Both the position numbers and the translations under genes were made by a program. A stretch of DNA of 64,000 nucleotides from Patescibacteria group bacterium (GTDB lineage: Bacteria > Patescibacteriota > WWE3 > UBA101185 > UBA10185): assembly GCA_026004595.1 (NCBI GenBank), contig BPJL01000006.1, positions 12,299 through 76,298 on the forward strand, written 5' to 3'. Positions 1 through 64,000 of the stretch are shown one piece after another (positions within the stretch are counted from its first letter, which is position 1; every line of letters begins with the position of its first letter). The notes beneath the pieces were generated by a model that saw only the letters and a program-made list of their open reading frames with translations, searched no databases and was not told the DNA's origin.

Positions 1-324
1 AGTGTTTATTTCTAGAGATTTTGCCTTTTTGTTAAGGGAAACGGCTATTTTCATTGTATCAACCGCTCTTATTTGGGGAGAAGAAATTAACATATCAATT
101 TTTTTATCTTTCAGTTTTTCGGCTAACTCCAATGCTTGTTCCCTACCTTTTTCCGTCAAGGGCGAGTCCCGCCATCCGCTAAATACAAAGTTGGCATTGT
201 CCTCTGTTTGTCCGTGCCTGAAAATATATATTATTGGTCTTCCGGGCTTTTCAATCTTGGGGAGTGTGTCTGTGTGCTTGTAGCTTAAAATAGAAACTGC
301 CTTGTCAACTTTTTTCCCTTCCAT
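1..324 (-). CDS. Histidine phosphatase / phosphoglycerate-mutase family protein (N-terminal part; gene continues past window start)
   Basis: Minus-strand reading from ATG (complement of 322-324) gives MEGKKVDK...IIYIFRHGQTEDNANFVFSGWRDSPLTEKGREQALELAEKL...SSPQIRAVDT, matching the RHG-x-T-x-x-N / GW-x-D-x-x-LT / G-x-x-QA motifs of the PGAM family. The listed + ORF 2..283 is its shadow. Confidence 0.6.
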   Translation of the reverse strand, partial: MEGKKVDKAVSILSYKHTDTLPKIEKPGRPIIYIFRHGQTEDNANFVFSGWRDSPLTEKGREQALELAEKLKDKKIDMLISSPQIRAVDTMKIAVSLNKKAKSLEINT

Positions 325-399
325 ATTTTTTATAGTAAGGTTCAAGGAGAACAGAATCTATCATTTTTAAATCCTAGCATAAAATGTTATCATACTGAA

Positions 400-1047
400 A
401 TGGACTTAATTTCGTTTTTCATATCATTTATCTTGCATATAGATAAGCATTTGGGGGAGATAATCAGCCAGTACGGAACTTTTGCATATTTAATTCTATT
501 TCTAATAATATTTGTAGAAACAGGGCTTGTTTTTACGCCATTCCTACCTGGGGATTCTCTTCTTTTTGCTGCTGGGGCTTTTGCCGCAATCGGCTCTTTT
601 GATATTTTTTTGCTTTTCTTCCTTTTGTGGGGAGCTGCTGTTTTGGGTGATACCGTAAATTACTGGATAGGACATTTTTTTGGGGAGAAGATAATTAGCA
701 ATAAAAGGATACCGATAAAACAGGAACATGTTGAGAAAACCCAGGTATTTTATGCAAAGCATGGAGGCAAGACAATTTTTTTGGCTAGGTTTGTGCCTAT
801 CGTAAGAACTTTTGCACCTTTCGTTGCTGGGGTAGGAAAGATGAGGTACGGATATTTTATTGCTTATAACATTTTTGGTGGTTTTGTCTGGGTTGCTAGT
901 TTTTTGTCCGCGGGATATTTTTTTGGCAATATCCCTCAGGTTAAGGAAAATTTTTCTCTAGTCATTTTCACGATAATATTTATCTCGATTCTGCCGATGA
1001 TCGTTGAGGGCGTCAAAAGTAAACGTTCAAAAAAGCAAGAATCCTAA
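400..1047 (+). CDS. DedA/VTT-domain membrane protein
   Basis: Multi-TM protein with the FLPGDSLLFAAGAF and ARFVPIVRTFAPFVAG motifs typical of DedA/SNARE-associated proteins. Confidence 0.8.
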   Translation: MDLISFFISFILHIDKHLGEIISQYGTFAYLILFLIIFVETGLVFTPFLPGDSLLFAAGAFAAIGSFDIFLLFFLLWGAAVLGDTVNYWIGHFFGEKIISNKRIPIKQEHVEKTQVFYAKHGGKTIFLARFVPIVRTFAPFVAGVGKMRYGYFIAYNIFGGFVWVASFLSAGYFFGNIPQVKENFSLVIFTIIFISILPMIVEGVKSKRSKKQES

Positions 1048-1679
1048 TTGTTTTTATATCTTCTAATTACTCCGGTTACCACTCCTTGAATGCTTAGGCT
1101 TCTCGAGTCGACGTAGAGCGGATCCATATTTTTGTTGGCAGGTTGAAGTCTTATTTTTCCATCTTTCTCTCTATAAAAAGTTTTGAGTGTAGCGAATTCA
1201 TTGTCTATCAAGGCCACAACTATCTGACCATCCGACGCTGTATTTTGTTGTTGTATTACAACATGATCGCCGTCAAAAATTCCCATATCTATCATTGAGT
1301 CTCCCTTTACTTGCAAAACGAAGCATCGTTTATGCTTGGAGACAATGTCCGAGCTGACTGTAACGGTTGCAAGAGGGTTTTCTACAGCTTCAATAGGTTC
1401 GCCGGCGGCTATGTATCCAACCAACGGGAGCTCAACAGCGGAAAGATTGGAATTGAAAGAGTGGTCCAGTATCTCTATTCCTCTAACAGAGCCTTCATAT
1501 TTTTTTATCATTCCCTTTTTCTCCAGAGCTTGTATGTGCTCATGCACTGTTGCTAGTGAAGAAAGACCCATAGAATTGGCAATTTCCTGTAAAGTAGGTG
1601 AGTGGCCGTTGACCTGGATGTACTGGGAAATAAAATCTAAAATTTGCTTCTGCTTTTTATAAAGTGTTACGGGGCTCAT
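1044..1679 (-). CDS. lexA: LexA transcriptional repressor (SOS regulator)
   Basis: N-terminal winged-helix (LQEIANSMGLSSLATVHEHIQALEKKG), Ala-Gly cleavage site (GYIAAGEPIEA), S24 peptidase Ser/Lys motifs (VKGDSMID ... ATLKTFYRE). RBS GGAGGG upstream. Divergent from uvrB. Confidence 0.9.
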   Translation of the reverse strand: MSPVTLYKKQKQILDFISQYIQVNGHSPTLQEIANSMGLSSLATVHEHIQALEKKGMIKKYEGSVRGIEILDHSFNSNLSAVELPLVGYIAAGEPIEAVENPLATVTVSSDIVSKHKRCFVLQVKGDSMIDMGIFDGDHVVIQQQNTASDGQIVVALIDNEFATLKTFYREKDGKIRLQPANKNMDPLYVDSRSLSIQGVVTGVIRRYKNN

Positions 1680-1849
1680 TAAAAACCCTCCTTGGCCTGA
1701 AAATATTTACGGATTTTCTTTGGTTTTTAGCTATTTTCATAGTACCGAAAAATATACGAAGATGTCAAGACCCTGTTTTCTAATACCGTTAGATATACAA
1801 GGCAGTAGGTAAGAGCGAGCCAAAGAAAACCCAAAAATATGCTACAATT

Positions 1850-3850
1850 TTGAAGATGTTTAAGTTAGTTTCTCCATTTAAGCCTACAGGCGATCAGCCC
1901 GAGGCAATAAAACAGCTGACAGAAAATTTAGAAAGAGGTGTTAAAGACCAGGTGCTGCTGGGTGTTACAGGAAGCGGAAAAACCTTCGCGATTGCCAATG
2001 TTATTGAAAAAGTTCAGAAACCCACTCTCGTGATTTCTCACAACAAAACATTGGCGGCCCAGCTTTATCAAGAGTTCCGTGAGTTTTTTCCGGAAAACGC
2101 GGTTGAGTATTTTGTAAGTTACTATGATTATTACCAGCCAGAAAGCTACATACCCGCTACAGATACATATATTGAAAAAGATTCGGATATTAACGAAAAA
2201 ATAGATAAGCTTAGGCTTTCTGCGACAACTTCGTTAATGACGAGAAAAGATGTGATAGTTGTGGCCTCTGTGTCCTGTATTTACAATTTGGGGAGTCCTG
2301 CGGAATATTCAAAAGTAGCGATAGAGCTAAGGGAAGGTATGAAAATTCGCAAGGCCGATCTTCTGAAGAGACTTTCTCAAATATATTACGAACGTTCGGA
2401 ATACGATTTTATTAGAGGGACTTACAGAGTGACCGGAGATGTTGTTGATGTGTATCTTGCGTATCAGGATTACGCGGTAAGATTAGAGGTATCTGACGAT
2501 GTTTTGATGAGCATAAATTATATGGATCCTCTGACAGGGGGCTATGTAGATGATCTGCCGCAAGGATTGGTCATAATTTATCCTGCCAAGCACTATGTCG
2601 CCCCCGAGGAAACCCGCAACCAAGCCATTTCAGAGATTAAAAAAGATCTTCAGGCAAGGTTAGAGGAGCTTAAGAAGAACAACAAAAATTTGGAAGCATA
2701 CAGGCTCGAACAAAGAACCAATTACGATTTGGAGATGATAGAGGAGCTGGGGTATTGCAAAGGAATAGAAAATTATTCGCGCTATTTTGATGGAAGAAAC
2801 CCTGGGGAACCGCCCCATACCTTGATTGAATATTTTCCTAAAGACTTTTTATTGGTTATAGATGAGTCGCACATAACAATCCCGCAGATTAGAGGTATGC
2901 ATAACGGGGATTACTCAAGAAAGAAGACGCTGATTGACTATGGTTTCAGGCTTCCATCAGCTCTTGATAATCGTCCGTTAAATTTTGAAGAATTTTTGTC
3001 AAAAATAAATCAGACAATATATGTAAGCGCAACTCCAGATCAGTGGGAATTGGAAAGATCCGACGGAAAAGTGACCGAGCTCTTGATAAGACCTACCGGT
3101 ATAGTTGATCCAAAAGTTACGGTTATTCCTACCAAAGGGCAGATTGAGGATTTGCTGAAAAGGGTGAAGGAAAGAGCGGCTAAAAAGGAAAGAGTTCTTG
3201 TGACAACTTTAACAAAACGAATGGCAGAAGAGATGTCTGCCTATATGACGGAGAGGGGAATAAAGGTTACATATCTTCATTCTGATATAGATACTTTGGA
3301 GCGGACCGATATTTTGGATAATTTGAGGAAGGGAAAATATGATGTTCTTGTGGGAATTAATTTATTGAGGGAGGGTTTAGACCTGCCAGAGGTGTCCTTG
3401 GTAGCGATTTTAGATGCCGATAAAGAGGGCTTTTTAAGGTCCGAGACCTCGCTTATTCAAGTTATGGGCAGAGCGGCTAGACACATTTCCGGGGAGGTTG
3501 TTATGTATGCTGACAATATTACCGGAAGCATGAGAAGGGCGATTGAAGAGGTGGAAAGAAGGCGGGAAAAGCAAATAAAGTACAATGAAGAGCACGGTTT
3601 GACACCTTCCCAGATTGTTAAGCCGATCAGAGAAAAGCTGATTGATGAGGAGATTGAAGAAGCTTTGGAGACAGCGCGCGGCAGAAAAGTGTATGAGGAT
3701 TTAGATTACCAACAATTACCTCCAAACGAGCTCAAAAAAGAAATAAAGAATTTGGAAAAAGAAATGTTGTATGAAGCGGAAGTGTTAAATTTTGAAAGAG
3801 CCGCGGTCTTGAGAGACAAAGTAAGGGAACTAAAAAAAATTTTAGGTTAA
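1850..3850 (+). CDS. uvrB: Excinuclease ABC subunit B
   Basis: GDQPEAIKQL, Walker A GVTGSGKTF, helicase motifs, C-terminal UVR coiled coil (EAEVLNFERAAVLRDKVRELKK). Confidence 0.95.
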   Translation: MKMFKLVSPFKPTGDQPEAIKQLTENLERGVKDQVLLGVTGSGKTFAIANVIEKVQKPTLVISHNKTLAAQLYQEFREFFPENAVEYFVSYYDYYQPESYIPATDTYIEKDSDINEKIDKLRLSATTSLMTRKDVIVVASVSCIYNLGSPAEYSKVAIELREGMKIRKADLLKRLSQIYYERSEYDFIRGTYRVTGDVVDVYLAYQDYAVRLEVSDDVLMSINYMDPLTGGYVDDLPQGLVIIYPAKHYVAPEETRNQAISEIKKDLQARLEELKKNNKNLEAYRLEQRTNYDLEMIEELGYCKGIENYSRYFDGRNPGEPPHTLIEYFPKDFLLVIDESHITIPQIRGMHNGDYSRKKTLIDYGFRLPSALDNRPLNFEEFLSKINQTIYVSATPDQWELERSDGKVTELLIRPTGIVDPKVTVIPTKGQIEDLLKRVKERAAKKERVLVTTLTKRMAEEMSAYMTERGIKVTYLHSDIDTLERTDILDNLRKGKYDVLVGINLLREGLDLPEVSLVAILDADKEGFLRSETSLIQVMGRAARHISGEVVMYADNITGSMRRAIEEVERRREKQIKYNEEHGLTPSQIVKPIREKLIDEEIEEALETARGRKVYEDLDYQQLPPNELKKEIKNLEKEMLYEAEVLNFERAAVLRDKVRELKKILG

Positions 3851-3898
3851 ATCTTCCGAGAATCAGGCTTTTTATTCGTACTTAGGTTCAGTCCATAT

Positions 3899-6130
3899 TT
3901 GCGGGTGCTAGTTTCGTCTTATTTATTGACCCTCGTCTGTCTGTCTAATAGAATCGATGAAGAGCAGATGAGAAATACTCCAATCAAAGTTGGTAAATCC
4001 TTAATCAAAGCTGTTAAAGCCATAGGTTACTTTTTCCTTTACATTTACGATGGCTTGCTCATATACATTAAAAAGTTCAAATACGCCGGCGTAAAGAAAA
4101 AAGCGGCCTTCCGCGGGATTAAAAGTTTTGCTAATGGGTTAGTTTCATTTTTTAGAAAAGGCGCCGGTATTTGGTTGGAATTAATCAAATGTTCAAAAGC
4201 GTTTATCGCTGGCTTTTTAGCGTCTGTAATATTCATTTTTATCCCGTACATAGTAAATACGTGGTTTAGAGAACTCCCAAGTCCAGAAATGCTTTTAGTA
4301 GCCCAAAAGTACGGCGCCACCCAAATTTTTGACAGAAACGGCGTACTACTTTACGAAATCTATGCAGATAAAAAATACGAACCAGTAAAGCTGGAACAGA
4401 TTCCTAAAAATGTTGTTAACGCCACCATAGCTGTTGAGGATTCCCTTTTTTACCTGCACAAAGGGCTAAGGCCTGACAGCATAATTCGTGCTTTTACCAA
4501 AACTTTCTTCAACGGCAGTAAACAGGGAGGGTCAACGATCACTCAACAATTAGTTAAAAATGTTCTTCTTACCCCCGAGAGAACTTTTTCCAGAAAGGTA
4601 AAAGAAGCAGTTTTATCTGTAATGGTTGAGGCAAAATATTCCAAAGAGGAAATACTTGAGATGTATTTGAATAATATTTCTTATGGCGGCAACGCTTGGG
4701 GTATCCAATCGGCCTCTCAAAAGTATTTCGGGAAGAATGTTTGGGAGTTAAACCTGGCTGAGGTTTCAATGTTGGCGGGGCTTCCTTCCTCTCCCTCTCT
4801 ATACTCTCCTTTTAGCGACATTCAAAAGGCTAAAGATCGTCAGAAGTATGTTCTAAAAAGAATGGCCGGTTTGGGTTACATAACTTTAGAAGAAGAGCAA
4901 GAGGCGTTGGTAGAGGATTTAGTTCTTGTTCCTCAAAAAGATTTTATTGCCGCCCCGCATTTTGTGAATTTTGTACGGCAGGGGTTGGAAAAAATGTATG
5001 GGAGCCGCTTTGTGAATGGAGGGGGGCTTAAAGTGGTCACGACACTAGACTATTCCCTCCAGCAAAAAGCGGAAGAAATCGTTTATGATGAGGTACGAAA
5101 GGGCGCCGCGTACGGTTTTTCCAACGGCGCCGCTGTGGTTTTGGATGTGAAGAACGCCGAGATGTTAGCGTATGTGGGATCGGCGGATTATTTTTCGCCG
5201 AAATGGGGCGCTTTTGATGTTGTTACGGCTTTAAGACAGCCCGGCTCCTCTATTAAACCGGTTACATATTCTTTGGCTTTTGCTTCCGGAATGACTCCAG
5301 CGACGACAATTCAGGATTCTCCGGTTGTTTACACTTTTCAAGGCGCGGAAGCTTACAGGCCAGTTAATTATGATGGAAAGTTTCACGGAACTGTTACCTT
5401 AAGGGCGGCTTTAGCCAATTCCTATAATGTTCCTGCAGTAAAATTAGCTAAGATTGTGGGGCCCGACGACATTGTTGCGCTCGGAAGGGATATGGGCCTT
5501 ACAAATTGGGAGGTAGATGGTTCATATGGGCTTTCAATTACCCTTGGAGGCAAGGAAGTAAGGCTTTTGGATTTGACCAATGTATATGCAACTCTCGCCC
5601 GAAAGGGATCTTTTGTTGAACCGTCCTTCCTTTTATCTGTTAGAGATGGGAGGGGGTATGAGATTTATTCAAAAAAGCAATTTTATCCTAAACAGGTGAT
5701 TTCTGAAGAAGTGTCCTATTTGATTTGGCATATACTCTCCGATAATGATGCGAGAATTCCAGCTTTTGGAACAAGAAATTTTCTAAGTCTTTCGGGTTAC
5801 AAGATAGCTGCAAAAACAGGGACCACAGATCAAATAAAAGACAATTGGACTTTCGGATACACCCCAAGTTACGTAGTTGGAGTATGGGTTGGCAACAACG
5901 ACAACACGCCGATGAACAGACGCATGGCTTCGGGTTTGACAGGCGCCGCCCCGATTTGGAATAGGATAATGGCCGAGGTTCTTCACGGGAAACCAAATGA
6001 AATTTTTGATACGCCAAGCGGAGTGTTCGAAAAGAAGGACGAAAAATGCGGCATGACGGAGGTTTTTATAAAAGGATCGAAAGTGCCTGAAAATTTGTGT
6101 TCCAAAGTGGGAAAAGAAAAGAAGGACTGA
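3899..6130 (+). CDS. Class A penicillin-binding protein (bifunctional transglycosylase/transpeptidase)
   Basis: GT51 motifs (EDSLFYLHKG, GGSTITQQLVKN), transpeptidase SSIKP, SYN and KTGT motifs, N-terminal TM. An alternative start lies at 3968. Confidence 0.85.
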   Translation: MRVLVSSYLLTLVCLSNRIDEEQMRNTPIKVGKSLIKAVKAIGYFFLYIYDGLLIYIKKFKYAGVKKKAAFRGIKSFANGLVSFFRKGAGIWLELIKCSKAFIAGFLASVIFIFIPYIVNTWFRELPSPEMLLVAQKYGATQIFDRNGVLLYEIYADKKYEPVKLEQIPKNVVNATIAVEDSLFYLHKGLRPDSIIRAFTKTFFNGSKQGGSTITQQLVKNVLLTPERTFSRKVKEAVLSVMVEAKYSKEEILEMYLNNISYGGNAWGIQSASQKYFGKNVWELNLAEVSMLAGLPSSPSLYSPFSDIQKAKDRQKYVLKRMAGLGYITLEEEQEALVEDLVLVPQKDFIAAPHFVNFVRQGLEKMYGSRFVNGGGLKVVTTLDYSLQQKAEEIVYDEVRKGAAYGFSNGAAVVLDVKNAEMLAYVGSADYFSPKWGAFDVVTALRQPGSSIKPVTYSLAFASGMTPATTIQDSPVVYTFQGAEAYRPVNYDGKFHGTVTLRAALANSYNVPAVKLAKIVGPDDIVALGRDMGLTNWEVDGSYGLSITLGGKEVRLLDLTNVYATLARKGSFVEPSFLLSVRDGRGYEIYSKKQFYPKQVISEEVSYLIWHILSDNDARIPAFGTRNFLSLSGYKIAAKTGTTDQIKDNWTFGYTPSYVVGVWVGNNDNTPMNRRMASGLTGAAPIWNRIMAEVLHGKPNEIFDTPSGVFEKKDEKCGMTEVFIKGSKVPENLCSKVGKEKKD

Positions 6131-6170
6131 AATACATCTTCACAAACCCGAACTTTTACCGTAAAATCAT

Positions 6171-9170
6171 TTGGTCATGGAAAACACCTCGCTTACACAT
6201 ATTTTGGTCAGGGGCGCCCGCCAACATAATCTGAAGAATATAGATTTGGATATCCCAAAAAATAAGATGGTTGTCTTTACGGGAGTTTCGGGATCGGGGA
6301 AGTCCTCTTTAGCTATGGATACAATTTACGCCGAGGGGCAGAGGCGTTACGTTGAAAGTTTGTCGGCCTACGCTCGTCAGTTTTTGGGCGTTATGGACAA
6401 GCCTGATGTGGACAAAATAGAAGGACTTTCACCAGCAATAGCAATAGATCAGAAAACGACTTCAAAAAATCCAAGATCTACGGTTGGTACTATTACCGAG
6501 ATTTATGATTATCTTAGGCTTCTTTATGCTCGAATAGGACACCCCCACTGTCCTCAATGTGGAAGGGAGATACAAAGACAGAGTTCAACCGAGATTGCCC
6601 AGACAATCTTGGATTTGATCTCCGGTTACAAAGATTTTAAATCAGAGAAGGGGACGAGGTTTTTTATTTATTCCCCGATTGTTAGAGATAGAAAGGGAGA
6701 ATATTCTGCTCTTTTTGAAAATCTCAGGAAGCAGGGAGTGCTTCGCGCTAGAGTGGATGGCGAAGTTATGAGCTTAAAGGAAAAATTTGATTTGATAAAG
6801 ACCAACAAGCATACGATCGATGCTTTAATCTCAAGACATTCGGTAAATTCTAAAAAAATGGCTGACAGCGGCGAGGCTAAGAGTGTTTTTTCAGAGATTT
6901 TTCAATCGGTTGAAACCGCTCTTCGACTTAGCGGCGGAACAGTTATATTAAGCGTGATAAAGGGGAGCTCTTTTGATTTTCCTGAAAACCCTAAAGACAC
7001 CGAAGACCACCTTCTTTCCGAGAACTTCGCGTGCCCGGTTTGCAACATATCTCTTCCGGAGATTGAGCCCAGGACATTTTCTTTTAACTCACCGCACGGC
7101 GCATGCCCAGCTTGTGACGGTCTCGGGATGCAGTTAAAGGTTAATGAGGGCGCTGTTGTAAATCCCAGGCTTTCTATATCTGAGGGTGGAATTCTACCTT
7201 GGCAGAAACTTTTTGAGCATCAAACCTGGACGCAGAATGTGATAAAAAAAGTGGCTGAAGTTTATAATTTTTCTCTTGATAAACCCATAAAAGATTTGTC
7301 GGAAGAGGCGCGCAGAATAATAATGTACGGAGCCGGGGACAAAAGATTTCGAGTAACTTACAGAGGACAGAGTGGCCACGAGCATACATACGAGGCCGGG
7401 TACGAAGGTGTTGTTCCCAACTTAATGAGAAGGCATAGAGAAACCCAATCCGAATATATAAGAAATGAGATAGAGAAGTATATGGTGAACGAGGATTGTC
7501 CCGTATGCAAGGGGTCGCGCCTTAAAAAGGAATCTTTATCCATAGTGGTTGACTCAAAACCCATAACTGAAATCACAGAGGCGTCAATAAAGGAAAACAT
7601 TGAATGGATAAAAAAGCTTGATAAGGTACTTAATGAAAGGGAGCACAAAATAGCTGAAGGAATTCTCAAAGAAATAACTTACCGCCTCAACTTTCTAAAG
7701 GATGTCGGTTTGGATTATTTGACATTAGCCCGTTCCTCATCTCAACTATCAGGCGGAGAAGCTCAAAGGATAAGGTTAGCGTCCCAGATAGGTTCAGGTT
7801 TGTCGGGGGTATTGTACGTTTTAGACGAACCCTCAATAGGTTTGCATCAAAAGGATCAAGCAAAACTTATACGAACCCTGCACCAGCTCAGGGATTTAGG
7901 TAATACTGTGTTAGTTGTTGAGCATGACGCTGAAACAATGCTGGAAAGTGACTACATTTTTGATTTTGGACCTGGGGCAGGAGCAAATGGGGGTAAGGTT
8001 GTCGCGGAGGGAGCTCCTGAAGAGGTTATGAAAAATCCCAATTCTTTGACGGCAAAATATCTCTCCAAAAAACTGATAGTTGGAAAAAACGTAAAGAAAG
8101 ATCATGCGAAAGGCGAGATGTTTATGAATTTAGACTCTGTTTCTAAACCGGAAAAGTCGATGGAAGGAAAGAAGTTGATACTAAGAGGGGCGACAGGAAG
8201 GAATCTGAAAAACATAGATTTGACCATTCCTTTGGGAAAGTTTGTCTGTGTGACGGGGGTTTCGGGATCGGGAAAGTCGACATTAATAATGGATACTTTA
8301 TACCAAGCCCTGCGCCAAAGTTTCGGGTTAAAGCTTGAGCAAAGGCCCGAACCGTTCAGGGAGATAGAAGGGGCAGAGAATATTACGAACATAATCGCGA
8401 TAGACCAGAGTCCAATCGGAAGAACCCCAAAGTCGAATCCTGCAACGTATACCAAAGTGTTTGATCACATACGCGAACTTTTTTCACAAACCCAGGAAGC
8501 CAGAGTAAGGGGCTACGGACCAGGACGATTTAGTTTCAATGTGAAGGGTGGAAGGTGTGAGGCCTGTGGGGGAGAGGGCCAAATTAAGATAGAGATGCAG
8601 TTTATGCCCGATGTTTATGTTAATTGTGAAGTTTGCCAAGGAAAGAGGTATAACAGAGAGGCTCTTGAAATTTACTACAAAGGTAAAAATATCGCAGATG
8701 TTTTGGATATGACGGTTGAAGAGGGGATGACATTTTTTGAAAATGTTCCTCAAATTCGAAGACGAATAGAAACCTTGTACGATGTTGGGTTAGGCTACAT
8801 TAAACTTGGTCAGCCGGCTCCAACCTTGTCGGGAGGAGAGGCTCAGAGAGTGAAGCTGGCTTTAGAACTATCCAAGAGGGCAACCGGAAGCACATTTTAT
8901 ATTCTAGATGAACCCACAACAGGGCTGCACTTTGCCGATTTGGAAAATCTAATCACAATCTTCAGAAGGCTTACCTCCAGAGGGAATACAGTTGTAGTTA
9001 TAGAGCACAATTTGGATGTTATAAGCAATTGTGACTACGTTATTGATATGGGTCCAGAAGGGGGAGAAGACGGCGGAAGAATTATTTTTCATGGAACTTT
9101 AGATGAGCTAAAAAATCACAAAACATCTTATACGGCCGAGGCGTTAAGAGGGTATTACAAGAACCGGTAG
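6171..9170 (+). CDS. uvrA: Excinuclease ABC subunit A
   Basis: Two ABC ATPase modules (GVSGSGKSSLA, GVSGSGKSTL), LSGGE signature motifs, CxxC zinc fingers (CPVC, CEAC, CEVC). Confidence 0.95.
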   Translation: MVMENTSLTHILVRGARQHNLKNIDLDIPKNKMVVFTGVSGSGKSSLAMDTIYAEGQRRYVESLSAYARQFLGVMDKPDVDKIEGLSPAIAIDQKTTSKNPRSTVGTITEIYDYLRLLYARIGHPHCPQCGREIQRQSSTEIAQTILDLISGYKDFKSEKGTRFFIYSPIVRDRKGEYSALFENLRKQGVLRARVDGEVMSLKEKFDLIKTNKHTIDALISRHSVNSKKMADSGEAKSVFSEIFQSVETALRLSGGTVILSVIKGSSFDFPENPKDTEDHLLSENFACPVCNISLPEIEPRTFSFNSPHGACPACDGLGMQLKVNEGAVVNPRLSISEGGILPWQKLFEHQTWTQNVIKKVAEVYNFSLDKPIKDLSEEARRIIMYGAGDKRFRVTYRGQSGHEHTYEAGYEGVVPNLMRRHRETQSEYIRNEIEKYMVNEDCPVCKGSRLKKESLSIVVDSKPITEITEASIKENIEWIKKLDKVLNEREHKIAEGILKEITYRLNFLKDVGLDYLTLARSSSQLSGGEAQRIRLASQIGSGLSGVLYVLDEPSIGLHQKDQAKLIRTLHQLRDLGNTVLVVEHDAETMLESDYIFDFGPGAGANGGKVVAEGAPEEVMKNPNSLTAKYLSKKLIVGKNVKKDHAKGEMFMNLDSVSKPEKSMEGKKLILRGATGRNLKNIDLTIPLGKFVCVTGVSGSGKSTLIMDTLYQALRQSFGLKLEQRPEPFREIEGAENITNIIAIDQSPIGRTPKSNPATYTKVFDHIRELFSQTQEARVRGYGPGRFSFNVKGGRCEACGGEGQIKIEMQFMPDVYVNCEVCQGKRYNREALEIYYKGKNIADVLDMTVEEGMTFFENVPQIRRRIETLYDVGLGYIKLGQPAPTLSGGEAQRVKLALELSKRATGSTFYILDEPTTGLHFADLENLITIFRRLTSRGNTVVVIEHNLDVISNCDYVIDMGPEGGEDGGRIIFHGTLDELKNHKTSYTAEALRGYYKNR

Positions 9171-9174
9171 TTTA

Positions 9175-10896
9175 CTAACGAACCTTAATAGTGTAACTTT
9201 TTCCGCTAAAGTCTTTCACCGCGAATTGATCTGCATTTTTTTCTAAATATATTGATGCTTTCTGACTTGGTGCTAAGATCTTTCCTTGCAAATCGTATAT
9301 AAAATATCCGCTGGTGTTATCTATAATGTATCTGGTCTGTCCTTGTATAAGTTTGATGGGGTTAAAATTAAGTGCTTTTTTAATGGTAATTTGCGGGGTG
9401 GCGTCGCTGTCGTTTTTCGATGTCGCTGCGAAATCAATGTCAACTAGTTTTTCATTGTCGGAATATCTGTATGCGCCAGCTGGGTAGGGATACTCTGAAC
9501 TTTTGCCTTTTATCACAAAAGCAAAGTGGTTGGTGTCAAGTTTAGTGAAATAGTCAGTACCGGATGTGGTTCCCCATGTAGGATCAACCTGAACCCAACC
9601 ATAGAACGGATCGTAGTATTCTGCCCATGAATGAAGGGTGTCCCCGCCTTTTAGACTTATTGAGATGGGTTTTTCAATATTATCATTTGTGAAAGCATAA
9701 CCCTCAATTTCTCGTGAAGGTATACCCATTGCTCTTAAGGTTCCCACAAATAGATCGGAAAACTCCATACATGTAAAAGACCCCCTTTGGGTAAGAGCTG
9801 CTACCGCGCCTTTTCTTTCAACTGTAGTGTTTTCAGCCGCAGAAGTATCATAGGTTAGGTTGGATGTTATATAGTCGTATACTCGTTTGGCATTTTGAGA
9901 TACGTTCAGCTCTGGATCAAAAAGTGAATCGGCAAAACTTTTTATTTCCTCATTTTTCGACTCCCAGTATTTTTGATTTTTTGCGTACTCTTTTACAAGC
10001 GACTTAGGCAAATTCTCAATTTTTCCACCTAAGTCGGTATTTATTTGCCGTCCAAGTATTTTTGCGGATCCTGTTAGGGTGATTTCCAATTTGCTTCTGG
10101 GTCCGACCCAAAACAGGGCAAGAGCATTCCCATCCCCATCAAGCCTGATCTTTCTTGGTCGGGGAGTAATGTTCTCGTATTTAACTTGTTGTATATTAAT
10201 TATATCCGGGGGAAGGGCTACTTCGTACACTGATCCGATTATTCTATTATTTTCCAGTTGGTATTTAATTCTAAAGTTTAACGATTGGTATTTGCCGAAT
10301 GCCGCGGTAATGCCTTTTGAAGGATAGTTTTCTTTTACGAACGTATATACCCTTTTCCCATCCTCGTATTTTTCGGTTGCTGGGTTCGGAGAGACAAAAA
10401 TTTTTGGCCCCATAGAGTCGGGGACGGAAAGTACGATATTGTAAATTGTTGTGGTTTCGGGAGCGTCTATCCCCTGTATATATATGTTCCACACATCTCC
10501 GACTTTTGAAGCTATTCCTTTTGTCTTGTAGGTGAGATTAACAATATTTTGCTTTCCCTCTCCAATTGAGTATGTTGAAAACGGAACAATAACTGTTGTT
10601 TCATCTTTTGAGGGATTTTCTTTTCTAACCTCGGCTTTTTTTCCATTTGTTTGAGCTATGATATCGTATATGTCCATATATTTTGTCTTAAAAGAATAGG
10701 TTGTTGGTACTACGTTATTTTTAAGACTAGTTATAATTGTGTTTTGGGTGACAAAGGTTTCTCCCGAGCTCTGCACGTCATATCTTATGTCGTAATTTAT
10801 TATGAAGTTTTCCTCGGTTTGAGAATAAGCGGATTTACCAAGTGCTGTAAGCAAAAATAGTGCAACTGCCGCCTTCAAAAAAGCGTTTTTAAACAT
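9175..10896 (-). CDS. Secreted transglutaminase-like (Cys-His-Asp) domain protein
   Basis: Signal peptide MFKNAFLKAAVALFLLTALGKSAYSQ. Core GSFTCMEFSDLFVGTLRAMGIPSREIEGYA ... HSWAEYYDP ... GWVQVDPTWG carries the transglutaminase-like catalytic triad. Confidence 0.7.
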   Translation of the reverse strand: MFKNAFLKAAVALFLLTALGKSAYSQTEENFIINYDIRYDVQSSGETFVTQNTIITSLKNNVVPTTYSFKTKYMDIYDIIAQTNGKKAEVRKENPSKDETTVIVPFSTYSIGEGKQNIVNLTYKTKGIASKVGDVWNIYIQGIDAPETTTIYNIVLSVPDSMGPKIFVSPNPATEKYEDGKRVYTFVKENYPSKGITAAFGKYQSLNFRIKYQLENNRIIGSVYEVALPPDIINIQQVKYENITPRPRKIRLDGDGNALALFWVGPRSKLEITLTGSAKILGRQINTDLGGKIENLPKSLVKEYAKNQKYWESKNEEIKSFADSLFDPELNVSQNAKRVYDYITSNLTYDTSAAENTTVERKGAVAALTQRGSFTCMEFSDLFVGTLRAMGIPSREIEGYAFTNDNIEKPISISLKGGDTLHSWAEYYDPFYGWVQVDPTWGTTSGTDYFTKLDTNHFAFVIKGKSSEYPYPAGAYRYSDNEKLVDIDFAATSKNDSDATPQITIKKALNFNPIKLIQGQTRYIIDNTSGYFIYDLQGKILAPSQKASIYLEKNADQFAVKDFSGKSYTIKVR

Positions 10897-10936
10897 GGGT
10901 AAATGCTACAATAACTTCGTGATTTCCTCAAATATT

Positions 10937-12286
10937 ATGGAAAAAGTCAAAAAGCTGCCTCAAACCCCAGGAGTCTACATCTACAAAGATAAAGGCGGGG
11001 AGGTTATATACGTGGGAAAAGCGAAAAATCTCAAATCTCGTGTGTCTTCGTATTTTCGGATTAATCTTGACCGCCGATCAAAAACATTCGCTCTGGCGCA
11101 AAATATCCACTCAATAGATTACATAAAAGTTGAAAGTGAGCTGGAGGCATTAATATTGGAGGCGGAACTCATTAAAAAATACCTGCCCATTTATAATGTA
11201 AATTTGAAAGATGACAAATCTTTTCTATACATTGGGATCAGAAATTCTAAGGAAAGTGTGGGAGGTAAAGTAATTTCTATCCCCACTGTTGAAACGTTTA
11301 GAAAAGGTAACGCCGAAAGATACAAGTATCGTTATGGTCCTTTTCCTGACGGCAAGACTGTTAAACAGTTAGTGAGGATGTTGAGAAGAATGTTTCCCTT
11401 TAAGGATTGCAGTACCTCGAAGTTTTGCAGATATAAGAAATTGAATACCCCCTGCCTGTGGGGGCACCTAAATTTGTGTCCAGCGCCATGTGTGTATGAA
11501 GAGGCAGTAATACCGGTTTGCAAAAGCAATATCAGATCTATTAAAAATATTCTTTCGGGGGGAACCAGCAGAATTATTGAAAAATACAACCGTCAAATGA
11601 AGAGATACGCCGCTGCCAGAGATTATGAGAGCGCGGCATCCTTGAGGGACCTGCTTCAGAGGTTTGAGTATGTCAGACAGTCGTTTCGTTTACCCAGAGA
11701 TTACATTGAAAATCCTTATCTTATCGATGATCTGGCCAAAGAGGCCCTTGAAAATATAATATCTTTTTTGCCATTTCTAAAAGAAATACCGACAAGAATA
11801 GAGTGCTATGATATTTCTAACATATCCGGTAAGGAAGCAGTAGGTTCTATGGTCACTGCGATTAACGGAAGGATAGATAAAAGCGGTTATAAGAGGTTCA
11901 GGATTAGGACAAAACAAACTCCCGACGATTTTTTAATGCTTTATGAAGTTCTGTATAGGAGGCTTTCGCACGAGACGGATGAAAAGAAAAAGAGCTGGGG
12001 GCTTCCTTCTTTAATAGTTTTGGACGGCGGGAAGGGGCAGCTTTCTTCGGGTCTTAAGGTTTTAGAAAAGTTGAATCTTGATGTTCCAATTATTGGTATT
12101 GCCAAACATCATGAAACAATAGTGTATAACGATAACGGGTTTCATGAAACCACTCCCGCCCTTGATCTGCCCGGTATGAGACTGCTTTTGAACTTAAGAG
12201 ATGAAAGCCACAGGTTTGCACAAAAATATCACCATGCCCTTCGTAGCAAGCAAGTATTTGGAAGGATAGTACAAAAGAAGCTATAA
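10937..12286 (+). CDS. uvrC: Excinuclease ABC subunit C (short form lacking the C-terminal HhH domain)
   Basis: GIY-YIG motif (GVYIYKDKGGEVIYVGKAKNLKSRVSSYF), C-terminal endonuclease motifs (LIVLDGGKGQL, RDESHRFA). Listed ORF begins at 10895; ATG at 10937 (MEKVKK) avoids overlap with the divergent gene. Confidence 0.9.
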   Translation: MEKVKKLPQTPGVYIYKDKGGEVIYVGKAKNLKSRVSSYFRINLDRRSKTFALAQNIHSIDYIKVESELEALILEAELIKKYLPIYNVNLKDDKSFLYIGIRNSKESVGGKVISIPTVETFRKGNAERYKYRYGPFPDGKTVKQLVRMLRRMFPFKDCSTSKFCRYKKLNTPCLWGHLNLCPAPCVYEEAVIPVCKSNIRSIKNILSGGTSRIIEKYNRQMKRYAAARDYESAASLRDLLQRFEYVRQSFRLPRDYIENPYLIDDLAKEALENIISFLPFLKEIPTRIECYDISNISGKEAVGSMVTAINGRIDKSGYKRFRIRTKQTPDDFLMLYEVLYRRLSHETDEKKKSWGLPSLIVLDGGKGQLSSGLKVLEKLNLDVPIIGIAKHHETIVYNDNGFHETTPALDLPGMRLLLNLRDESHRFAQKYHHALRSKQVFGRIVQKKL

Positions 12287-12294
12287 TTTAGGAT

Positions 12295-12705
12295 ATGCGA
12301 GGCATTATCAGGACCTTTGTATTCGTGCTTATTTCAATTTTTTGCACAAACTATGTTTTGTCGTCTATTAGTTACGGAGGGGATACAAAGACCTTCTTGG
12401 TTATGTCCTTGACCCTCGCCTTTCTATTTTATTTATCTAAACCTTTGTTGATTACCTTTGGTCTGCCCGGAAGAGGGATCGGATTTTTATTTATCAGCAC
12501 AATTCTGGCTTCTATTTGTTTGTATGTGCTTACCATATTTTTACCGCAGCTTATGATGACTGAAGCGACTCTATCTGGTTTGATTATTTTCGGTGTTGTG
12601 CTACCATCAAAAAGTTTAAATGCCTTTTGGTCAACGGTTTTTTCTGCTTTTCTTATTGCCGGGGTATTTACTTTTCTGGACTGGCTCTGCTGTTCAAAAA
12701 AGTAA
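12295..12705 (+). CDS. Hypothetical membrane protein (4 TM)
   Basis: ORF with four hydrophobic segments, no recognisable motif. Confidence 0.4.
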   Translation: MRGIIRTFVFVLISIFCTNYVLSSISYGGDTKTFLVMSLTLAFLFYLSKPLLITFGLPGRGIGFLFISTILASICLYVLTIFLPQLMMTEATLSGLIIFGVVLPSKSLNAFWSTVFSAFLIAGVFTFLDWLCCSKK

Positions 12706-12735
12706 TTTTTATCGCTGGAATTAGGAGCAAAAATT

Positions 12736-12951
12736 ATGGCAATACTAAAGACAAGTCAAATAATAATCAGCATCCTTTTAGTTATTCTAATATTAATACA
12801 AACAAAAAATGCGGGATTGGCATCTGGGCTAAAAAACTCTTTTACGACCTACAGATCGCTGAGGGGAGTAGAGAAAGCGGTTTTTATTCTTACTGCGATA
12901 CTAGGTGTCGTTCTCGTAGTAAATTCCTTTCTGCTAATAACACTATCTTAA
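12736..12951 (+). CDS. secG: Preprotein translocase subunit SecG (probable)
   Basis: 71 aa, two TM helices, SecG-like LVILILIQTKNAGLASGL ... TYRSLRGVEKAVFILTAILGVVLVVNSFLL. Confidence 0.55.
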   Translation: MAILKTSQIIISILLVILILIQTKNAGLASGLKNSFTTYRSLRGVEKAVFILTAILGVVLVVNSFLLITLS

Positions 12952-12952
12952 T

Positions 12953-14284
12953 ATGAGACCGGTTATTATAGAAGGAGGTCATCCGCTTTTAGGCACCGTC
13001 GCTGTGTCGGGGGCTAGAAACTCTGCTTTGAAATTGATGGCCGCAGCAATGCTCTCAAATGATGATGTTACTCTCCAAAATGTTCCAAGAACCGAAGCCA
13101 TTGAAGATGATATGAAGATGATAAGAGCAATAGGGGGAAGAGTAGATTGGGCTGGTGCAGGCCGCTTAATCCTAAATGGAAGTGAAATTTCTTCATACGA
13201 AGTACCGTTAGAAATCGGCTCAAGGTACAGAACTTCCATATTGATGGCGCCTCCCCTGCTGTTTAGGTTCGGAAGAGCTTCTATTCCAAAAAACAAAGCA
13301 GGTACCGAACCTCGAAGGCCTATAAACAGGATAATAGATGCTTGGAAAAATTTGGGGATAGTTGTGGAGGAAGATGAGAAATACTATTTTATATCATGTG
13401 AGAAAGTGGCAGCTGGTCATGTAAGCTTCAAAAGGCCTAGCCATCTATCAACTGATGCGCTGATATTGACAGCTTCTTTTTTGCCCGGCACCACAGAAAT
13501 AAATAATGCTTCCGAGGAAAGCGAGATAGATGATTTGATCGAGTTGGTGAATAGGATGGGAGGAGATGTTGCGAGGAGTGAGCCAGGGGTAATAAAAATA
13601 AAGGGTGCCAACATTTTTAAAGAAGCAACGATGGATGTTCAACCTGACAAGACAGAGGCGGCTATTTTTTGCACTGCCGCTTTGATAACGAAAGGAAACA
13701 TAGTGATAAATAATGTAGATAGAAATGTAATGGTGCCGATGGTAAATTTTCTAACAAAAATTGGTGCCCGATATGAGTTTGAGCAGAATGCAATTAAAGT
13801 TTGGAGGCATGATGAACAACTGAAGGCTGTTAACCTCACAATTGCTCAAACTCCCGGTTTCATACCTGATTGGCAATCAATTGCAACTCTATTGTTGACG
13901 CAATGCGAAGGTACGGCTTATGTTCATGATACGGTATACACAGATCGTTTTGAGTATATAAAGGATTTGAATCGAATGGGTGCTAAAATTGAGCTGATGA
14001 GACCCTCGGATGCTGGGATTGCACCGGTAATAAGTGACGATACCTACGATCTCTCTGTTTTAGGAGAACCTTATACCGTTGCCAAGACAGAAGGACCGGT
14101 TAAGTTGAAAAGCGGGAAACTTGATATTCCCGATTACAGGTACGGAGCGGTTCATATTTTGGCAGCGCTGATCGCAGAGGGTAGAAGCGAGGTTAGTGGT
14201 ATAGAAAACATAGAGTCGCATATAGAAAATTTTAGAATGAAGCTAACAAATTTAGGAGCGAAAATATGGAATCAATGGGAATAA
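12953..14284 (+). CDS. murA: UDP-N-acetylglucosamine 1-carboxyvinyltransferase
   Basis: EPSP-synthase fold; N-terminal IEGGHPLLGTVAVSGARNSALKLMAAAML pattern of MurA. Confidence 0.9.
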   Translation: MRPVIIEGGHPLLGTVAVSGARNSALKLMAAAMLSNDDVTLQNVPRTEAIEDDMKMIRAIGGRVDWAGAGRLILNGSEISSYEVPLEIGSRYRTSILMAPPLLFRFGRASIPKNKAGTEPRRPINRIIDAWKNLGIVVEEDEKYYFISCEKVAAGHVSFKRPSHLSTDALILTASFLPGTTEINNASEESEIDDLIELVNRMGGDVARSEPGVIKIKGANIFKEATMDVQPDKTEAAIFCTAALITKGNIVINNVDRNVMVPMVNFLTKIGARYEFEQNAIKVWRHDEQLKAVNLTIAQTPGFIPDWQSIATLLLTQCEGTAYVHDTVYTDRFEYIKDLNRMGAKIELMRPSDAGIAPVISDDTYDLSVLGEPYTVAKTEGPVKLKSGKLDIPDYRYGAVHILAALIAEGRSEVSGIENIESHIENFRMKLTNLGAKIWNQWE

Positions 14285-15369
14285 TGCTGGATCTTTTATT
14301 TTTGTTTGGTGCTGGTTTTCTTTCATTTCTTTTGTACCCTGTTTGGATAAATCTGGTATACAAGTTTCAGATGGGAGAAGAAGTTCGCGAAGATGCTCCC
14401 AAAACCCATCAAATTAAGATGGGAACCCCGACCATGGGGGGTTTGGTTTTTGTTTCAGTTGTGGCCGTAATAACTCTTTTGTTAAATCGCTCTAGAAATC
14501 AAACCTTACTTCCTATATTTATCGCTCTTTTATCAGGGTTGCTTGGGATGGTTGAGGATTTTACTAAGGTTTATAAAAAATCAGGATTGCCGGGGTTTTT
14601 TGAGTACCACTTTGGTGGGATTTTCAGAAAGAGAGATGCACGTCCAAGAGGGATTTTGAGTCTTGTATTGAAACCTTGGGAGTATTTCAAAGGTTTTTGG
14701 AGAGTTGTCGGTAGCACAGACGCAAGCGGAATACAAACCTATAAAAAATTTATAGTTCAGGCTTTAATCGGGGGTTTTGTCGCTTATTGGGTTTATTTCA
14801 AATTGGGTTGGGATTATATCTGGTTTCCTTTGATAGGAGATGTACATATAGGGGCTTTTTATCCCTTTGTTGTCTTTCTGTTATTTATTGTGATATTAAA
14901 TGCCGTAGCGTTTACGGATGGTTTGGATGGTTTAGCAGGGGGTCTTTCACTAATGGCGTTTCTATCCTTTTGGGTAGTTTCCAGGGTCCTTGATTACAAC
15001 TCAATAGCTGTTTTTTGCGCCACATTTGTAGGGGCTCTTCTGCCTTTTTTGTATTTTAATATATACCCGGCTAGGATATTTATGGGAAACGTGGGCTCGC
15101 ATGTTCTTGGCGGCACTCTTGCTCTATTGGCAGTTATACTCCACCGCGAAATAGCTTTTTTGGTGATTGGGGCGGTTTTCCTGTTTGATGGAATAACCAG
15201 CCCTCTTCAGCAACTATCAGTTAAGTTGACGGGAAAGAGAATATTTCGTTTCGCTCCGATTCACCACCACTTTGAACTCATGGGGTGGCCTGAAACGAAA
15301 GTAACTTTAAGATTTTGGTTGTTCGGGGCGTTTTTTGCTTTTGCCGGAATATTCATTGCCCTCATGTAG
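14266..15369 (+). CDS. mraY: Phospho-N-acetylmuramoyl-pentapeptide transferase
   Basis: NAVAFTDGLDGLAGG and HHHFELMGW motifs, about 10 TM. Confidence 0.9.
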   Translation: MESMGIMLDLLFLFGAGFLSFLLYPVWINLVYKFQMGEEVREDAPKTHQIKMGTPTMGGLVFVSVVAVITLLLNRSRNQTLLPIFIALLSGLLGMVEDFTKVYKKSGLPGFFEYHFGGIFRKRDARPRGILSLVLKPWEYFKGFWRVVGSTDASGIQTYKKFIVQALIGGFVAYWVYFKLGWDYIWFPLIGDVHIGAFYPFVVFLLFIVILNAVAFTDGLDGLAGGLSLMAFLSFWVVSRVLDYNSIAVFCATFVGALLPFLYFNIYPARIFMGNVGSHVLGGTLALLAVILHREIAFLVIGAVFLFDGITSPLQQLSVKLTGKRIFRFAPIHHHFELMGWPETKVTLRFWLFGAFFAFAGIFIALM

Positions 15370-15378
15370 TGGGAAAAT

Positions 15379-16545
15379 ATGAAACTCAACCCTGTCCCCA
15401 AACATTCTTATAGAGATAGATCATTCGTCTATATTATTCTTGCATTCCTTCTGTTTGGGATAGTAATAATTGCTGATTCAACAATTATCCACTCGGATAC
15501 TTTATATAACGACCCCTATAGATTTGTTTTCCTGCAGATTGGTTGGGTTGTGATGGGTTTAGCGGGTTTTTTCTTCTTTTACAAACATGACTACAAGAAG
15601 ATAGACAAAATTGCTATTTTGCTGCTCACGCTAAACATCATATTTTTGATTTTACTTGCCTTTGTGGCCTTCCTTCCTTGTTCGACTAATATTTTTTTTG
15701 CCCCATGCATAAATGGTGCAAACAGATGGTTTTTTTTAAATGCTCCTCCTCTGCCTAAAATACCGATATTAGGGGTGGTCGGTTTTCAGCCTGGAGAAAT
15801 GGCAAAGCTAACCCTTGTTATGTATTTGGGGGTCATTCTTCCTAAGAAAATGCAGGAGAATAGACATGTCTTTGAGGTCTACGCCGGAGTAACTGCTCTT
15901 CTTTTTCTTTTAATAATGGCACAGCCTAACATGTCCACTGCGGTTATGGTAGCGGCAATTGGTACGATAGTTTACTATTCCTCCGGGGCTTCGATAAAAC
16001 CTCTTTTGACCGCTGCTCCTGTTTTTATAATTCTAGGGGCTCTTCTTGTAATAAGCTCCCCATATAGGAGGGAGAGACTTTTGACTCAAATAAAGGGATC
16101 GGATGTAAGTGATAAAGATCAGGGGTACCACATAAACCAAATTCAGATTGCTTTGGGCTCAGGAGGTTTATTTGGAGTAGGTTTTGGGCAATCTCGTCAA
16201 AAATATTATTATCTTCCCGAGGTTGCTTCAGACTCGATCTTTGCGATAATCGGTGAGGAGTTTGGTTTTATAGGTACGGTTCTCGTGATACTGGCTTTTT
16301 CGTATTTGATATATAGAGGATTTAGAATTGCTAAAAACGCTAAATCGCTTCGAGGTAGGTTGTTGGCTACCGGAATAGTATCTTGGGTAGGGTTGCAGTT
16401 TTTTGTGAATGTGGGAGCAATGACTCAAATCCTCCCTTTAACTGGAGTTCCAATACCTCTTATATCTTATGGCGGTTCGAGCATGGTTTTTAGTTTGATG
16501 GGCCTTGGTATTTTAGCTAATATTGGAAAGGAAGCTTCTGTATGA
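15379..16545 (+). CDS. ftsW: SEDS-family peptidoglycan glycosyltransferase FtsW/RodA
   Basis: LGSGGLFGVGFGQSRQKYYYLPEVASDSIFAIIGEEFGFIGT signature; position between mraY and murG. Confidence 0.85.
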   Translation: MKLNPVPKHSYRDRSFVYIILAFLLFGIVIIADSTIIHSDTLYNDPYRFVFLQIGWVVMGLAGFFFFYKHDYKKIDKIAILLLTLNIIFLILLAFVAFLPCSTNIFFAPCINGANRWFFLNAPPLPKIPILGVVGFQPGEMAKLTLVMYLGVILPKKMQENRHVFEVYAGVTALLFLLIMAQPNMSTAVMVAAIGTIVYYSSGASIKPLLTAAPVFIILGALLVISSPYRRERLLTQIKGSDVSDKDQGYHINQIQIALGSGGLFGVGFGQSRQKYYYLPEVASDSIFAIIGEEFGFIGTVLVILAFSYLIYRGFRIAKNAKSLRGRLLATGIVSWVGLQFFVNVGAMTQILPLTGVPIPLISYGGSSMVFSLMGLGILANIGKEASV

Positions 16546-17657
16546 AGGTAGTAATAACAGGAGGACATCATAGCTCGGCCCTGCCGGTAATAGAGCAATT
16601 TAAGATCAAATATCCCGATACGGAGATCTATTGGTTTGGGCACAGGTTTTCAATGAAAGGTGATAAAAACGATACGTTGGAGTACAGGGAGGTGATTGCG
16701 CTGGGTATCCCGTTTTACGATCTAAAGGCTGGAAAGGTTTATAAAACGTTTAATTTGGTCAGACTTTTGCGGGTGCCTTTTGGTTTCTTTCAAGCTTTAT
16801 GTTGGCTTAAAAAAATTAAACCGGATGTGATCTTGTCTTTTGGCGGCTATCTTGCAGTACCCACGGTTATTGCAGGATGGCTCCTTGGAATTCCCTCTAT
16901 AACCCACGAACAGACGGTTGTTGTAGGATACGCAAACAAAGTAATCTCGATATTTGCAAAGAAAATTTGTGTAGGCTGGAGAGAATCGGAAAAATTTTTT
17001 CCTGCAGACAAGGTTGTTTATTCCGGGGTGCCTATTAGGAACGCTGTTTTTGAAAAGAGATCCAGTTCGTTTGAGGTGGGAAACAACCTTCCGTTTATTT
17101 ATATAACTGCAGGAAAGACAGGTTCGCATTTGTTGAATGAGATTATTAAAGAGGCTCTTCCTGAACTCCTTTCTTTTGCAAATGTTATACACCAGTGCGG
17201 GGACAATTCAAGATACAATGATTATGACCAACTGGCAGAGATATACAACCAGGTTGCAAATCTTTCGGAAGGCAAATATTTCCTAAGAAGATTTGTGCTT
17301 TATGATGAGATCGGTGAGGCTTTCAACCGCGCTTGTTTGGTGGTATCTCGTTCAGGCGCCCATACTGTAACGGAGCTTTTGGCGCTGGAAAAACCCGCCC
17401 TTCTTATACCCATTCCATGGGTTAGCCACAACGAACAATGGGAAAACGCAAATATGTTGAAAAAGTACGGTTTGGCCGAAATACTTGAGGAAAAGGACAT
17501 AAGCGAGGAAGCCCTTTTAATATGCATAAAAAAAATGCTCGCTAACCTTTCCAGCTATAAATTAATAGACGATCAAGCTCGTAAGCTGGTTAATTTGAGC
17601 GCCGGGGAAATCATTGCCGATGAAACATTTAAACTTGCGAAAAGAGATAATAAGTAG
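16542..17657 (+). CDS. murG: Undecaprenyl-PP-MurNAc-pentapeptide UDP-GlcNAc transferase
   Basis: GT28 family: N-terminal GGHHSSALPV, C-terminal GAHTVTELLALEKPALLIP. Confidence 0.9.
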   Translation: MKVVITGGHHSSALPVIEQFKIKYPDTEIYWFGHRFSMKGDKNDTLEYREVIALGIPFYDLKAGKVYKTFNLVRLLRVPFGFFQALCWLKKIKPDVILSFGGYLAVPTVIAGWLLGIPSITHEQTVVVGYANKVISIFAKKICVGWRESEKFFPADKVVYSGVPIRNAVFEKRSSSFEVGNNLPFIYITAGKTGSHLLNEIIKEALPELLSFANVIHQCGDNSRYNDYDQLAEIYNQVANLSEGKYFLRRFVLYDEIGEAFNRACLVVSRSGAHTVTELLALEKPALLIPIPWVSHNEQWENANMLKKYGLAEILEEKDISEEALLICIKKMLANLSSYKLIDDQARKLVNLSAGEIIADETFKLAKRDNK

Positions 17658-18462
17658 GGGCCCCGTGCAAACGAGCGGAAACGATCTTCTCTTGAGGAAA
17701 ATACAAAAGCGGCGAAGAGGTGTAAAAAGTCCTAGAGTAGTGGCAAGGAAGTATAGAACCCCCTTAAGAATGCTTATAGCGGCCGTAGCTTTATCTTTAG
17801 CGGTCTATTTTTCTTATAAGTATATATATATGAACCCGAAGTTTTCAGTTAAAAATGTTTTGGTAATAGGAGGAGGCAAATTTGTTAACGAGGAAGATTT
17901 TACAAACATTTCAAGACAAAAATTTGTTGGTAGAAGCATTTTCTCTATAAACATCCAAGAATCCGCAGCTAATCTGAAAAACAATTTTTTGGGAGCAAGA
18001 AACGTTGAGATATCTAAAGATTATCCCGATTCAATAGTTGTAAAAATAGAGGAAAGAATTCCTGTAGCCTTAATCAGATCCTCCGAGGGTAAATTTTATT
18101 ATCTAATAGACAAGGAAGGTTATGTGCTGGGGGAGGTATCGGACGAGTTTATGGATCTTCCAAAAATAATTTATGATGGCGATATAAGAGTCGGATCGTT
18201 CATAAACGATAAAATAGTGCCTGTGAGCATTGAAATTTTGTCCGAGGCAGGAAAGGCTGGATTAGATGTGAGTAGTGTGAGTTTCAAGGAGAGATACTCC
18301 AAGTTATATCTAGGTCCTACAGAGGTTTACATAAGCAATATGAAAGATATTAAGCAGTCTGTTTCGGCCCTTGGGAAACTCTACAAAAACCTACTTCTTC
18401 AGGGAAAGTTAGTAACTAAAATTGATTTACGATATGATAAAGTAATAGTATCATATGAGTAG
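17614..18462 (+). CDS. ftsQ: Cell division protein FtsQ/DivIB (POTRA domain)
   Basis: Basic cytoplasmic N-terminus, single TM (MLIAAVALSLAVYFSY), periplasmic POTRA-like region, immediately upstream of ftsA. Start uncertain (overlaps murG by 44 nt). Confidence 0.6.
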   Translation: MPMKHLNLRKEIISRGPVQTSGNDLLLRKIQKRRRGVKSPRVVARKYRTPLRMLIAAVALSLAVYFSYKYIYMNPKFSVKNVLVIGGGKFVNEEDFTNISRQKFVGRSIFSINIQESAANLKNNFLGARNVEISKDYPDSIVVKIEERIPVALIRSSEGKFYYLIDKEGYVLGEVSDEFMDLPKIIYDGDIRVGSFINDKIVPVSIEILSEAGKAGLDVSSVSFKERYSKLYLGPTEVYISNMKDIKQSVSALGKLYKNLLLQGKLVTKIDLRYDKVIVSYE

Positions 18463-18476
18463 CTTTTAACTTCATT

Positions 18477-19733
18477 ATGCCCAAAGAAAAGATAATTACA
18501 GGAATAGACATCGGCTCCACAAAAGTCAGCACCACTATAGCTTCGGTTTCCGAGTCAAAAGTATCTGTAATAGGTGTTTCAGGAGAAGTTCCATCAAAAG
18601 GTGTAAATAAGGGAAATGTTGTGGATATTGATAGCGCTGTGGAAGCGATAGCAACCAGTATTGAAAAGGCTGAGAGAATGGCGGGAGTTTCAGTTTCAAG
18701 TGCTTTTGTAACTATAAACGGAAGCCACATTGAAACTTTGAATTCTCATGGTGTGGTAGCCGTTTCCCCAAATCAGACAAATGAAATCACAAAAGAAGAT
18801 GTTTCAAGGGTTATTGAAGCCGCTCAAGCCGTATCTCTGCCATCTACAAGGGAGATAATTCATGTAATACCGCGCGATTTTTCCATTGATTCCCAAGAGG
18901 GCATAAAGGATCCTGTCGGAATGTCAGGTGTTCGTTTGGAGGTTGAGACAAACATTATTCACGGCGCCGCAATAGCCATGAGGAACATCGTTAAGTGTGT
19001 AAATCAAGTTGGTGTAAATGTGGATGAGATGGTTTATGCAGGACTTGCTTCCGCAGAGGCTGTTTTAACCGATACTGAGAGGGAGCTTGGGACTTTGCTT
19101 GTGGATATAGGAGGCGGTACAACTTCAATGATAGCTTTTCTGGACGGAAGTTCCATTCACTCCGCTGTTTTACCCATAGGCGGCAAACTGATAACCAGCG
19201 ACTTGGCGATAGGGCTTAGGTCGCGACTTGAAGACGCCGAAAGAATAAAAATAAGGCTTAGCAACGAAGCCGCCCTAGCAAAAGGATCGGATAATGTAAA
19301 AAAAGACGAGGATTTTGATGTTTCAGAATTTGGACTTGAAATAGATCGCCTCCCTAGGCAAATGTTGTACAAAATCCTTGATGCAAGGCTTGAGGAAATT
19401 TTTAGGTTGGTAGCCCTTGAAATAACAAAAGTAAATTTAAATGGTAAGCTGCCGGCGGGTGTAGTAATTACAGGAGGCGGAGCGCTTACAGCGAATGTAG
19501 AAAGAAATGCTAAATTGAATCTAAAAATGCCGGTAAGGTTGGGCGTACCACGTGGAGTCACCGGGCTGATAGATGAAATTCAAGGTCCCTCATCAGCGGC
19601 CGGTGTTGGAGCAGTATTGTATGGTGTCAAGCTATTCAGAGGAACACAGCTGTTGTCTTTTGATGAGAGGAGAGGTAATATGAATAAAAGCTTTTCGAAA
19701 ATTATCGATAAGATAAAATCTTTTTTGCCGTAA
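18477..19733 (+). CDS. ftsA: Cell division protein FtsA
   Basis: Actin-fold ATPase: ITGIDIGSTKVS, VDIGGGTTS, VVITGGGA. Confidence 0.9.
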   Translation: MPKEKIITGIDIGSTKVSTTIASVSESKVSVIGVSGEVPSKGVNKGNVVDIDSAVEAIATSIEKAERMAGVSVSSAFVTINGSHIETLNSHGVVAVSPNQTNEITKEDVSRVIEAAQAVSLPSTREIIHVIPRDFSIDSQEGIKDPVGMSGVRLEVETNIIHGAAIAMRNIVKCVNQVGVNVDEMVYAGLASAEAVLTDTERELGTLLVDIGGGTTSMIAFLDGSSIHSAVLPIGGKLITSDLAIGLRSRLEDAERIKIRLSNEAALAKGSDNVKKDEDFDVSEFGLEIDRLPRQMLYKILDARLEEIFRLVALEITKVNLNGKLPAGVVITGGGALTANVERNAKLNLKMPVRLGVPRGVTGLIDEIQGPSSAAGVGAVLYGVKLFRGTQLLSFDERRGNMNKSFSKIIDKIKSFLP

Positions 19734-19782
19734 AATCTGCCCGAGAGTAAAAAATTAAATATAAATTTGATATATTATTGCA

Positions 19783-20967
19783 ATGCAAGTTAAACCTGAG
19801 ATAGAACGTTTTGCAAAAATAAGGGTTGTTGGTGTCGGGGGTGCCGGAGGTAATGTAATCAACTCAATGATAGAGTCTAATCAGATAAAAGGTGTGGAGT
19901 TTGTTGCTATAAACACAGACGCCCAGGATTTATCCATAAATAAGGCTGTAATAAAGATACCGATAGGTCAAGAGATAACTCAAGGTTTGGGGGCAGGTTC
20001 AAATCCCGAAATTGGAAGAAAGGCGGCCGAGGAGTCTGTGGATGTGATAAGGAGCAATCTTGAGGGAGCAAACATGGTTTTTATTACCGCTGGATTAGGC
20101 GGGGGAACGGGCACTGGTGCTTCTCCGGTTGTGGCTAGGATAGCAAGAGAATCGGGCGCTTTGACAATAGGTGTGGTAACCAAGCCTTTTAATTTCGAAG
20201 GAATTCAAAGGATGCGAGCGGCAGACAGGGGAATAGCCGAGCTAAAAAAAGAAGTAGATGCATTGATAACAATACCGAATCAGAAACTTTTGGAGGTGGC
20301 TGATGAAGACATGTCTATACTTGAAGCATTTAGGCTTTCGGATAGTGTTCTCAATCAGGGTGTACAGGGAATTTCGGATTTGATTGTTATGCCCGGCCTA
20401 ATCAATGTCGATTTTGCTGATGTTAAAACTATAATGAAAGACGCCGGAACAGCGCTTATGGGAATCGGAATCGGCACAGGAGAAAATAGAGCAGAGGTAG
20501 CGGCAAGGGCAGCGATTTCCTCTCCCCTGCTCGAACAATCTATCGAAGGTGCTAAAGGCATTCTATTTAACATTTCAGGCGGTCCCGATCTTACAATGAG
20601 GGAAGTAGACCGAGCGGCTAATATAATAAGGAGCATTGCAAGCGAAGAAGCCGAAATCATATTTGGAACTTCTATCGATGATGAACTTACAGGTCAGTTG
20701 AAAATTACGGTTATTGCTACGGGTTTTGAAGTTCCTGAAGAAGACGATTCAGTTGCTGGATACGTTGAGAAACACTATGCTCAAATTCAAAGAAAAGATA
20801 AACCCGAACAGTCTCCGTATCAGTTTTCTTCTCAAGGACAGAAAACAGAGACTTCGAGTGAAGAAAAAACGCCAAAGCTGCCTTCAGAAATGTGGAAGCC
20901 CGAGGATGCAGAGGAAGGAGATTACGGAACCGGTTTTGATATCCCAACTTTTCTTAGGCAAAAATGA
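19783..20967 (+). CDS. ftsZ: Cell division GTPase FtsZ
   Basis: [11 protein letters not shown] and tubulin signature [15 protein letters not shown]. Confidence 0.95.
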
Positions 20968-21160
20968 AAAATTTCGCAGATTTTATTTTCTTGCGTATTT
21001 ACGCTAATTTAAAAAAACTGCCCCGCGATAATTCAACAAATTCTCCTAATACTACAATGCGCATTGCCTTGTGTGATAGACAACTTTCTGCTTTTATTAA
21101 GTAAGGCAGTATTTATTTAAATAACATTTCGCGTTCCGACAATATTTGTGAGGCAGTGAA

Positions 21161-23698
21161 ATGTTGCCGGTTCGTGAGATGAATAATCTTATGAGCAGTT
21201 TTTTATACCGTGAAGACCCGTCTGTATTTTCTAGAAATACGGATATAGAATTTTCTGAAAATGCGAGAAAAATTCTTGAAAAAAGATATCTAAGAAAAGA
21301 CGAGAACGGTGTAGTTGTCGAAACCCCCGAACAAATGTTTGAAAGGATAGCTAATGTTATTGCTGAACCGGATAGACCCTACGCAGATGTTGAAAGATCA
21401 AGAACCGAATTTTACAATTTGATTTCTTCTAAGAAGTTTTTTCCCAACTCCCCAACATTTACAGGAGCTGGTACACCTCTAGGTCAGCTCGCTGCCTGCT
21501 TCGTTTTGCCCATATCTGATGATATGGGGAAAGAGAAGGATGGTATTTTTTCAACACTCAGGGTGGCTTCATTAATTCAGCAAAGCGGGGGTGGGAACGG
21601 CTTTTCGTTTTCTAGATTAAGACCTAAAGGTTCCAGAGTTAGGGCAAGCAATGGTATAGCTACAGGTCCCGTAGGTTTTATTAGAGTTTACGATGCCGCG
21701 TTTGGTGAAATTGCTCAGGGAGGTGTAAGGAGAGGGGCAAACATGGGAGTTCTTCGCGTTGACCATCCCGATATAAGAGAGTTTATTGAGTGTAAGTCTG
21801 TGGAGGGAAGGGTTTCAAATTTCAATTTATCAGTTGCGGTGACTGATAAATTTATGGAAGCTGTCAAAAATGATGAAACTTACGAACTGATTGATCCCCA
21901 TACTTTAAAAGTAACTGAAACTCCCAAGGCAAGAGAAATTTTTGACCTAATTGTTGAAAGTGCTTATAGAAATGGTGAGCCTGGGGTTTTGTTTATAGAC
22001 ACCGCAAACAGACAAAATCCTGTTCCCCATCTGTACGAACTGGAGGCCACAAACCCCTGCGGTGAGCAGTGGCTTGGCCCATATGAAAACTGTTGCTTGG
22101 GATCAATAAATTTGGCCGAACATTTGACAGCGGAGGGAAAGCTGGATTGGGAAGAGTTGAGAAAAACAATAATTTCTTCCACAAGATTCTTGGATAATGT
22201 TGTTGAGGCGAATAGGTACATTCCAGCAGTTCCTGAAATTAAAGAAGCGGCAATGGATGTCAGACGAATCGGCCTTGGCTTTATGGCGCTTGCCGACGCG
22301 ATGTATTCAATGGGTATAAGATATGGCAGTGACGAAGGACAAGAATTTGCCGCACAGGTTTCTGAGTTCATAAGATACTATTCCATGAAGACCTCAATAG
22401 AGTTGGCGAAGGAAAGAGGTAGTTTCAGGAAAATTAGAGGCAGTATTTATGATCCCGAGAATCTTAGATGGACTCCGCCCAAACCTCTTAAGGAATATAC
22501 AAGAGATTTTGGGCGACCTTCGATAGATTGGGCCTCTGTTATAGAAGGAATAAAAATGTACGGAATAAGAAATGGCGCTCAAACTACTATAGCCCCAACA
22601 GGGACAATATCAACCGTAGCGGGCGTTGAGGGGTATGGATGCGAGCCTGTTTTTGCTTTGGCTTACTACAGAAACGTTTACCAATCGGCCGGGGACGAGG
22701 GCAAAATGACTCTAACCTACGTAAGCCCCTTCTTCCAAAAAGCTCTTGATAAGTTGAATCTGTCGGAAGAGGCGAAGATAAAAATCATAGAAAGTGTTAT
22801 AGAAACAGGAACGTGTCAAAACATAACGGAACTCCCCCAGCATATTAGAAATACCTTTGTTGTTTCTGCAGACATAAAACCCGAAGAACATATAATGATG
22901 CAGGCGGCAATTCAGGCCTTTGTGGATAATTCTATTTCTAAAACTTGTAACTTCCCAGAGAATGCTACCAAAGAAGATGTTGCCAAAGTTTATATGCTTG
23001 GGTGGGAGATGGGCTGCAAAGGTTTGACAGTTTACGTTACTGGTAGCAGACAAGAAGTTGTTCTCGAGACTAAGTCAACAAAGGTACAAAAAAGTGAAAA
23101 AGAGATGCCGGAGCCTGTAAATAAAGAAATAGTTTTGACAGACAAACCCGCAGAGCATGTTTTGGTAATGAGAGGGTACAAACTCAATGGAGCTACATAC
23201 AAAGTGAAAACGCCTCAGGGGAATGCATTTATCACAATTAACAAAGACGAAACAGGTAGACCGCTTGAAGTTTTCTTGAATGTTGGCAAGGCCGGAAGTG
23301 ATGTTGCCGCTTTAGCAGAAGGGTTGGGTAGGCTTTTGTCAGGGTGGCTTAGAATGCCTAACTTTAGTTTTGAAGTTGTGAGGGAGATTATAGTTCAGCT
23401 GGCGGGGATTGGAGGATCGAAATCGATCGGTTTCGGTAAGGATAGAGTAAGTTCACTGCCTGATGCTGTGGCAAAAGTGCTCGCAGATGAGTTCGGTTTT
23501 ACTGTAAAGGCGAATGGATCCAACGGAAATGATTACCTGGCGGAGAGTAAAGGTGCGGTGAAAGAGCGGGTCAATTCTAGACAGGTGGGTTTTCAGGCCT
23601 ATTCTAACACCGACATGTGTCCCGAGTGTGGCAACTACACTTTAGTTCTTGAAGAAGGGTGCTCCAAATGCTACCAATGCGGATTTAGCCGATGTTAA
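21161..23698 (+). CDS. nrdJ: Adenosylcobalamin-dependent (class II) ribonucleoside-diphosphate reductase
   Basis: Class II RNR active-site motif [22 protein letters not shown]-terminal Cys zinc ribbon ([22 protein letters not shown]). Confidence 0.9.
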
Positions 23699-23713
23699 TG
23701 GTATTATCTTCTT

Positions 23714-24265
23714 ATGAAGATATATACTAGAGAAGGCGATTCGGGGTTCTCTTCACTTATAGGTTCAAAGAAAAAGATAACCAAGTCCGACTCTGTTTTC
23801 GACCTTTTAGGACTTTGTGATGAGATAAACGCCCTTTTGGGATGTATTTTGGCTGATAATAAAAAAAACGCGGAGTCAGCCTTGCTTGAAACAATTCAGT
23901 CTGATCTTTTTTATATAGGTGCTTATATCGCGGGTTTAAAGCCTTCCCCCCAAGACAAATCAGAATGGGAGGAGAAGGTAAGTAGGATGGAGAGGAAAAT
24001 GGATCAGTATTCAGCAAAATTGTCGGCGATAAAATCATTTATACTTCCCGGCGGGACTAGACCGGCTTCCGAGATACATCTCGCGAGAGCAAGGGTTAGA
24101 ACCCTGGAACGTGGTTTAGTCTCGTATGTAAACCGAGGTAAGGGAGAATCGTTGAAGTTTATACTCCCATACATAAACCGCTTATCCGATTTATTGTTTA
24201 TAATGGCTAGGTACGTAAATAAAACTGCAGGAAAAGAGGAGAGGTTGTGGAGGTATAAAAAATGA
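23714..24265 (+). CDS. PduO-type ATP:cob(I)alamin adenosyltransferase
   Basis: N-terminus MKIYTREGDSGFSSLIGSKKKITKSD...DELNALLG matches the PduO-type ATR hallmark (M-x-IYT-K/R-x-GD-x-G-x-T-SL). Confidence 0.8.
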   Translation: MKIYTREGDSGFSSLIGSKKKITKSDSVFDLLGLCDEINALLGCILADNKKNAESALLETIQSDLFYIGAYIAGLKPSPQDKSEWEEKVSRMERKMDQYSAKLSAIKSFILPGGTRPASEIHLARARVRTLERGLVSYVNRGKGESLKFILPYINRLSDLLFIMARYVNKTAGKEERLWRYKK

Positions 24266-24417
24266 GAAAAAACTATATTTTGTTAATTTTACTTGTGTTC
24301 GTAATGTCTGCACTAGTCGCCCTTCTTGTTTACCGCGCCCACAAAAATGATATCTATTTTGAATCTCAAAATAGGCCATCTGAACCAGAGGGCTCTTTAG
24401 AAGTACTCGAAATTTGA
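24262..24417 (+). CDS. Small (51 aa) single-TM protein, hypothetical
   Basis: ATG overlaps the ATR stop (ATGA); MRKNYILLILLVFVMSALVALLVYRAHKND...; below the ORF-track size cut-off. Confidence 0.3.
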   Translation: MRKNYILLILLVFVMSALVALLVYRAHKNDIYFESQNRPSEPEGSLEVLEI

Positions 24418-27302
24418 TAAAATCTCTTTGTTCTATGCCTAAAAAAGATGATAAAAACCAAAATCTAACTATCCCGCAAATGGAGGAACGTGTACTTGAT
24501 TTTTGGTTGGAAAATAACATTTTTGAGAAATCTGTCCAGCAAAGATCGGAAAAGGACCTCTATGTTTTTTATGATGGTCCGCCGTTTGTTTCGGGGCTTC
24601 CTCATTACGGTCATTTGTTAAGCTCTATAGCTAAGGATGTTGTGCCAAGGTACTGGACTATGAAAGGAAAAAAGGTCGAGCGTGTTTGGGGATGGGATGC
24701 GCATGGCTTGGCTGTGGAGAATAAAGTCCAAAAAAAGTTTGGTATCAAAAATAGACGCGATATTGAAAAATTTGGAGTAGAGAGGTTTACAACTGAGTGT
24801 TACAAATACACGCGCGAAACGTCAGCCGAATGGGATTGGTATATTAATAAAATTGGCCGATGGGTTGATATAAAAAACGCTTACAGAACAACTGACCAGA
24901 AATATATGGAGTCGGTGATGTGGACTTTCAAGCAGTTATATGATAAAGGTCTTGTCTATGAGGGTATAAGAACGTCTCTTTATTGTACTAAGTGCGGAAC
25001 CCCGGTATCCAACTTTGAAATCGCAATGGATAATTCTTACAAGGATGTGGAAGACCCCGCAATAACTGTGAAGTTTAAGATAACGAGCGTCGGTGAGTTA
25101 AATGGGGCTTATGCATTGGCTTGGACGACCACTCCATGGACTATACCTTCCAATAGAGCGCTTGTAGTTGAACAGGGCGCTCCCTACGTACTTGTTGAAT
25201 CCGAGGGCGAACGTTATATTGCAGCTGAAGCGAGAGTATCAGAGATTTTTAAAGGATGCGACTTTAAACAGCTTAAGAAAATTGAGGGAAAAGATTTGAT
25301 TGGCTTGAAATACAAACCCCCATTTAATTTTTATTCTTCTAAAGAAGGGGAGTATGAAATTTACCACTACGAAGGAATGGCAAATATGGAGGAGGGCACG
25401 GGTGTTGTCCACAGCGCCCCAGGCTTTGGTGAAATTGATTCTGAAATGGGAAAACATTTTGGTCTAACCTTGATGATGACTTTAGATGAAGAAGGAAAAT
25501 TTTTACCGGGTGATTTAGAAGAAAACCCTTACGCGGGTGTGTTTTACAAGGATGCGGATCCGCTTTTAATAGAAGATCTTAAAGCTAAAAACCTTCTTTT
25601 TAAAAACGAGAAAATTATACACAGATTTCCATTTCATGATAGGTGTGACACTCTATTGATACAAAGAGCACAGCATAGTTGGTTTATAAATGTTGCCCTG
25701 TTAAAAGATAGGATGTACGAGCTTAACGAGAGGATAAATTGGGTGCCGGATCACTTAAAATATGGAAGGTTCGGCCAAAACATTAAGCAACAGCCCGATT
25801 GGTGCATTTCTCGAAATAGATATTGGGCTACGCCTATGCCTATTTGGGAAGCGGACGACGGGGATAGGATAGTGGTGTCATCAATAAAGGAAATAGAGAA
25901 TTTGTCAGGCCAAAAAGTTGAGGATCTTCACAGGCCATTTATTGATAGAATTGTGATAAAAAAAGGCGATAAAGAATATCGGCGACGACCTGAAGTTCTT
26001 GATTCATGGATGGAGGCTGGGTCAATGCCTTGGGCGCAAATACATTACCCTTTTGAAAACAAAGAAAAATTTGAGGCAAACTACCCGGGTGATTACATTG
26101 TAGAGTATATTGCTCAAGTCCGTGCTTGGTTTAACGTTATGCATATTCTTTCCACTGCGATGTTTGATTCCAATTCCTTTAAGAACGTTATATCAACAGG
26201 TGTTATGGCGGGAACCGACGGCAGAAAAATGAGCAAGACTTTCAACAATTACACCGATCCTAAAGAGGTCTTGGAAAATTACGGTGGAGATGCCTTGAGG
26301 TTGTATTTGATGGGTTCTCCACTTATGGTTGGGGAAAATGCAAATTTTGAAGAATCTGAGCTTAGGACAAAGCTTAGAAACGTTCTTAATCCGCTTTGGA
26401 ATTCACTGAAATATTTTGAAACCTATGCCGATTTTCATAGGTGGGATGAAAAATTGTATGAAAATTCAGATCATATATTAGACAAATGGATTGTTGCTCG
26501 AATTCATGAAGTAACAAAATATGTGAGCGAAAATATGGAAAAGTACCTGGTGCCTCCGGTAGTTAGGGTGATAGAAGAGTTTGTTGATGATCTTTCAAGG
26601 TGGTACATAAGAAGGTCAAGGGAAAGAATCTCTTCGGGCGACAACAAGGCGTTAAGCACATTGTTTAGTGTGTTGCTGACCTTTTCTAAAGTCGCGGCTC
26701 CGGTAATACCATTCATTGCCGAGAGCATGTATCTAGTCTTGAAAAGGTTTTCGGAAAAAGAGAAGGCTGAGTCAGTTCACCTTTGCTATTTCCCTAGCTA
26801 CGATTCCTCTGTGATAAAAGACTGTGCCGAATTGATTTCGGGTATGAAAAACGTAAGAGAGTATGCCTCATTAGGATTAGCTCAAAGGACTGAACATAAA
26901 ATATCTGTAAGACAGCCCCTTCTTTCAGTAACTATACCAGAGAAACTTCCAAAAGAACTTGAGCGACTGTTGATTGATGAGCTGAATGTGAAGAAGGTAA
27001 ATGTGGCTGTATCGCCCGAACCTTTGCAAATGAGTTTAGTCGCGAAACCGTCCTTAGTAAAGATTGATCTTACAATCAATGAAGAACTTAAGTTGGAGGG
27101 AATGTCCCGCGAGTTTGTGAGAAAAGTTCAGGATTTAAGAAAAGAGATGGGGCTTAAAGTCGGGGATATTATCGAAGTCGGTTATGTGTCCGATCCTGAT
27201 ACCGAAAAAATGATGAGTATTCATGGAGACGAAATTAAAAGGAAAATACAAGCGTCAAAAATATCTCCCGCGCCCGAATTTTCAATCCGAAAAGTCAGCT
27301 AA
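24414..27302 (+). CDS. ileS: Isoleucyl-tRNA synthetase (type 2, eukaryote/archaeal-like)
   Basis: YVFYDGPPFVSGLPHYGHLL (HIGH region characteristic of type-2 IleRS), KMSKT (KMSKS) motif, 962 aa. Confidence 0.9.
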   Translation: MIKSLCSMPKKDDKNQNLTIPQMEERVLDFWLENNIFEKSVQQRSEKDLYVFYDGPPFVSGLPHYGHLLSSIAKDVVPRYWTMKGKKVERVWGWDAHGLAVENKVQKKFGIKNRRDIEKFGVERFTTECYKYTRETSAEWDWYINKIGRWVDIKNAYRTTDQKYMESVMWTFKQLYDKGLVYEGIRTSLYCTKCGTPVSNFEIAMDNSYKDVEDPAITVKFKITSVGELNGAYALAWTTTPWTIPSNRALVVEQGAPYVLVESEGERYIAAEARVSEIFKGCDFKQLKKIEGKDLIGLKYKPPFNFYSSKEGEYEIYHYEGMANMEEGTGVVHSAPGFGEIDSEMGKHFGLTLMMTLDEEGKFLPGDLEENPYAGVFYKDADPLLIEDLKAKNLLFKNEKIIHRFPFHDRCDTLLIQRAQHSWFINVALLKDRMYELNERINWVPDHLKYGRFGQNIKQQPDWCISRNRYWATPMPIWEADDGDRIVVSSIKEIENLSGQKVEDLHRPFIDRIVIKKGDKEYRRRPEVLDSWMEAGSMPWAQIHYPFENKEKFEANYPGDYIVEYIAQVRAWFNVMHILSTAMFDSNSFKNVISTGVMAGTDGRKMSKTFNNYTDPKEVLENYGGDALRLYLMGSPLMVGENANFEESELRTKLRNVLNPLWNSLKYFETYADFHRWDEKLYENSDHILDKWIVARIHEVTKYVSENMEKYLVPPVVRVIEEFVDDLSRWYIRRSRERISSGDNKALSTLFSVLLTFSKVAAPVIPFIAESMYLVLKRFSEKEKAESVHLCYFPSYDSSVIKDCAELISGMKNVREYASLGLAQRTEHKISVRQPLLSVTIPEKLPKELERLLIDELNVKKVNVAVSPEPLQMSLVAKPSLVKIDLTINEELKLEGMSREFVRKVQDLRKEMGLKVGDIIEVGYVSDPDTEKMMSIHGDEIKRKIQASKISPAPEFSIRKVS

Positions 27303-27321
27303 ATATGGTATATTTATAGAT

Positions 27322-28659
27322 ATGTTGGAAGTGTACTTGTCTTTGAACAACAACAACCTTCGGCTTACTTATATTGATAAGGAGGGTTTGAAGACATACT
27401 CAGCCGTTATTCCCGAAGATATAGTTTCCGACACTAAAATTCTAGATGTCGCTAGATACGCAGAAGAGATAAAGAAGGGTCTTTCCCAGGTAACCAAATA
27501 TTCTCCTGCCAAGTTATTTTTGAATGTTATATCAGAACCTGAAGATGTGATTTTAAGATTTATTACTGTAAACAAAAGGGATGGGGACAAGCAGGAGCAG
27601 CTGCTCAAGGATATGAAAGAGAAGATCACGGAGGTTCCGCTGGAGGATCTCTATTTTTCTTATCAAAAGATAGCTCCATTTTTGTACCAATTTGTTGGTG
27701 TTAGAAAAGAGTATATGGAAACCCTTCTTGAGGTTTCCAATGTTGTAGGTATTTCACTTAAGAGTGTTGTCCCGTGGCTTTTGCTTCTGCCCAAATACTT
27801 GGGGATAAATGACCCCGCAGTCTTCATCTGCAGGGTTGACGGGAGCCACGCTATGGCTTTATCAGAGCTGGGAGGAATATTTTACAGCGGGGTTAGCGAT
27901 AAGCTGATAACAGCAAGCCAGCTTGAAAATTTTGTTTCAGATCTGTCCTTTTATAAAAAGAAGACACCTGTTAGAAACATATACACCTTGAATTACCAGG
28001 ATTTTGATGTAAAAGGGTTTGAGGTATCTGAAATTGGTATGCCGCCTGTGCAGACTGAATATCCCGAAGAATTTAAGATCAATATGCTTGTGAACTATAT
28101 GCTCGATAACGACCCCGATTTGGTTGCCAACCAGATGAATTTATTGAATTTAATGCCTTTACCCGTTGTTGAAAAGAAAACCTCAAGTTTAGTTTATGTT
28201 GGCGTGGCCTCGCTTTTCTTGATCATGGGGGTTTTATCATTTTCTCTTATTTTTAGAAAGGGCGGCGGTTCAAACAATCAACCCATTACTGATTCCGGGC
28301 AGGCTAATGTTTTAAGCGAGCAGGTGTCTCAGAATGAGAACCCGCCAGTTGAACAAAAGGTGGAGTTAAAAAAAGAGGATTTGAAGGTTATGATTCTTAA
28401 CGGTTCGGGTGTGAATGGATTAGCGGCGAGGACAAAGACTTTGCTGGAGGAGAAGGGATATAAAGTCGTTGATATAGATACCGCAGATGCTACTAGGGAA
28501 GATACTCTGCTGAAGTTTAAAAAGGATAGAATTGCCTTCAATGATATTATTCAGGAGGACATCAAGGAGGCATTCCCGAAGGTTGCAGTGGAAGATACTC
28601 TAGCAGATAGTGAAGAATACGATTTGCTTATTATAGCGGGGACAACAAGCGAGTTGTAG
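27322..28659 (+). CDS. Membrane protein with C-terminal LytR_C (LytR/CpsA/Psr C-terminal) domain
   Basis: One TM (SSLVYVGVASLFLIMGVLSFSLIF); C-terminus LKVMILNGSGVNGLAARTKTLLEEKGYKVVDIDTAD...LLIIAGTT matches LytR_C. Listed ORF starts 27223 inside ileS; ATG at 27322 is preferred. Confidence 0.6.
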   Translation: MLEVYLSLNNNNLRLTYIDKEGLKTYSAVIPEDIVSDTKILDVARYAEEIKKGLSQVTKYSPAKLFLNVISEPEDVILRFITVNKRDGDKQEQLLKDMKEKITEVPLEDLYFSYQKIAPFLYQFVGVRKEYMETLLEVSNVVGISLKSVVPWLLLLPKYLGINDPAVFICRVDGSHAMALSELGGIFYSGVSDKLITASQLENFVSDLSFYKKKTPVRNIYTLNYQDFDVKGFEVSEIGMPPVQTEYPEEFKINMLVNYMLDNDPDLVANQMNLLNLMPLPVVEKKTSSLVYVGVASLFLIMGVLSFSLIFRKGGGSNNQPITDSGQANVLSEQVSQNENPPVEQKVELKKEDLKVMILNGSGVNGLAARTKTLLEEKGYKVVDIDTADATREDTLLKFKKDRIAFNDIIQEDIKEAFPKVAVEDTLADSEEYDLLIIAGTTSEL

Positions 28660-28728
28660 GTCTTTACGGCTCTCCTAAAGGGAGTTCTTGCCCAGCCTTA
28701 GGATTTAGTGTAATATTCCAATGTTTCT

Positions 28729-29178
28729 ATGGATAAATACGCGATAATAAAAATAGGCCCAGCCCAATATAAGGTACATGAGGGGGACAACCTGACTGTA
28801 CGAAAGCAAGATGACGGTGTTTCCGCTGATGTTTTGCTTTACTCCGATGGCAAGGAAGTGGTTTTAGGAGCGCCTATGGTTGAAAATGCCCATGTTTATC
28901 TCAAAGTTGTTGAGCACAAAAGAGGAGAAAAAATTGCTGTTTCAAGATTTAAGTCCAAGTCAAGGTATCGAAAAACCAAGGGTTATCGAGACGAATTAAC
29001 TGTTTTACATGTGGAAAAGATAGAATTTGGCGAGAAAAAACAGGGAGATCAAAAGGAGCCGAAGGCTACCGAAAAAGAGATTAAGGAGGAGAAAAAGGAG
29101 CTCATAGCGCAAAGGATGACAACTAAGTCCGCAAAACCCAGGAAAGAAGTTGAAAAGATAAAGAAAGGATCAAAATAA
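28729..29178 (+). CDS. rplU: 50S ribosomal protein L21 (with Lys/Glu-rich C-terminal extension)
   Basis: [22 protein letters not shown]...[23 protein letters not shown] is L21-like; extra ~45 aa KE-rich tail. Confidence 0.85.
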
Positions 29179-29179
29179 T

Positions 29180-29440
29180 ATGGCACATAAAAAAGCAGGA
29201 GGTTCAAAGGCAAGACAGGGAGGGAATGTAGCCGGAAAAAGGCTTGGAGTTAAGGTATTTGGAGGGGCACACGTGAAAGCTGGAAGCATCATAGTCAGGC
29301 AGAGGGGAAGAACTTTTGTAGCAGGAAAGAATACCGAAATGGCTAAGGATTTCTCGATATTTAGCAGAGTTGATGGAACGGTAAAATTTTCCTGGTTGAA
29401 CAAGAACAAGAAAAAGATAGATGTTGAAAAAGATAAGTAA
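29180..29440 (+). CDS. rpmA: 50S ribosomal protein L27
   Basis: [51 protein letters not shown] is canonical L27. Confidence 0.9.
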
Positions 29441-29457
29441 TAGTAACTCTACTTAGG

Positions 29458-30009
29458 TTATTTTGCCTTTTCCAAGAGTCTGATATTTTCAAACGGGTAA
29501 AATACTGCCAACGCGCGTCCGATTATTTTGTTTTTTGCCACCGGTCCCCAATATCTGGAGTCAGTGCTTTCCGTACGGTTGTCACCCATGACAATGTAAA
29601 AATCTTGGGCAACTTTGTAATCCAAACCCTCTTTCAAAAAATCCCTTCCTTCAGTAACTGTATTAGCAGGGAGGTAGGGCTCTTCAAGTTTTTGTCCGTT
29701 GATGTAAATAAAACCATTTTGAATTTTTATAGTTTCTTCCGGCAAAGCTATTACCCTTTTAACCAAAAGGATTTGCTCTCCCCCGGGATGCCAGAAGATT
29801 ATAACATCACCCCGCCTTATAGGTTCAAATTTTATGGAAAGTTTCTCAGCAATTATATGTTCTTTATCCTGCAAGTAAGGGTACATTGAGTTTCCCGTTA
29901 CTTCTAAAAACTGGCCGACCAATATGTAAACGAGAAGAAATACTGCCGTGCCGATGATAGTCAGTTCTACCATATCTACTATGGCGTTTCTTATACTGAA
30001 TTTACTCAT
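29458..30009 (-). CDS. lepB: Signal peptidase I
   Basis: S26 motifs: GNSMYP (Ser box), LVKRVIALPEET (Lys box), YIVMGDNRTESTDSRYWG. Confidence 0.9.
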   Translation of the reverse strand: MSKFSIRNAIVDMVELTIIGTAVFLLVYILVGQFLEVTGNSMYPYLQDKEHIIAEKLSIKFEPIRRGDVIIFWHPGGEQILLVKRVIALPEETIKIQNGFIYINGQKLEEPYLPANTVTEGRDFLKEGLDYKVAQDFYIVMGDNRTESTDSRYWGPVAKNKIIGRALAVFYPFENIRLLEKAK

Positions 30010-30081
30010 AGCAATAATTTTATAACAGCCGTACTCAAATAACTAGGATAAGAAATTAAAATGCTGTAGAATAGGGGCGAC

Positions 30082-30157
30082 GGGCTCGTAGCTCAGTGGC
30101 TAGAGCGCTCGGTTCACATCCGAGAGGCCCCTGGTTCGATCCCAGGCGAGCCCACCA
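30082..30157 (+). tRNA. tRNA-Val (anticodon CAC), CCA encoded
   Basis: Manual cloverleaf: acceptor GGGCTCG/CGAGCCC, D arm GCTC/GAGC, anticodon stem CTCGG/CCGAG with loop TTCACAT, T arm CCTGG-TTCGATC-CCAGG, 76 nt. Confidence 0.85.
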
Positions 30158-31198
30158 TTAATAATCATTGAGCGGTACCCTTAGAGTGTTGAGCATTAAT
30201 CTTTTAAGTATGTCAACAAAGGGTATCTTATATAGATCTTCTATGATGTACCCCATTGCCGTATCGCATTCTTTGGGCCCAAAAGCAGGATTGGCGTTGG
30301 CATCTATAAAAAAGTATCTGCCCGATCCGTCCTGCCTTATGTCAAATTTTCCATAATCCATCATTTTTACTGCGTCAAAAGCAGCGATTGACAGTTCCTT
30401 CAAGTAAGGATCTTCGTGTTTTTCATATTTGAAAGAATCGTCTTTGTTTATCCACTGGTCCTCAAATGTAAGGAACACATATTTTTCGTCAGGTTTATTG
30501 AAAACTTTTTCGGCCATATACACTTTTCTGTTTAAACCCTCAAGGATGTACACAGTAATCTCGCGCCCCACAATAAACTCTTCCACCAAGACAGGTTGCT
30601 GGTATATGTCTTTTAAGTATCTAATTCTTTCGCGAAGCGCTTTTTCGTTCTCAACTACAGAATCTTTTGTAATTTCAACTCCTCCGTGTATCTCGTTAAG
30701 TTTGGTTATAAGAGGAAATCTTAAGTGGGGATCAACGGGGTCCGAAGGTGTTGTAAACAGTTGAAAGTTAGGTACCGGTATTTTAAATTGGTGAAGAAGC
30801 TTTTTAACTAGAAACTTGTTGTAGCACAATGCTAAGCCCAAAATATCCGAGCCCGTATATGGCAGCTCTAGGGCCTCTAATATTCCGGGAATTGCAGATG
30901 AAAGATATTCGTTTCCTTTTATTGAGTCAACAAGATTAAAGACCATCTCCGGCTTAACTTTTTTAAGCGCCTCGGGAAGGTCGGCGTTGCCTGGCAGGGT
31001 CATGGCCTCAACCCCAAGTTTTTCGCAATATTTACATACAATTTCTGCGTCTTCCTCCGCGCTTGCTTCGGTTATGTATTGAGCTTCGCTTGGGAAGTAT
31101 TCTCTTTTTATTTCGCTATGGAGAATAGCAACCTTTTTCGGGAGCTCGTACCCATTTCCGTTTTGGCCTATTGAACTTACGCGTTCATTATTTTCCAT
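30158..31198 (-). CDS. ATP-grasp enzyme, D-alanine--D-alanine ligase-like
   Basis: Ddl-like GILEALELPYTGSDILGLALCYNKFLVKKLL and ATP-grasp EEFIVGREITVYIL motifs. Confidence 0.6.
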   Translation of the reverse strand: MENNERVSSIGQNGNGYELPKKVAILHSEIKREYFPSEAQYITEASAEEDAEIVCKYCEKLGVEAMTLPGNADLPEALKKVKPEMVFNLVDSIKGNEYLSSAIPGILEALELPYTGSDILGLALCYNKFLVKKLLHQFKIPVPNFQLFTTPSDPVDPHLRFPLITKLNEIHGGVEITKDSVVENEKALRERIRYLKDIYQQPVLVEEFIVGREITVYILEGLNRKVYMAEKVFNKPDEKYVFLTFEDQWINKDDSFKYEKHEDPYLKELSIAAFDAVKMMDYGKFDIRQDGSGRYFFIDANANPAFGPKECDTAMGYIIEDLYKIPFVDILKRLMLNTLRVPLNDY

Positions 31199-31229
31199 TT
31201 CACCATCTATTAAAAATTAATGCGGGCAT

Positions 31230-32468
31230 CTAGTCAATGAATTCATCGTATAAAAGATCCCAGAGTTCCGTGTACCCGCCATCGTATCCAAGAGCCCATA
31301 TCCCCACTCCCATAAGGTTTTTTGATTTGGCTAACCTATATTTGATCAATAAAGATTCGCGATTTTCGTAAAAAACCTGTCTTTGTTGTCCTGTTTCTAT
31401 ACTTACATAGCTGAAGTAAGGAACCTGACCCAGTTCGTCCCACAGTATCTTTGGCTTTGTTTTTATTATGGTGTCCATTATCCCGCTGTATGGTTGGGAT
31501 TGGGAATAACCGATTTCCTCAGAACCATCTATCCTTTCAGCGTATTTTTTTTCTTCGCTAACTACCCAATTGTATCCATAGTAAGGTACGCCAAGTATAA
31601 GTTTGTTTGGAGGAACTAAAGACAAATAATCTTTCAACATTGTTTCAATGTCGTATTCAGCATGGATTCCTTTTCCGCCGATGGGTGCGACGGGGCCTGC
31701 TGTGTCGGATGTAGGTCTGTGAAAATCATAGGCCATGATAAAAATCCCATCGCTGTACCTAGCCAAATTTTCTAGGTCTGAACTTATCCTGTCTTTTACA
31801 GGCGAGTCCGCAAAGGCAGAAACAACAACTTTAGAGTCTCCGTATTTTGAGTCTAAAGCCTGATTAAGATAATTCGTCAGTTCCGAAAATTTCTTGGCCA
31901 TTTCAATGTTGGTATATTGCGCGTATTCAAAATTTAAGTTCACATCTTTTATTTTTTTGGCATCAAGCTCCGTATAAAGATTTTTCAGCAGTGTGTCCCA
32001 GCACTCCCCGCAGTTCAAAAAAGCATCGTTGTCCTTATCGTTATGCGCTATCACTGTCAAAGCCAGTCTGACGCCGAACCTATTGCAGGATTCAGCCAAC
32101 TGCGCAACTTCTTTACTTTCTTTCCAATTTCTATAGCCGGGTTCCGCAATTCGTGTTCCATTTTCATCTTCTATCGTTTTCACAAATTCGCCCTTACTGT
32201 CGATATAAAGCCCGAAATATGCGATGTCGGTTAATCTGTCTAATTCTATATATTCAAGGTTTGCTAGGGTCCAGTACGGAAGGTATCCATACACAACATA
32301 ATTTGGTTTTTTCCTTTCCTTGAATAGAGAAAGAAAATCAAAAGAGTTGGAATACGGGGTTATGGGATGATTTTTAAGGTCAATTTTACTTATGTAAAGG
32401 CTTGTCCCAGCTAGAAAGACGACAATTAAAAATATAATAAGTAAAGTTTTGACTTCTGGTTTCACCAA
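31230..32468 (-). CDS. Glycoside hydrolase family 18 (chitinase-like) protein, membrane anchored
   Basis: N-terminal TM; GH18 TIM-barrel hallmarks (YVVYGYLPYW, ILGVPYYGYNW, MAYDFH). Catalytic DxDxDxE is DVNLNFEY (two Asp to Asn, Glu retained). Confidence 0.75.
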   Translation of the reverse strand: MVKPEVKTLLIIFLIVVFLAGTSLYISKIDLKNHPITPYSNSFDFLSLFKERKKPNYVVYGYLPYWTLANLEYIELDRLTDIAYFGLYIDSKGEFVKTIEDENGTRIAEPGYRNWKESKEVAQLAESCNRFGVRLALTVIAHNDKDNDAFLNCGECWDTLLKNLYTELDAKKIKDVNLNFEYAQYTNIEMAKKFSELTNYLNQALDSKYGDSKVVVSAFADSPVKDRISSDLENLARYSDGIFIMAYDFHRPTSDTAGPVAPIGGKGIHAEYDIETMLKDYLSLVPPNKLILGVPYYGYNWVVSEEKKYAERIDGSEEIGYSQSQPYSGIMDTIIKTKPKILWDELGQVPYFSYVSIETGQQRQVFYENRESLLIKYRLAKSKNLMGVGIWALGYDGGYTELWDLLYDEFID

Positions 32469-32530
32469 GTAATTTTAAGCATAAATTTTCAATAAATACA
32501 GGTGATGTTTTGGGTGTTAAAAACTCTTGA

Positions 32531-33763
32531 ATGTTAGAATTAGATGTGCTGTTTTTCAGAATTAAAAAATTTAGCTTTTGGGTGTTAGCCTTGTTTTTTG
32601 TATTTAGTGTAATTTTGGTGATAACCCTTGCATTTCTAAAGGAATACCAGAGATATGAAAAAGAAAGAAAGGGGACCGGGCTAGAAAAAAAGGAATACTA
32701 TATTGAAAAACTGCTTGGATCCGAAAAAAGCGCAGAGTGTCAGCTGCAAGAAGTGGAGTTTTACACCTACTCAGGAAACGACCCTTTGTGGAAGGAGAAC
32801 AACAAATATGGGATATATATTTATGCAGAGGTTGACGAGTTTTTTGATAGGGCTGAGGAGCTTGTGAATTCGGGAAAAGGCGATTGGGGGTACGTATTGA
32901 TTCCTTACAATGTCAAGGATAACAACTTTGAGAAATGGAAAAATGTTTTTGCCAAGCTTAAGGAAAAACATTTAATACCGGTAATTCAGTTGCATGATGT
33001 AGATGTGGACAAATACAAGGAGCAAACAAGAAACGCCGCAGAATTTCTTAACAGGTTTGTGTGGCCTATCAGGTATAGATACATCAGTGTCTACAATGAA
33101 CCAAACGATCAGAAATTTTGGTATGGGAAAGTTGATCCTGAAGAATACGCAAAAATACTGAAATATACAATAGATGTTTTCAAAGAGGAAAATCCGGACT
33201 TTTTCATGCTCAACGGTGCATTTAATGTAACTGCTCCCACTGATGCCAACCACATGGACTCGCTTGAGTTTATGAGAAGGATGGAGTTGGCTGAGCCGGG
33301 TATATTTTCAAAACTAGACGGTTGGGCTTCTCATTCCTATCCCCAGCCTAATTTTTCGGGCCACCCACATAACGAAGGCAGATGGAGCATAAAGGCATAC
33401 GAAACCGAATTGGCCTACCTCAAGCAGGTTCTGAAAGTGGAGAAATATTTGCCTGTGTTTATAACGGAGACAGGGTGGGCTCACGCCGAGGGGCAGGAGT
33501 ATAATTCCAGTTATCTACCCGTTGACAAGGTGGCCGAATATTTCAGGATGGCCTTTGAAGATGTATGGCTGAAGGATGATAGGGTGAGGGCCGTCATGCC
33601 TTTTACAATTAAATACGACCCTCCCTTTGACCACTTTTCATGGCTTAACAAAGACAATGTTCCATATAAACATTTCGATGTTATAAGGGATCTAAAGAAA
33701 GTTAAAGGACGACCTCCGCAACTTGTTGTAAACAAGGTTCAAGTGGGGAACTGCGGACAATGA
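32531..33763 (+). CDS. Membrane-anchored glycoside hydrolase, clan GH-A-like
   Basis: N-terminal TM; ISVYNEPN (acid/base NEP) and FITETGWAH (nucleophile TE-x-G) in the spacing expected of a (beta/alpha)8 GH-A fold. Confidence 0.5.
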   Translation: MLELDVLFFRIKKFSFWVLALFFVFSVILVITLAFLKEYQRYEKERKGTGLEKKEYYIEKLLGSEKSAECQLQEVEFYTYSGNDPLWKENNKYGIYIYAEVDEFFDRAEELVNSGKGDWGYVLIPYNVKDNNFEKWKNVFAKLKEKHLIPVIQLHDVDVDKYKEQTRNAAEFLNRFVWPIRYRYISVYNEPNDQKFWYGKVDPEEYAKILKYTIDVFKEENPDFFMLNGAFNVTAPTDANHMDSLEFMRRMELAEPGIFSKLDGWASHSYPQPNFSGHPHNEGRWSIKAYETELAYLKQVLKVEKYLPVFITETGWAHAEGQEYNSSYLPVDKVAEYFRMAFEDVWLKDDRVRAVMPFTIKYDPPFDHFSWLNKDNVPYKHFDVIRDLKKVKGRPPQLVVNKVQVGNCGQ

Positions 33764-35037
33764 AATTGAGCATAACTCATAAAAAAATCGCTGCCAACAC
33801 ATCCTACCAATTGGTAGGAAAGTTTGTAAGCCTGTGTGTGACGGTTTTGGCGACAATAATAATTACACGTACTTACGGAAGGGATGTTTATGGTCAGTTC
33901 AGTTTGATGCAGGCATGGCCCGCGCTTTTTTTCATAGTTGTTGATTTTGGGTTGAATGCTATAGCAACACGCGAAATCTCAAAAGATTGGAGTAAGGCAG
34001 GGGTTTACTTTGGAACCGTAATGCAGATAAGAGTACTGTTTTCCTTTTTGCTTATGCTTTTTCTGTCAATGGCCCTAGCCCGCTTCCCTTATAGTGAGGA
34101 TTTAAGGGCCGGGGTGACCCTTAGCCTTTTTTTGATACTTACTCAAGCTCTATTTACCTCTACAAACATAATTTTTCAGGCTAGGTTGAGATATGATCTC
34201 TCAACAATAGGGTATTTAGCGGGATACGGATTGATTCTTGCGCTCATATTTTTTCTATCAAGCATAAGGGCCAACGTGATGTGGATCAGTTTCAGTTATG
34301 TTCTAGGTGGCATACTTACCTTCGTAGTTAACTATAAATTCTTACTGTCTTTAGGCGTGAAGCCTAACTACTTTTTTGACGGCAAGGCTTGGAAATATTT
34401 GCTGTCGAGCTCACTTCCTTTGGGGTTAATGTTTATTTTTAGCCAAATAAATTTTAAGGCAGACTCCCTCCTGCTTTCGGTTCTGCCTGTTCCGTCTTTT
34501 TTGGGAGTTTCCAACAATGAAGCGGTCGGTCTCTACTCCTTGCCATATAAAGTTTTTGAAGTGGCCTTGGTTATGCCTACATTCTTTATGAATTCTGTTT
34601 ATCCGGTTATGGTTGTGCATATGACGGAGGGCAAAAAGAAACTGAAGCAAACTTTAAAGGATTCATTAAAGTTTTTAGTTGTTGCGGCCTTACTTTTCTC
34701 CGTAGTGGGATATTTTCTTTCTCCGCTGGCGGTTTACGTTCTTGGAGGCAAAGAATTTGCTGCTTCCGTCCCTGTTTTAAGAATACTTATGGTGGGGCTT
34801 GTGCTTTATAGTGTTACCCAGCCGTTAGCCTGGTTGATAGTTACTTTAGGATTTCAAAGGTATCTGCCCGTAATTTACTTGGTGAGTGCTGTTTTCAACG
34901 TGGTTATGAACTACATTCTCATACCTGTGTATTCTTTTTATGGTTCAGCTGTAATTACACACCTTTCTGAATTGTTGATACTTTTTATGCTGATGCTGAC
35001 CGTCAGAAAAGTCTGGAAAAAGACGTATGGCGCTTAA
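33760..35037 (+). CDS. Polysaccharide/oligosaccharide flippase (Wzx-like, MOP superfamily)
   Basis: About 12 TM; N-terminal pattern (ANTSYQLVGKFVSLCVTVLATIIITRTYGRDVYGQFSLMQAW) typical of Wzx/polysaccharide biosynthesis proteins. Confidence 0.7.
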   Translation: MKLSITHKKIAANTSYQLVGKFVSLCVTVLATIIITRTYGRDVYGQFSLMQAWPALFFIVVDFGLNAIATREISKDWSKAGVYFGTVMQIRVLFSFLLMLFLSMALARFPYSEDLRAGVTLSLFLILTQALFTSTNIIFQARLRYDLSTIGYLAGYGLILALIFFLSSIRANVMWISFSYVLGGILTFVVNYKFLLSLGVKPNYFFDGKAWKYLLSSSLPLGLMFIFSQINFKADSLLLSVLPVPSFLGVSNNEAVGLYSLPYKVFEVALVMPTFFMNSVYPVMVVHMTEGKKKLKQTLKDSLKFLVVAALLFSVVGYFLSPLAVYVLGGKEFAASVPVLRILMVGLVLYSVTQPLAWLIVTLGFQRYLPVIYLVSAVFNVVMNYILIPVYSFYGSAVITHLSELLILFMLMLTVRKVWKKTYGA

Positions 35038-36199
35038 GTTTCTATATTATTTGCTTTTAACGTTGCTAAGCTTGGGGCAGTTATCACGCGTTGGTAATTT
35101 TTACCTCTTTGACCTAGCAGCCGCTGTTTTTGGTTTGTATAGCCTTTTTTACTTTTTGGTTCGCGGAAACTTAAAATTACCAAGATACTCGGTATTGTTT
35201 TTCATTTTTGGTCTGTTAGCTGGCGCGTCTCTTATTTTTAACGCCTACAAATATGGGGAAGGAGAGCTAGGAACGGCCCTTTTCTATCTTCTAAGGTACT
35301 TAGTTTATGTTTTAGCCGCGATTGGAGTTTATAACATGCTTCGGTCTGGAACTATGAGTTTCAAAGATCTGGAAAAATCATTGATCGTGTCCGCCTTGTT
35401 TTTATGTTTTGCTGGTGTGTTTCAGCTTGTCGTTCTGCCCGACTTTAGTGTTTTGGATCCGTCTCTTGGGTGGGATCCTCATAAGAATAGGGTAGCTTCA
35501 ACCTTTTTTGACCCAAATTTTCTTGGGGCTTATTTGGTGGTCGTAGCTGCAGTCATTTTTGGAAAAATATCGGAAGGGAAGAGAAACAGTTTTATAACTT
35601 TCTCCGCGGTAATAATCGCCTTCTTTGTGTTTCTGACTTTTTCTAGAAGTGCCTGGGGAATGATGGCAGTTGTCATTTTTATTATTGGAGCATTAAAGTA
35701 TAGAAAGCTTTTGGTGCTTGGTCTGATTGTTGCGTTTCTTACGTATTTTTTGGTTCCGCGGGTGCAAACAAGAATTTCGGGTGTCACCGATCCTGCGGAT
35801 TCGGCGAGATTCAGGCTTGTTTCTTGGACAAACGCGCTAAAGATATCTAGCGACAATTTACTTATGGGTGTGGGTTTTAACGCATACCGATACGCCCAGA
35901 AGGAATATGGGTTTCTGACACCGGATAATATATCTTCACGATCCGGGGCTGGAGCTGACTCATCGCTTTTGTTCGTTTTGGCCACTACAGGTGTTTTCGG
36001 TGCTTTGATATATGCGGCCGCATATCTTTTTCCGCTTGCTGAAAATATTTTTTCCGGTAGAAAGGAGAGGTTGGTGATTGTGAGCTTGGTACCTGCGTTG
36101 CTTTTGGAGTCTTTTTTTGTGAATTCCCTTTTTTATCCCCAGATTATGTTTGCCGCGATGGTTATTATCTTTAGCTCGTCTCTTGATATTTTACCTTGA
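35027..36199 (+). CDS. O-antigen ligase/Wzy-like polytopic membrane protein
   Basis: About 10 TM with a large loop containing FSRSAWGMMAVVIF, resembling the Wzy_C/O-antigen ligase family. Confidence 0.55.
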   Translation: MALKFLYYLLLTLLSLGQLSRVGNFYLFDLAAAVFGLYSLFYFLVRGNLKLPRYSVLFFIFGLLAGASLIFNAYKYGEGELGTALFYLLRYLVYVLAAIGVYNMLRSGTMSFKDLEKSLIVSALFLCFAGVFQLVVLPDFSVLDPSLGWDPHKNRVASTFFDPNFLGAYLVVVAAVIFGKISEGKRNSFITFSAVIIAFFVFLTFSRSAWGMMAVVIFIIGALKYRKLLVLGLIVAFLTYFLVPRVQTRISGVTDPADSARFRLVSWTNALKISSDNLLMGVGFNAYRYAQKEYGFLTPDNISSRSGAGADSSLLFVLATTGVFGALIYAAAYLFPLAENIFSGRKERLVIVSLVPALLLESFFVNSLFYPQIMFAAMVIIFSSSLDILP

Positions 36200-36902
36200 T
36201 GGTTTCTTCGTTTTTATTTCCGGCCTCGTCAATTGCCGTTACTTTTATTTCAACTTCTCCGGATTTTACACCAAGGGTGTATTCAAAAGATAAATCAGGT
36301 TTCTGTATGACAATTCTATCGTTTATTTTTAAGGTCGCTTTCTCGTTTATTTTCCCAATCACAGTTATTCTTTTATCTAAGTTTCTCACAGTTTCGCCAT
36401 CTTTTGGGGATTCTATTGTGATTTTAGGTTCTTCGGTGTCAAGAATTATTATAGAGGTTTCACTCGGCTCACTTTCTTCGTTCTTATTGTTTACAGCCTT
36501 AGCGAAAACACTATTGCGGCCTTTTATGAGTGAAATGTCTGAAAATTCAAATATTCCGTCCGCTCCGGTCGTGGTTTGGGCAACTTCGGGGCCGTTGACG
36601 TAAAGTTTGATAACATCCCCTTCATTAGCATATCCGGATAAATTTATATTTTGCTTGTTAGTGGCGGCTGGAACATTGGTTAGAGTGGGGGCCCTTGTTC
36701 TTACGGAGACAATACTGCTGTCATCATTTCGGTTTTTTGAGAGATATCCGAATATTGAACCGAAGGCGGGTGCGAAAAAGACAAAAATAAGGATTACGAA
36801 AACTGCGATACCTAATATCGCCATCACTGTTTTAATGAACTTTCTCGAAAGCTCCTCTTCACTTTGGTTGTAATATGGGCTTCTGTACCTTTTTCTAACC
36901 AT
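36171..36902 (-). CDS. Membrane-anchored protein with bacterial Ig-like domains
   Basis: N-terminal TM then beta-rich Ig-like repeats (VIKLYVNGPEVAQTTTGADGIFEF, KITIESPKDGETV, VEIKVTAIDEAGN). Listed ORF start 37022 overlaps galU; ATG at 36902 (MVRKRY) is preferred. Confidence 0.5.
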   Translation of the reverse strand: MVRKRYRSPYYNQSEEELSRKFIKTVMAILGIAVFVILIFVFFAPAFGSIFGYLSKNRNDDSSIVSVRTRAPTLTNVPAATNKQNINLSGYANEGDVIKLYVNGPEVAQTTTGADGIFEFSDISLIKGRNSVFAKAVNNKNEESEPSETSIIILDTEEPKITIESPKDGETVRNLDKRITVIGKINEKATLKINDRIVIQKPDLSFEYTLGVKSGEVEIKVTAIDEAGNKNEETIKVKYQETS

Positions 36903-36904
36903 AC

Positions 36905-37798
36905 CTATTTTATTATCTCTTCTTTTATAAATGTTTGCAGTTCGTCTTTCAAATCTTCTCTTTGCATTGCAAATTTGAGAGTTGTTTTTATGTATCTTAG
37001 TGGGTCGCCGGTAGTCAACCACTCTCCTTGAATGGGCTGGGCAATGACGGTTTTCCCCTCCTCAGCTAGTTTGTTGAGGATATCTATAAGCCAAAGTTCG
37101 TTGTCTTTACCTGTTGGGGTATTTGATGCGGCCTCAATCACGTTGTAGGAAAAAACAAATCGCCCGAACTGAACTTTGTTGGAGGGAGCTTGTTCTTTTG
37201 GGAGTTTTTCAAATCCCTTTTCCATTGTGTATTTGTAGGGGGCACCTTCCTTGTACTTGATTGTGGCGTAGCGGTGGACTTCTGACCAGGGTACTTCCTG
37301 TACGGCGAGTACAGCTGATGGTTTTTGCTGTTCATATACATCAATTAATTGTTTTGTAACAGGTGTTTCTGAAAGTGTAAGATCGTCGCCGAACATGTAA
37401 ACGAAAGCTTCGTCATCATCTATGAGCTCCTTCACTGTGATTAGGGGCGAACCGTTGCCGTATGGAAGATGGTTTTTCTGCCTGACATAAACGAAATTAG
37501 CCATTTGAGGTATAGACTGGACCATTTCGAGATAATCCAGCTTGTTACTTTTTTCCAGGGAGTATTCGAGTTCCGATCTGTTGTCGAAATAGTCTTCCAT
37601 GATGTGGTTTCCAGCTCGGGTGACGAGAATTATTTCTTCTATTCCCGAGTTGACTGCCTCTTCAACAAGGTAGTGGATTATGGGTTTATCTATTATTGGG
37701 AGCATTTCTTTAGGCTGGTTTTTAGTTGCGGGAAGAAATCTAGTGCCGTATCCAGCAGCTGCAATTACAGCTTTTTTGATTTTGGAGTATTGTTTCAT
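36905..37798 (-). CDS. galU: UTP--glucose-1-phosphate uridylyltransferase
   Basis: KAVIAAAGYGTRFLPATKNQPKEMLPIIDKPIIHYLVEEA is the canonical GalU N-terminus. Confidence 0.9.
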   Translation of the reverse strand: MKQYSKIKKAVIAAAGYGTRFLPATKNQPKEMLPIIDKPIIHYLVEEAVNSGIEEIILVTRAGNHIMEDYFDNRSELEYSLEKSNKLDYLEMVQSIPQMANFVYVRQKNHLPYGNGSPLITVKELIDDDEAFVYMFGDDLTLSETPVTKQLIDVYEQQKPSAVLAVQEVPWSEVHRYATIKYKEGAPYKYTMEKGFEKLPKEQAPSNKVQFGRFVFSYNVIEAASNTPTGKDNELWLIDILNKLAEEGKTVIAQPIQGEWLTTGDPLRYIKTTLKFAMQREDLKDELQTFIKEEIIK

Positions 37799-37878
37799 AT
37801 GAGTTCAATTTTAGCATAAAAAAGAGCAGAGAAGTTTGCCACGGTGATTTGTGGTTTGGTTCTCTGCTAAAGAAAAAA

Positions 37879-38124
37879 TTATTTTTTGGGTTTTTTTGCC
37901 ATTTGGTATGGTTTTTTCTTCGGCCAAATAGACGCAATTGCGGCCGAGAGAAAAATACCTGCCCAAAGGGGGCCAAGACAAAGCAGGCCGAGTGACCCTT
38001 GGTAAGAATCATCCAGTTTCATTATAAATAAAAAACCCAATGCACCGACTGTAAGAAAGAAAAAAAATCCAAGAGCCTTCATTTTAGGCCTCCTCAAATG
38101 GGATAGGCCAACATTATACCCCAT
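37879..38124 (-). CDS. Small 2-TM membrane protein, hypothetical
   Basis: 81-aa ORF with two hydrophobic helices, no motif. Confidence 0.3.
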   Translation of the reverse strand: MGYNVGLSHLRRPKMKALGFFFFLTVGALGFLFIMKLDDSYQGSLGLLCLGPLWAGIFLSAAIASIWPKKKPYQMAKKPKK

Positions 38125-38160
38125 AGTGCGTGTTTTGTCTAATTTGGAAATATTAAAAAA

Positions 38161-38235
38161 TGGAGCCGGTAACAGGATTTGAACCTGTGGCCTTTCCCTT
38201 ACGAAGGGACTGCTCTACCACTGAGCTATACCGGC
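38161..38235 (-). tRNA. tRNA-Thr (anticodon CGT), CCA encoded
   Basis: Reverse complement folds: acceptor GCCGGTA/TACCGGC, D arm GCTC/GAGC, anticodon loop TTCGTAA, T arm ACAGG-TTCAAAT-CCTGT, 75 nt. Confidence 0.8.
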
Positions 38236-38489
38236 GCTTCTATATTCTATCAAATCAACTCGAAGCTTTCGTTAGAGTCAATTTTGTTATACTGGTATAT
38301 AATTATTTCAAGATGTTTAGGAAGCTAAATATACTTCTATTCACAATCACATTAGTGGTGATTGCTCTCTTTGTTGCCTACATAGACAAGATTTTATAAG
38401 CTTTGTTTGCTTATATACTGGCGGGCTAGAAACGGGGCGAAATATCCATGTTTCTCATCTGTGTATAAAGGTAGTATTAGAAGTAATTG

Positions 38490-38564
38490 TGGAGCGGGTG
38501 ACGGGATTCGAACCCGCGACCTTTTCCTTGGGAAGGAAACGCCATACCACTAGGCCACACCCGC
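38490..38564 (-). tRNA. tRNA-Gly (anticodon CCC), CCA encoded
   Basis: Reverse complement: acceptor GCGGGTG/CACCCGC, anticodon stem TTTCC/GGAAA with loop TTCCCAA, T arm GCGGG-TTCGAAT-CCCGT, 75 nt. Confidence 0.8.
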
Positions 38565-38644
38565 ACCTCACGAAGATTATAGCAGTAATGTAGGCATCAA
38601 AAAACACCTAATGCGGCGTTTTTTTTGCTTTTAATTTCTTAAGA

Positions 38645-39187
38645 TTAAGGAAGCACAAGTATCTGTCCGGGCACTATCAAGGCCTGTTTTCCGTTTGGTA
38701 AAAACCCAATATCATTTTTGTTGGCCTCCAGTATTTTTGTCCACTGGGTACCGTCCCCGTAAGCTCCTTCAGCAATTTCCCATAGAGTATCACCGCGTTT
38801 AACTGTGTAAGAGGTTCCTTGGATATCTCCTTGTTTGTAGTTATTGGGCACCCATTCTGCAGGTACAGAAGGTTGAGGAGCTAGCACTTGAGATTTAGCT
38901 GCGGCCGCTAGCTTTTCTGGTTCTTTGCTGTCAGTTGCCGCATTACCATTAATGTCGCCTATCAGTTCTTCTGCCGATCCTCCCACACCCTTCAAAATTT
39001 CTTCCTCGTCTATATCTGTGAATTGATCAGAGCTTTTGTTGAAGTAGTTATAGGCGGCAAAAACAAGAGCTATAATAAATAACCCCCCTATAATAAGAGC
39101 TAAACTATCCCTCTCGCCTACATTTTGCTGTTTTTTTGCTGACATTTTCGCACCTCCTAGTAATGAGGGCAGAGAAAGAATATACAT
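38645..39187 (-). CDS. LysM peptidoglycan-binding domain protein, membrane anchored
   Basis: N-terminal TM (LALIIGGLFIIALVFAAY); C-terminal LysM (YTVKRGDTLWEIAEGAYGDGTQWTKILEANKN...GQILVLP). Start codon overlaps the tRNA-Asp 3' end by 1 nt. Confidence 0.75.
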   Translation of the reverse strand: MYILSLPSLLGGAKMSAKKQQNVGERDSLALIIGGLFIIALVFAAYNYFNKSSDQFTDIDEEEILKGVGGSAEELIGDINGNAATDSKEPEKLAAAAKSQVLAPQPSVPAEWVPNNYKQGDIQGTSYTVKRGDTLWEIAEGAYGDGTQWTKILEANKNDIGFLPNGKQALIVPGQILVLP

Positions 39188-39263
39188 GGCGGGATCGACG
39201 GGACTCGAACCCGCGGCCTCCGCAGTGACAGTGCGGCGCTCTAACCAACTGAGCTACGACCCC
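39187..39263 (-). tRNA. tRNA-Asp (anticodon GTC), CCA encoded
   Basis: Reverse complement: acceptor GGGGTCG/CGATCCC (one G-U), D arm GCTC/GAGC, anticodon stem CCGCA/TGCGG with loop CTGTCAC, T arm GCGGG-TTCGAGT-CCCGT, 77 nt. Confidence 0.85.
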
Positions 39264-39338
39264 TTAATGCATTGTTATAGTAGCAATTTGTTAATTTATG
39301 GTCAATGAACAGCGTAATTCCGAGATTTCATAATAAAA

Positions 39339-39674
39339 GTGGGAGTATGGTATTATTTTCCCACAGATGCAGAAAAGGAGAGGGAGATGGGTAACTTTTT
39401 GTGCGGCCGGATTAATGATATTTTCAGAGACAGAAAGTTTGCAACAAGACTTAACAAGGACAACATAAAAAGAATTGTTGTAGAACCATATCCCGAAGTT
39501 GACGGGGGTAGGGTACAATTTAGGAGGGTAGTTGAATATTCCTTTTCAGATGGCAGTATTAAAGCCATGCCACCCAAATTGAAGGAGGAAATATACAAAG
39601 CTCTGCAAGGTCGCGACGCCCTGGTTGAGGTTATTTTCCAGTGCGGAGCAACTCTATATGTGAAAGTTAGGTAA
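39339..39674 (+). CDS. Hypothetical protein
   Basis: 111-aa ORF (alternative start 39387), no recognisable motif. Confidence 0.3.
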   Translation: MGVWYYFPTDAEKEREMGNFLCGRINDIFRDRKFATRLNKDNIKRIVVEPYPEVDGGRVQFRRVVEYSFSDGSIKAMPPKLKEEIYKALQGRDALVEVIFQCGATLYVKVR

Positions 39675-39753
39675 CCGCTCCAGCGGCTCTTTGTTTTAAA
39701 AAACATTGAGCCGCATTTTTTTTCGCTGTCGTCAAGTCTGCTATTATTAACTT

Positions 39754-41512
39754 ATGAATGAGAACCGCATCTCCAACAAGGAAGTCGTAGCTCAGCTTAA
39801 AGAGGTGCTTGCGGCCATGGATGTGAAGAATTTTAATGTTTTTAAGGTTCGAGCGTATCAAAATGCGATAGCTATACTAGATAACTTAACGGTTTCAATT
39901 TATGACCTTTGGGAAAACGGCCGACTCAAAGAAATTCCCGGTGTGGGGTCTGGTATATATTCACACCTTGATGAGTTGTTTAAAACAGGGTCGGTTAAAG
40001 AGTTTGAAGCCATAAAAAAAGGCCTTCCAGAAGGGATGTTCGGCCTTATTGGAATACGAGGAATAGGTGCGAGAAAGGCTTTCAAGTTGGCCACTGCTTT
40101 TAAACTTAACGATAGGAATACGGCTGTAGAAAAAGTAAAAGAGCACGCAGAAAAAGGAGACATTCAAAAACTTGAGGGGTTTGGTGAAAAATCCGAGGCC
40201 GATATTCTTGAGGCGATAGCGCAGTTTAAGATGACGAAGAATGAGAAACAGCGCGTCTTGTATTCAAAAGCCGAGGAAACAGTAGAAAGAATTTACACTT
40301 ATATGAAAAAGCTGGATTGTGTAGATGAAATAGAAGCTGCGGGTTCTTTTAGAAGGAAAAATGCAACTATAGGAGATCTTGATATTCCTATTGCAACAAA
40401 TGAACCGGAGAAAGCAATAGATCATTTTTTGATGTTTCCAGAGATTGATGAGGTTCTTGTGAAGGGAGATAAAAAGTGCAGCGTGGTTCTCAAAAATGAT
40501 TTGCAGGTTGATATAAGAGTTTCTACCCCCCAGGCCTACGGTGCCATGTTGCAGTATTTTACTGGTTCCAAACAGCATAACATCCTTCTTAGAAACTTTG
40601 CGCTCGCAAAGAATATGTCGTTGTCCGAGTATGGGATCAAAAAAGGCGGCGATACATACGAGTTTTCAGACGAACCGTCTTTTTATAAATTTTTGGGGCT
40701 TCCTTACATAGAACCTGAACTAAGAAACGGATCAAACGAAATAGAAGCGGCGTTAGAAAATAAACTTCCGAAGTTGATTGAAATTGGAGATATAAGGGGC
40801 GAAGTCCATACTCACACTACTGATTCTGACGGAGTTAATTCTTTGGACGAGATGGTTGCAGCGGCAATATCTTTGGGGGTACCAGTATTTGGGTATTTCC
40901 GATCACGCGCCAAGCGTTACCTCACGTGGGTATAGAGAAGTATCAGAGATAATTAAGAAGAAAAGAGAAGCTATCCAAAAAATAAATGAAAAGCAGGATT
41001 CTATCAAAGTATTCTTCGGTTATGAGGTGAACATCTTGGCAGACGCAACCCTTGGCCTACCTGACGAAATACTGGCAGAATTGGACTATGTAGTGGCTTC
41101 GATTCACACTTCCTTCAATCAAGACAGAGAGCAGATTACCGACCGACTGCTTGCGGCAATAGAGAATCCATATGTAAATATTATCGGACATCCTTCGGGG
41201 CGTCTGCTAAACGAAAGAGACCCGATAGATCCTGCTTGGGACAAGATATTTTTGGCGGCTCGAGATAATGGCAAAATACTGGAGATAAACGCCCAACCCG
41301 ACCGTCTTGATCTTCCAGACGATTTGGTGAAAGAAGCAATACAATGGGGAGTTAAGTTAGTGATAAGTACTGATGCTCATTCAGTAGATCAGTTTTCTTT
41401 TATGAAATATGGTATTTTCAACGCACGCAGAGGGTGGGCGGAGAATAAAAATATAATCAACACGTTGCCGTATGGAGATTTTGTAAAAGAAGCGAACATA
41501 CGCCTTAAGTGA
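39754..41512 (+). pseudogene. DNA polymerase X family (Pol-beta-like nucleotidyltransferase plus PHP phosphoesterase), interrupted by a +1 frameshift in G5 run 40875-40879 (pieces 39754-40935 and 40856-41512)
   Basis: Piece 1 has HhH motifs, the Pol-beta NT motif GSFRRKNATIGDLDI and PHP motif I (GEVHTHTTDSDG). Piece 2 in the +1 frame continues PHP (YQYLGISDHAPS ... ASIHTSF ... STDAHS). Removing one G restores ...AAAISLG-YQYLGISDH... Confidence 0.8.
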
Positions 41513-41569
41513 AATTATGCAAAAAACATATATAATAATATTAGTAAATTTTTGTTAAGGAGGTGTGTT

Positions 41570-42115
41570 ATGGAACTCGTATTAATAGCTGTCATAGGTC
41601 TTGTTATATTTGGTTTTATTTCTGTTTACAACTCTTTGGCGTCTTTGAAGATTAAGATCAAAGAAGCTTGGAGCCAAATTGACGTTCAGCTCAAGAGAAG
41701 GATTGATTTAATCCCCAACTTGGTTGAAACAGTAAAGGGTTACGCTTCGCATGAAAAGGAAGTATTTGAAAAAGTAACCCAGGCTCGTGCCGCTTTGATG
41801 AGCGCGGGAGATGCAAAAACAGCGGGGGAGGCAGATGTACAATTAACATCAGCACTCAAGAGCCTTTTTGCCGTAGCTGAAGCTTACCCGGAGTTAAAGG
41901 CCCAAGAAGGGTTTATCAATCTGCAGAAAGAACTTTCCGACACCGAAGACAAGGTTGCTTATTCAAGACAATTCTTCAATAGCGTGGTTAGGCAATACAA
42001 TGAAAAAATTGTTGTATTTCCGTCAAACTTGATTGCCCAGTTGTTTGGATTTAAGCAGGAAGCGTTCTTTGAGGCTGAAGAAGCTGACAAAGAGCCAGTG
42101 AAGGTAGATTTCTAA
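41570..42115 (+). CDS. LemA family protein
   Basis: N-terminal TM plus LemA signature (ASLKIKIKEAWSQIDVQLKRRIDLIPNLVETVKGYASHEKEVFEKVTQAR). RBS AAGGAGG upstream. Confidence 0.8.
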   Translation: MELVLIAVIGLVIFGFISVYNSLASLKIKIKEAWSQIDVQLKRRIDLIPNLVETVKGYASHEKEVFEKVTQARAALMSAGDAKTAGEADVQLTSALKSLFAVAEAYPELKAQEGFINLQKELSDTEDKVAYSRQFFNSVVRQYNEKIVVFPSNLIAQLFGFKQEAFFEAEEADKEPVKVDF

Positions 42116-42133
42116 TTATTTCATTGGAAAGAA

Positions 42134-42601
42134 ATGGGTAAGCACGTACTGAATGTGAAGGTTGCAGTTTTGGCGTATTTTGAGAAGGACGGCCGGATAT
42201 TACTGCAGAAGAGAAAAAATTCGGGGTGGCGTGACGGATGGTACGGACTTGTTGCCGGGCACGTGGAGAATGACGAGCCTTACAAATCTGCCTTGCGCAG
42301 AGAGGTAAAAGAGGAGGTTGGTGTTGACGTAAGGGAAGAAGATCTGGAATTTGCGCACCTTTTGCTTCTTCCCGCCAAATTGTCTGATTGTCAACGTTTA
42401 TATGTTTATTTTAGGGTAACAAAATGGGAGGGGGAACCTAGCAACGCCGAGCCCGAAAGGTGCGACGATGTTAGATGGTTTGACAAATCCTCTCTTCCTG
42501 AAAACCTGATACCTGTAGTAAAATTCGGTATGGAAAAGATGACGGCTGGAGAGATGTACAGCGAGTTTGGGTGGGAGCCCGGTTATAAAGAAAAGCTATG
42601 A
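42134..42601 (+). CDS. NUDIX hydrolase
   Basis: Nudix box GLVAGHVENDEPYKSALRREVKEEVGVDV (G-x5-E-x7-REU-x-EE-x-GU). Confidence 0.8.
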   Translation: MGKHVLNVKVAVLAYFEKDGRILLQKRKNSGWRDGWYGLVAGHVENDEPYKSALRREVKEEVGVDVREEDLEFAHLLLLPAKLSDCQRLYVYFRVTKWEGEPSNAEPERCDDVRWFDKSSLPENLIPVVKFGMEKMTAGEMYSEFGWEPGYKEKL

Positions 42602-43495
42602 ACATATACCAGCAAATAGACAAAAACAAAAGGGACACGGCAGTTATTATTGCTTTGTTTATGGTTGTTATATCAGCGATTGGGTGGTTTCTCGGTGAAT
42701 ATTTTTATGAGGGTGCTGGAGTTTCATTTCTAGCTGCCGCGCTTATATTTTCCGGAATCTCCGGGATGATTTCATACTACAATTCTGACAAAATTGTTTT
42801 GAGCCTATCCCGCGCGAAGGAGGTAAGTTTTGAGGAAGCCCCTGACTTGCACAAGCTAGTTGAAAATATGAGCATCGCCTCGGGGATACCCAAACCGAGG
42901 ATTTATGTTATAGAAGATTCCTCCATGAATGCTTTTGCTACGGGACGAGACCCCGAACACTCTGTTATATGTTTTACCACGGGTATAATCCAAAGACTGG
43001 AAAAAAGAGAACTTGAAGGTGTTATTGCTCATGAGATGGCTCACATCGGAAATTATGATATTAGACTGATGTCTATAGTTAGTATTTTGGTGGGCACTAT
43101 AATGCTTTTATCTGATTGGTTTACGAGAGGCGCATTTTACGGAGGAGATAGGAAAAGGAGTTCCAACTCAAGTTCGGGTGGAAGCATTTTCTTTTTGGTG
43201 GGGGGTGGTGTTGCTTATTTTAAGTCCGCTAATTGCTACGTTAATAAAGTTGGCAATCAGCCGAAACAGAGAATATTTGGCTGATGCTACAGCAGCTTAT
43301 ATCACAAGGTATCCTAAGGGGTTGGCAGACGCATTGGCAAAGCTGGCTATGGATAAAGAAATTTTGGAGGCGGCAAACGGGGCAACTGCTCATTTGTATA
43401 TTGTGAACCCCATAAAGATTGGTGGAGCAGTTTCAAATCTTTTTTCCACTCACCCGCCGATTGAGGATAGGATAAACCGACTTTTGCAAATGTAA
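42598..43495 (+). pseudogene. htpX: M48 zinc metalloprotease HtpX, interrupted by a +1 frameshift in G6 run 43200-43205 (pieces 42598-43284 and 43178-43495)
   Basis: Piece 1: TM helices, HEMAHIGNYD (HExxH). Piece 2 (+1 frame): LIATLIKLAISRNREYLADA ... STHPPIEDRINRL, the conserved HtpX C-terminal motifs. Deleting one G gives the contiguous ...SIFFLVGVVLLILSPL... Confidence 0.8.
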
Positions 43496-43547
43496 ATAAC
43501 GCTTCTGGCCTTTCATTATCTAGTAAAATCTGCTTTAATAGTAAATT

Positions 43548-43847
43548 ATGGAAGACAGAAAAATCTCCATAGAACAAGTCAAAAAAATTGCTGAGATGTG
43601 CAAGATAGACATTACAGGAGATGAAGAGAAGTTCTCCTATCTTCTTAGTGATACCCTTGAATACGTCAAAATTCTTGATGAATTGGATACTTCAAAAGTG
43701 AGCGAGACATTTCAAGTGACGGGTCTGAGGAACGTATTTCAGGACGGCTCTCAAAAAGCCACACTGCCCAGAGAGGAAGCCCTAAAAAATGCCAAAGAAG
43801 TGATAAATAACCTTATTGCGACGAAAGGAGTTTTTAATCGTGAGTAA
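43548..43847 (+). CDS. gatC: Asp/Glu-tRNA amidotransferase subunit C
   Basis: 99 aa, ISIEQVKKIAEMCKIDITGDEEKFSYLLSDTLEYVKILDELDTSKV is GatC-like; directly precedes gatA. Confidence 0.7.
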   Translation: MEDRKISIEQVKKIAEMCKIDITGDEEKFSYLLSDTLEYVKILDELDTSKVSETFQVTGLRNVFQDGSQKATLPREEALKNAKEVINNLIATKGVFNRE

Positions 43848-45282
43848 ATTAAATGAACTCACTATAAGAAGCGCTTTGGAAGGTTTGAAAAAGAGAGATT
43901 TCAAATCCGAAGATTTGGTGAATGGTTGTTTGGAGCAAATTAAAAAATATGATACGCAGATACACGCTTTCTTGAAAGTGGTTGAGGATCAAGCTTTAGA
44001 GAAGGCCAGAGAAGCAGATGTTGAAATAGTAACCAAGGGAGATACAGCTTTTATAGAAAAACCGTTGTTGGGGATTCCATACGCCGCCAAAGATAACTAT
44101 TCAACGAAAAATATTACCACAACAGCGGCATCCAAGGTTTTAGAAAATTATGTACCCCCTTTTGATGCAACCGCAATTAAAAAATTGAATGATGCGGGCG
44201 CCATACTACTGGGAAAGACAAATTTAGACGCTTTTGCTCACGGTTCTTCAACCGAAACATCTGATTTTGGAACCTCATACAATCCATGGGATCTGTCCAG
44301 GGTTCCGGGCGGATCTTCAGGTGGCTCGGCAGCCGCTGTAGCAGCCCATATGTGCCTTTTTGCTGTAGGAAGCGAGACGGGAGGAAGCACTCGGGGTCCT
44401 GCTTCGTGGTGTGGTGTAACGGGTGTCAAACCTTCATACGGACGAGTAAGTCGTTATGGAATTGTTGCAATGGCTTCGTCTACTGACAGCCCCGGGCCCT
44501 TGACAAAATCAGTAGAGGATTCGGCGCTAGTGCTTAAGGTAATGGCTGGTAAGGACCCTTTTGATGCAACATCGTCTCCCGCCGCAGTACCTGATTATCT
44601 GCACGAAGCCGAGTCTTATGATTTGCGCGGGGTAAAGATCGGACGACCTGTGTCTTTTTTTGAAATGGATCTAGAAGAGGGAACAAAACAAAAGGTTAAC
44701 GAGGCTGTAGAAATTTTTAAAAACCTCGGAGCCGAAATAATTGATGTTGATATGCTAAGTCCAAAATATTCCATCGCAGTTTATACAATTTTGCAGAGAT
44801 CTGAAGTTTCATCTAACCTCGCTCGTTTAGATGGGATTAGATATGGTAATGACCGCGTATCTTTCGGTTTTGAGGCCAAGAAAAGAATGATGCTTGGAGC
44901 GTACACCCTGAGCGCGGGGTATTATGACGCTTACTATGCTAAAGCTCAAAAAGTTAGGACCTTGATAAAAGAAAATTTTGATGAAGTTTTTAGAAAAGTT
45001 GATTTACTAATAGCGCCTTCTATGCCTTGTGTGGCTTTACCGGTTGGGGAAAGCGCAAAATCTCCCATGTTTGGGGAAATGATGGATGTTTTAAACGAAC
45101 CCGCATGTATTGCTGGCGTACCAGGAGTCAGCGTTCCATGCGGATTTGACGAGGGACTGCCAGTAGGTGTTCAAATCATGAGCAAAATGAACGAAGAGCA
45201 AAAGATTTTTGGCGCATTGTTAAAGTTTCAGAAAGCAACAAATTTTCATCTGGAAAAACCGGCGCTGATTAAGGAACAATGA
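43840..45282 (+). CDS. gatA: Asp/Glu-tRNA amidotransferase subunit A (amidase)
   Basis: Amidase signature GGSSGGSAAAVAA, catalytic K (AAKDNY) and S (GSETGGSTR). Probable GTG start at 43840 after RBS AAGGAG (43825-43830); listed ORF starts at 43816. Confidence 0.9.
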   Translation: MSKLNELTIRSALEGLKKRDFKSEDLVNGCLEQIKKYDTQIHAFLKVVEDQALEKAREADVEIVTKGDTAFIEKPLLGIPYAAKDNYSTKNITTTAASKVLENYVPPFDATAIKKLNDAGAILLGKTNLDAFAHGSSTETSDFGTSYNPWDLSRVPGGSSGGSAAAVAAHMCLFAVGSETGGSTRGPASWCGVTGVKPSYGRVSRYGIVAMASSTDSPGPLTKSVEDSALVLKVMAGKDPFDATSSPAAVPDYLHEAESYDLRGVKIGRPVSFFEMDLEEGTKQKVNEAVEIFKNLGAEIIDVDMLSPKYSIAVYTILQRSEVSSNLARLDGIRYGNDRVSFGFEAKKRMMLGAYTLSAGYYDAYYAKAQKVRTLIKENFDEVFRKVDLLIAPSMPCVALPVGESAKSPMFGEMMDVLNEPACIAGVPGVSVPCGFDEGLPVGVQIMSKMNEEQKIFGALLKFQKATNFHLEKPALIKEQ

Positions 45283-45336
45283 TGGGTTTTTTTTAATATT
45301 TTTTTTGGAACAAAAAGCGATAATACGGCTTATCGT

Positions 45337-45678
45337 GTGGTATCGCAGGATACTATGAGAAAGATAAGTGAAGAGTGGGCGAATGTTGAGATTTTATTGA
45401 AAGGAAAATCGCCTTCCCAATTAAGGCAAGCGTTAATTGTTGCCGATAAATGTTTAGATGCGGCGTTGAAAGACATTGTGCCTGGAGAGACAATGGGAGA
45501 AAGGTTGAAAAATGCTATAAGCAGATTTGACAGGTCTGCATACGGGAGAATTTGGGATGCCCACAAACTTAGAAATAGTTTAGTTCACGAAGCAGGATTT
45601 GAACCTCCGTATTTTATGATTAATGAAGCAGTAGCAAATTTGAAAGAGGGGTTGTATAAGCTTGGGGTGAGAATATGA
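45337..45678 (+). CDS. Hypothetical protein with HEPN-like Rx4H motif, inserted between gatA and gatB
   Basis: 113 aa, helical; ...DAHKLRNSLVHEAG carries an R-x4-H motif as in HEPN domains. Weak. Confidence 0.4.
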   Translation: MVSQDTMRKISEEWANVEILLKGKSPSQLRQALIVADKCLDAALKDIVPGETMGERLKNAISRFDRSAYGRIWDAHKLRNSLVHEAGFEPPYFMINEAVANLKEGLYKLGVRI

Positions 45679-47009
45679 ATGAAATGGAATTGTTAGGCAA
45701 ATATAAGTTAGTCGTCGGCATGGAAGTCCATGTCCAGCCAAAAACATCTCAAAAAATGTTTTGCGGTTGCGATGCCGACATTTGGGGTCAGGAACCCAAC
45801 ACCCGTACATGCCCCACCTGCCTGGGATTGCCGGGTGCCCTACCTGTTCCGAACCTGGAAGCTGTGAAAAAAACACAGTTGCTTGGGTTGGCCCTTGGGT
45901 GCAAGCTGAACGAGAACTCAAGATTTGATAGAAAACATTACTTTTATCCCGATCTTCCCAAAGGTTACCAAATAAGCCAATATAAAAAACCACTATGCGA
46001 AAATGGAAAGCTTCTATTAGAAAGCGGGAATTACGCTGATATAGAGAGAGTGCACCTTGAAGAAGATGTCGCGAAGTCATTTCATCAGGGGGGAAAAACA
46101 CTGATTGATTTCAATAAAAGCGGGATCCCCTTGATTGAGGTAGTGACACGCCCGTGTTTCCGTTCTGTAGAAGATGCAGTTGATTACTGCAAGAAACTAC
46201 AGGTAATCTGCAGGTATTTGGAAATAAGTGAGGCAGATATGGAAAAAGGCCAGATGAGGCTCGAAGCAAATATTTCAATACGAACGCTTGAAATGGAAGA
46301 AAAAGATGAACTGCCCCCATATAAGGTGGAAGTGAAAAATATAAATTCGTTCAAATTTATGGAAAAGGCGGTTAAAGCTGAAGTGGTAAGACAAAGGGAA
46401 ATTTGGGAGTCGGGCGGTATGCCGGTGCAGGAAAACAGAGGTTATGATGAATTCAAAAATGTGACGGTTCCTCAAAGGGAAAAAGAGGAAGCTTCGGATT
46501 ATAGATATTTCCCGGAGCCCGATATTCCCCCGATGGTTTTTGATGAAGAATACTTTTTAAATCTAAAAAAGGCGGTGGCGAGGTTGCCGCAGGATTTGAG
46601 AAAAGAAATGGAAGAAAAAGGTGTGGCAAAAGAGCAGAGTAGGATTTTGGTTGAAGTGATGGCTAGAGAAGCCGTTGAGAAGTTTAACGGGTTGGTTGCC
46701 AAAGGTGTTGAAGCAAGAAAAGCTGCCTCTGTATTGATAAATAGGAAAGATTTGTCGTTATTGGGGGTTGAAGAAATAGTTACAAGGATAAATGAGGAAG
46801 GTGTCAGAGTGTCGGATATTGAAGAAATTAGTGAAGTTGTTGAAAATGTAGTTGGGGCGAATCCGCAGGCAGTTTTAGATTATAAGAGTGGAAGGGGTAA
46901 CGCTCTTCAGTTTTTGCTCGGGTGCGTAATGAGAGAAACGAAAGGGAGATCCGACCCCCATGTGGCTTTGGATTTGATCAAGGAACTTATAAATAAAAAT
47001 GTAAAATAA
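45675..47009 (+). CDS. gatB: Asp/Glu-tRNA amidotransferase subunit B
   Basis: N-terminus LVVGMEVHVQPKTSQKMFCGCDADIWGQEPNTRTCPTCLGLPGALPVPN is canonical GatB; C-terminal YqeY-like tail. Confidence 0.9.
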   Translation: MNEMELLGKYKLVVGMEVHVQPKTSQKMFCGCDADIWGQEPNTRTCPTCLGLPGALPVPNLEAVKKTQLLGLALGCKLNENSRFDRKHYFYPDLPKGYQISQYKKPLCENGKLLLESGNYADIERVHLEEDVAKSFHQGGKTLIDFNKSGIPLIEVVTRPCFRSVEDAVDYCKKLQVICRYLEISEADMEKGQMRLEANISIRTLEMEEKDELPPYKVEVKNINSFKFMEKAVKAEVVRQREIWESGGMPVQENRGYDEFKNVTVPQREKEEASDYRYFPEPDIPPMVFDEEYFLNLKKAVARLPQDLRKEMEEKGVAKEQSRILVEVMAREAVEKFNGLVAKGVEARKAASVLINRKDLSLLGVEEIVTRINEEGVRVSDIEEISEVVENVVGANPQAVLDYKSGRGNALQFLLGCVMRETKGRSDPHVALDLIKELINKNVK

Positions 47010-47013
47010 AATA

Positions 47014-47058
47014 GGCCGCAAAGTAGAAAGATGTTTATTCTACAATGCGGCCCTGTTT
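47014..47058 (+). terminator. Rho-independent terminator-like hairpin after gatB
   Basis: GGCCGCA (47014-47020) pairs with TGCGGCC (47046-47052), followed by CTGTTT. Confidence 0.45.
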
Positions 47059-47430
47059 GAAAGGTGTTATTGCGTTATTCGGTAGATGATTTCAAGGATT
47101 CCGAGGACAACGAGCACTGTACCTATTACATCCCTGGGCTTATCCTGGGAAATCTTCACAACCGCTCAGGCGATAATCTGCAGTATGAGAAGGATTGTGT
47201 AAATCCAAGCCGGAGTAGCTGTGGCAATTATGGTTACGAAATAATGGAAGACCAAGAGAGCCGCTATTGTGAAAAGTATAAGATTACACCAGTGTACTTA
47301 TTCTAGTTATCTATCATTTTTATCTTTTGAATATTGTTAATATTAACATTCTTTACGTTTCAGGTTAATACATACCGTCCCGCGGCAAGGTTGGGTAATA
47401 TATAAAACTCAAGGTGGTATCATATACGAG

Positions 47431-49278
47431 ATGGTACTGAAATTTGATCCGACAAGTCCTCAATATGAACATATAACAACTTTAAATCAGGCTAATAAAG
47501 CCCTTGAAGAATTGGAAAAAAACAAGGTTGTGGGTGTGGACATAGAAGGTACAGGGCTTGATCCATATACTTCAACTCTGCTTTTGTTGCAGATTGGCAC
47601 TGAAACAAAAAGCTATATTTTTGACGCGCGCATCCTTAACCTAAAAGAACTACCCAGACTTAAGGAGTTTCTTGAGAACAAAAAAATATTAAAACTTCTT
47701 CATAACGGAAAGTTTGACTATCGCCACATAAAAATTCATGTGGGTGCAGAAATGGATAATTTGTACGACACAATGTTAGCCGAAGTCATACTTAATGCTG
47801 GTATCGGCCGAGGTTACTACTCACTAAAAGATCTTGCGAGGAAATATACAAATACTGAACTAAAAAAAGATGTGAGAGAAACATTTGAGGGTGTTACGAC
47901 GAGATCAAAAATTACAGAGGAACAGCTAAAGTACGCCGCTTCTGATACTTTGATACTCTTTCCAATATTTGACCAGCAGCTTGTAAAGGTTAAGCAAGAA
48001 GGTTTATTGAATGTAGCTAAACTTGAATTTGCGGCTACACGTGCAGTAGCAGAAATGGAATTAAAAGGAATCTATATCAATGAAGAAAAATGGCGCGAGA
48101 TAATGAGAAATCTTGCAGAAAAGAGAAATGCAATAGCAAAAGAATTTCAGGAGGCCGTTCGTCCATATTACACTCACAACATGATAGATTTGTTCGGCAA
48201 TCACGCTGATTCTATTAACATCAATAGCCAGCAGCAGCTTATGGATCTTTTCAATAATAAATTGGATCTGAATCTTCCTTCCACAGGTGACGCTATTTTG
48301 GCTACTGTTAACCACCCTGTTGTAAAGCTTTTAAGAAACTACCGCGGTTATGAAAAATTGCTTTCGGCATTTGGCGAAGGTCTTCTTGAAAAAATAAATC
48401 CGGTTACTAAGCGTCTGCATCCGGAGTTTAACCAGCTTGGAACAGCTACTGGAAGATTTTCGTGCAACAATCCCAATCTTCAGCAGATTCCGAGAAATTC
48501 AGATGAGGCGCCGTTTAGAACTTGCTTCAACCCCCAGCCGGGTTATAAATTAGTGACTGCAGACTACTCCTCTTTTGAAATGCGAATTTTGGCAGAGCTG
48601 TCGGGAGACGCAAAAATGATAAAAGCCTTGAACGATGGCTTGGATATTCACTCTTACACTGCTTCATTAATGTTTAACGTGCCTTATAGCGAAGATTTTA
48701 AAAAGAAATACCCAGCCTTAAGGCAAATTGCTAAACCTATCGGATTTGGTCTTATGTATGGAATGGGACCTGTTGGTTTAGCGGCGAGGCTTGAGAATGA
48801 AACAGGAAAACCTGTATCAAGAGAGCAGGGAGAGGACTACATGAACAGATATTTTGCAAGCTACCCAAGCGTTAAAAGTTATCTTGAAAGAACGGCAAAA
48901 AAAGCTGTTCAAGATGGTTACAGCACTACGCCTCTAGGGAGGAAAAGATGGTATGAACGCCCGGTAAAAGACGACCCAGATTTTAGAAAGAAAGTTTCGC
49001 GAATTGAAAGGGAGGCCAAAAACCATCCGATTCAAGGTACAAACGCCGATGCCATTAAATACGCTCTGATCTTTCTAAACGAAAGGTTTAAGAAAGAGGG
49101 AATTGACGGCGGCCTTACTTTAACTGTTCACGATGAGATTGTATCGGAAGTGGAGGCTGACAAGGCGGAATATTGGGCTGAGGTGCAATCTCAAGAAATG
49201 GTCAGGGCGGCCGAGCTTTTTATCAAAAGGGTAAAGATAGAGAGTGAGCCGTTTGTTGGAGATGTTTGGGAGCACTAA
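47431..49278 (+). CDS. polA: DNA polymerase I, Klenow-like (3'-5' exonuclease plus polymerase; no 5' nuclease domain)
   Basis: Exo motif [23 protein letters not shown]; polymerase motif A ([15 protein letters not shown]), O-helix ([16 protein letters not shown]), motif C ([11 protein letters not shown]). RBS AAGGTGG. Confidence 0.9.
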
Positions 49279-49328
49279 CTCCAAAATTATTCTTGCACTC
49301 CACCACATCGAGTGCTAATATACTAAAC

Positions 49329-51440
49329 ATGATACTCTGCCAAAGATGCGGAATAAGACCCGCCAAATATCCAATAAGCCAGATAATAGAAGGTAAACAG
49401 CTTCAGGTTGCCGTCTGCGAGGTTTGCTATCAAGAACTTCTTAAAGAAACGAACCAATCAGCATCTAAACTTGATAAATTTGGCCGAGATCTCACTCAGT
49501 TGGCTAGAGAAGGCAAGCTAGATCCCGTTATCGGTAGAAAAGAGGAAATAGAACGCGTAATTCACATTCTCTCCAGAAGGACAAAAAATAACCCCGTACT
49601 CATAGGAGATCCGGGAGTGGGAAAAACGGCTATAGTTGAAGGCTTGGCTCAGAGAATTGTGAATGGTCAGGTTCCCGAGCCCCTAAGGGGAAAAAGAGTT
49701 TTTATGTTAGATCTCGCTTCTATAGTGGCGGGAACTTCTCATCGGGGTATGTTTGAAGCTCGTTTGAAAGATGTAATAAATGAGGTTGTTTCGGCAAACG
49801 GCCAAATAATAATGTTTGTTGACGAGCTACATACTGTTATTGGGGCAGGAAGCGCCGAGGGTTCGATGGATGCAGCAAACATCCTTAAACCAGCGCTTGC
49901 AAGGGGTGAGCTTCAGATGGTGGGTGCAACCACAATTGATGAATACAGGAAGTATGTTGAAAGGGATGCCGCTCTTGAGCGCAGGTTTCAGCCAATAATG
50001 GTAAACGAGCCAACCCCAGAGGATACGATAGAAATATTGAAAGGGCTTAGAGAGAGATATGAAACTCACCATCGAGTGAAAATATCCGATGAAGCCATTG
50101 AGACCGCAGTAAAGATGAGCGACCGATATATCTCAGATAGATTTCTGCCTGATAAGGCAATAGATGTTATTGATGAAGCATGCGCTATGGTGCGTCTTTC
50201 GCAAATTAAGGAGCCCGAAAATCTAAGGACGGTTGAGCAGGAAATTGAAGCTCTAAGGGCCGCGGGCAGAAAAAATAAGCTAACACAAGAACAAAAAGAT
50301 GAGATAAGGAAAAAAACCGAAGAACTTGAAAAAATCCGAACCGAGCTTGCTGAGATTTGGACAAGAACGAAACTTGAGGATATCCCAGAAGTAACCGAAG
50401 AAGATGTTATAAAAGTTGTTTCAAGAGCTACCGGAATACCCCTTGAAAAGCTTAACATTGTTGAAAGGGAAAGGCTGTTAAAGCTGGAAGAAACAATAAA
50501 GAAAAGGGTTGTGGGTCAGGAGAAGGCCATAAGTGTTTTGTCAGAAGCTATAAGAAGAGCCAGGGCGGGTTTGAAAGATCCGAAGAGGCCGATCGGATCG
50601 TTTTTGTTCTTAGGCCCCACAGGTGTTGGTAAAACGGAGCTGGCAAAAGCGTTAGCCGAGGCGTTGTATGGGGACGAGGATATGATAATACGCTTGGATA
50701 TGAGCGAATACATGGAAAAGCACTCTGTAAGCAAGTTGATAGGGGCGCCCCCCGGATATATCGGATATGAGCAAGGTGGCCAGTTGACAGACGTAGTAAG
50801 AAGAAAGCCATTTTCGGTCATACTGCTTGATGAAATAGAAAAAGCACATCCTGACACTTTTAACGCTCTTCTGCAGATAATGGAAGATGGAAGACTGACT
50901 GACAGCAAAGGAAGAACGGTGGATTTCAAGAATACCATTCTGATTTTGACTTCGAACGTAGGATCTGACCTGTTGCGCAGAAAAGACATCGGATTTGAAG
51001 AAGGCAAGGTGAGAGCAGGAAGCGAAAAACAAACTTCTGAAGACAGAAGGATATTTTCAATACTCAAGGACTCCTTCAAACCCGAGTTTCTAAATAGAAT
51101 AGATGAGATAATAATTTTTACAAGTCTAACTAAAGAGGACATTAAAGAAATTGCCATAAGAATGATAGAGAAAACCAGAAAAATGCTTTCTGAGCAAAAT
51201 ATTCATTTGGAGGTTTCTGACAAAGCCTTAGATTATCTCGTGGAGAATGGATACAGTGATGAGTATGGAGCAAGGCCATTAAGACGGTTGATACAGAAAG
51301 AGGTTGAGAACACGATATCGGCAAAGATAATTAGCGGAGAAATATTAGAAGGCGATCTGGTGTATGTCGATGTTACAGAAGATGGGGGTTTAGCTGTAGA
51401 AGCAAGAAAGTCCGCTAAAGTCTCGTCCAGAAAGAAATAA
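49329..51440 (+). CDS. Clp-family double-AAA+ ATPase, ClpE/ClpC-like, with N-terminal C4 zinc ribbon
   Basis: CQRCG...CEVC zinc ribbon replaces the Clp N domains; AAA1 Walker [17 protein letters not shown]2 Walker [17 protein letters not shown]; an IGF tripeptide ([12 protein letters not shown]) resembles the ClpP-docking loop. Listed ORF starts at 49266 inside polA. Confidence 0.85.
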
Positions 51441-51478
51441 TTGAAATAGCGGCATTTATCTGCTATCCTAGCTCAGTT

Positions 51479-52009
51479 ATGGCCGACAATAATCAAGATA
51501 CAAATAAAAAAGATACCGACCAAAAGGAAGAACAGTCCGATCTAAAGGATGGGGAGCCGAAAGAAGGTGAAATGTCTGAAGAAGCATTAAAGGACGAAAC
51601 CCATGAAGAGCTAAAAGAAGACTCTGTGGAAGAAAGTTCGGAGGAAGGAACTATTGAAGAAGAGGTAGAAGAGGAGGTCAAAATGGCTGCGGATGAGCCT
51701 AGAATTCCCGATTTCAGGGTTGGTGATACGATTAGGGTTTTCTACAAAATAATTGAAGGGGACAAGATGAGGATTCAGCCGTTTGAGGGAATTGTCATCT
51801 CTTTTAGGGGCTCTGATGTTTCGAAAACATTTACTGTAAGGAGAATAGGGGCCGATCAGGTTGGAGTTGAGAGGATATTTCCCCTTTACACCCCAAATAT
51901 CGAGAGAATAAAAGTTGTTAAGAGGGGTAATGTGAGGAGGGCAAAACTTTACTATCTCAGAAAGAAAGTTGGAAGAGAAGCGATGAGGGTTCGGGAGCAT
52001 AAGAAGTAA
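51479..52009 (+). CDS. rplS: 50S ribosomal protein L19 with ~65-aa acidic N-terminal extension
   Basis: C-terminal 110 aa ([33 protein letters not shown]...[45 protein letters not shown]) is L19; the N-terminus is D/E/K-rich low complexity. Confidence 0.85.
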
Positions 52010-52213
52010 TTTTTCCAGTTAGCCCAGCAAACAAATAAAAATTGGCGCATAATTGTGTTGTTATTTTGGTATGTGCGCGATGAAACTATCTACTTTTGAA
52101 TCGTCATTCTAATATCTATCAATTGAGAGATAATAGAAACAGCATACGAACAGATTTGCAACGATTCGCGTTCATAGGTTAAATCGATATGGCTCGAAGA
52201 ACCGAACAACGAG

Positions 52214-52351
52214 ATGGCGGAGAAGAAAAAAGCTATACAAAAATTTGCAAACGAAGACATGAGGAGACAGATAGTGGAAAAACGATTGGATGGTGCACTA
52301 AAAGATTTTGAGGCCTTTAACCTTCTACAGAATAAATCACGAAAATTTTAA
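52214..52351 (+). CDS. Small (45 aa) helical protein, hypothetical
   Basis: MAEKKKAIQKFANEDMRRQIVEKRLDGALKDFEAFNLLQNKSRKF; in an AT-rich spacer; below the track cut-off. Confidence 0.25.
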   Translation: MAEKKKAIQKFANEDMRRQIVEKRLDGALKDFEAFNLLQNKSRKF

Positions 52352-52391
52352 TAAATGTTTTAGGTCAGGGTCCCAAGACTATATCCTATAG

Positions 52392-52420
52392 TTGTCAAAT
52401 TCCTGCCTTTGTGATAAGAT
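52392..52420 (+). promoter_or_regulatory. Sigma-70-like promoter (TTGTCA-17-TAAGAT) upstream of the 52458 operon
   Basis: TTGTCA at 52392-52397, 17-nt spacer, TAAGAT at 52415-52420, about 38 nt upstream of RBS AAGGAGGAG. Confidence 0.4.
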
Positions 52421-52457
52421 GCAAAAATCTTGAAAAATAAATAATAAAGGAGGAGAG

Positions 52458-52691
52458 ATGGAAGAGCTTGAAGAGTTGAAGGAAAAAATCAGGACTCGGC
52501 GCAAAGAAGAGGCCGAGATGCGTGCCGAAACAGCACGTATTATTTGGACGCGCTGGCGCAATATGCAAGGCCAGTGGCGGGATCGTACAAGGTGGGATGC
52601 CTTAAAAAGTAGTTTTATGGCAAACCCCACCCTCGCTCAAGCGTACCACTTGGTGCGTTTGATGCTGAAACCTGTCAAGCGCGAGGAGTAA
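52458..52691 (+). CDS. Small Arg/Trp-rich protein, hypothetical
   Basis: 77 aa, strong RBS AAGGAGGAG, translationally coupled to the following lipoprotein gene. Confidence 0.45.
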   Translation: MEELEELKEKIRTRRKEEAEMRAETARIIWTRWRNMQGQWRDRTRWDALKSSFMANPTLAQAYHLVRLMLKPVKREE

Positions 52692-52702
52692 GGGAGGTTA
52701 CA

Positions 52703-53551
52703 ATGAAGAAGTACTTAATTATCGTGTGTACATTAGTTCTCTTAGTAACTTCCTGCGGTCCTCTTCCCGAAATGGAAAGCATCATGGCGCAACCAAGGCC
52801 TGACGCCCCTGCGAGTGATTCAGGTAGTGAGGTTTCATTACCGGTTACACCAGGTCCTGAGGTTCACATCAGTCCCGAACCGGTTCCTGTACCTCCTCTT
52901 CCTGTAGCCACCCAGTATGCACTAATTGTGCAGGCCTGGGGAAACTATCTGACTCCGATCAAAGATACCATTAGATCTGAGGAGGATCTGAGGGAGGAGT
53001 GGCGGAGATTCGGGGAGATGAGTCTTCAGGTCGGAGACCGGAGGAGTAAAATCCGCGAAATCTTTGAAGGGTTCAGCGAAAACGACTGGTCCCAGATAAG
53101 AGAAGCAGGGGAAGAACTCGCAAAAGACGGCGCTCTAACCACAGCAGTAATTTATCTTAGGGGTTGCAAAACCACCTGCGCGTCAATATTTAGCGCACTA
53201 TGGTGGGCTTGCGCCCATCTGGCAACGGGAGAGAATTGGATTAAAATCCCTGAAGGGATGATGACCAACCACCCGATGCCGGAGTTATGTGGCAGGACAT
53301 TCAACTGGGAATACCTTGTCGATATCCTGGACACCAGATGCCCGGGGTATTCCGTTGAATATCGTGGATCGACGATCGTAATCCGCAAGTTAGTCCGTTA
53401 TTCAGATAACCGATACGAACTGACTTGGGACGACGCCCAAACCTTAATAGTGGTTGGCGGAGTTTTAACTGCGGCCACGGTTGTCGGAATTGTTGTATTA
53501 TCGGGCGGTACTGCGGCCCCCGCTTTTGCGGTAGTGCTTCTTGTACCGTAA
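52703..53551 (+). CDS. Lipoprotein with C-terminal TM anchor, hypothetical
   Basis: Lipobox LLVTSC; Pro-rich linker; C-terminal helix LIVVGGVLTAATVVGIVVLSGG; RBS GGGAGG. Confidence 0.6.
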   Translation: MKKYLIIVCTLVLLVTSCGPLPEMESIMAQPRPDAPASDSGSEVSLPVTPGPEVHISPEPVPVPPLPVATQYALIVQAWGNYLTPIKDTIRSEEDLREEWRRFGEMSLQVGDRRSKIREIFEGFSENDWSQIREAGEELAKDGALTTAVIYLRGCKTTCASIFSALWWACAHLATGENWIKIPEGMMTNHPMPELCGRTFNWEYLVDILDTRCPGYSVEYRGSTIVIRKLVRYSDNRYELTWDDAQTLIVVGGVLTAATVVGIVVLSGGTAAPAFAVVLLVP

Positions 53552-53569
53552 ATTATTTTTTTTTGGTAT

Positions 53570-53610
53570 AAGCCCGCTCTCACACATTGTTGTTAGGGTG
53601 GGCTTTTTTA
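53570..53610 (+). terminator. Rho-independent terminator
   Basis: AAGCCC (53570-53575) pairs with GGGCTT (53600-53605), followed by TTTTTA. Confidence 0.6.
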
Positions 53611-53689
53611 TTACTGTGAGTTTTTGAAAGTTCCGTCTGATTATCTGAGTGGATTATTAAAAACGTATGCAGCAGTTGTGGTTAATTTT

Positions 53690-53764
53690 TGGTGAGGGCG
53701 GTGGGGATCGAACCCACGACACGCGGCTTAAAAGGCCGCTGCTCTACCACTGAGCTACGCCCCC
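53690..53764 (-). tRNA. tRNA-Lys (anticodon TTT), CCA encoded
   Basis: Reverse complement: acceptor GGGGGCG/CGCCCTC (one G-U), D arm GCTC/GAGC, anticodon stem GCGGC/GCCGC with loop CTTTTAA, T arm GTGGG-TTCGATC-CCCAC, 75 nt. Confidence 0.85.
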
Positions 53765-53839
53765 TTAAAACTTTCACATTATACACAACAAAACCCTGCA
53801 GTTAAATGATAAAAGCTCAGAAGATAAATTTTAATAGTA

Positions 53840-54235
53840 TTAAGCAAGCTTTTCCAGTATTTGTTTTGTGGCGTTATTTACGTCGCTGAAAGTTATCCGA
53901 TCCGTGTAAGCTTTTGGTTCCTGCACGTCGTTCCTATAGACAAGAATTACTTTTTTACCCAAAAGTGAGGCGAGCACTTTCTCTATTGTGAGTCCCGTGC
54001 TTTTAACGTTGCTGGTGATGTAGGCAATAAAGACATCACTTTTTAGTATATTCCCAAAAATAGCAGGAAAGGTTTTCCATAGCGGAACCGAGCCCTCCCA
54101 TTTCTGTACGTCCCTTCCTAGTATAAAAGTCTGATGCCCACCACTTTCCAATCCTTCCGCCAACTGCAAAAGATCCCTGACGAGGGATTGCTTGTCTTCA
54201 ACTCGTGAGTATTTATAGCCTATAAAGAGCCGCAT
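53840..54235 (-). CDS. Hypothetical protein (possible nucleoside 2-deoxyribosyltransferase-like fold)
   Basis: 131 aa; MRLFIGYKY...HQTFILGRD...SDVFIAYI...GLTIEKVLASLLGKKVILV loosely fits the flavodoxin-like NDT pattern. Weak. Confidence 0.4.
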   Translation of the reverse strand: MRLFIGYKYSRVEDKQSLVRDLLQLAEGLESGGHQTFILGRDVQKWEGSVPLWKTFPAIFGNILKSDVFIAYITSNVKSTGLTIEKVLASLLGKKVILVYRNDVQEPKAYTDRITFSDVNNATKQILEKLA

Positions 54236-54319
54236 ATAAACAATATTAGCACTTCTGAAAAAAGATTACCTGGTCTGTAAACTGATGGACCTAGTTGATT
54301 TTAGCAAACTTGTTGGCTA

Positions 54320-55642
54320 CTAACTTTTTGTAACAAAACTAACGATATCACCTGCTGGGACGCTGTTCTGTTCGCCCGTTTCCATATCCTTGACGGTAAT
54401 CCTTTTATTTTTAACTTCATCCTCACCGATTATGGCCACAAATCTCACCCCGGATTTTGAGGCGATGCTTAATTTCTTTTTAAGACCCTCACCTGTGTAT
54501 AAAACATCAGCCTGTATATTGCTTTTTCTAAGATTAGCTACTAAGTCGTAAGCCAGATTTGTGTAATCTCCTAAAGGAATAACTAAAACTTTCAAAGTCT
54601 GGCGGTCAGTATATTTAAGAAGGTTATTTTCTTTCAACAGGTCAAAAAGTCTAGTGAGTCCTATCGAAATTCCCGTTCCTGGCAGTTTTTTATCTGAAAA
54701 GTACTCTGCAAGATTGTTGTATCTACCTCCTCCACAAATGGATCCGAACTCCGGATACTCAGTCAATACTATCTCAAATATTGTTCCGGTATAATAGTCA
54801 AGACCCCTGGCTATGGATAGATCTATGGTCCAGCATGATTTAGGTATATTCATATAACCTATGTTTTTAACTAGATCTTCGATTTCTTTCACCCCCTCAT
54901 CAAACGTATCGTTTGCAACATTTAACGATTTTAGTTTTTTTAGCACATCTGCTACCGACCCCGCGGAATTTATAAAATCAAGAATTTTTTCCGTCTGGTT
55001 TATATTTACACCCATTTTTTCAAAATCTTTAGCAACCATTTCTTCGCCGATTTTTTGTACCTTATCTATCTCTCGTAGGATTTCTTTTGTTTTTTTATTG
55101 AGTCCGAGTTTTTCAATGTAGCCGGTTAGTAGTTTTCTGTTGTTGATCTTTATTAAGAAGCTACCTAAGTTAAGTCGTTCAAAAGTGGTGTAGGCGGTTG
55201 CAACTATCTCGGCATCGTAGATGGGAGCTAAACTGTCCTTATCGATTATGTCCACGTCACATTGGTAAAATTCCCTGAACCGCCCTTTTTGAGGACGTTC
55301 CCCGCGAAACACTTTACCTATTTGATATCTTTTAAAAGGGAAAGACAGCTCGTTGTACCTTTGGCTTACATATCTCGCAAGGGGAACCGTAAAATCAAAC
55401 CTCAATGCCATTTCGCTGTCACCTTTTTTGAAGGTGTATATCTGCTTTTCGGCTTCCTTCCCGCTTTTTGCCAACAAAATATCAGCTTTTTCAAGCACAG
55501 GGGTATCTAACGGTAAGAAACCGCACAATTCAAAGCTTTCCCGTATGGAGTCCAACATTTTGTTAAATATAACCTGGTCGCGAGGTAGTAGTTCCATAAA
55601 ACCGGGAAGTATTGTGGGTTTTATAAAAGTTTTTTCAACCAT
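54320..55642 (-). CDS. hisS: Histidyl-tRNA synthetase
   Basis: Class II motifs: GFLPLDTPVLE (motif 1), RYQIGKVFRGERPQKGRFREFYQCDVD (motif 2), C-terminal anticodon-binding domain. Confidence 0.9.
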   Translation of the reverse strand: MVEKTFIKPTILPGFMELLPRDQVIFNKMLDSIRESFELCGFLPLDTPVLEKADILLAKSGKEAEKQIYTFKKGDSEMALRFDFTVPLARYVSQRYNELSFPFKRYQIGKVFRGERPQKGRFREFYQCDVDIIDKDSLAPIYDAEIVATAYTTFERLNLGSFLIKINNRKLLTGYIEKLGLNKKTKEILREIDKVQKIGEEMVAKDFEKMGVNINQTEKILDFINSAGSVADVLKKLKSLNVANDTFDEGVKEIEDLVKNIGYMNIPKSCWTIDLSIARGLDYYTGTIFEIVLTEYPEFGSICGGGRYNNLAEYFSDKKLPGTGISIGLTRLFDLLKENNLLKYTDRQTLKVLVIPLGDYTNLAYDLVANLRKSNIQADVLYTGEGLKKKLSIASKSGVRFVAIIGEDEVKNKRITVKDMETGEQNSVPAGDIVSFVTKS

Positions 55643-56078
55643 AGCTTACCAATTTTACCGCAGTATTGCTTTTGCATAAAGTTTATTTGAGCAAAATCAA
55701 AACTAGTGGTTATGAGCTTTTTTAATCAAACTTGGTTTTTACCTCTAAATTTGGTGGTACTGCTGGAAAAATTTTATTTGGTATCAGGATTGTAGGCGAA
55801 GATGGTAATTTTATAGTTGTGGTTGCAGCCTTCTTCCGGATGACCGCAGGGTACGCAGCTTCAGCTGGGTTTTTTATGCTAGGCTATCGTTGGGTTTTCA
55901 GAAAAAAAGGAAAATCTTATATGGTATGATAGGTTGTTTGCCACCAAGGCTTAAAGCATAGAAAGCCCTTTTTGGGAAATTTTGTTTCTGTTTTTATATA
56001 GCTTCAGTTTTGCAGCTTCCTTATCTATATACATATTTACTGTAATTAGATTTTTGTATTAAAAACCCTTTTTGATAT

Positions 56079-56106
56079 TGACAAATCAATCCTTAATGAT
56101 TAAATT
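56079..56106 (+). promoter_or_regulatory. Candidate sigma-70-like promoter (TTGACA-17-TAAATT)
   Basis: TTGACA at 56079-56084, 17-nt spacer, TAAATT at 56101-56106, in AT-rich DNA about 300 nt upstream of the 56407 gene. Confidence 0.3.
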
Positions 56107-56406
56107 ACTCTACTTATAGGTTAGGGGAGTACAAGATATAGACTTATAGTAATGTGTGCGTTTGAGTGTTGTTGCTACACACAATCGGAGATTCATATAA
56201 ACTTTGTTCTAGTGTTTTTGCCCTTCTGCCGAAAAGATATTTCATAACAGATTTGGGAGTTTTTTTCAGCCTTCGGAGAGTATGTACTAAAATATATGGG
56301 TCCTTGGTATTTGCATGAGGTTGTGTGCGGAGTGTTTTTGTTTGAAAGTATTCCGGGCACAGGCTCAATAAAGCCAACCTAAATAAATATTGAAAGGAGA
56401 GCTGTT

Positions 56407-56706
56407 ATGGTCAAGAGCCACGTCAGCCGGGATCCGGGTATATTTGAGCTGATAAACAGAAACCTGCGATTGGTGCTTAAGTTGTTAAAGGACAAACGTG
56501 TTCCTTTTCTTCTTAAGCTTTTACCAATAATAGGTGGAGTGTGGCTAATTTACCCCGACCTTATCCCGGGACCGCTGGACGATGTTTTGGTTATCTACCT
56601 CACGTTTTATGGTTTCATTGAACTGGCTCCGGATGAAGTTGTAAAAGAACTTCGTAAGGAAGTTAGTCATGGAAAGGAAAACGTGATAGAAGGCGACATC
56701 GACTAG
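56407..56706 (+). CDS. DUF1232 (YkvA-like) membrane protein
   Basis: RVPFLLKLLPIIGGVWLIYPDLIPGPLDDVLVIYLTFYG matches the DUF1232 core; RBS GAAAGGAG. Confidence 0.55.
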   Translation: MVKSHVSRDPGIFELINRNLRLVLKLLKDKRVPFLLKLLPIIGGVWLIYPDLIPGPLDDVLVIYLTFYGFIELAPDEVVKELRKEVSHGKENVIEGDID

Positions 56707-56712
56707 CTACCA

Positions 56713-56750
56713 AGAGAGAGCTTTTATATTCAAAAACAAAAGCTCTCTCT
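56713..56750 (+). terminator. Terminator-like perfect 13-bp hairpin
   Basis: AGAGAGAGCTTTT (56713-56725) pairs with AAAAGCTCTCTCT (56738-56750); no clear U-tract. Confidence 0.45.
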
Positions 56751-56818
56751 GTATCCTTAGGAATTTTGGATCTTGATCATTTTGTTTGTCCGTCCCGGCC
56801 ACTTGCGCCGTGCGGATG

Positions 56819-56929
56819 TACTTTGAAAACACAACAAGAAAGAGGTGGTTGCCCTACTTAGGTTTGCACCTTCGAGACTTTCAGCATGCTGGAAGTTTTG
56901 CAGGTGCGTAGCCTAATAAGAGGCAGCCA
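56819..56929 (+). promoter_or_regulatory. Repeated leader element, copy 1 (box A, box B, hairpin, box C)
   Basis: Box A 56819-56842, box B GGTTGCCCTACTTAGGTTTGCACC, hairpin GCACCT (56866-56871) / AGGTGC (56902-56907), box C GGTGCGTAGCCTAATAAGAGGCAGC. Same architecture as copy 3. Confidence 0.55.
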
Positions 56930-57023
56930 TATCAATAAGTGAAAGGAGTAAAAAATTGGAAAATACCTGTTTCCTAGTTTCGAATTGCCAGTAAGTCAAC
57001 CATTGAATAAAACGGAGGTAAAA

Positions 57024-57281
57024 ATGCAAACGTTAGTTAGCAACATAATTTTTTTGAGTGTGCTGGTATTCGCAGCAGCTTTGGTGATCTTTGGATTGCT
57101 GAAGTTCATCAAGGTACTTAAAGGAGAGCTCTCTGTAGGTGAGGCTCTGATGGCCATAGGCGGTGTGGTAATCGGTGCAGCAGTTGTAATATGGGCTGCG
57201 ACCGATTTCAACGGGAGCAGGATCATAATCGATACGGTTGGAAAGTGGATCATCCAGATTCTAACCGAGCCCCTAGGCTAG
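57024..57281 (+). CDS. Small 2-TM protein (VirB2/TrbC pilin-like topology)
   Basis: 86 aa from the ATG after RBS AACGGAGG: hydrophobic leader (IIFLSVLVFAAALVIFGLL), charged loop, second hydrophobic segment (ALMAIGGVVIGAAVVIWAA). Listed ORF begins at 56985. Confidence 0.5.
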   Translation: MQTLVSNIIFLSVLVFAAALVIFGLLKFIKVLKGELSVGEALMAIGGVVIGAAVVIWAATDFNGSRIIIDTVGKWIIQILTEPLG

Positions 57282-57288
57282 GTTAGCT

Positions 57289-58869
57289 ATGAAGACAGCT
57301 GCTGTTCCAACAATCCTGGTGGGCGCTCTTCTGCTTACTGGATGTGCGGAAAAACCGGATAATCTGGAGGTGTTTTTTGATTGGCGGCAAAAATTCTTTT
57401 TGCATGTTGATCAACAGACGGTAGAGCCTTGGGTAGGGCCGGTTTTAAGGCTAGCGGTAGCAGTAGCCTTAGTTCTTTGCTTACTGGTGTTGATACACAA
57501 CCTGAAAAGTGAAAGGCCTATCTGGGGTTATAATTTCATCACAGGTCTCTCAATTTTTGTAGCGATCGCTTTAGTGTATTTTTACATCCCCGCAGCTACA
57601 GCTTTTGGTGAGGCCATAATGCCCCCAGAATTAACGCTTGATAGGGTTTTTTCAGCTCTAAGGTTAGGGTTGGACGGAGGTTTGGCTGACTTGCTTGTAG
57701 GAGGCTGGGCTATAACCTTTACACTCGTTCTCCCGCTCTTTTCGGCTTTTTGGGAAATAATGATGTTGTTGGGTGCCGTTGTTGCTCTAATAGCAACAAC
57801 TTTAGCAAGAAGCATGAAAGGTATCGTTTACATTGTAACGCAGGTGTATGGATGGGGATCTTTCCTTGTTCTTTACAACACCTTAATATCGTTGATCGAC
57901 CGTTACTATCCTACATGGGATTATATGCCTGTAAAGATATTTGTAACGGCGTTCTATGTAATGGTATCTGTCACATTGCTTCTTTTTTGCTACATTGGAA
58001 TACCCTTCTTTGCAATCTCCCTCGTGCCGAGATCAGATGACGAATACAAATCATCTGGAAAGAAAAGGGAGGAAAGAATACGGGACTCCAAAGTGGATTG
58101 GGGGACTATTTTTGCTCCCATACCCATACCCAACGACTCGCCGGACGATGAGCCTGATCAAGATCGATACCATAGTAACGACAATTACGATGATGAGGAT
58201 CCTTCAGATGGTAGTATAAATCCCCAACTACCCCGGGGTCCGAGTGGTGGTGGATTGGGAGAGGTTATCGAAGCACATAAAGGAGATATCCCACCGACTA
58301 AAGTTTCTCGTTCGGAAACTTCGGAAACTAGTAATGGCGATGAACCTGATCCCAATAAAATACTTTTATCGAAAAGTTCGAGATTGGGTTCCAACATTGA
58401 ACACAAAGATTCCAGAGTTTCCGAAGAGGTTGTTGATTCTGTTGAGAACTTCCCTTCGAGTAAAGTTAAACAATTAAAAAGCTTGGAGAGTGGTTCCCGA
58501 TCTGCGGAAACAAGTCGTCCTAACCGGAACAATGGAGATTCCAACCGCCTGGAAATAGATGTCAAAAAAGACAAGCTAAAGAAAGATAAGGCCCACGTAG
58601 AATTTCTGGACAAAACCGGCAAAGTTTTGGAGGTCGTGGGTGTTGTTACCGCATCTCCTAAAGTCGTAATTTTCGGCAAGGGTGTTGAGTTAGCAGCCGA
58701 TGTGTTGGACCGTGCTACGGAAGAAGGTGCAGATACAAAGAAGGTTTTGGATCATTCTGCCAAAGAAGTAGCCAAACGGGTTTTGCGAAACAAATACCCA
58801 GACTTGGTAGAATTTGCAGTCGGCAAGGACGATCGGGACGAAAACAAGCTTAACATGGAAGGAGGGTAG
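57289..58869 (+). CDS. Polytopic membrane lipoprotein with long acidic/Ser-rich disordered C-terminal domain (VirB6-like architecture)
   Basis: Lipobox LLLTGC, about 6 TM helices, then ~270 aa low-complexity D/E/S/K/P-rich tail. Confidence 0.6.
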   Translation: MKTAAVPTILVGALLLTGCAEKPDNLEVFFDWRQKFFLHVDQQTVEPWVGPVLRLAVAVALVLCLLVLIHNLKSERPIWGYNFITGLSIFVAIALVYFYIPAATAFGEAIMPPELTLDRVFSALRLGLDGGLADLLVGGWAITFTLVLPLFSAFWEIMMLLGAVVALIATTLARSMKGIVYIVTQVYGWGSFLVLYNTLISLIDRYYPTWDYMPVKIFVTAFYVMVSVTLLLFCYIGIPFFAISLVPRSDDEYKSSGKKREERIRDSKVDWGTIFAPIPIPNDSPDDEPDQDRYHSNDNYDDEDPSDGSINPQLPRGPSGGGLGEVIEAHKGDIPPTKVSRSETSETSNGDEPDPNKILLSKSSRLGSNIEHKDSRVSEEVVDSVENFPSSKVKQLKSLESGSRSAETSRPNRNNGDSNRLEIDVKKDKLKKDKAHVEFLDKTGKVLEVVGVVTASPKVVIFGKGVELAADVLDRATEEGADTKKVLDHSAKEVAKRVLRNKYPDLVEFAVGKDDRDENKLNMEGG

Positions 58870-58870
58870 T

Positions 58871-59182
58871 ATGAGTCCCTTTTCCTTTCTTGGTGACAGT
58901 AAGATGAGATCGATCAGATATAAACTGTTCGATCATTCTTACACTATCCTGCCGGTTTGGGGTGTGATCGGAATCTTATTTGTTTCCGGTCTGTTTCTTT
59001 ATTTCGGCGGGCTCCGTTGGGTATGCCATGGTACTTCGGGAATAGTTTTTGTTTGGGTAGTTTTCACTCTGCTCAATAAAGTCCTGAAAGCTCGGGCATA
59101 CAAAAAAATCAGCGAAAAGAGCAGACGTGACCAATCCGAGGTAGTTGTTACCTACCTTTCGGATCCCCCGTACCGCTCCTAG
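58871..59182 (+). CDS. Small 2-TM membrane protein (VirB3-like size and topology), immediately upstream of the ATPase
   Basis: 103 aa from the ATG after RBS GGAGGG; helices ILPVWGVIGILFVSGLFLYFGGL and GIVFVWVVFTLL; basic C-terminus. Listed ORF begins at 58814. Confidence 0.5.
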   Translation: MSPFSFLGDSKMRSIRYKLFDHSYTILPVWGVIGILFVSGLFLYFGGLRWVCHGTSGIVFVWVVFTLLNKVLKARAYKKISEKSRRDQSEVVVTYLSDPPYRS

Positions 59183-59191
59183 AAACTTGAA

Positions 59192-59227
59192 AGGATAGGG
59201 TTTTTCCCCAACCCTATCCTTTTCTCT
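59192..59227 (+). terminator. Rho-independent terminator
   Basis: AGGATAGGGTT (59192-59202) pairs with AACCCTATCCT (59210-59220), followed by TTTCTCTC. Confidence 0.6.
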
Positions 59228-59349
59228 CTTTCTTGTTGTGGCTCTTTTTGAGTTTTCAATATATTTGATTATTCAAAAAGAGGGTACGAGAAACAAATAA
59301 TTTGCAAAAACATCATAGATGTTGGCACTTTGAAAACACAACAAGAAAG
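59225..59349 (+). promoter_or_regulatory. Repeated leader element, copy 2 (partial: 16-mer TCTCTTTCTTGTTGTG plus box A only)
   Basis: 16-mer at 59225-59240, identical to 62821-62836. Box A ACTTTGAAAACACAACAAGAAAG at 59327-59349, identical to copy 1. Confidence 0.5.
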
Positions 59350-59476
59350 CTAAGAAGAGATTATGTTTTTGTTGAGCAGGGCACCTAAAAGAGCCTGAAC
59401 ACTGTCGGGTTCTTTTGGGTGTCATGCTCAATCAGGGCTTGAACATAATAACTAAATCAATAAGAAAGGAGTTGAG

Positions 59477-61417
59477 ATGGATCTGAAAAAACTTTTATTT
59501 CCGGGAACAGATGCAAGATTGTTACCTGAATCCTCCGTGTTTTTAAACGCGGTAACCAGGGAAGAGACAATTAGTGCTCGAGAGCTCCTTGGTGTGACGA
59601 TCCACCCCGTAAAGGGAGGTGCTGCTGGTGTCAGAAGTACGAATGGAGGTGCTACGCGTGTAATCGCATATCACCAAAGCTCTAAATTCACCGATGGCAG
59701 CGGTTTGGATATACGGCAGGCTTACAAGTACACTTCTAACTTAACAATGTTGCTTAGGCTGGTTAAGCACTACCCCGCCTCTTTTGTAAGGCATGTTCAG
59801 AACGAAAAGGATGGTGAAAAAACAGCCCGTACCGAATTTCTCGATGATGTCATGGAGTGGGCACTTCCTCGGAAAGGAAAGATTAGCGGTCATGATCTGT
59901 TACTTTGGGGAGATTTAGGAGCAATCATTCCCGAAAATAGGGAAGAGACGGCATCGTTACATGGAAAGATTGTTTCTTATCTTCAAGCCGCGTCTGTACT
60001 TCGGAGTGTAATTTTAAGTACCCCAATGTCTCTGGAAGATGCAAAGTACGACTTGATCACAAAAAGCTATGATGCAGTTTGGTATGCTGCACCCAGAAAA
60101 GTGTTTTGGTACCCTGATTTTTATTCGCTACCGGACTCTAATTTGGCATACGCTTTTTGGAGTGGTGTGGTATCTCCTGAGAATATCCGTGAACTAATGG
60201 ATATGGGAGATATACTGCTCTACACGGAGGTGGTCGAGGGTTATCTTTACGCGACCGCTATACTTCGTGTGGTAGTGCCGATTAGAAACGGAACTGCTGA
60301 CTTTTCCTCTGAAACCTCCCAGCTGATGAAACTGGGCAAATGGGAGAGGCGGACAGGTGCGGATCTGAAAAAAGCATTTCAGGCCTTTGTTCCAGGAAGT
60401 GCACCACCTCCGGCATGGGACAGGCACTCAGTACACAAGCCGAACTACGTTCTGTCGGCCATTCAAAAGTCTCTAAAGAATGTTGGGGATAAGAACGGAG
60501 ATACTATGAGCGGTTTCATAGATGACGAGCCGTTCTTTCTCAACAACCAGCTTCGTCCCAGTCGTATCTACTTAGGGCCCAGCAAAGTGGGAAAGTCTAC
60601 CCTTGCTGCAGCACACGTTTTGCAAACCAATGGCTGTAGGGTCATATGGATGCCACTGACAGCGGGTCAATTTGAATCCGCACCCCATTGGGTAGAAAGA
60701 TTCGAAGGAACTGTAATAAACTTAAATCTTCCGGATGCATATACACTTCATAGACAAAACGATAAGCAAAACGGAACCAGGCCTACACGTGTCGATATGG
60801 TGGCCAAACAAGAGGAGTTGCACGTTGAGGACAAAGAAGCGGCCGAAAAGACAGTAGCAAAGCTGGAGGCTGAGTGGTATCAGCGGGGTAAGATTGTAGG
60901 GTTGCCGCTTACGTTTCGTGTTAAGTCAGGCGACACTGTACGATTGCTGAACTGGTACAACCATTTCTTAACTGCTATGAGGGAGGCCTGGAAAAGGTGG
61001 TACGAGCTTACCGGAGAACTTGCCACCATCGTTGCAGACAATTTCAGTGCGTTGAAATTATCGGACAACGACCCCTTGTTAGGTGAATTGCCTGCGGCAA
61101 TAGGGGAGAATCTAGGACTAAACCTAGCTTGGTTGGTATCTAACGGTCGAAATATTGGCCTTTCATGCTGGATTACGACTCATAGCAAGGAAGATCTTGA
61201 TCATATAAGCACCGGCCTATTCAACCAGTTTGGATTGTGCTTCAACCTCAAACACAATGATTTCACTTTTTGTGAGGTCAGCCAGCCGAAAGATCGAGAT
61301 GTTTTGGTACCAAAGCTCTATATAAAGCTTCCTTATCCCATCAAACGCGTTGTTGAAAGACGCGAGCCGAACCTGGATGAACTGCCGTGGACGCAAAAAG
61401 AAGTTTCCGCGGACTGA
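59477..61417 (+). CDS. FtsK/HerA/VirB4-like P-loop NTPase (divergent)
   Basis: Walker A GPSKVGKST (60575-60601), then CRVIWMPLTAGQFE (the hhhhD-x-x-GE-Y spacing seen in VirB4/HerA/FtsK ATPases). Walker B-like TIVADNF (DN not DE) and arginine-finger/TQ-like LSCWITTHS. No TM; RBS AAAGGAG. Confidence 0.6.
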   Translation: MDLKKLLFPGTDARLLPESSVFLNAVTREETISARELLGVTIHPVKGGAAGVRSTNGGATRVIAYHQSSKFTDGSGLDIRQAYKYTSNLTMLLRLVKHYPASFVRHVQNEKDGEKTARTEFLDDVMEWALPRKGKISGHDLLLWGDLGAIIPENREETASLHGKIVSYLQAASVLRSVILSTPMSLEDAKYDLITKSYDAVWYAAPRKVFWYPDFYSLPDSNLAYAFWSGVVSPENIRELMDMGDILLYTEVVEGYLYATAILRVVVPIRNGTADFSSETSQLMKLGKWERRTGADLKKAFQAFVPGSAPPPAWDRHSVHKPNYVLSAIQKSLKNVGDKNGDTMSGFIDDEPFFLNNQLRPSRIYLGPSKVGKSTLAAAHVLQTNGCRVIWMPLTAGQFESAPHWVERFEGTVINLNLPDAYTLHRQNDKQNGTRPTRVDMVAKQEELHVEDKEAAEKTVAKLEAEWYQRGKIVGLPLTFRVKSGDTVRLLNWYNHFLTAMREAWKRWYELTGELATIVADNFSALKLSDNDPLLGELPAAIGENLGLNLAWLVSNGRNIGLSCWITTHSKEDLDHISTGLFNQFGLCFNLKHNDFTFCEVSQPKDRDVLVPKLYIKLPYPIKRVVERREPNLDELPWTQKEVSAD

Positions 61418-62767
61418 TAGGGTGTGCCATTATCCCCGGCATCCCAATAATGCTTGTGATCTGCTTATTAAGTCTGATCCTAGCATTGGGATACATGCAC
61501 GATACAGACCCTAAGGCATACAACGAATACATCGGAGATGTCTTGGGTCTGTCCGGGGGGACTTGGTACACCCTCACACCGGACGATGAAGAGCTAATTC
61601 TGGAACTGGGATTTGATCCGGCGGTTGTAGCCAACGAAATTATGGCCAACCGCTGGATCAATGAAAATGGCGGAGAGATAGACCTTGGTATTCAGTTGGC
61701 CATTTTGGAAGGAGAGTCCAAGGCGGGAAAAAACATGGGAACATGCAACGGATTACTTTCCGCTGCGAAATTTTCAAGGCAGGAGGTAGAAGCAGCAGAG
61801 TGGTTGTTAAGACGCTGGAGCGCAGCCGGAATACGAGACTGGTCAGAAATTGCACGGAAAATGGTTACGCCTGACTACAGTGACTACACAGCACACTGTT
61901 CAGCCGGCGAGATAGGACCTAACGGTATTCTTCCGTCGACAGGTGTCACTATATGTAAGTATGGGCTTTCAGAGCACCCTAACCCATTGGTGCGTTCCTG
62001 CAATTTTTTTGATGAAAGGGTTGCGCCTTATGGAAAAAATTGGTGGTTAAAAGCTATCGGATACAAATCCACAGCTTCAAAATCCGATAATTTTGAAGCT
62101 CTGTACGGTTGGAACCATAGCGAGTTCTATAGGACACAGTTGCTCGAAAAAGCTGATTATTACAATAGTTTTTTTCGACAATTGGAAAGGGAATCCACAG
62201 GAAAACGAAATATATGTTTTCAAAGGAACATTGTTGCAAAGTATCGCAGTCAAATTCCTGAAATATGTCGGTCTTCTGTCGGCAGAGGTTTACGCTGCGG
62301 GTCCTGACGAGGGCGCTGGAGAAGCCTTGCCCATTGATGGTTTCGTCCACCCTTACCCCGGGGGTTTTCTTTGTGGATATGGTTTCGGAGTCCCTGTTGC
62401 GAATGGTATTCACTGGGGGGTAGACCTGTGTTTTGGTTCTCCTTGGAAATCCGCTCCCATCTACGCGATGCACTCCGGTAAAGTTGCCTTTGCAAGGTAT
62501 CTTTCCCCCAGCGAACCATTAGCGGGACAATGGTGGATTTCCGGAAATGTAATCGTGATTGAAGGAAAAGATGCTTCCGGAAATACAATCTGGACAGCTT
62601 ACGGCCACGGCCTTAACGGTAGTATGGAAGTTGAGGTCGGAGATGTTGTAGAGAAAGGCCAGAAGATCATGATGTCGGGGTCAACAGGCTTTTCTTCGGG
62701 TATTCACCTTCACCTGGCTATGAAAGTTAACGGTCGGTGGGTGAACCCCGCAACATACCTAAAATAA
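61387..62767 (+). pseudogene. Membrane-anchored bifunctional peptidoglycan hydrolase (SLT-like lytic transglycosylase plus M23 peptidase), interrupted by a +1 frameshift (pieces 61387-62307 and 62093-62767; probable site T7 run 62169-62175)
   Basis: Piece 1: TM (IIPGIPIMLVICLLSLILALGY), SLT-like ILEGESKAGKNMGTCNGLL (Glu-Ser catalytic pair). Piece 2 (+1 frame): M23 motifs HWGVD, YGHG, GIHLHLAM. Confidence 0.7.
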
Positions 62768-62948
62768 GGGCGATTGATGAAAGCAGATTTTTCTCTTTCC
62801 AGTCGCCCTATCTCTAAATTTCTCTTTCTTGTTGTGTAAGCGCAAGGATTTATATTTTATGAATTTTTACGCTTCGGTTTCAGATAGATTTTTTTTGGAA
62901 CCGCTATAAATACAAACTGCCCCCTGCTTTATTAATAAGGAGAAAGGC

Positions 62949-63048
62949 ACTTTGAGAACAAAACAAGATAGATAGGTTGCCTTTAGGTACGTACCCGCAA
63001 GGCTTTTACTAGAAGTTTTACGGGTGCGTAGCCTAATAATAGGCAGCT
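62949..63048 (+). promoter_or_regulatory. Repeated leader element, copy 3 (box A variant, box B, hairpin with compensatory changes, box C)
   Basis: Box A ACTTTGAGAACAAAACAAGATAG at 62949-62971, box B GGTTGCCTTTAGGTACGTACC, hairpin GTACCCG (62991-62997) / CGGGTGC (63021-63027), box C GGTGCGTAGCCTAATAATAGGCAGC. Confidence 0.55.
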
Positions 63049-63083
63049 ATAAATAGGAAATATAAAAAAGAAAGGAGGATGGA

Positions 63084-64000
63084 GTGAATAAAGGATTTGC
63101 TGCGGTATTGCTGCTCTTTCTTGTACTATGTGGCACATTGGGTTTTGTAGTTTTTGGGTTGAATATTGTGGGAAGAGCGGACGTGCTCAAAAGCCTAGTA
63201 CTACCTGATGTAAAGAGTATCTTGACGGTATGTACCACAATGGTTGTAATAATAATTACATCCCAGGTTCTTTCATTTTGGGTTGCAAGGCTTGGGAAAA
63301 GTGTTGTCCACAGCTATTTTGACCGAAGGTGGCTCCCTAAAGAGAACAATAGTGAATCGTACACAACCTCATACGGAGAACGGCTCGAAAAAGTTGTATT
63401 ACCTAGTTATCTTGGAACAACGGTTTGGGATCTTGCCGCGCACACCTTTCCGTCAATGTTCGTTGTCAGCTTAATTGCAAGTATCGCGGTTTATGTGATT
63501 CTAACTGTAGCGGGTATTGGCGCTTTTCAGGTTTGGGTTATCTTGACCCTACTCATTCTAGCTTGTAATTTCATACTCGTCCCTGTCACGTATTGGATTA
63601 AGGAGTGGAAAAGGAAATATACAAAGTTCATCATATTTTCCTTCAATGTCATATACATTGGTGTAAAAACACCGATTCTTGCTTTGTTTTTCTGGAAGGG
63701 GAGCTTGCCGCAGAAGAGCAGAACTCCAATTACAGAAGTTTTGGAAATACAAATGTCGGCCGATCCCCAGCAATTCAAAGAGGAGTATCGTACCTCCTGG
63801 CTTAGGGACCAATGGACATCAATACTATCCAGGCGAGTAGGTTTGCGGACAATCTTTCTAAGAAGCCGCAGTAATAAAGCGGAGGATATCATTCTTTGGA
63901 TCGATAACGGTCCGGCGATAGATAAAATCCTTCGAAATCTTAGCGAAAAGGCTTTGAGGTCTCAATTGGGGGCTGGTCTAATTGCTCAAACTGTGGCCAA
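63084..64000 (+). CDS. Polytopic membrane protein (at least 6 TM), partial; VirB6/TcpH-like by context only
   Basis: Open frame (frame 0) from GTG 63084, 5 nt after RBS AAAGGAGG, to the window end with no stop (traced codon by codon). Hydrophobic helices (FAAVLLLFLVLCGTLGFVVFGL, ILTVCTTMVVIIITSQVLSFWVA, FVVSLIASIAVYVILTVAGIGAF, VWVILTLLILACNFILV). Missed by the ATG-based ORF track. Confidence 0.5.
   Translation, partial: MNKGFAAVLLLFLVLCGTLGFVVFGLNIVGRADVLKSLVLPDVKSILTVCTTMVVIIITSQVLSFWVARLGKSVVHSYFDRRWLPKENNSESYTTSYGERLEKVVLPSYLGTTVWDLAAHTFPSMFVVSLIASIAVYVILTVAGIGAFQVWVILTLLILACNFILVPVTYWIKEWKRKYTKFIIFSFNVIYIGVKTPILALFFWKGSLPQKSRTPITEVLEIQMSADPQQFKEEYRTSWLRDQWTSILSRRVGLRTIFLRSRSNKAEDIILWIDNGPAIDKILRNLSEKALRSQLGAGLIAQTVA

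Follow-up and report, generated by a model that had tools for sequence, protein, structure and literature searches.

In the window, by which we mean the whole 64-kb stretch of DNA analyzed here, the promoters of lexA, uvrB, and uvrA share a direct-repeat motif, CCRAA-N6-CCRWA, with a period of 11 bp and with CCRAA half-sites at matrix positions 3-7 and 14-18, and LexA probably represses each of the three promoters separately by using this repeat as its operator. The window belongs to a 768-kb contig of a WWE3 (Patescibacteria) bacterium with a tiny genome. What was determined in silico is the identity of the genes and, for the motif, where it lies, how well it is conserved, and how specific it is; the features concerned are listed in Table 1. 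The predicted circuit is an SOS circuit of the ordinary kind, and what is unusual is that its operator is not a palindrome.

The genes are arranged in the order lexA (minus strand), uvrB, class A PBP, and uvrA (all plus strand), a transglutaminase-like gene (minus strand), and uvrC (plus strand). As the earlier note on this DNA had described, the three uvr genes are co-oriented within 11 kb, all on the plus strand, and lexA is divergent from uvrB with a common control region, an arrangement kept in 58/63 related loci; uvrA lies downstream of uvrB in 45/49. The shared region had been delimited as a 170-bp spacer (1680-1849); the region exists, but the uvrB start is the ATG at 1856 and not the TTG at 1850, and the spacer is 1680-1855 (176 bp). 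The cluster is kept in WWE3 and Amesbacteria-like lineages (80 species-level genomes), and because of this conservation the clustering is not due to chance. It adjoins a cell-wall and division gene cluster. The statement that uvr genes are dispersed in most bacteria was overstated, as LexA-controlled uvrB-uvrA operons are the norm in Firmicutes (Bacillus subtilis, for example).

Table 1. Genes, promoter elements, and candidate operators of the lexA-uvrC region (positions in the window; operator scores and ranks from the combined matrix)
Feature	Position	Strand	Details
lexA CDS	1044..1679	-	211 aa
lexA Shine-Dalgarno, AGGAGGG	1686..1692	-	7 nt before ATG
Candidate operator O2, AACCAAAGAAAATCCGTAAAT (minus strand)	1705..1725	-	23.6 bits, rank 1 in window
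lexA promoter	1739..1768	-	TTGACA (1768-1763), 18 nt, TACTAT (1744-1739)
Candidate operator O1, TACCGAAAAATATACGAAGAT	1743..1763	+	23.0 bits, rank 2
Decayed duplicate of O1 + lexA -10	1776..1798	+	74% identical to 1735-1757
Candidate operator O3, AGCCAAAGAAAACCCAAAAAT	1818..1838	+	20.9 bits, rank 3
uvrB extended -10, TGCTACAAT	1840..1848	+	7 nt before ATG
uvrB CDS	1856..3850	+	664 aa; NF003673 1031 bits vs. 743 cut-off
Class A PBP	3968..6130	+	720 aa; Transgly + Transpeptidase
uvrA promoter	6139..6167	+	TTCACA, 17 nt, TAAAAT
Candidate operator O4, ACCCGAACTTTTACCGTAAAA	6146..6166	+	14.9 bits, rank 6; exact match to the simple pattern
uvrA CDS	6177..9170	+	997 aa; NF001503 1406 bits vs. 1147
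Transglutaminase-like gene	9175..10896	-	573 aa; Transglut_core, signal-peptide-like N-terminus
uvrC extended -10, TGCTACAAT	10904..10912	+	Conserved; operator absent nearby
uvrC CDS, short form	10919..12286	+	455 aa from conserved GTG

By profile and by alignment, the predicted product of lexA is a canonical LexA. Its whole-protein score against TIGR00498 was 206.8 bits (equivalog cut-off 110.95), and it comprises an N-terminal winged-helix LexA_DNA_bind domain (PF01726, 66.1 bits, residues 6-67) followed by a C-terminal Peptidase_S24 domain (PF00717, 107 bits). The cleavage site Ala92-Gly93 (A91-A92-G93) and the Ser128/Lys166 dyad do not vary within the family alignment, and solved LexA structures align with the protein over the full length, from residue 6. 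A tblastn search with E. coli RecA returned nothing in 1.49 Mb (the window plus related loci); the regulon test covered three genes, lexA, uvrB, and uvrA, with recA in neither the window nor the related loci.

The lexA-uvrB spacer was searched for three canonical LexA boxes; the earlier note had recognized neither CTGT-N8-ACAG nor GAAC-N4-GTTC there. Neither GAAC-N4-GTTC nor GTTC-N7-GTTC matched the spacer at ≤1 mismatch, and CTGT-N8-ACAG gave a single 1-mismatch match (1773-1788), which is not meaningful; window-wide, this pattern occurs at chance level (17 observed vs. 14.6 expected). The suggestion that the operator, if any, is of another type was supported, as a non-canonical, operator-like direct repeat was found in the spacer.

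The repeat was found by Gibbs sampling on 23 independent uvrB promoters from other genomes, the genome of the window being unused, and the output was tACCAAAnAAAACCCAAAa directly upstream of TGnTAnAAT. When the resulting uvrB-only matrix was run on the window, O3 ranked first (24.3 bits) and O2 second. Applied to 79 lexA upstream regions, the same matrix gave best matches above the 99th percentile of shuffles in 87%, and these matches fall at two fixed offsets; in uvrA upstream regions 51% exceeded that percentile, all in the orientation of the gene, and in the uvrC, transglutaminase, and PBP regions 0% did. The search across related lexA, uvrB, and uvrA upstream regions that the earlier note had proposed thus yielded a common motif. 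The finding that was to count against that note was the lack of a shared palindromic motif; a motif is indeed common to the promoters, but it is a direct repeat and no palindrome, and the wording is therefore to be read as the lack of any shared motif.

A combined matrix was then built from 170 sites of lexA, uvrB, and uvrA promoters, with the genome of the window left out; its consensus is TACCGAAnAAAAyCCGAAg. O2, O1, and O3 are its three best matches in the 64-kb window and O4 ranks sixth. Three matches of ≥20 bits were observed, vs. 0.035 expected per window from 200 dinucleotide shuffles. When 1.34 Mb of related loci was scanned, only 11 matches of ≥17 bits fell outside the promoters of lexA, uvrB, and uvrA; of these 11, at least two (L045 and L050) are uvrA promoters with mis-set starts, and those at contig ends in L016 and L035 probably are too. 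The plain pattern CCRAANNNNNNMCRWA matched the window six times, three times in the 176-bp spacer and once in the uvrA promoter. An extra combined-matrix match at 52326-52346 (17.3 bits), about 50 nt upstream of a -35, could be real or due to chance, with 0.39 matches of ≥16 bits expected. Several other candidates were set aside. The pattern match at 20804-20819, with a score of 8.9 bits, falls within ftsZ and lacks a promoter context; the match at 33136 is within a coding region and was treated as chance; and those at 41606 (13.5 bits) and 59291 (12.4 bits) are within chance expectation. Ribonucleotide reductase (21161-23698) was considered as an SOS target, and the site is absent upstream of it. 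When a matrix was derived from only the -35/-10 site of lexA, it over-fitted TTCG together with the neighboring -10 and gave low scores to O2 (6.3 bits) and O3 (5.0 bits).

The four candidate operators are placed on the promoters themselves. O1 occupies the whole -35/-10 spacer of the lexA promoter, and its offset from TTGACA is identical in more than 50 relatives. O2 lies in the lexA 5′ leader, at about +8 to +28 relative to the inferred start site, and its position is conserved in relatives. O3 abuts the extended -10 of uvrB at about -37 to -17 and covers the uvrB -35 region; O2 and O3 are inverted copies of each other (86% over 21 nt). The decayed duplicate at 1776-1798 appears in the spacer alignment as a lineage-specific insertion and is probably non-functional. 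O4 fills the spacer of the uvrA promoter and overlaps its -10. By score O4 is not significant window-wide, with 1.07 matches of ≥14 bits expected, and it was accepted because of its position and its conservation in 32/35 orthologous uvrA promoters. The uvrA ATG at 6177 lies 9 nt after the -10, and the public gene call for uvrA is 967 aa long, with the N-terminus cut off. As the extended -10 of uvrB ends only 7 nt before the ATG, a leaderless mRNA is implied, and the uvr mRNAs appear to be leaderless, with predicted 5′ starts at about 1855, 6174, and 10919.

The motif was likewise conserved in orthologous promoters. With the combined matrix, sites of ≥14 bits were present in 55/60 lexA and 51/54 uvrB promoters besides the uvrA promoters given above; these three counts are partly circular, because the matrix had been derived from promoters of the same three genes, and the uvrB-only cross-tests and a held-out clade reduce this circularity without removing it. 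In the held-out clade, whose LexA is 58-63% identical, 17/20 lexA promoters carried sites of ≥15 bits. No site was found in 12 uvrC, 9 PBP, or 10 transglutaminase promoters of the window and its relatives, the best scores being negative.

As the motif is unlike every canonical LexA box searched, another transcription factor might bind the repeat at lexA, uvrB, and uvrA, with LexA binding elsewhere or having lost its DNA-binding role. We regard this as unlikely: it is in the promoter of lexA itself that the sites are strongest and most universal, and each such promoter has two of them, a hallmark of autoregulation; in addition, the targets of the motif are classical SOS genes. Further, the DNA-binding domain of LexA is almost invariant throughout the clade that keeps the motif, and in the alignment of relatives the spacer has no conserved element besides the motif except the promoter hexamers.

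The earlier note had taken the cluster for an SOS-controlled nucleotide-excision-repair locus, which would hold for lexA, uvrB, and uvrA, whose promoters share the motif, but not for uvrC, which has no site. Its extension to the whole 11-kb block (uvrB, PBP, uvrA, transglutaminase-like gene, and uvrC) as one SOS supra-locus run from the lexA-uvrB region is very unlikely. The genes are contiguous, with three uvr genes on one strand, and read-through from uvrB into PBP is possible, as no terminator was predicted between the two genes and the fold there is no better than shuffles. However, uvrA has its own promoter and candidate operator, kept in relatives; uvrC is preceded by a conserved extended -10 promoter of its own, which carries no operator; and the transglutaminase-like gene is antisense, converging on uvrA with a gap of 4 nt. 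PBP, which has a promoter-like site of its own (3926-3954) without an operator, is present at this position in 29/49 relatives and absent from the corresponding position in Amesbacteria. The genes thus do not form a single operon, being neither all co-oriented nor lacking separate conserved promoters at uvrA and uvrC, and the block as one SOS unit was given up; uvrC, PBP, and the transglutaminase-like gene are free of sites, and the last is outside the regulated set.

The uvrC gene most likely starts at the GTG at 10919; from the ATG at 10937 the product would have 449 aa. The protein scored 345.7 bits against TIGR00194 (cut-off 285.45) and contains GIY-YIG, UVR, and RNase H-like domains. It lacks the (HhH)2 domain: no HhH family matched it at E-values up to 1; its C-terminus lies about 8-15 residues past the RNase H-like domain match, and its alignment to 2NRT ends at chain residue 166/220. 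The ORF after uvrC was considered as a split-off (HhH)2 domain and rejected, as it encodes a small membrane protein.

That the repeat is a lineage-specific promoter feature of a few strong promoters, an A-rich UP-like or curvature element instead of a regulator site, is highly improbable, for although the motif is A-rich, phased at 11 bp, and always near promoter hexamers, its placement varies (in the spacer for lexA and uvrA, upstream of the -10 for uvrB, and downstream of the start for O2 of lexA), it is found in both orientations, and other promoters of these loci lack it, among them that of uvrC with its near-identical TGCTACAAT.

The preferred reading is therefore separate repression of the lexA, uvrB, and uvrA promoters by LexA; we infer that LexA is the binder, that its binding is repression, and that RecA triggers its cleavage. 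LexA would bind the two half-sites, which are one helical turn (11 bp) apart, and since O1-O4 overlap core promoter elements, LexA bound on them would block RNA polymerase. Upon DNA damage, RecA would stimulate the self-cleavage of LexA at Ala92-Gly93 by the Ser128/Lys166 dyad, and the cleavage would derepress uvrB, uvrA, and lexA. The uvrC, PBP, and transglutaminase-like genes would be expressed from their own operator-free promoters and would belong to the cluster by conserved synteny, not by common control.

This regulatory logic, with lexA, uvrA, and uvrB inducible and uvrC not, is that of the textbook and will not surprise a specialist. The analysis gives a predicted LexA operator with coordinates for an uncultured lineage with small genomes, and describes the repair cluster as three LexA-type promoters plus unregulated neighbors. 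It adds what appears to be one more well-supported case in which the LexA site is no palindrome but a direct repeat, which bears on the evolutionary change of site architecture by a flexible LexA dimer. A broader proposal is rather unlikely, namely a new WWE3/Amesbacteria class of LexA operators, head-to-tail and with a Gram-positive-like LexA, together with a PBP made damage-inducible by read-through from uvrB, excision repair with a UvrC lacking (HhH)2, and leaderless uvr mRNAs. If the PBP were damage-inducible, DNA damage would be coupled to cell-wall synthesis beside a division gene cluster; such organisms are not known to have a SulA- or YneA-type checkpoint.

Among known systems, an SOS network of Patescibacteria has reportedly been described by Sanchez-Osuna, Barbe, and Erill in 2017 (Environ Microbiol 19:3465). 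A later paper cites Sanchez-Osuna et al. (2017), on Patescibacteria, among its references for the independent evolution of direct-repeat recognition by LexA (PMC7739468). By the description in the citing papers, to which the likeness is limited, that network and the window share the superphylum, the regulator, and the direct-repeat architecture, and the window may be one more instance of the reported motif. The LexA box of Alphaproteobacteria, GTTC-N7-GTTC, is similar: it too is a direct repeat, has a core of 4-5 nt and a period of 11 bp, and overlies promoter elements (PMC8565304). In contrast to that box, the core in the window is TTYGG (CCRAA), shifted by one base, with a G after TTC and a variable base before it. 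The 11-bp direct repeat is common to both, and the GTTC core is not found in the spacer, where GTTC-N7-GTTC has no match at ≤1 mismatch.

The Gram-positive (Cheo) box is CGAAC-N4-GTTCG, and in B. subtilis LexA represses both uvrBA and, at more than one box, its own gene. The window resembles this system in the CGAA core of the half-site, in uvrB and uvrA as neighbors and LexA targets, and in the multi-box autoregulation of lexA, all on the predicted assignments; however, its half-sites are head-to-tail and not inverted, and unlike in the B. subtilis uvrBA operon, a PBP gene lies between uvrB and uvrA, each of which has a promoter and candidate operator of its own. In E. coli, uvrA and uvrB are repressed by LexA and uvrC is not clearly so, and lexA is autoregulated by two boxes. 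E. coli differs in its dispersed genes, in a palindromic box (CTGT-N8-ACAG), and in a UvrC that retains the (HhH)2 domain, but the division of labor is the same as that predicted for the window, in which the damage-recognition subunits UvrA and UvrB would be the inducible ones.

Profile searches verified every gene that an earlier note had placed in the repair cluster beside lexA, and the closest relatives of the window LexA are annotated as candidate division WWE3 or Patescibacteria. The start codons of uvrB, uvrA and uvrC were corrected from the sequence. Because the uvrB ATG is at 1856, the control region shared by the divergent lexA–uvrB pair spans 1680–1855 and is 176 bp long, not 170 bp (1680–1849) as first described. 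The public uvrA call (967 aa from 6267) lacks the first 30 residues relative to ATG 6177, including the conserved N-terminal strand ahead of the Walker A motif. The uvrC start is most likely GTG 10919, since this codon is kept in relatives and ATG 10937 is not. As secG, murA, mraY, ftsW, murG, ftsQ, ftsA and ftsZ lie downstream, the repair genes adjoin a cell-wall/division cluster. The stops of uvrA and the transglutaminase-like gene are 4 nt apart on opposite strands (9170–9175), with no terminator space, and their convergent transcripts would overlap. Farther on, 56000–64000 holds an M23 peptidase gene and a string of fairly long ORFs that match no Pfam family (e.g., 57289–58869 and 59477–61417), with local G+C up to 0.48 at 60–62 kb.

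Genes of the repair cluster and predicted LexA operators, in window positions
Feature	Position	Strand	Relative to inferred start	Promoter	Basis
lexA	1044-1679	-			profile search
uvrB	start ATG 1856	+			profile search; start from sequence reading
class A penicillin-binding protein (PBP)	between uvrB and uvrA				profile search
uvrA	start ATG 6177	+			profile search; start from sequence reading
transglutaminase-like protein with signal peptide	9175-10896	-			profile search
uvrC	10919-12286	+			profile search
O1 (predicted)	1743-1763		~-31 to -11	lexA	
O2 (predicted)	1705-1725		~+8 to +28	lexA	
O3 (predicted)	1818-1838		~-37 to -17	uvrB	
O4 (predicted)	6146-6166		~-28 to -8	uvrA	

Scanning one genome per species yielded 80 related loci whose LexA proteins are 58–89% identical to that of the window; they belong to WWE3 and Amesbacteria-like lineages. 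Among loci with enough flank, uvrB was divergent from lexA in 58 of 63 (median spacer 185 bp), uvrA followed on the uvrB strand in 45 of 49, the transglutaminase-like gene was present in 35/49, and the PBP gene lay between uvrB and uvrA in 29/49; the Amesbacteria-like order is uvrB–uvrA–transglutaminase–uvrC, without PBP. Since the arrangement recurs across both lineages, the cluster is, as judged from these sequences, an old conserved synteny not particular to the window genome. Across WWE3 the signal-peptide transglutaminase-like gene stays between uvrA and uvrC, on the strand opposite to them; most Amesbacteria-like loci containing the cluster also have it in this place, there on the uvr strand.

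In the spacer, neither GAAC-N4-GTTC nor GTTC-N7-GTTC was matched with at most one mismatch, and CTGT-N8-ACAG gave a single one-mismatch match (1773–1788), at chance level, confirming the reported absence of a canonical LexA box. Aligned lexA upstream regions share an invariant block, TTGACA-tcTTCGkkTAwtwTTCGGTA-nTAT, a direct repeat TTCG-N7-TTCG occupying the whole -35/-10 spacer of the lexA promoter, and a second conserved element immediately 3′ of the -10. To avoid circularity, Gibbs sampling was confined to 23 uvrB promoters of other genomes in which uvrB is >300 bp from lexA. The sampler found tACCAAAnAAAACCCAAAa in 21 of them, directly 5′ of the extended -10 TGnTAnAAT, and this motif is the lexA repeat on the opposite strand, CCRAA-N6-CCRAA.

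Over the 64-kb window, the top site of the uvrB-only matrix was 1819–1836 (24.3 bits); the site in the lexA leader, 1707–1724, came second (13.7 bits), and the one in the lexA spacer, 1744–1761, twentieth. When the matrix was run on 79 lexA upstream regions, 87% of the best matches exceeded the 99th percentile of shuffles, at two fixed offsets from TTGACA; for uvrA upstream regions the fraction was 51%, all in sense orientation, while none of the uvrC, transglutaminase or PBP upstream regions exceeded it. The lineage-wide uvrA promoter reads ACCCrAAnnAAwACCGTAnAAT, and that of the window (6139–6167) TTCACA-AACCCGAACTTTTACCG-TAAAAT. A combined matrix from 170 sites, leaving out the window's genome (consensus TACCGAATAAAACCCGAAGAT, 18.6 bits), ranked the three spacer sites 1–3 (23.6, 23.0 and 20.9 bits), in line with the expectation that any operator there would be non-canonical, and the uvrA site sixth (14.9 bits). 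Three matches of ≥20 bits were observed in the window vs. 0.035 per window in 200 dinucleotide-preserving shuffles. The plain pattern CCRAANNNNNNMCRWA gave 6 window matches vs. 3.3 expected; the uvrA promoter holds one of them and the 176-bp spacer three. An independent repeat search found 1703–1723 and 1820–1840 to be 86% inverted copies. Matches of ≥17 bits away from lexA, uvrB or uvrA starts numbered only 11 in the 1.34 Mb of related loci; at least two of these (L045, L050) are uvrA promoters with mis-set starts, and another two, in L016 and L035 at contig ends, probably are as well.

With a threshold of ≥14 bits, the combined matrix found sites in 55/60 lexA, 51/54 uvrB and 32/35 uvrA promoters, but in 0/9 PBP, 0/10 transglutaminase-like and 0/12 uvrC promoters, counts that are partly circular. 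In a clade outside the training set (LexA 58–63% identical), 17 of 20 lexA promoters scored ≥15 bits. When 18 short spacers were aligned, the only conserved islands were the promoter hexamers and these repeats; several genomes have one repeat between back-to-back lexA and uvrB promoters, which would serve both. The assignment of O4 is based on context and conservation, not score alone. The predicted operator is identified with good comparative support.

Two further repeat-like sites were seen. A decayed copy (1776–1798), 74% identical to O1 plus the lexA -10 (cf. 1735–1757), sits in an insertion absent from relatives with shorter spacers and is probably a relic of local duplication. The fourth-best matrix match, TACAGAATAAATCACGAAAAT (52326–52346, 17.3 bits), falls in the 3′ end of a 45-aa ORF, ~50 nt 5′ of a promoter-like site that is followed by two genes, small or unknown (a 77-aa ORF from ~52458, and 52703–53551). 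It may mark another LexA target or be a chance match.

The window LexA is a canonical one: it carries a winged-helix and an S24 domain, an AAG cleavage site that is invariant, and a Ser128/Lys166 dyad, and its whole length resembles LexA proteins of solved structure. Given the operator positions, LexA bound at any of O1–O4 would occlude RNA polymerase, from which we infer ordinary SOS repression of the lexA, uvrB and uvrA promoters; RecA-dependent LexA cleavage would relieve it. LexA binding, repression and induction at O1–O4 are sequence-based predictions.

At uvrC there is a separate extended -10, conserved and identical to that of uvrB (TGCTACAAT, 10904–10912), and the repeat is missing in the window and in relatives; no repeat was found at the promoter-like site of the PBP gene (3926–3954) either. 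Since no terminator was predicted 3′ of uvrB, read-through into the PBP gene is possible. Lying antisense to the uvr genes, the transglutaminase-like gene is transcribed toward uvrA. The proposed SOS-controlled excision-repair supra-locus is therefore only partly right: the common repeat, and with it the predicted LexA control, is present at the promoters of lexA, uvrB and uvrA, but not at those of uvrC, PBP and the antisense gene.

UvrC itself is a short form (449–455 aa) without the C-terminal (HhH)2 domain and ~70–90 mid-protein residues. The 12 complete orthologues from related loci (listed for L013, L044, L056, L068–L073, L081 and L082) all have 406–445 aa and a common end motif, RDEAHRF..YHH..R; ~110 of the best 150 50%-identity cluster representatives also have 400–480 aa and align end to end, whereas alignments to canonical UvrCs (~600 aa) break into two pieces. 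No discussion of a short UvrC without (HhH)2 was found in the literature searched. The uvrB, uvrA and uvrC starts lie 6–9 nt after the -10 hexamer (1840–1858, 6162–6179 and 10904–10921; those of uvrB and uvrC are of the extended TGn type), and none is preceded by a Shine-Dalgarno sequence, which implies that these mRNAs would be leaderless. This spacing, including the leaderless GTG of uvrC, is kept in relatives; unlike the uvr genes, lexA is preceded by a strong ribosome-binding site, AGGAGGG.

In E. coli and B. subtilis it is textbook knowledge that LexA controls uvrA and uvrB and that lexA regulates itself through two boxes, and the biology of the predicted LexA-controlled repair genes in the window is ordinary. 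The Gram-positive box has a CGAA core in common with the window half-site, whereas the window halves are arranged head-to-tail. The alphaproteobacterial GTTC-N7-GTTC is likewise head-to-tail with the same 11-bp period, and direct-repeat LexA motifs are described in Alphaproteobacteria (PMC8565304). Among references for such motifs, PMC7739468 cites Sanchez-Osuna et al. 2017 (Patescibacteria); a direct repeat would match the architecture of the predicted window operator. In two loci of more distant Patescibacteria, L083 (ACCCGAAGCTTTCGGGT) and L084 (ACCCGAAGACTTCGGGT), these half-sites are arranged as an inverted repeat in the lexA -35/-10 interval, ~90–60 nt before the lexA start, while the uvrB promoters retain a direct repeat. 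Operator architecture may thus have switched inside a single lineage, and the inverted repeats fit what is known of how plastic the architecture of LexA sites is.

Follow-up and report, generated by a model that had tools for sequence, protein, structure and literature searches.

Clustering of a B12-dependent ribonucleotide reductase (RNR) gene with a gene for corrinoid adenosylation has been described in Lactobacillus delbrueckii, a B12 auxotroph, which carries the cluster nrdJ-cbrS-cbrT-pduO and in which PduO is read as the maker of adenosylcobalamin (AdoCbl) for NrdJ (PMC5997447). An adenosyltransferase beside an AdoCbl client is also what is seen for the PduO of pdu operons and for human MMAB with methylmalonyl-CoA mutase. 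Cis-regulators known upstream of RNR genes include NrdR boxes, cobalamin riboswitches, which precede B12-independent RNRs, and, in Mesoplasma florum, a 2'-deoxyguanosine riboswitch. Here we describe a locus from a Patescibacteria (WWE3-like) bacterium, located in a 64-kb window (the whole stretch of DNA that was analysed), with the following features:

21055..21066, no strand assigned: perfect 12-nt palindrome CAATGCGCATTG, possibly an operator, with low confidence (sequence inspection, relatives)
21125..21185, + strand: conserved structured leader RNA, an imperfect hairpin of about 57-61 nt (RNAalifold, covariation, covariance model R1)
21191..23698, + strand: nrdJ, predicted class II AdoCbl-dependent ribonucleotide reductase (Pfam, TIGR02504, 1XJE alignment, start conservation)
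23714..24265, + strand: pduO, predicted PduO-type ATP:cob(I)alamin (corrinoid) adenosyltransferase (ATR), 183 aa (PF01923, TIGR00636, PDB matches, AF2 fold)
24262..24417, + strand: 51-aa single-pass membrane microprotein, KatS3mg101_0749, hypothetical at NCBI (orthologs, dN/dS, hydropathy)
24435..27302, + strand: ileS, isoleucine--tRNA ligase, 955 aa (TIGR00392 783.5 bits, gene calls, tblastn)

The reasoning behind a pairing of nrdJ with pduO has already been published for lactobacilli, where an AdoCbl-dependent RNR and PduO likewise lie on one strand (Rodionov et al. 2009; Santos et al. 2018, PMC5997447). The Lactobacillus cluster, however, places the ECF S-component CbrT, a B12 importer, between the two genes, whereas in the window just 15 nt separate the nrdJ stop (23698) from the pduO ATG (23714) on the same strand, the distance given in the first-pass annotation, and no transporter intervenes. 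The window cluster has no CbrT or ECF component, and its sole membrane ORF encodes 51 aa with one transmembrane segment and no family match. This downstream microprotein and the upstream RNA leader further set the window apart from the Lactobacillus cluster, as known to us from the paper. With the pdu and MMAB systems the locus shares the protein family, the fold and the position beside an AdoCbl client, which is here a ribonucleotide reductase instead of a diol dehydratase or mutase; it lacks a reactivase, a PduS-type reductase, a MeaB-like G-protein and the C-terminal DUF336 domain. The hairpin is, like the known RNR cis-regulators, conserved and directly upstream of an RNR gene, but it matches neither an Rfam family nor an NrdR box, and a cobalamin aptamer would be larger.

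The first gene had been annotated as a B12-dependent RNR, and several lines of evidence bear this out. The ORF at 21161-23698 (+ strand, 845 aa, stop codon TAA at 23696-23698) matches PF00317, PF02867 and PF12637 in Pfam and scores 664.6 bits against TIGR02504 (NrdJ_Z, cutoff 399.95), compared to just 351 bits against the class I alpha model TIGR02506. Among proteins of solved structure T. maritima NrdJ (1XJE, E 1e-107) is its best match, and residues C113, N298, C300, E302 and C311 (in the 845-aa numbering, counted from ATG 21161) align with C134, N320, C322, E324 and C333 of the T. maritima enzyme, of which we take C322 to be the thiyl-radical Cys, C134/C333 the redox Cys pair and N320/E324 the active-site Asn and Glu. 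The protein comprises an RNR all-alpha domain (aa 30-108), the barrel (111-625) and a TSCPD domain (PF12637, 679-776), and ends in a Cys-rich tail at residues 820-845 (C820/C823/C834/C837/C840/C845; CxxC...CxxCxxC...C). Together, these data support the prediction that the nrdJ product is a class II (AdoCbl-dependent) ribonucleotide reductase; no nrdB-, nrdF- or nrdG-like gene and no alternative RNR is present within the 64-kb window. The start codon had to be revised. Relatives have no ATG at 21161, where they read AGG or AGA, and the conserved start is ATG 21191, which yields a protein of 835 aa; ATG 21161 with its 845-aa form was rejected. The only thing that makes ATG 21161 look like a plausible start is the hairpin loop GAGGCAGUG, which resembles a Shine-Dalgarno sequence.

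For the second gene, the first-pass annotation had pointed to the PduO hallmark MxIYTRxGDxGxTSL. The motif is there, although the N-terminus (MKIYTREGDSGFSSL) carries S at the position of the hallmark T, and the profile search places the 183-aa protein in the PduO family and not in another one, with 151.7 bits against PF01923 (Pfam, cutoff 24) and 144.3 bits against the curated profile TIGR00636 (PduO_Nterm, cutoff 108.45), the latter match spanning residues 4-180 and all profile positions (1-171 of 171). The NCBI name of the gene is likewise 'ATP:cob(I)alamin adenosyltransferase'. The ATP-binding motif T-[KR]-x-G-D-x-G-x-[TS] reads T5-R6-E7-G8-D9-S10-G11-F12-S13, with Y4, T5, G8, D9 and G11 invariant in an 18-member alignment covering several phyla, and the protein carries the family-invariant residues G8, D9, G11, D36, F109, R125, R129, E132 and R133 as well as an NRLSDLLF motif. 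We presume that D36, F109, R125, R129, E132 and R133 correspond to D35, F112, R128 and R132 of LrPduO and to R186, R190 and E193 of the human enzyme, a numbering derived from motif context and query/chain ranges and not from a residue-by-residue alignment. Most members of the family carry a second Arg directly after R129, a position taken by T, A or S in the closest WWE3 clade, and the CRRxER of the family reads VRTLER in this clade's ATR. The sequence matches 37 PDB sequences, including YvqK, LrPduO, human MMAB and Mtb PduO. AF2 folds it (pLDDT 88.8) into a five-helix bundle (helices 27-48, 55-72, 79-102, 116-140 and 145-171), for which Foldseek returned TM scores of 0.80-0.84 to 3CI1/2NT8, 2IDX/6D5K, 2ZHZ and 3KE5 (LrPduO, MMAB, Mtb PduO). 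Profile and model thus support the prediction of a PduO-type ATP:cob(I)alamin adenosyltransferase.

Every related lineage that was examined shows the linkage of the two genes. Neighbourhoods were looked up for 11 PduO homologs (40-68% identical), and in each of them a class II RNR lies upstream, at a distance of ~0.8 kb at most. In L097 and L181 the RNR is of an ATP-cone, RTPR-like class II subtype (TIGR02505 308-314 bits) and is still linked to pduO. An alternative architecture, nrdR-nrdJ-pduO, is found in L095, L186, L016 and L104, of which L016 and L104 came from the scans and not from the 11 looked-up neighbourhoods. These loci share with the window the pair of a TSCPD-tailed NrdJ and a PduO, with 9-15 nt between the genes in L016, L095 and L186 and ~470 nt in L104, and with 39-45% PduO identity to the window's ATR in L016, L095 and L104 and 43% for the L186 protein P0062. 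They differ in that nrdR comes first (TIGR00244 171.6 bits) and canonical NrdR boxes lie upstream, whereas the window has neither and has the hairpin. L016, the sole case labelled 'Gammaproteobacteria', is syntenic with L095. Adjacency of nrdJ and pduO is not a general bacterial trait: pduO lies beside an RNR in 2 of 80 species-representative loci, both from these lineages, and in 2 of 47 metagenome loci. In a genome of ~800 genes, two single-copy genes would be expected to adjoin on the same strand in well below 1% of cases, and the linkage is not due to chance.

Spacing in the window is operon-like, with a 4-nt overlap between pduO and the 51-aa ORF and a 17-nt gap between the latter and ileS in addition to the 15 nt between nrdJ and pduO, and there is no internal terminator signal above chance. 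Scans with promoter and terminator consensus sequences were set aside, as match counts did not exceed the shuffled expectation.

Upstream of nrdJ, the paired region of the hairpin extends over ~21126-21180, with an apical loop containing an invariant GCAGUG (21153-21158), and the 3' end of the hairpin lies 5 nt short of the conserved start codon. RNAalifold yields a consensus of 19 pairs, with 92.4% of cells paired as against 35-56% with slid partners, a control that preserves sequence relatedness; 9 pairs are changed on both sides, compared to 3.1+-1.3 in shuffles (0/500), although relatedness inflates the shuffle statistics. When 10 lineages are aligned, 91.5% of cells are paired and 10 of the 19 pairs are changed on both sides. 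With the covariance model R1, the + strand reaches 75.2 bits and the - strand 32.6, the strand specificity resulting from the many G-U pairs, and the model finds no second copy in the window. The held-out lineage L185 has an R1-type hairpin that fits with new compensatory pairs. The hairpin stands before the RNR gene in 10 lineages, none of which has NrdR boxes upstream, and in relatives it lies 1-8 nt from the RNR start codon, including in L184, which has a gene other than ftsZ upstream. R1 has no significant match in the nrdR-nrdJ-pduO loci of L095, L104, L016 and L186.

The leader matched none of the described elements with which it was compared. No Rfam family matched it at E<=1 (20900-24500 scanned) and only five tRNAs reach the gathering score in the whole window, so that neither nrdJ nor pduO is preceded by a B12 riboswitch at either threshold; our literature search found no account of an nrdJ leader RNA. 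A riboswitch-like two-state leader with an alternative, AUG-burying hairpin was rejected because only the four closest relatives have this hairpin in a strong form, and in the other five it is weak or missing. The likeness of the CAGUG loop to an iron-responsive element was judged on inspection to be a coincidence, since the flanks cannot form the needed 5-bp upper stem. Allowing up to three mismatches, the NrdR box ACACWATATATWGTGT (tandem 16-bp boxes, defined as in PMC13584703) has no match anywhere in the window, while canonical boxes were found in L095 and L104 as a positive control. No nrdR, i.e. no ORF with ATP-cone and Zn-ribbon, lies within the 64 kb either, and with neither box nor regulator in the window NrdR control of this nrdJ was rejected.

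Several other explanations have to be weighed. One is that the 183-aa protein has the PduO fold without a role in adenosylation, acting solely as a carrier or chaperone of AdoCbl or binding another ligand. Members of the family do double as cofactor escorts, the human ATR handing AdoCbl to methylmalonyl-CoA mutase, and the deviation of the WWE3 clade from CRRxER and the S in place of T in GDxGxT could be read in this direction. Such escorting would supplement catalysis and not substitute for it, though, and as the equivalog-domain cutoff of TIGR00636 is exceeded, every ATP- and corrinoid-site residue that is invariant in the 18 diverse members is kept and the N-terminus is complete and untruncated, we consider a non-adenosylating protein highly improbable. 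A different objection concerns the gene order. The pair belongs to a long run of genes that point the same way, its companions being unrelated housekeeping genes (dcw cluster, ileS, rplU), and part of the synteny could therefore be inertia; taken to its end, this would make the adjacency an inherited order in a streamlined same-strand genome, with pduO lying between nrdJ and ileS without any selection for co-expression. This is difficult to reconcile with the reappearance of the pair in a wholly different context (nrdR-nrdJ-pduO), with a linkage that outlasts the exchange of the RNR for another AdoCbl-dependent subtype, with the clustering of nrdJ and pduO in Lactobacillus and with L181, which has lost its ileS neighbour yet retained RNR...pduO. 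It would nevertheless account for the equal synteny of the functionally unrelated ftsA, ftsZ, ileS, LytR_C protein and rplU genes, for the fact that RNR and pduO are unclustered in most bacteria, and for L181, L183 and L184, where an opposite-strand gene between RNR and pduO is tolerated and co-transcription of the two is thus not universal. Weighing both sides, we regard inheritance alone as quite unlikely and prefer a functional pairing of nrdJ and pduO.

Likewise, the conserved stretch upstream of nrdJ could be a DNA element, comprising promoter and operator, or the terminator of ftsZ, and not a functional RNA. Terminators of ftsZ would be expected neither to lack a U-tract, as this hairpin does, nor to sit near the RNR start in L184, where ftsZ is not upstream. 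A DNA element would be in keeping with the A/T-rich box GTAWWWAWWT and the palindrome, both conserved just upstream, and the inflation of shuffle-based statistics by related sequences also works in its favour; the two-sided compensatory changes, the ~92% pairing that slid partners do not reach, the strand-specific signal and the fresh compensatory pairs of the held-out lineage speak against it, making this explanation, in our view, unlikely. What we propose instead, tentatively and with doubt slightly outweighing conviction, is that the hairpin may represent an undescribed class of cis-regulatory RNA that replaces NrdR-box control of WWE3-type RNR(-ATR) genes, be it a translational operator bound by a protein or a riboswitch of small size, and that it stayed in place despite the exchange of the RNR for the other class II subtype. 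In the widest form of this proposal, the translationally coupled 51-aa membrane protein would be the third component of a minimal module for B12 utilisation.

Regarding the pair itself, we think that it very probably constitutes a two-gene AdoCbl module of a reduced-genome bacterium, led by the hairpin and co-expressed with the microprotein and ileS. NrdJ would convert ribonucleotides to deoxyribonucleotides by radical chemistry that starts when the Co-C bond in AdoCbl is cleaved homolytically. The ATR would bind cob(II)alamin, which would be reduced to cob(I)alamin before transfer of the 5'-deoxyadenosyl group from ATP, turning imported or inactivated corrinoid into coenzyme for NrdJ. Around this pair we infer co-transcription, corrinoid scavenging, the identity of reductant and importer, and the roles of hairpin and microprotein: nrdJ and pduO are most likely co-transcribed with the translationally coupled membrane protein and ileS, and the hairpin in the 5' leader of this transcript, which abuts the ribosome-binding region of nrdJ, probably governs translation or mRNA stability. 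The first-pass annotation had described a self-contained pair of activating enzyme and client. Profiles, residues, fold and linkage support a functional pair, but 'self-contained' was an overstatement, because a reductant for the step from cob(II) to cob(I) and an uptake route are still required. As no corrinoid transporter (ECF, Btu) and no cobalamin reductase or other such reductant is encoded within the 64-kb window, we infer the salvage route, and corrinoid scavenging is suggested by the small size of the genome.

The result for the gene pair is confirmatory. The leader RNA and the microprotein coupled to pduO were less expected and reach past the published logic, and neither overturns a major paradigm. 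In at least two CPR-type lineages the one corrinoid-handling gene in view is linked to an AdoCbl-dependent RNR, and our literature search found no account of such a B12-RNR linkage in CPR/WWE3 bacteria. If this RNR is the only one of the cell, DNA synthesis in episymbiotic or auxotrophic cells would need external corrinoids, a dependency that, if true, would be useful for cultivation attempts and for models of B12 cross-feeding. A covariation-supported leader that belongs specifically to class II RNR genes could also offer a handle on RNR regulation in CPR bacteria.

The 51-aa ORF had been noted as a single-TM ORF at 24262-24417 that overlaps the ATR stop, and both the coordinates and the ATGA overlap proved correct; the 3' end of pduO contains its Shine-Dalgarno sequence, GGAGG. 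L009, L101, L015/L007, L012 and L103 carry orthologs at the corresponding place, with invariant residues including M1, K3, R25, A26 and D30 and a motif LLVYRAHxND. In comparison with L009, dN/dS is 0.09 for the ORF and 0.065 for pduO, and the other frames over the ORF carry stops. The Kyte-Doolittle maximum (19 residues) is 3.08, at residues 5-23. The microprotein has no Pfam or NCBIfam match and falls into ~10 database clusters, all hypothetical and from WWE3 bacteria, an uncultured bacterium or this MAG. Judged by these comparisons, the ORF is a real gene under purifying selection and restricted to WWE3. It does not run to the ileS start, as had been thought: the ileS ATG is at 24435, 17 nt past the ORF stop, and from residue 1 ileS is 72-89% identical in relatives (tblastn). 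TTG 24414, alone among the ileS starts in overlapping the 51-aa ORF, is unconserved and was rejected in favour of the ATG given by gene callers and relatives. ileS is a syntenic neighbour that is probably co-transcribed, and it is outside the functional B12 pair.

Regarding the palindrome, which the leader hairpin follows after ~60 nt, a role as a regulon operator (e.g. of LexA) was rejected, as the window contains no second palindromic copy and nothing similar near lexA/uvrB; CAAYGNNCRTTG matches the window at a single further site, 63454, which is non-palindromic. Among relatives, L009 and L015 have variants that preserve the palindrome and L097 has a different palindrome.

The locus comprises an adenosylcobalamin (AdoCbl)-dependent ribonucleotide reductase (RNR) gene, nrdJ, the adenosyltransferase (ATR) gene pduO, a small ORF and ileS, with a conserved RNA structure, which we call the leader hairpin, before nrdJ.

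Features of the locus (window coordinates)
21055-21066: perfect 12-nt palindrome CAATGCGCATTG, ~60 nt upstream of the leader hairpin
21125-21185, + strand: leader hairpin, imperfect; its apical loop contains an invariant GCAGUG
21161-23698, + strand: nrdJ ORF as first annotated, 845 aa
21191-23698, + strand: nrdJ from the conserved ATG, 835 aa (MSSFLY...)
23714-24265, + strand: pduO, 183 aa
24262-24417, + strand: small ORF, 51 aa
From ATG 24435, + strand: ileS, 955 aa

The three ORFs described in the first-pass annotation are present in the sequence at their coordinates and strand, with 15 nt between the nrdJ stop and the pduO ATG, and with the small ORF starting within an ATGA that overlaps the pduO stop. 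The nrdJ ORF itself stands but its start at ATG 21161 does not: relatives have AGG or AGA at that position, the orthologs are called from the position of the conserved ATG 21191, and the apparent Shine-Dalgarno sequence of ATG 21161 is the loop of the leader hairpin. The small ORF had also been said to reach the ileS start, which in fact lies 17 nt past its end, at ATG 24435; the overlapping TTG 24414 was set aside in favour of this ATG. A 46-aa ORF in the ftsZ-nrdJ spacer (20964-21104, + strand), a JGI call for this contig with no counterpart call in any relative, is probably spurious.

Both enzyme assignments were upheld. The 845/835-aa protein contains the RNR all-alpha, barrel and TSCPD domains in profile searches and scores 664.6 bits on TIGR02504 NrdJ_Z (cutoff 399.95), class I models scoring far lower. 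Among solved structures Thermotoga maritima NrdJ is the closest (E 1e-107), and C113, N298, C300, E302 and C311 align with its C134, N320, C322, E324 and C333; these comprise the thiyl-radical cysteine, the Asn and Glu that partner it, and the redox pair. C-terminal to the TSCPD domain comes a Cys-rich tail (CxxC...CxxCxxC...C, residues 820-845). Judged by its sequence, the protein is a class II RNR. For the 183-aa protein, the first-pass annotation had named a profile hit to another family as grounds for refutation; the search returned PduO, with 151.7 bits over the whole length on PF01923 and 144.3 bits on TIGR00636 PduO_Nterm (cutoff 108.45). It matches 37 distinct PDB sequences, including B. 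subtilis YvqK, L. reuteri PduO, human MMAB and M. tuberculosis PduO, and keeps all invariant columns of an 18-member cross-phylum alignment (Y4, T5, G8, D9, G11, D36, F109, R125, R129, E132, R133 and NRLSDLLF). Its AlphaFold model is a five-helix bundle (pLDDT 88.8) that superposes on PduO-type enzymes with TM 0.80-0.84. The motif deviates in reading GDSGFS instead of the usual GDxGxT, and the closest WWE3 clade has T, A or S in place of the second Arg of the usual CRRxER. By homology and modelled fold the protein is a PduO-type adenosyltransferase.

The same reasoning about nrdJ and pduO has already been published for Lactobacillus delbrueckii, a B12 auxotroph in which an nrdJ-cbrS-cbrT-pduO cluster led to the prediction and then the demonstration of the ECF-CbrT B12 importer, and whose PduO was described as making AdoCbl for NrdJ (PMC5997447). 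The pair in the window is an instance of this understood arrangement, and NCBI already names the ATR 'ATP:cob(I)alamin adenosyltransferase'. Unlike the L. delbrueckii cluster, it has no transporter gene but has a 51-aa membrane ORF and an RNA leader. The 64-kb window contains no Btu/ECF transporter, other RNR class, NrdR or cobalamin riboswitch. We consider the pairing and its functional interpretation sound, and corrinoid scavenging by the host a reasonable inference. In the searchable literature we found no account of RNR-pduO linkage in CPR or WWE3, and the paper on the WWE3 complete genome mentions neither cobalamin nor ribonucleotide reductase.

Comparison of the neighbourhoods of 11 PduO homologs (68% down to 40% identity) placed an AdoCbl-dependent RNR within about 0.8 kb on the upstream side of pduO in 11/11, in two architectures.

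Architectures among the compared loci (L numbers denote loci of relatives)
Type A: ftsA-ftsZ-RNR-pduO-(small ORF)-ileS; WWE3-like, including the complete genome CP006914
Type B: nrdR-nrdJ-pduO in a different context; L095, L016, L104, L186
RTPR-like class II RNR in the ftsZ...pduO slot: L097, 2647-4917; L181, 2044-4353

Type B loci have canonical NrdR boxes upstream, and their NrdR scores 171.6 bits on TIGR00244. In the type A loci L097 and L181, which belong to related CPR lineages, the RNR is not of the NrdJ type but an ATP-cone, RTPR-like class II enzyme (TIGR02505, 308-314 bits). Because pduO still follows it, the linkage goes with the need for the cofactor rather than with any single gene; both loci keep the upstream leader RNA and the downstream pduO, which indicates that the RNR gene was replaced in situ. 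An RNR neighbour is rare for PduO genes at large: it occurs in 2 of 80 GTDB species-representative loci (the WWE3 genome and L016) and in 2 of the 47 metagenome loci with enough upstream sequence. The label of the L016 MAG (CAYUKU010000001.1, 'uncultured Gammaproteobacteria') appears doubtful, because the locus shares six-gene synteny with L095, whose layout is that of L186 (protein identities: NrdR 78%, NrdJ 81%, PduO 64%). As counterpoints, an opposite-strand gene separates RNR and pduO in L181, L183 and L184, and the nrdJ-pduO pair lies within an extended run of unrelated housekeeping genes. On the comparative evidence, the linkage is lineage-specific yet robust to replacement of the RNR subtype.

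The leader hairpin and the microprotein encoded by the small ORF are two previously undescribed conserved features. The ~90 nt 5' of ATG 21191 show 75-87% DNA identity, against 74-80% for nrdJ coding sequence and 66-72% for pduO, and are thus as conserved as the former and more than the latter. The consensus structure of nine lineages comprises 19 pairs, with 92.4% of cells paired (35-56% for slid partners) and nine pairs changed on both sides, compared with 3.1+-1.3 in shuffles (0/500). A covariance model built from the same nine lineages scored 75.2 bits on the + strand of the window against 32.6 on the - strand, found no second copy in the 64 kb, and recovered the held-out lineage L185 (38.7 bits, E 1e-7) with new compensatory pairs, giving, over ten WWE3-type lineages, 91.5% of cells paired and changes on both sides in 10 pairs. 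Type A loci carry one copy each, invariably 1-8 nt ahead of the RNR start codon, irrespective of RNR type (NrdJ or RTPR-like) and with or without ftsZ upstream; the model did not find it in type B (NrdR-box) loci or in L012. No Rfam family matches it, and no paper describing it was found in the searchable literature. To judge from where it lies, it may control translation initiation or mRNA stability. A two-state leader with an alternative, AUG-sequestering hairpin is confined to the four closest relatives and is therefore not claimed. The palindrome CAATGCGCATTG, with palindrome-keeping variants in relatives and no second palindromic copy in the window, may be an operator. In the 1.5x-coverage assembly of L185 (2442-4950), nrdJ is split into two calls (507 aa + 302 aa) with the called start inside the hairpin, probably through assembly frameshifts and a mis-called start; the true ATG is likely at 2472.

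Orthologs of the small ORF (38-51 aa) occupy the same slot in L009, L101, L015/L007, L012 and L103, with start codons that overlap the pduO stop or lie directly against it; L099, with a gap of just 41 nt, lacks the ORF. In a database of 5.8 billion proteins the family comprises ~10 clusters, all 'hypothetical', from sources named WWE3 bacteria, uncultured bacterium or the window's MAG. Against L009 its dN/dS is 0.09 (pduO: 0.065), and stop codons interrupt its other frames. A single, strongly hydrophobic stretch (residues 5-23) precedes a conserved LLVYRAHxND. The small ORF is a genuine gene under purifying selection, whose predicted single-TM product is limited to WWE3-like genomes and would be translationally coupled to pduO. 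The leader hairpin is the better candidate for follow-up.

Elsewhere in the window, two ORFs with an 80-nt overlap (39754-40935 and 40856-41512, + strand) encode a PolX-type polymerase core (HHH, palm, thumb) and a PHP domain; a frameshift, a misassembly or a true split of PolX could explain this. Three large consecutive ORFs of 526, 646 and 306 aa (57289-62307, + strand) lack a Pfam match and lie where the GC content of the window is highest (up to 0.477; about 0.41 overall). At 1044-12286, just upstream of the dcw cluster, lexA is divergent from uvrB and followed by a PBP1-type gene, uvrA and uvrC, a compact DNA-repair block adjoining the cell-division genes.

Follow-up and report, generated by a model that had tools for sequence, protein, structure and literature searches.

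Single-base indels that are confined to homopolymer runs and fragment conserved genes are a familiar product of unpolished long-read assemblies, whether built from PacBio CCS/HiFi or Nanopore reads. Genuine change in run length is known from the phase-variable poly-G/poly-C contingency loci of Neisseria, Haemophilus and Campylobacter, in which tracts are typically 8 bases or more and a one-base change flips the reading frame. Full-length protein can also be obtained across a +1 change by recoding: prfB (RF2) relies on programmed +1 frameshifting, and in reduced endosymbiont genomes poly(A) frameshifts are rescued by transcriptional slippage, which in known cases takes A/T runs of about 9 bases or more.

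Here we analyse a 64,000-nucleotide stretch of a WWE3 (Katanobacteria, CPR) genome, hereafter the window, in which four conserved genes on the forward strand are each split at a short homopolymer run. We place at about 88% the probability that the four frameshifts are one-base homopolymer over-calls in the consensus and not part of the organism's DNA. The locus resembles known long-read errors in its probable origin in a low-coverage, long-read-only metagenome, in +1 changes that match the insertion bias of CCS, and in the presence of an intact allele elsewhere. Nothing essential differs, the minor departures being the short G runs among the sites and the clustering of the sites in one third of the window. 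With contingency loci the window shares the flip of frame by one homopolymer base, an envelope protein (the M23 hydrolase) among the targets and what may be two tract lengths in the reads of one sample, but repair and protease genes of housekeeping type are also among its targets. As in prfB and the endosymbiont cases, a small genome would need a +1 change to produce a conserved protein at full length, yet here there is no conserved site or stimulatory context, the runs are too short and 99.9%-identical strains need no recoding.

Four conserved genes are split at homopolymer runs

The first-pass annotation had reported three genes split at runs of G5, G6 and T7, each with its downstream half in the +1 frame, and no other split genes in the window. 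A sequence check reproduced the three runs to the base and confirmed the +1 offset of every ORF pair, and removal of one run base produced unbroken ORFs of 585, 298 and 459 aa, with repaired proteins that are 100% identical to database orthologues. A fourth split gene exists, truncated by a T8 run at 45287–45294; the common direction of the events and their location in homopolymers hold, and their number is four instead of three. Base-level alignment with 99.4–99.9%-identical contigs puts each indel of the first three genes within its named run and at no other point of that gene, and all four indels that split genes relative to near-identical contigs lie within the G5, G6, T8 and T7 runs. Runs of the G5/G6/T7/T8 class make up 1.18% of the window, giving P of about 2e-8 for 4/4 indels falling there by chance. 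The downstream halves of the split genes carry no additional stops, and no decay is seen.

The DNA polymerase X gene (39754..41512, + strand; PolX core and PHP domain by Pfam) is represented by ORFs 39754..40935 and 40856..41512, with HHH_8, HHH_5, palm and thumb on the upstream half and PHP on the downstream half. Its G5 run at 40875–40879 holds one surplus G and reads G4 in contig L008 and in the three other covering assemblies. Without that G, the 585-aa product is 100% identical to a database protein (P0001) over 585 aa; its matches number more than 7,000 PolX proteins, which carry names like 'DNA polymerase/3'-5' exonuclease PolX' at source. Once repaired, the gene encodes HHH_8, palm and thumb followed by PHP in one polypeptide, as in bacterial PolX with a PHP domain, and the PHP motifs span the junction: HTH (residue 352) precedes junction codon 374, and SDH, HPSG and TDAH follow it. 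A strain-specific SNP at 40882 is synonymous in the repaired frame only. Neither the PolA protein nor the truncated PolX protein encoded in the window had an exact database match.

An M48-family (HtpX-like) zinc protease gene, assigned by Pfam, occupies 42598..43495 (+ strand) as ORFs 42598..43284 and 43178..43495, and its G6 run at 43200–43205 holds one surplus G relative to G5 in 8/8 other assemblies. A single Peptidase_M48 profile is divided between the two halves, with positions 3–96 on the upstream and 117–184 on the downstream half. The repaired ORF of 298 aa equals the gene calls in all sibling contigs and unites within one M48 domain the HExxH motif (HEMAH, residue 145), located before junction codon 201, and the downstream Glu of EYLAD after it, which we take to be the metal ligand of M48 proteases.

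The third gene encodes a membrane-anchored M23 peptidase with a conserved N-terminal domain (61387..62767, + strand; ORFs 61387..62307 and 62093..62767; Pfam and homologues), split at a T7 run at 62169–62175 with one surplus T relative to T6 in 3/3 informative assemblies. The repaired 459-aa protein aligns over its full length with 13 homologues of 429–469 aa, among which the junction falls within a variable linker, and a matching database protein (P0121) is contiguous across the junction. In other assemblies the gene is likewise contiguous at this point and is called at 408–458 aa depending on the chosen start. Of three SNPs in the downstream half, two are synonymous in that half's frame. SRR6488477 reads G7 rather than G6 at position 61555 of the same gene.

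This protein had been labelled as SLT plus M23, of which the M23 part is well founded. Peptidase_M23 (PF01551, E 7e-16) covers the downstream half, the zinc motifs HWGVD (HxxxD) and HLH (HxH) of M23 peptidases lie downstream of the junction, and a PDB profile search covered only the M23 part, with matches such as lysostaphin and LytM at E 2e-9. The SLT assignment found no such support: the N-terminal half has no Pfam match, and its best SLT hit, SLT_2, reaches E=0.11 and 12.2 bits where the cutoff is 24.3, and aligns only with the final 27 positions of the profile. PDB sequence and profile searches with the N-terminal domain were also without match, and its AlphaFold (AF2) model was poor (pLDDT 51, pTM 0.38). 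The motif CSAGEIGPNGILPST is similar to AGAMGxxQFMPST, the MltB-type signature.

The fourth gene lies between gatA and gatB at 45282..45678 (+ strand), was recognized from sibling gene calls and tblastn, and is truncated at codon 5. Its T8 run, with one surplus T relative to T7 in 9/9 other assemblies, turns ATG GGT TTT TTT AAT into ATG GGT TTT TTT TAA. Sibling contigs call a 131-aa gene at this position, and the JGI annotation gives 132 aa. By tblastn, the protein is present in seven more distant WWE3 genomes at 60–76% amino acid identity (E 1e-50 to 1e-69), with alignments that span all 131 aa; there was no match at an eighth WWE3 locus, which stops before the gene position. A Pfam search with the 131-aa protein matched no family.

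We scanned the window for further split genes by deleting or inserting one base in every run of at least 4 bases and looking for ORF fusion, which returned many candidates. Same-strand overlapping ORF pairs from the scan were rejected as normal neighbours. MurG/FtsQ (16542/17614) and IleRS/LytR_C (24414/27223) were set aside by Pfam, and a 136-aa protein/SecG pair (12295/12627) and a pair of 526-aa and 103-aa proteins (57289/58814) were set aside by sibling-contig gene calls. LexA, UvrB and DedA in the first 3 kb of the window are intact.

Other assemblies and relatives carry intact genes

Comparison with orthologues in sibling genomes, which the first-pass annotation had proposed, bears on each of the four sites. 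In nine other run-level assemblies from 99.4–99.9%-identical strains, the run is one base shorter at every covered site and the genes are intact. Coverage varies from site to site, and with n as the run length in the window, the n−1 allele accounts for 4/4 covering assemblies at 40875, 8/8 at 43200, 9/9 at 45287 and 3/3 informative assemblies at 62169. Between 2953 and 37878 the window has zero indels relative to any assembly. A literature search on the other run accessions returned no paper that gives their platform or habitat; the near-identical JGI contig was not present in the metagenome contig scan.

Eight WWE3 genomes at about 70–77% nucleotide identity extend the comparison. In all eight, PolX and HtpX are each encoded in a single frame throughout, and 7/8 carry an intact 131-aa gene. 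The G runs themselves are missing from most of these relatives: the PolX site is a Gly codon that is mostly GGT and without a run, and the HtpX site has GGC, GGA, GGT or GGG codons with G3 as the longest G run. As Gly codons at the two sites are mostly GGT, GGA or GGC in relatives, the G runs are recent synonymous states and not conserved slippery sites.

HiFi contigs end inside the four runs

DRR290133 is a metagenomic PacBio HiFi run from a hot spring. Its Logan contigs match the window at 100.000% identity over 2953–30563, 40876–43204, 45288–47961 and 53729–62174, and a further contig over 48533–53746 matches at 99.94%, with its only three mismatches in a terminal tRNA repeat. These contigs start or stop inside all four runs at the n−1 boundary, retaining G4, G5, T7 and T6. 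Contig L127 starts at 40876 with GGGG and the right flank and runs to 43204, where GGGGG closes it after the left flank; L113 starts at 45288 with T7 and the right flank, and L118 stops at 62174, its last bases being the left flank and T6. By comparison, 179 comparable runs are crossed unbroken. Only six contig ends lie in runs, four of them at the frameshift sites, a coincidence with a chance probability of about (6/185)^4 = 1e-6.

Logan contigs are built at k=31 and k-mers seen once are dropped, so that at about 5x coverage any disagreement among reads terminates a contig. From the logic of the de Bruijn graph, the contig ends indicate that DRR290133 reads disagree on run length at the four sites. 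An A6 run in a ribonucleotide reductase gene (23088..23093, + strand) behaves in the same way, with L103 ending at 23093 and L100 starting at 23088, each with the full A6, which implies A6/A7 disagreement among reads. Here the window consensus is correct, as three other assemblies also read A6. An A7 run at 55902..55908 (+ strand) presents the opposite case. Five other assemblies read A6, and the longer run shifts the C terminus of a small RDD-fragment ORF (55732..55929), both versions of which match only RDD profile positions ~64–135 of 137; L118 crosses the run unbranched with A7, and the difference is a fixed strain difference rather than an error. Homopolymer-length strain differences at 53556, 53604, 55902, 56069 and 56260 are unbranched in DRR290133.

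Sequencing source and origin of the surplus bases

The study that matches DRR290133 (Kato et al. 2022) sequenced on a single Sequel II cell, ran ccs at >Q20 and assembled with metaFlye 2.8.3, with no polishing described, and its sole WWE3 MAG is KatS3mg101 at 5.668x coverage. We infer that the window derives from KatS3mg101 or from another assembly of the same reads; the texts covered do not themselves tie DRR290133 to Kato et al. 2022 or KatS3mg101, and the MAG has a GC content of 39.7% compared to 41.4% for the window. Homopolymer miscalls of Sequel II CCS lean towards insertions, as documented for A/T runs of 15–25 bases (PMC11878640).

These observations suggest a simple course of events. 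A WWE3 genome would have been assembled from DRR290133 HiFi reads at about 5–6x and without short-read polishing. The true runs would be G4, G5, T7 and T6, over-called by one base in some CCS reads; with few reads, the assembler consensus may have retained the longer call, and each surplus base would then put the downstream part of a conserved gene in the +1 frame. The window shows the marks of long-read homopolymer error, with one-base indels inside runs, shorter runs and intact genes in other assemblies, a HiFi source, low coverage and no described polishing, the last two on the inferred link between run and MAG. Disagreement among reads is visible indirectly, through the contig ends. Four errors in 64 kb correspond to about Q42, a usual level for long-read assemblies of low coverage that have not been polished.

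Some features fit over-calling less well. Two of the four sites are short G runs, unlike the A/T runs of the CCS benchmark, and longer runs (T9 at 53556, A8 and T8) are unbranched, so that errors would not simply track run length. All four sites lie within 40.8–62.2 kb, three of them within 4.4 kb, which at a uniform rate has P of about 3%. Such clustering would be explained if coverage dropped locally or if a single poor read crossed the three close sites; with a read N50 of 10.5 kb, individual reads extend over all three.

Alternative explanations

Disagreement among reads could also reflect real variation, in a Katase WWE3 population that holds both n−1 and n alleles through replication slippage, perhaps with weak mismatch repair, and from which the assembly sampled the frameshifted alleles. 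We consider this improbable. Contig ends do show two run lengths at the four sites, against 179 other runs without a branch, T9 and A8 among them; true strain differences in homopolymer length lie nearby (53556, 53604, 55902, 56069 and 56260), and the G7 of SRR6488477 at 61555 falls in the same M23 gene. However, real variation would require that four conserved genes within 21 kb each hold a frameshift at intermediate frequency and that SNPs show no matching heterogeneity, as contigs are continuous across strain-specific SNPs. All four changes are +1, as is the CCS error bias, and the tracts are short (G5, G6, T7 and T8), missing in relatives and of one identical length across nine other assemblies. 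Given coverage of about 5.7x and the removal of singleton k-mers, errors in reads suffice by themselves to end contigs and would yield the same signature as the two tract lengths implied within DRR290133 reads. The slippage-prone or phase-variable tracts that the first-pass annotation had offered as an alternative fare poorly on the same grounds: contingency loci have long, strain-variable tracts, whereas the runs here are 5–8 bases with a single length per site in the nine assemblies. Were the variation real, PolX, HtpX, the 131-aa protein and the M23 hydrolase would either have recently acquired loss-of-function variants or be switched on and off stochastically. A further form of the idea, to which we likewise give little credence, is a hot-spring WWE3 with weak or absent mismatch repair and hypermutable short homopolymers, in which cells lose and regain the four proteins and the G6/G7 difference at 61555 is a further example.

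Fixation of slippage mutations, by which the Katase strain would have lost all four genes as genuine recent pseudogenes, is very unlikely. CPR genomes are reduced, and the window strain does carry real fixed non-coding homopolymer indels relative to others, but contigs would then cross the longer runs as they do at 53556, 55902 and 56260 and instead stop at the n−1 boundary in 4/4 cases, which contradicts the pseudogenization raised in the first-pass annotation. Neither the uniform disruption nor the downstream decay of a true pseudogene is observed; apart from the shifts, the protein sequences agree fully with those of intact orthologues, and the four genes are conserved across WWE3. Recoding, by which +1 ribosomal frameshifting or slippage during transcription would carry expression past a real surplus base, has in our judgement hardly any chance of being correct. 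All four shifts are +1 and sit at runs that could conceivably allow tRNAs to re-pair or the polymerase to slip, and at 45287 a stop codon directly follows the run. Against this, near-identical strains and all relatives use one frame without the surplus base, and the contexts TTG GGG GTA, GTG GGG GGT, GGT TTT TTT TAA and AGT TTT TTT CGA share no motif. Three of these four contexts have no stop or pause codon, and the stop after 45287 stands alone; unlike in prfB, the shift site is not conserved. The runs, at 5–8 bases and half of them G, are also shorter than those of known transcriptional slippage.

Implications

Single-base insertion in sequencing or assembly, which the first-pass annotation had favoured, is the explanation supported together by the n−1 alleles, the contig ends, the low coverage and the bias of CCS, and on this evidence we attribute the disagreement on run length to read error rather than to real polymorphism. 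The window thereby carries a data-quality flag of about one homopolymer over-call per 16 kb; if the rate were uniform, about 50–80 frameshifted genes would be expected across the genome. K-mer contig ends from the same reads offer a cheap pointer to consensus positions with read disagreement, and in the window they separated artefacts (4 sites) from true strain-specific homopolymer differences (at least 5 sites). Claims of gene loss or pseudogenes in this CPR genome, and in other low-coverage HiFi-only MAGs of the same study, should not rest on single-base frameshifts. For the biology the four frameshifts carry no significance: intact PolX, HtpX-like, 131-aa and M23 genes are almost certainly present in the organism.

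Homopolymer runs divide four genes in the window

The first-pass annotation had described three genes, each divided by a +1 frameshift at a homopolymer run, and all three runs are present: G5 at 40875–40879 in PolX (39754..40935 and 40856..41512), G6 at 43200–43205 in an HtpX-like M48 protease (42598..43284 and 43178..43495) and T7 at 62169–62175 in an M23 peptidase (61387..62307 and 62093..62767). Each pair of open reading frames (ORFs) shows the +1 offset, and removing one base restores uninterrupted ORFs of 585, 298 and 459 amino acids, respectively, as had been proposed. We placed the junctions by base-level comparison with near-identical DNA because ORF overlap alone could not place them. 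Runs of this class number about 124 in the window and make up 1.18% of its bases. The claim that no other gene is split was mistaken, as T8 at 45287 divides a fourth: the extra T converts ATG GGT TTT TTT AAT into ATG GGT TTT TTT TAA, and a 131-amino-acid gene is lost. Four other overlapping same-strand pairs (MurG/FtsQ, IleRS/LytR_C, the 136-amino-acid protein with SecG, and the 526- with the 103-amino-acid protein) proved to be ordinary neighbours. LexA, UvrB and DedA genes are intact in the first 3 kb.

Pfam analysis shows complementary PolX halves, with HHH_8, palm and thumb upstream and PHP downstream, and a Peptidase_M48 profile split between positions 3–96 upstream and 117–184 downstream. 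The shifts part the catalytic motifs HTH from SDH/HPSG/TDAH in PolX and HEMAH from EYLAD in the M48 protease, so the genes would be inactive as they stand. In the third gene, Peptidase_M23 lies in the downstream half and the N-terminal half has no Pfam match. The PolX, M48 and M23 labels hold, but the earlier label 'SLT' for this N-terminal half is not confirmed, as SLT_2 (E = 0.11) falls below the family cutoff. The N-terminal domain (61495–62175) is highly conserved, has at least 70 invariant positions among 14 homologues, in stretches including EGES, HCSAGEIGPNGILPSTG and RVAPYGKNWWL, and has no significant Pfam or PDB match in sequence and profile searches. AlphaFold predicts an all-helical domain with low confidence (pLDDT 51), a model too poor to serve as a query for fold search.

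Near-identical assemblies carry intact genes

Searches with repaired PolX matched PolX proteins in their thousands, and the nearest of those with names are from candidate division WWE3 or Patescibacteria; GTDB genomes with PolX at 78–85% amino acid identity are WWE3 MAGs, and one match (P0001) is 100% identical over all 585 amino acids. Exact-protein look-ups led to contigs of ten near-identical run-level assemblies: JGI metagenome 3300029893 (contig Ga0246236_1000002, 768 kb) and Logan assemblies of SRR6488467, SRR6488468, SRR6488477, SRR6488497, SRR6488498, SRR6488500, SRR5011273, SRR5011275, SRR28264341 and DRR290133. Across 2953–37878 the window has no indels relative to any of them, and several are 100.000% identical to it over 6–20 kb. 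Beyond 38.5 kb, each assembly other than DRR290133 is one base shorter at every frameshift site it covers, with G4 at 40875 (4/4), G5 at 43200 (8/8), T7 at 45287 (9/9) and T6 at 62169 (3/3). PolX (585 amino acids) and the M48 protease (298 amino acids) are intact in all, and the sibling M23 gene is contiguous through the junction, called at 408–458 amino acids depending on start choice.

Other run-length differences also occur. SRR6488477 (contig L117) has G7 at 61555–61560, in the N-terminal region of the M23 gene (codons ~57–58), versus G6 in the window and three others; its M23 call is only 408 amino acids, and either the variant is a genuine natural frameshift or this assembly is in error. 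Window-specific intergenic T8 runs at 38619–38626 (T9 in six other assemblies) and 62889–62896 (T7 in three), over which no DRR290133 contig was retrieved, are either consensus errors or real strain differences.

Contigs from DRR290133 break inside the runs

DRR290133 contigs are 100.000% identical to the window over 2953–23093, 23088–30563, 40876–43204, 45288–47961 and 53729–62174, and 99.94% identical over 48533–53746, where the only three mismatches lie in a terminal tRNA repeat. The match takes in all strain-specific SNPs, an in-frame insertion of 3 bases at 61591 and five window-only run lengths (T9 53556, T6 53604, A7 55902, T5 56069 and T7 56260). These five run-length differences are accordingly real and fixed in the population. 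A7 at 55902 (A6 elsewhere), unbranched in DRR290133, is a genuine strain difference that alters the last residues of a small ORF (55732–55929; 65 versus 73 amino acids). The match of this ORF to the RDD profile is confined to the C-terminal half (positions ~64–135 of 137), and the ORF may itself be a gene remnant.

The same contigs break off inside all four frameshift runs: L127 starts at 40876 (GGGG then TACC) and ends at 43204 (GGT then GGGGG), L113 starts at 45288 with T7, and L118 ends at 62174 with T6. We infer that, in a k = 31 de Bruijn graph, k-mers common to the window allele and the allele one base shorter end exactly at these breaks; had all reads the window's length, the path should continue. 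Logan drops k-mers seen only once, so at low depth any read disagreement ends a contig. DRR290133 contigs cross 179 comparable runs without a break and end inside only six, four of them the frameshift sites (chance ~1e-6). The fifth is A6 at 23088–23093 in the RNR gene, an A6/A7 disagreement at which the window kept the correct length. The sixth departs from this pattern: L134 starts at 48533, within the PolA gene, with only three Cs of a C5 run (48531–48535; C5 in the window and all other assemblies), possibly because the reads disagree among three lengths, because some of them carry a substitution, or because coverage lapses over 47962–48532.

Sequencing or assembly error probably explains the frameshifts

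Together these data uphold the earlier preference for single-base insertion artefacts, with shorter runs and intact genes in other assemblies and DRR290133 contigs that stop in the runs. We put the probability that all four frameshifts are sequencing or assembly artefacts at roughly 0.88, the reads being seen through contig ends. There would have been five read-level disagreements, each of a +1 allele against the ancestral length, with four of the five +1 alleles entering the consensus. Two papers describe DRR290133, as metagenomic PacBio HiFi and as hot-spring reads. The run probably belongs to the study of Katase hot-spring sediment by Kato et al. 2022 (PMC9671151), whose single WWE3 MAG, KatS3mg101 (Table S3; 5.668x coverage, 18 contigs), is the probable source of the window. 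That study used one Sequel II SMRT cell, ccs reads >Q20 and metaFlye 2.8.3, and its text gives no polishing step. In a Sequel II benchmark, CCS reads miscalled homopolymer length with an insertion bias (PMC11878640), and indels in such runs are the recognized reason why gene calls are fragmented in long-read assemblies (PMC9262707).

At four errors per 64 kb, the consensus stands at about Q42. The errors are clustered, with three within 4.4 kb and none in the first 38 kb, and longer runs elsewhere are clean. The clustering could stem from a drop in local coverage or from a single poor read covering the three neighbouring sites, and real within-population run-length heterogeneity keeps a small probability. 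Fixed pseudogenes are more doubtful still, as the contig ends and the lack of decay both contradict them. In eight WWE3 genomes (~70–77% nucleotide identity), PolX and HtpX each continue in a single frame, and the glycine at the two G-run sites is mostly encoded by GGT, GGA or GGC; 13 M23 homologues are contiguous at the third junction, a variable linker; and the four run contexts share no common motif. Conserved programmed frameshifting is thereby excluded, and recoding, which is not conserved, is scarcely credible. The same data also argue against contingency loci.

Strain variation and a gene between gatA and gatB

Sibling strains (JGI contig, SRR6488500, SRR6488477 and SRR6488497; contigs L107, L110, L120, L121, L123 and L124) carry a 44,277-bp element between 37878 and 38490, the 3′ end of tRNA-Gly(CCC), for which the window is a 611-bp empty site. 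Minus-strand tRNA-Thr (38161–38235) and tRNA-Gly(CCC) (38490–38564) lie within 37878–38564. The element encodes a 529-amino-acid serine recombinase, an 871-amino-acid TraG/VirD4-like DUF87 ATPase, a P-type ATPase and a PLD-like protein, and its far end seems to hold a second copy of about 14 bp from the tRNA 3′ end. It resembles an integrative and possibly conjugative element, here in a CPR genome. Several assemblies match the window at 100% identity over 18–36 kb, but the JGI strain differs from it by 13–28 SNPs per 2 kb in 48000–54000 and 58000–60000 (for example, in the ClpB gene, 49707–50285). DRR290133 contig L134 confirms these SNPs as real, and their mosaic of blocks points to tracts of recombination among close WWE3 relatives.

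The fourth split gene (45282–45678; 6302–6697 in near-identical sibling contig L008) lies between gatA and gatB and overlaps both through ATGA-type junctions. Its product matches no Pfam family and is conserved at full length, with 60–76% amino acid identity, in seven more distant WWE3 genomes; an eighth locus ends before the gene. The 131-amino-acid protein may be an uncharacterized GatCAB amidotransferase operon partner in this lineage.

Follow-up and report, generated by a model that had tools for sequence, protein, structure and literature searches.

A type IV secretion-like locus of about 10 kb in an uncultured bacterium of the WWE3/CPR lineage raises the question of why the same sequence boxes recur ahead of each of its gene blocks, which encode a VirB4-like ATPase, an M23 hydrolase and membrane proteins. 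The window analysed here is the 64,000-nucleotide stretch of DNA that contains these boxes. It was compared with 12 distinct related genomes (L numbers below), in which the VirB4-like proteins are 33–56% identical; several of them are close relatives, which is a caveat for the sampling. The three boxes are conserved RNA signals, one ahead of each gene block, and all leader elements are conserved across the 12 genomes. The locus is chromosomal, syntenic and adjoins hisS in all relatives, which speaks against the alternative that the repeats are remnants of a mobile-element end.

A repeated module ahead of each gene block

Box A, ACTTTGAAAACACAACAAGAAAG, is present in exact copies at 56820–56842 and 59327–59349, as the earlier note had reported, while the variant at 62949–62971 has three mismatches instead of the four given there. 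No further copies exist in the 64 kb, and none is expected by chance (0 in 100 shuffles). The box has two parts, a linear BoxA-like element, G[CU]ACUUURAMAA, and the strand CACAACAAGAAAG, and is preceded by a variable boxB-like hairpin (Table 1). The module repeated before each internal gene block is built like the nut-like sites of rRNA operons. The earlier note had not recognized box A as a separate module, composed of a BoxA-like element and one strand of a kilobase-range helix.

The BoxA-like 12-mer reads G[CT]AC[TCA]TT[GA]A[AC]AA in IG1–IG3 of all relatives and is retained in all three intergenic regions of 12/12 genomes, even beside a decayed strand. The preceding hairpin ends 0–5 nt 5' of BoxA in 27 of 32 cases, and its sequence is not conserved. 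The published Nus-factor BoxA consensus is GYTCTTTAANA (PMC5725501). The 12-mer agrees with it at 9–11 of 11 positions, departing only at position 3 and, in some copies, at position 8; in the related genome L016, GCTCTTTAAAA is a perfect match. Position 3 is A in this locus, and we know of no characterized BoxA without U at this position, which counts against a Nus-type reading. The sequence GTTCTTTGAAAAC serves as a primer for mycoplasma 16S-23S spacers (PMC4312986). Its counterpart in IG1 of the window is GTACTTTGAAAAC. We take the mycoplasma primer sequence to be the conserved spacer BoxA. No genes for nusB, rnc, nusG or rho were found in the available DNA, which is a small part of each genome, and no rRNA genes were detected in the window or in the seven longest related loci scanned.

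A conserved rod hairpin of about 85 nt follows the module ahead of each ribosome-binding site. Copies 1 and 3 share a 43-nt stretch with 88% identity, and box C is exact in both (56903–56927 and 63023–63047). The stems GCACCT/AGGTGC and GTACCCG/CGGGTGC and the shared GAAGTTTT(G/A)C also read as claimed before; rod hairpin 1 contains the previously described boxes B and C together with their hairpin. That hairpin is real and covaries heavily in 12 genomes, but it is not confined to copies 1 and 3, because copy 2 (59357–59452) has a homologous long hairpin. This sharing had escaped the earlier note, as had the inverted partners of box A. Rod hairpin 1 has a minimum free energy of -69.6 kcal/mol (z = -6.7). 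A covariance model built from the copy-1 (IG1) orthologues only, which matches copy 1 itself at 56842–56939 with 80.3 bits, recovers copy 2 at 59357–59452 (42.5 bits, E = 4.6e-8) and copy 3 at 62969–63059 (51.2 bits, E = 1.9e-10). In the IG1 orthologues, 86.8% of the rod-hairpin cells are paired, compared with about 45% in slid controls, and 17 pairs changed on both sides. For 40 leader copies the values are 86.9% and about 43%, and both sides have changed in 29 of the 32 pairs; this alignment was fitted to the model, which qualifies its paired fraction. The pairing-preserving covariation in both sets supports the proposal of a functional cis-acting RNA structure. It belongs to no recognized riboswitch class, and Rfam gave no match to the leader RNA. 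IG1 of the relatives also has the same SD and short ORF, the latter variable in sequence.

Table 1. Features of the leaders and block ends in window coordinates
Feature	Position	Strand	Basis
Sigma-70-type promoter-like site, TTGACA-17 nt-TAAATT	56078–56106	+	10/12 matches in scan
Hairpin after 99-aa ORF, without U tract	56713–56750	+	Inverted repeat of 18 nt, 89% complementary
BoxB-like variable hairpin 1, ending directly 5' of BoxA-1	56788–56817	+	Fold of -13.2 kcal/mol, 0 nt gap to BoxA G
BoxA-like element 1, GUACUUUGAAAA	56818–56829	+	Conserved in relatives
A1, 5' strand of long-range helix 1, CACAACAAGAAAGAG	56830–56844	+	15/15 complementary to 59226–59240
Rod hairpin 1: P1 GGUUGCC/GGCAGCC, P2 UUAGGU/GCCUAA, P3 GCACCU.../...AGGUGC	56847–56927	+	Fold, covariation
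SD GAAAGGAG and 12-codon ORF (TTG at 56956), ahead of 85-aa gene at 57024	56941–56994	+	Sequence reading
Terminator-like hairpin, end of sub-operon 1	59189–59223	+	14-bp stem, then U-rich tail
inv2, 3' strand of long-range helix 1, CUCUUUCUUGUUGUG	59226–59240	+	Complementarity, covariation
Hairpin H1	59241–59282	+	Inverted repeat, fold
BoxB-like hairpin 2, AACAUCAUAGAUGUU	59309–59323	+	Fold
BoxA-like element 2, GCACUUUGAAAA	59325–59336	+	Repeat, conservation
A2, 5' strand of long-range helix 2, ACACAACAAGAAAG	59336–59349	+	14/14 complementary to 62824–62837
Rod hairpin 2: P1 UUAUGUU/AACAUAA, P2 UUGAGCA/UGCUCAA, P3 GGGCACC/GGGUGUC	59361–59448	+	Model match, fold
Hairpin after M23 hydrolase gene (end of sub-operon 2)	62768–62808	+	Fold
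inv3, 3' strand of long-range helix 2, CUCUUUCUUGUUGUGU	62822–62837	+	Inverted copy; conserved in all genomes
BoxA-like element 3, GCACUUUGAGAA	62947–62958	+	Repeat, conservation
A3, decayed 5' strand, ACAAAACAAGAUAG	62958–62971	+	2 mismatches to core
Rod hairpin 3, then SD 63070–63078 and GTG 63084	62975–63048	+	Model match

Long-range complementarity across the gene blocks

The strand CACAACAAGAAAG is matched by its reverse complement, CUUUCUUGUUGUG, where its own gene block ends, 2.4 kb downstream in one case and 3.5 kb in the other; boxC and the processing stems of 16S and 23S rRNA are arranged alike. These inverted copies of the 3' half of box A are inv2 and inv3. The A1:inv2 duplex reaches -28.6 kcal/mol versus -15.0 +/- 3.4 for random windows, and A2:inv3 reaches -25.5 versus -10.4 +/- 2.6 kcal/mol; the mean of the A(n):inv(n+1) duplexes is -24.9 kcal/mol. 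No downstream partner was detected for A3, whose best duplex in IG4 (-16.7 kcal/mol) is no better than 15% of random windows. Over 21 operon-flanking pairs, the 13-bp helix core is nearly fully paired, and three further positions outside the core form AU, UA and GC pairs. Compensated core changes are present in L005 (A-U to G-C), L006, L007 and L016 (A-U to U-A), with helix 2 affected in L005 and L006. The helix covariation score is 0.177 versus 0.089 for shuffled pairs, and none of 500 shuffles scored as high.

Pairing of strands inside one intergenic region is worse than long-range pairing, and in 9/10 genomes A1 is a better pairing partner for inv2 than A2, which lies close by. Nor can local pairing explain inv3, which all genomes retain, even the 7/10 in which the local A3 has decayed. 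A fourth inverted copy, inv4, is present only in L004, where A3 is intact and extended (AAAGGG/CCCUUU); the 3' partner is missing where the 5' strand has decayed.

The 13-nt core is nearly invariant beyond what pairing alone demands, which counts against the reading preferred below. This invariance and the presence of the core in both orientations could instead reflect sites in the DNA, where a DNA-binding regulator would have its operator or where cassettes would be flanked by recombination sites or mobile-element ends, and the inverted repeats do bound a segment of about 100 bp in IG2 and IG3, as in invertible promoters. We consider such sites highly improbable, because substitutions are confined to partner sites (A2 with inv3 in L005 and L006, A1 with inv2 in L016), the flanks are partner-specific (AGAGA/UCUCU versus AGU/ACU, and GGG/CCC in L004), the core change in L023 yields a U.G wobble that is possible on sense RNA only, and the 3' partner was lost exactly where the 5' strand decayed. 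Moreover, gene order and orientation beside hisS are the same in 12/12 genomes, and no recombinase genes were found within the locus.

Block ends and the inferred transcription unit

The site at 56078–56106 is the sole conserved promoter-like site of the locus. Of the 11 genomes scanned, 9 have TTGACA-N17-TAAAT(A/T) at 150–880 nt 5' of their first BoxA; no such upstream site was reported in L004 and L017. The strongest terminators are positioned after the last gene. Without transcript data, we infer that the locus is a single transcription unit, which starts from this lone sigma-70-type promoter and ends, outside the window, at one strong terminator that follows the last gene.

Hairpins also stand at the internal block ends. 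The terminator-like hairpin of sub-operon 1 is kept in relatives as GGAUAGGG...CCCUAUCC, a UUUUCUCUYUC..UCGCCC motif is conserved at the hairpin after the M23 hydrolase gene, and L006 carries a hairpin similar to that after the 99-aa ORF. Since every block ends in this way, each could be transcribed from its own unrecognized promoter, and the A:inv helix would join the ends of each sub-operon mRNA into a panhandle for exonuclease protection or translation regulation. The 12-mer, which differs from known BoxA at position 3, would then have no relation to Nus factors and would be a lineage-specific site that is promoter-proximal or serves an RNase or an RNA-binding protein. Pairing of 5' and 3' ends has precedents in single bacterial mRNAs, namely icaR of Staphylococcus aureus and fbi/tac of hok mRNA, and the long-range complementarity and covariation are equally strong under this explanation. 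However, inv follows the terminator-like hairpin at a distance that reaches 130 nt in L004, and a terminated transcript would thus lack it. The promoter scan found no sigma-70-like site that recurs in IG2 or IG3, in contrast to the nearly invariant upstream promoter; a variable hairpin and not a conserved -35 or -10 element stands directly 5' of the 12-mer, and the 12-mer fits BoxA at 9–11 of 11 positions. Separately transcribed panhandle mRNAs therefore appear unlikely.

The surroundings of inv2 allow a further explanation. The 5' arm of H1 is the U tract GCUCUUUUUGAG, which can pair with BoxA-1, and the 3' arm resembles BoxA. As BoxA-1 can pair with this U tract 3' of inv2, its conservation in IG1 could be partly structural, and the A1:inv2 duplex indeed extends into BoxA-1 and the U tract in 8/11 genomes. 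In five lineages (L005, L006, L016, L017 and L021), a 'pseudo-A' copy close to inv2 folds with it into a strong local hairpin of -18 to -26 kcal/mol, after which comes the U tract (C)UCUUUUUAAA. Such an arrangement points to a switch or terminator and not to a simple processing stem. One lineage-specific substitution is shared by pseudo-A, A1 and inv2 of L016. In local folds, inv(n) also pairs with A(n). Termination could accordingly be controlled over long range in a riboswitch-like manner, with inv and the U tract forming the 3' half of a terminator or structure between operons. Three strands would compete for it: the pseudo-A close by, the A strand upstream (together with BoxA-1) and the A strand downstream. 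The winning partner would decide whether polymerase stops or enters the next block, and the BoxA-like sequence would owe its importance mainly to pairing or mimicry and not to Nus factors. We regard this as doubtful: pseudo-A is missing from the window genome, L001, L004, L014, L023 and L007, inv3 has neither a following U tract nor an extension into BoxA, and BoxA is conserved in IG3 although nothing there pairs with it. An untethered strand competing for the 3' half of a terminator would also be kinetically disadvantaged, and the need for tethering brings back the Nus-type model.

Relation to known antitermination and processing signals

The reading that we prefer, and to which we give roughly an even chance, is that rrn-style boxB-BoxA-boxC sites permit polymerase to read through the internal terminator hairpins, while the long-range helices bracket the sub-operon mRNAs for processing or end protection. 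It builds on observed sequence elements, their conservation, the hairpin and the covarying long-range complementarity. In rrn leaders, the order is boxB-boxA-boxC, and boxC, 'delivered' by the Nus complex, pairs with a sequence 3' of 16S to form an RNase III site (PMC8632103). The locus likewise combines a hairpin, a linear BoxA-like element and a strand pairing past the 3' end of the block, kilobases away, and repeats this module ahead of successive blocks of what is inferred to be one transcription unit. In contrast to rrn operons, its blocks are protein-coding sub-operons of a secretion-like machine with terminator-like hairpins between them, BoxA has A at position 3, the stem strand abuts BoxA and hardly varies, and each module is followed by the extra rod hairpin and SD, with factor dependence only inferred. 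Antitermination in E. coli rrn operons works mainly against Rho and not against intrinsic terminators, which also counts against a Nus-type reading.

Outside rRNA operons, BoxA is known from the suhB 5' UTR of E. coli and Salmonella and from CRISPR-array leaders (PMC5725501, Baniulyte 2017; PMC7665894, Stringer 2020). There, too, the transcript is long and not an rRNA, and a BoxA-like sequence in its leader presumably keeps transcription going, but as a single element acting against Rho, without long-range flanking helices or repeated modules. A limited literature search found no description of BoxA in CPR bacteria. The phage lambda pL leader consists of nutL and an RNase III-sensitive hairpin ahead of the N start codon, and thus shares the order of nut site, long irregular hairpin and ribosome-binding site; however, its boxB sits after boxA and is bound by N protein, it occurs once and not per sub-operon, and kilobase-range pairing is absent. 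The 3'UTR-5'UTR duplex of icaR is an RNase III substrate, and in icaR and hok mRNA 5'-end sequences also pair with 3'-end sequences. Those are single genes in which pairing targets the SD or a translation activator, whereas the helices described here do not involve the SD, bracket polycistronic blocks of 2.4–3.5 kb and are coupled to a BoxA-like element. HK022 put, RfaH/ops and LoaP leaders are processive antitermination elements within long operons. The EAR RNA of B. subtilis is mentioned as another such element (PMC8632103). All are cis elements that allow read-through of internal terminators, as in a long operon for a cell-envelope machine, but they are unrelated to these leaders in sequence and structure, and Rfam, which holds some of these families, gave no match to the RNA of this locus.

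For the rrn-style reading, the following course can be proposed, in which factor binding, read-through, cleavage and the single transcript are inferred without expression data. BoxA would be loaded with NusB/NusE-type factors, making polymerase resistant to the terminator-like hairpins between blocks. The factors would tether the 5' strand until its 3' partner emerges 2.4 or 3.5 kb later, and the resulting duplex of 14–17 bp (up to about 24 bp in helix 1) might serve as an RNase III-type processing site or as an end-to-end clamp, so that separate sub-operon mRNAs would be defined and protected. The rod hairpin, with its AAUAAG internal loop, would come to lie at the 5' end of the mature RNA, immediately ahead of the ribosome-binding site, where it may act as a 5' stabilizer or as a second processing or protein-binding site. 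The secretion-like locus would then carry rrn-like antitermination and processing signals ahead of protein-coding genes, an arrangement without earlier description.

Gene content and predicted transcription of the locus

Only seven homologues of the 646 amino acid protein of the locus were found among 5.8 billion proteins, and no Pfam or PDB entry matches it by sequence. Its AlphaFold model (pLDDT 73.7) has TrwK/VirB4 of the R388 type IV secretion system as best PDB match (E = 9.6e-11, probability 1.0), and by this structural match the locus contains the VirB4-family ATPase that marks a type IV secretion system (T4SS). The adjoining gene encodes an M23 hydrolase, and apart from this peptidase the downstream genes have almost no Pfam matches. 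Contigs encoding VirB4-like homologues, together with loci from genome and metagenome scans (L-numbers below), provided 12 distinct genomes for comparison; the relatives that carry names belong to candidate division WWE3, a CPR lineage, and a profile search for further homologues retrieved none that were new. The chromosomal order is identical in all of them: hisS (minus strand), RDD, 85 aa, ~500 aa, ~100 aa, VirB4-like, M23 hydrolase (~460 aa), ~400 aa and an ATP-synt_ab ATPase, with proteins that are 33–56% identical among relatives. Because of this shared order, the locus is a core chromosomal T4SS-like locus and not a mobile element. It is of the type described for Patescibacteria, in which a chromosomal, relaxase-less T4SS-like system is widespread and its regulation was not addressed (PMC12102498). 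An integrative or conjugative element at a tRNA gene is ruled out by the synteny in all relatives and by the neighbouring 440 amino acid gene, which is hisS and not an integrase gene.

The nearest families of the locus-ending ATPase (440–454 amino acids) are Rho, far below cut-offs, and FliI/SctN, with 80 bits versus cut-offs of 315–628. It is ~27% identical to the E. coli Rho core and without the Rho RNA-binding domain, and is thus only distantly Rho/FliI-like. A Rho-like hexameric motor is an unusual companion for a VirB4 system.

In the window, one surplus T, which gives a T7 run, breaks the M23 hydrolase gene into frames of 306 and 224 amino acids. The run is T6 in another assembly of this organism (L029), where the gene is intact with 458 amino acids, and all relatives have an intact gene too; the frame break probably stems from homopolymer variation or an error in assembly. 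Between hisS and the promoter, the window lacks a ~400 amino acid gene and most of the RDD gene, both present there in relatives, and retains just a 65 amino acid RDD remnant. Compared with the JGI contig copy of the genome (L028, Ga0246236_1000002), which encodes an identical VirB4-like protein, there are a few small indels, along which the coordinate offset goes from 49476 to 49481; slight differences thus exist between the window and that copy.

A near-invariant sigma-70-type promoter-like site, TTGACA-N17-TAAAT(A/T), lies 150–880 nt upstream of the first BoxA-like 12-mer (see below) in most genomes scanned (Table), and no recurrent site of this kind was found in the intergenic regions before the VirB4-like gene (IG2) and the ~400 amino acid gene (IG3). 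The strongest canonical terminators, with 13–15 bp stems and long U tracts, sit after the last gene. From these features, and without transcript data, we infer a single transcript of ~10 kb. Internal block ends carry hairpins with short or interrupted U tracts, which such a transcript must read through, a situation where processive antitermination is useful.

Past the promoter, the long 5' leader opens with a conserved hairpin (ACUUAUGGG...CCCAUAGU in relatives), and this leader region has no Rfam match. An additional small ORF precedes the first BoxA in the window, L006, L014 and L023; in the window it encodes 99 amino acids, and a box C-like GGCUCAAUAAAGCC lies just before its SD.

Coordinates of the features of the locus and of selected related loci (window positions unless a locus is named)
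Feature	Position	Remark
Missing gene region before the promoter	55650-56077	
RDD remnant	55732-55929	
Sigma-70-type promoter-like site	56078-56106	conserved in 9/11 genomes
Long 5' leader	56107-56406; L005 7128-7360	
99 amino acid ORF	56407-56706	
Box A, copy 1	56820-56842	
Box A, copy 2	59327-59349	
Box A, copy 3	62949-62971	
Rod hairpin, site 1	56842-56939	
Rod hairpin, site 2	59357-59452	E = 4.6e-8
Rod hairpin, site 3	62969-63059	E = 1.9e-10
12-codon ORF	56956-56994	
Inverted partner inv2	59226-59240	
Inverted partner inv3	62822-62837	
'Pseudo-A' next to inv2	L005 9728-9775; L016 9762-9810	five lineages
VirB4-like gene	59477-61417	
M23 hydrolase gene	61387-62767	
T7 run	62167-62175	
Locus-ending ATPase gene	L028 15049-16413; L005 14958-16280	L028: ~570 nt past window end
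Stretch compared with L028	49477-64000	
Additional module	L004 828-1021	hairpin match 926-1021, E = 0.009
Stretch shared by IG2 and IG3	L007 9034-9150 and 12786-12900	

Conserved boxes and a common hairpin in the leaders

Box A (ACTTTGAAAACACAACAAGAAAG) consists of the BoxA-like 12-mer (5' half) and a strand termed A (3' half; A1, A2 and A3 in IG1, IG2 and IG3, where IG1 precedes the 85 amino acid gene). The identity of its first two copies claimed in the earlier note is exact; the third copy has three mismatches, and not the four counted there. No further copy exists in the 64 kb, and no shuffle of the window contained a match. Box C, said to be common to copies 1 and 3, is exact in both and surrounded by a 43 nt stretch of 88% identity, and the stems and loop ends are present as quoted. 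When IG1, IG2, IG3 and IG4 (before the ATPase gene) were extracted from the relatives for comparison, every genome was found to keep the 5' half of box A as G[CT]AC[TCA]TT[GA]A[AC]AA in IG1, IG2 and IG3. In IG1 and IG2, the 3' half (CACAACAAGAAAG) is near-invariant; in IG3, it has decayed in 7 of 10 genomes.

The proposed folding and alignment with RNAalifold returned one and the same long hairpin for nine IG1 leaders and nine IG3 leaders, with 14 and 11 pairs, respectively, changed on both sides. This rod hairpin of ~85 nt, which contains boxes B and C, was specified as P1, an internal loop with a conserved AAUAAG on its 3' side, P2, and then P3 with an extension. So specified, 86.8% of cells are paired versus 31–48% with slid partners, 17 pairs changed on both sides and no shuffle reached the observed score. 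A covariance model built from IG1 only matches every genome's IG2 and IG3 leaders as well as several from IG4; the further copies with pairing-preserving covariation, whose absence from related genomes would have refuted the proposal, are thus found. In the window, the model has exactly three sense-strand sites (Table) and one antisense echo of site 1. Because site 2 is among them, the second copy carries the same element, and the hairpin, correctly recognized in copies 1 and 3, is not limited to these two. Across 40 distinct model matches, 86.9% of cells are paired versus ~43% when slid, with double changes in 29 of 32 pairs; this alignment was fitted to the model and therefore leans towards structure. 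P1/P2 face competition from a small hairpin, GCCU-AAUAAG-AGGC, and the covariation is compatible with either. The rod hairpin itself is a new, well-supported structured RNA motif.

At the gathering threshold, Rfam matched nothing but tRNAs in the window, in agreement with the remark that no riboswitch class is recognizable; at a permissive threshold, the best sub-threshold matches within 56600–63200 were chance miRNA models (E of at least 0.65). No rRNA was found in the window or in the seven longest related loci scanned. A transcription attenuator or riboswitch in the leader is not supported, as an A-rich spacer and the SD, but no U tract, come after the rod hairpin, and no terminator-like site was called between BoxA and the start codons. 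Judged by comparison of sequences alone, the original observation is confirmed and extended, and the proposed RNA structure can be regarded as functional, with strong comparative support from conservation and covariation across 12 genomes.

Between leader 1 and the 85 amino acid gene, which has its own SD, lies a 12-codon ORF with a TTG start 7 nt past the SD GAAAGGAG; relatives have a short ORF at the same place, variable in sequence and length and in some cases overlapping the next start. L004 carries a further BoxA-like site (GCACCTTAACA) and a rod-hairpin match before an additional upstream gene block, and the number of modules per locus therefore varies.

Pairing between the two ends of a gene block

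An inverted partner of the A strand, CUCUUUCUUGUUGUG, occurs twice in the window, each time just past the hairpin that ends the preceding gene block. Two pairings are possible for these partners (inv2 and inv3, in relatives also inv4): one with the box A that lies ~100 nt downstream, the other with the box A that opens their own gene block, 2.4 and 3.5 kb upstream. On the combined evidence of energies, flanks, compensation, inv3 conservation and inv4 distribution, the operon-flanking pairing fits better. In 9 of 10 genomes, A1 is a stronger partner for inv2 than A2 is (−27.1 versus −15.3 kcal/mol in L005), and in the window A1:inv2 (helix 1) and A2:inv3 reach −28.6 and −25.5 kcal/mol versus −15.0 ± 3.4 and −10.4 ± 2.6 kcal/mol, respectively, for random windows. 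The 21 operon-flanking pairs comprise a 13 bp core and three further positions, formed by AU, UA and GC types, and these extension positions are mostly unpaired in same-region pairing; the covariation score was reached by none of 500 shuffles. Core substitutions are compensated only in the operon partner, as seen for A2 CAgCA with inv3 UGcUG in L005, A2 CAgGA with inv3 UCcUG in L006 and A1 AGuAAG with inv2 CUUaCU in L016; L004 is also among the compensatory events, and in L007 all copies changed in concert. L023 has a U.G wobble, for which the antisense strand would have an A.C mismatch.

The distribution of the strands is in line with this. inv3 is kept in every genome although the local A3 decayed in most, and inv4 is found only in L004, the only genome with an intact A3, where the pair is extended by GGG/CCC. 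A missing 3' strand coincides with loss of the 5' strand; in the window genome, A3 is half decayed and no partner for it was found in IG4. Complementary strands that surround a block and are maintained by compensatory change, as expected of a long-range processing stem, are thus present.

Pairing within one intergenic region, as a local stem or an inverton, does form in MFE folds, but fits the covariation and the decayed A3 less well than the operon-flanking pairing. The inverton is rejected because covariation joins A(n) with inv(n+1) and not two repeats around a 100 bp segment. Neither an invertible promoter nor the remnants of a mobile-element end, which the earlier note had named as a possible refutation, agree with one orientation and one chromosomal neighbourhood in 12 genomes and the absence of a recombinase from the locus. 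A sigma-54 or sigma-70 promoter reading of box A was also rejected: TTGC does not come after GGCAC-N5, no −10 element lies 17 nt past TTGAAA, and the upstream hairpin is variable. DNA-level explanations are considered unlikely.

In L007, the most divergent genome, IG2 and IG3 share a near-identical stretch of ~115 nt (the inverted partner and the region after it), on sequence grounds a hint that one intergenic region was recently duplicated into, or converted by, the other.

Likeness to ribosomal RNA operons and possible mechanisms

The published BoxA consensus, GYTCTTTAANA, is E. coli-derived (PMC5725501), and BoxA drifts with phylogenetic distance (PMC7665894). Without a lineage-specific consensus for comparison, most copies of the 12-mer match it at 9–10 of 11 positions, with A at position 3 and in some copies a further difference at position 8; IG1 of L016 (GCTCTTTAAAA) matches at 11 of 11. 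We take GTTCTTTGAAAAC to be the spacer BoxA of the mycoplasma 16S–23S spacer. The window's GTACTTTGAAAAC resembles this sequence, a primer for mycoplasma 16S–23S spacers (PMC4312986). A literature search for the 12-mer gave unrelated primers only. Seven BoxA-plus-stem matches in viral contigs, from three unrelated contexts, are taken as chance: all lack a preceding GCAC, no inverted partner exists for any of them in the DNA examined, and by eye, untranslated, they look like coding sequence.

The sites of rrn operons consist of a boxB hairpin, boxA and boxC, in this order; boxC pairs with sequence 3' of 16S to give the RNase III duplex and is believed to be 'delivered' by the Nus complex, which keeps the 5' element at the polymerase (PMC8632103). 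The modules described here match this three-part arrangement in composition and order and, like the sites in the rrn leader and spacer, recur ahead of each successive block: in 27 of 32 cases, a variable-sequence hairpin ends 0–5 nt upstream of the 12-mer, and the strand right after the 12-mer pairs with the far end of the block.

Helix 1 complementarity continues over a 4 nt bulge into the BoxA of IG1 and the U tract after inv2 in 8 of 11 genomes. This U tract is also the 5' arm of H1, a hairpin just after inv2 with a BoxA-like 3' arm. inv2 and the U tract can thus pair either locally or with this BoxA and A1, a switch-like alternative on which the main rival explanation, long-range control of termination, rests. 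Local competition is also possible in five lineages, in which a 'pseudo-A' copy, absent from the window genome, lies just upstream of inv2, with which it folds into a strong local hairpin; together with the UCUUUUUAAA after it, this hairpin is an intrinsic-terminator-like structure. In L016, one substitution is common to pseudo-A, A1 and inv2. In IG3, BoxA has no U-tract partner and is still conserved, and this element therefore has a constraint of its own.

nusB, rnc, nusG, rpsJ (S10) and a bona fide rho had no match in the DNA of the window and related loci, a small part of each genome, the sole rho match being the locus's own ATPase; the first four had none among the 20 window proteins scanned, in a window of ~8% of the genome. 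A panhandle in which the A:inv helices would join the block ends independently of Nus factors is a second serious rival.

The mechanism we consider most likely is rrn-style antitermination combined with long-range processing or clamping on the mRNAs of this CPR T4SS-like locus, for which belief and doubt are about evenly balanced; factor binding, RNase III cleavage and read-through are inferred. A fuller version that includes a hand-over switch is more speculative, and we are inclined to doubt that it holds as a whole. According to it, a CPR bacterium would make the mRNAs of an envelope machine in the manner of bacterial ribosomal RNA. One long transcript would bear repeated boxB-BoxA-boxC sites, and Nus-type factors would hold each 5' strand at the polymerase and bring it to a partner located kilobases further down the transcript, where the pairing would excise or clamp each sub-operon mRNA. 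Local mimics (pseudo-A, the BoxA-like H1 arm) would compete, such that the hand-over may act as a switch setting the reach of transcription through the locus.

The elements are short and nearly invariant, and therefore lend themselves to easy in vitro testing and metatranscriptome searches. BoxA/Nus antitermination and kilobase-range processing stems have been thought a speciality of rRNA operons, with a few single-BoxA exceptions. If true, the occurrence of the full architecture three times in a protein-coding locus would make co-transcriptional 'delivery' a general tool for obtaining defined mRNAs from long transcripts, and it would give Patescibacteria a first candidate for a regulatory signal of their chromosomal type IV secretion-like system.
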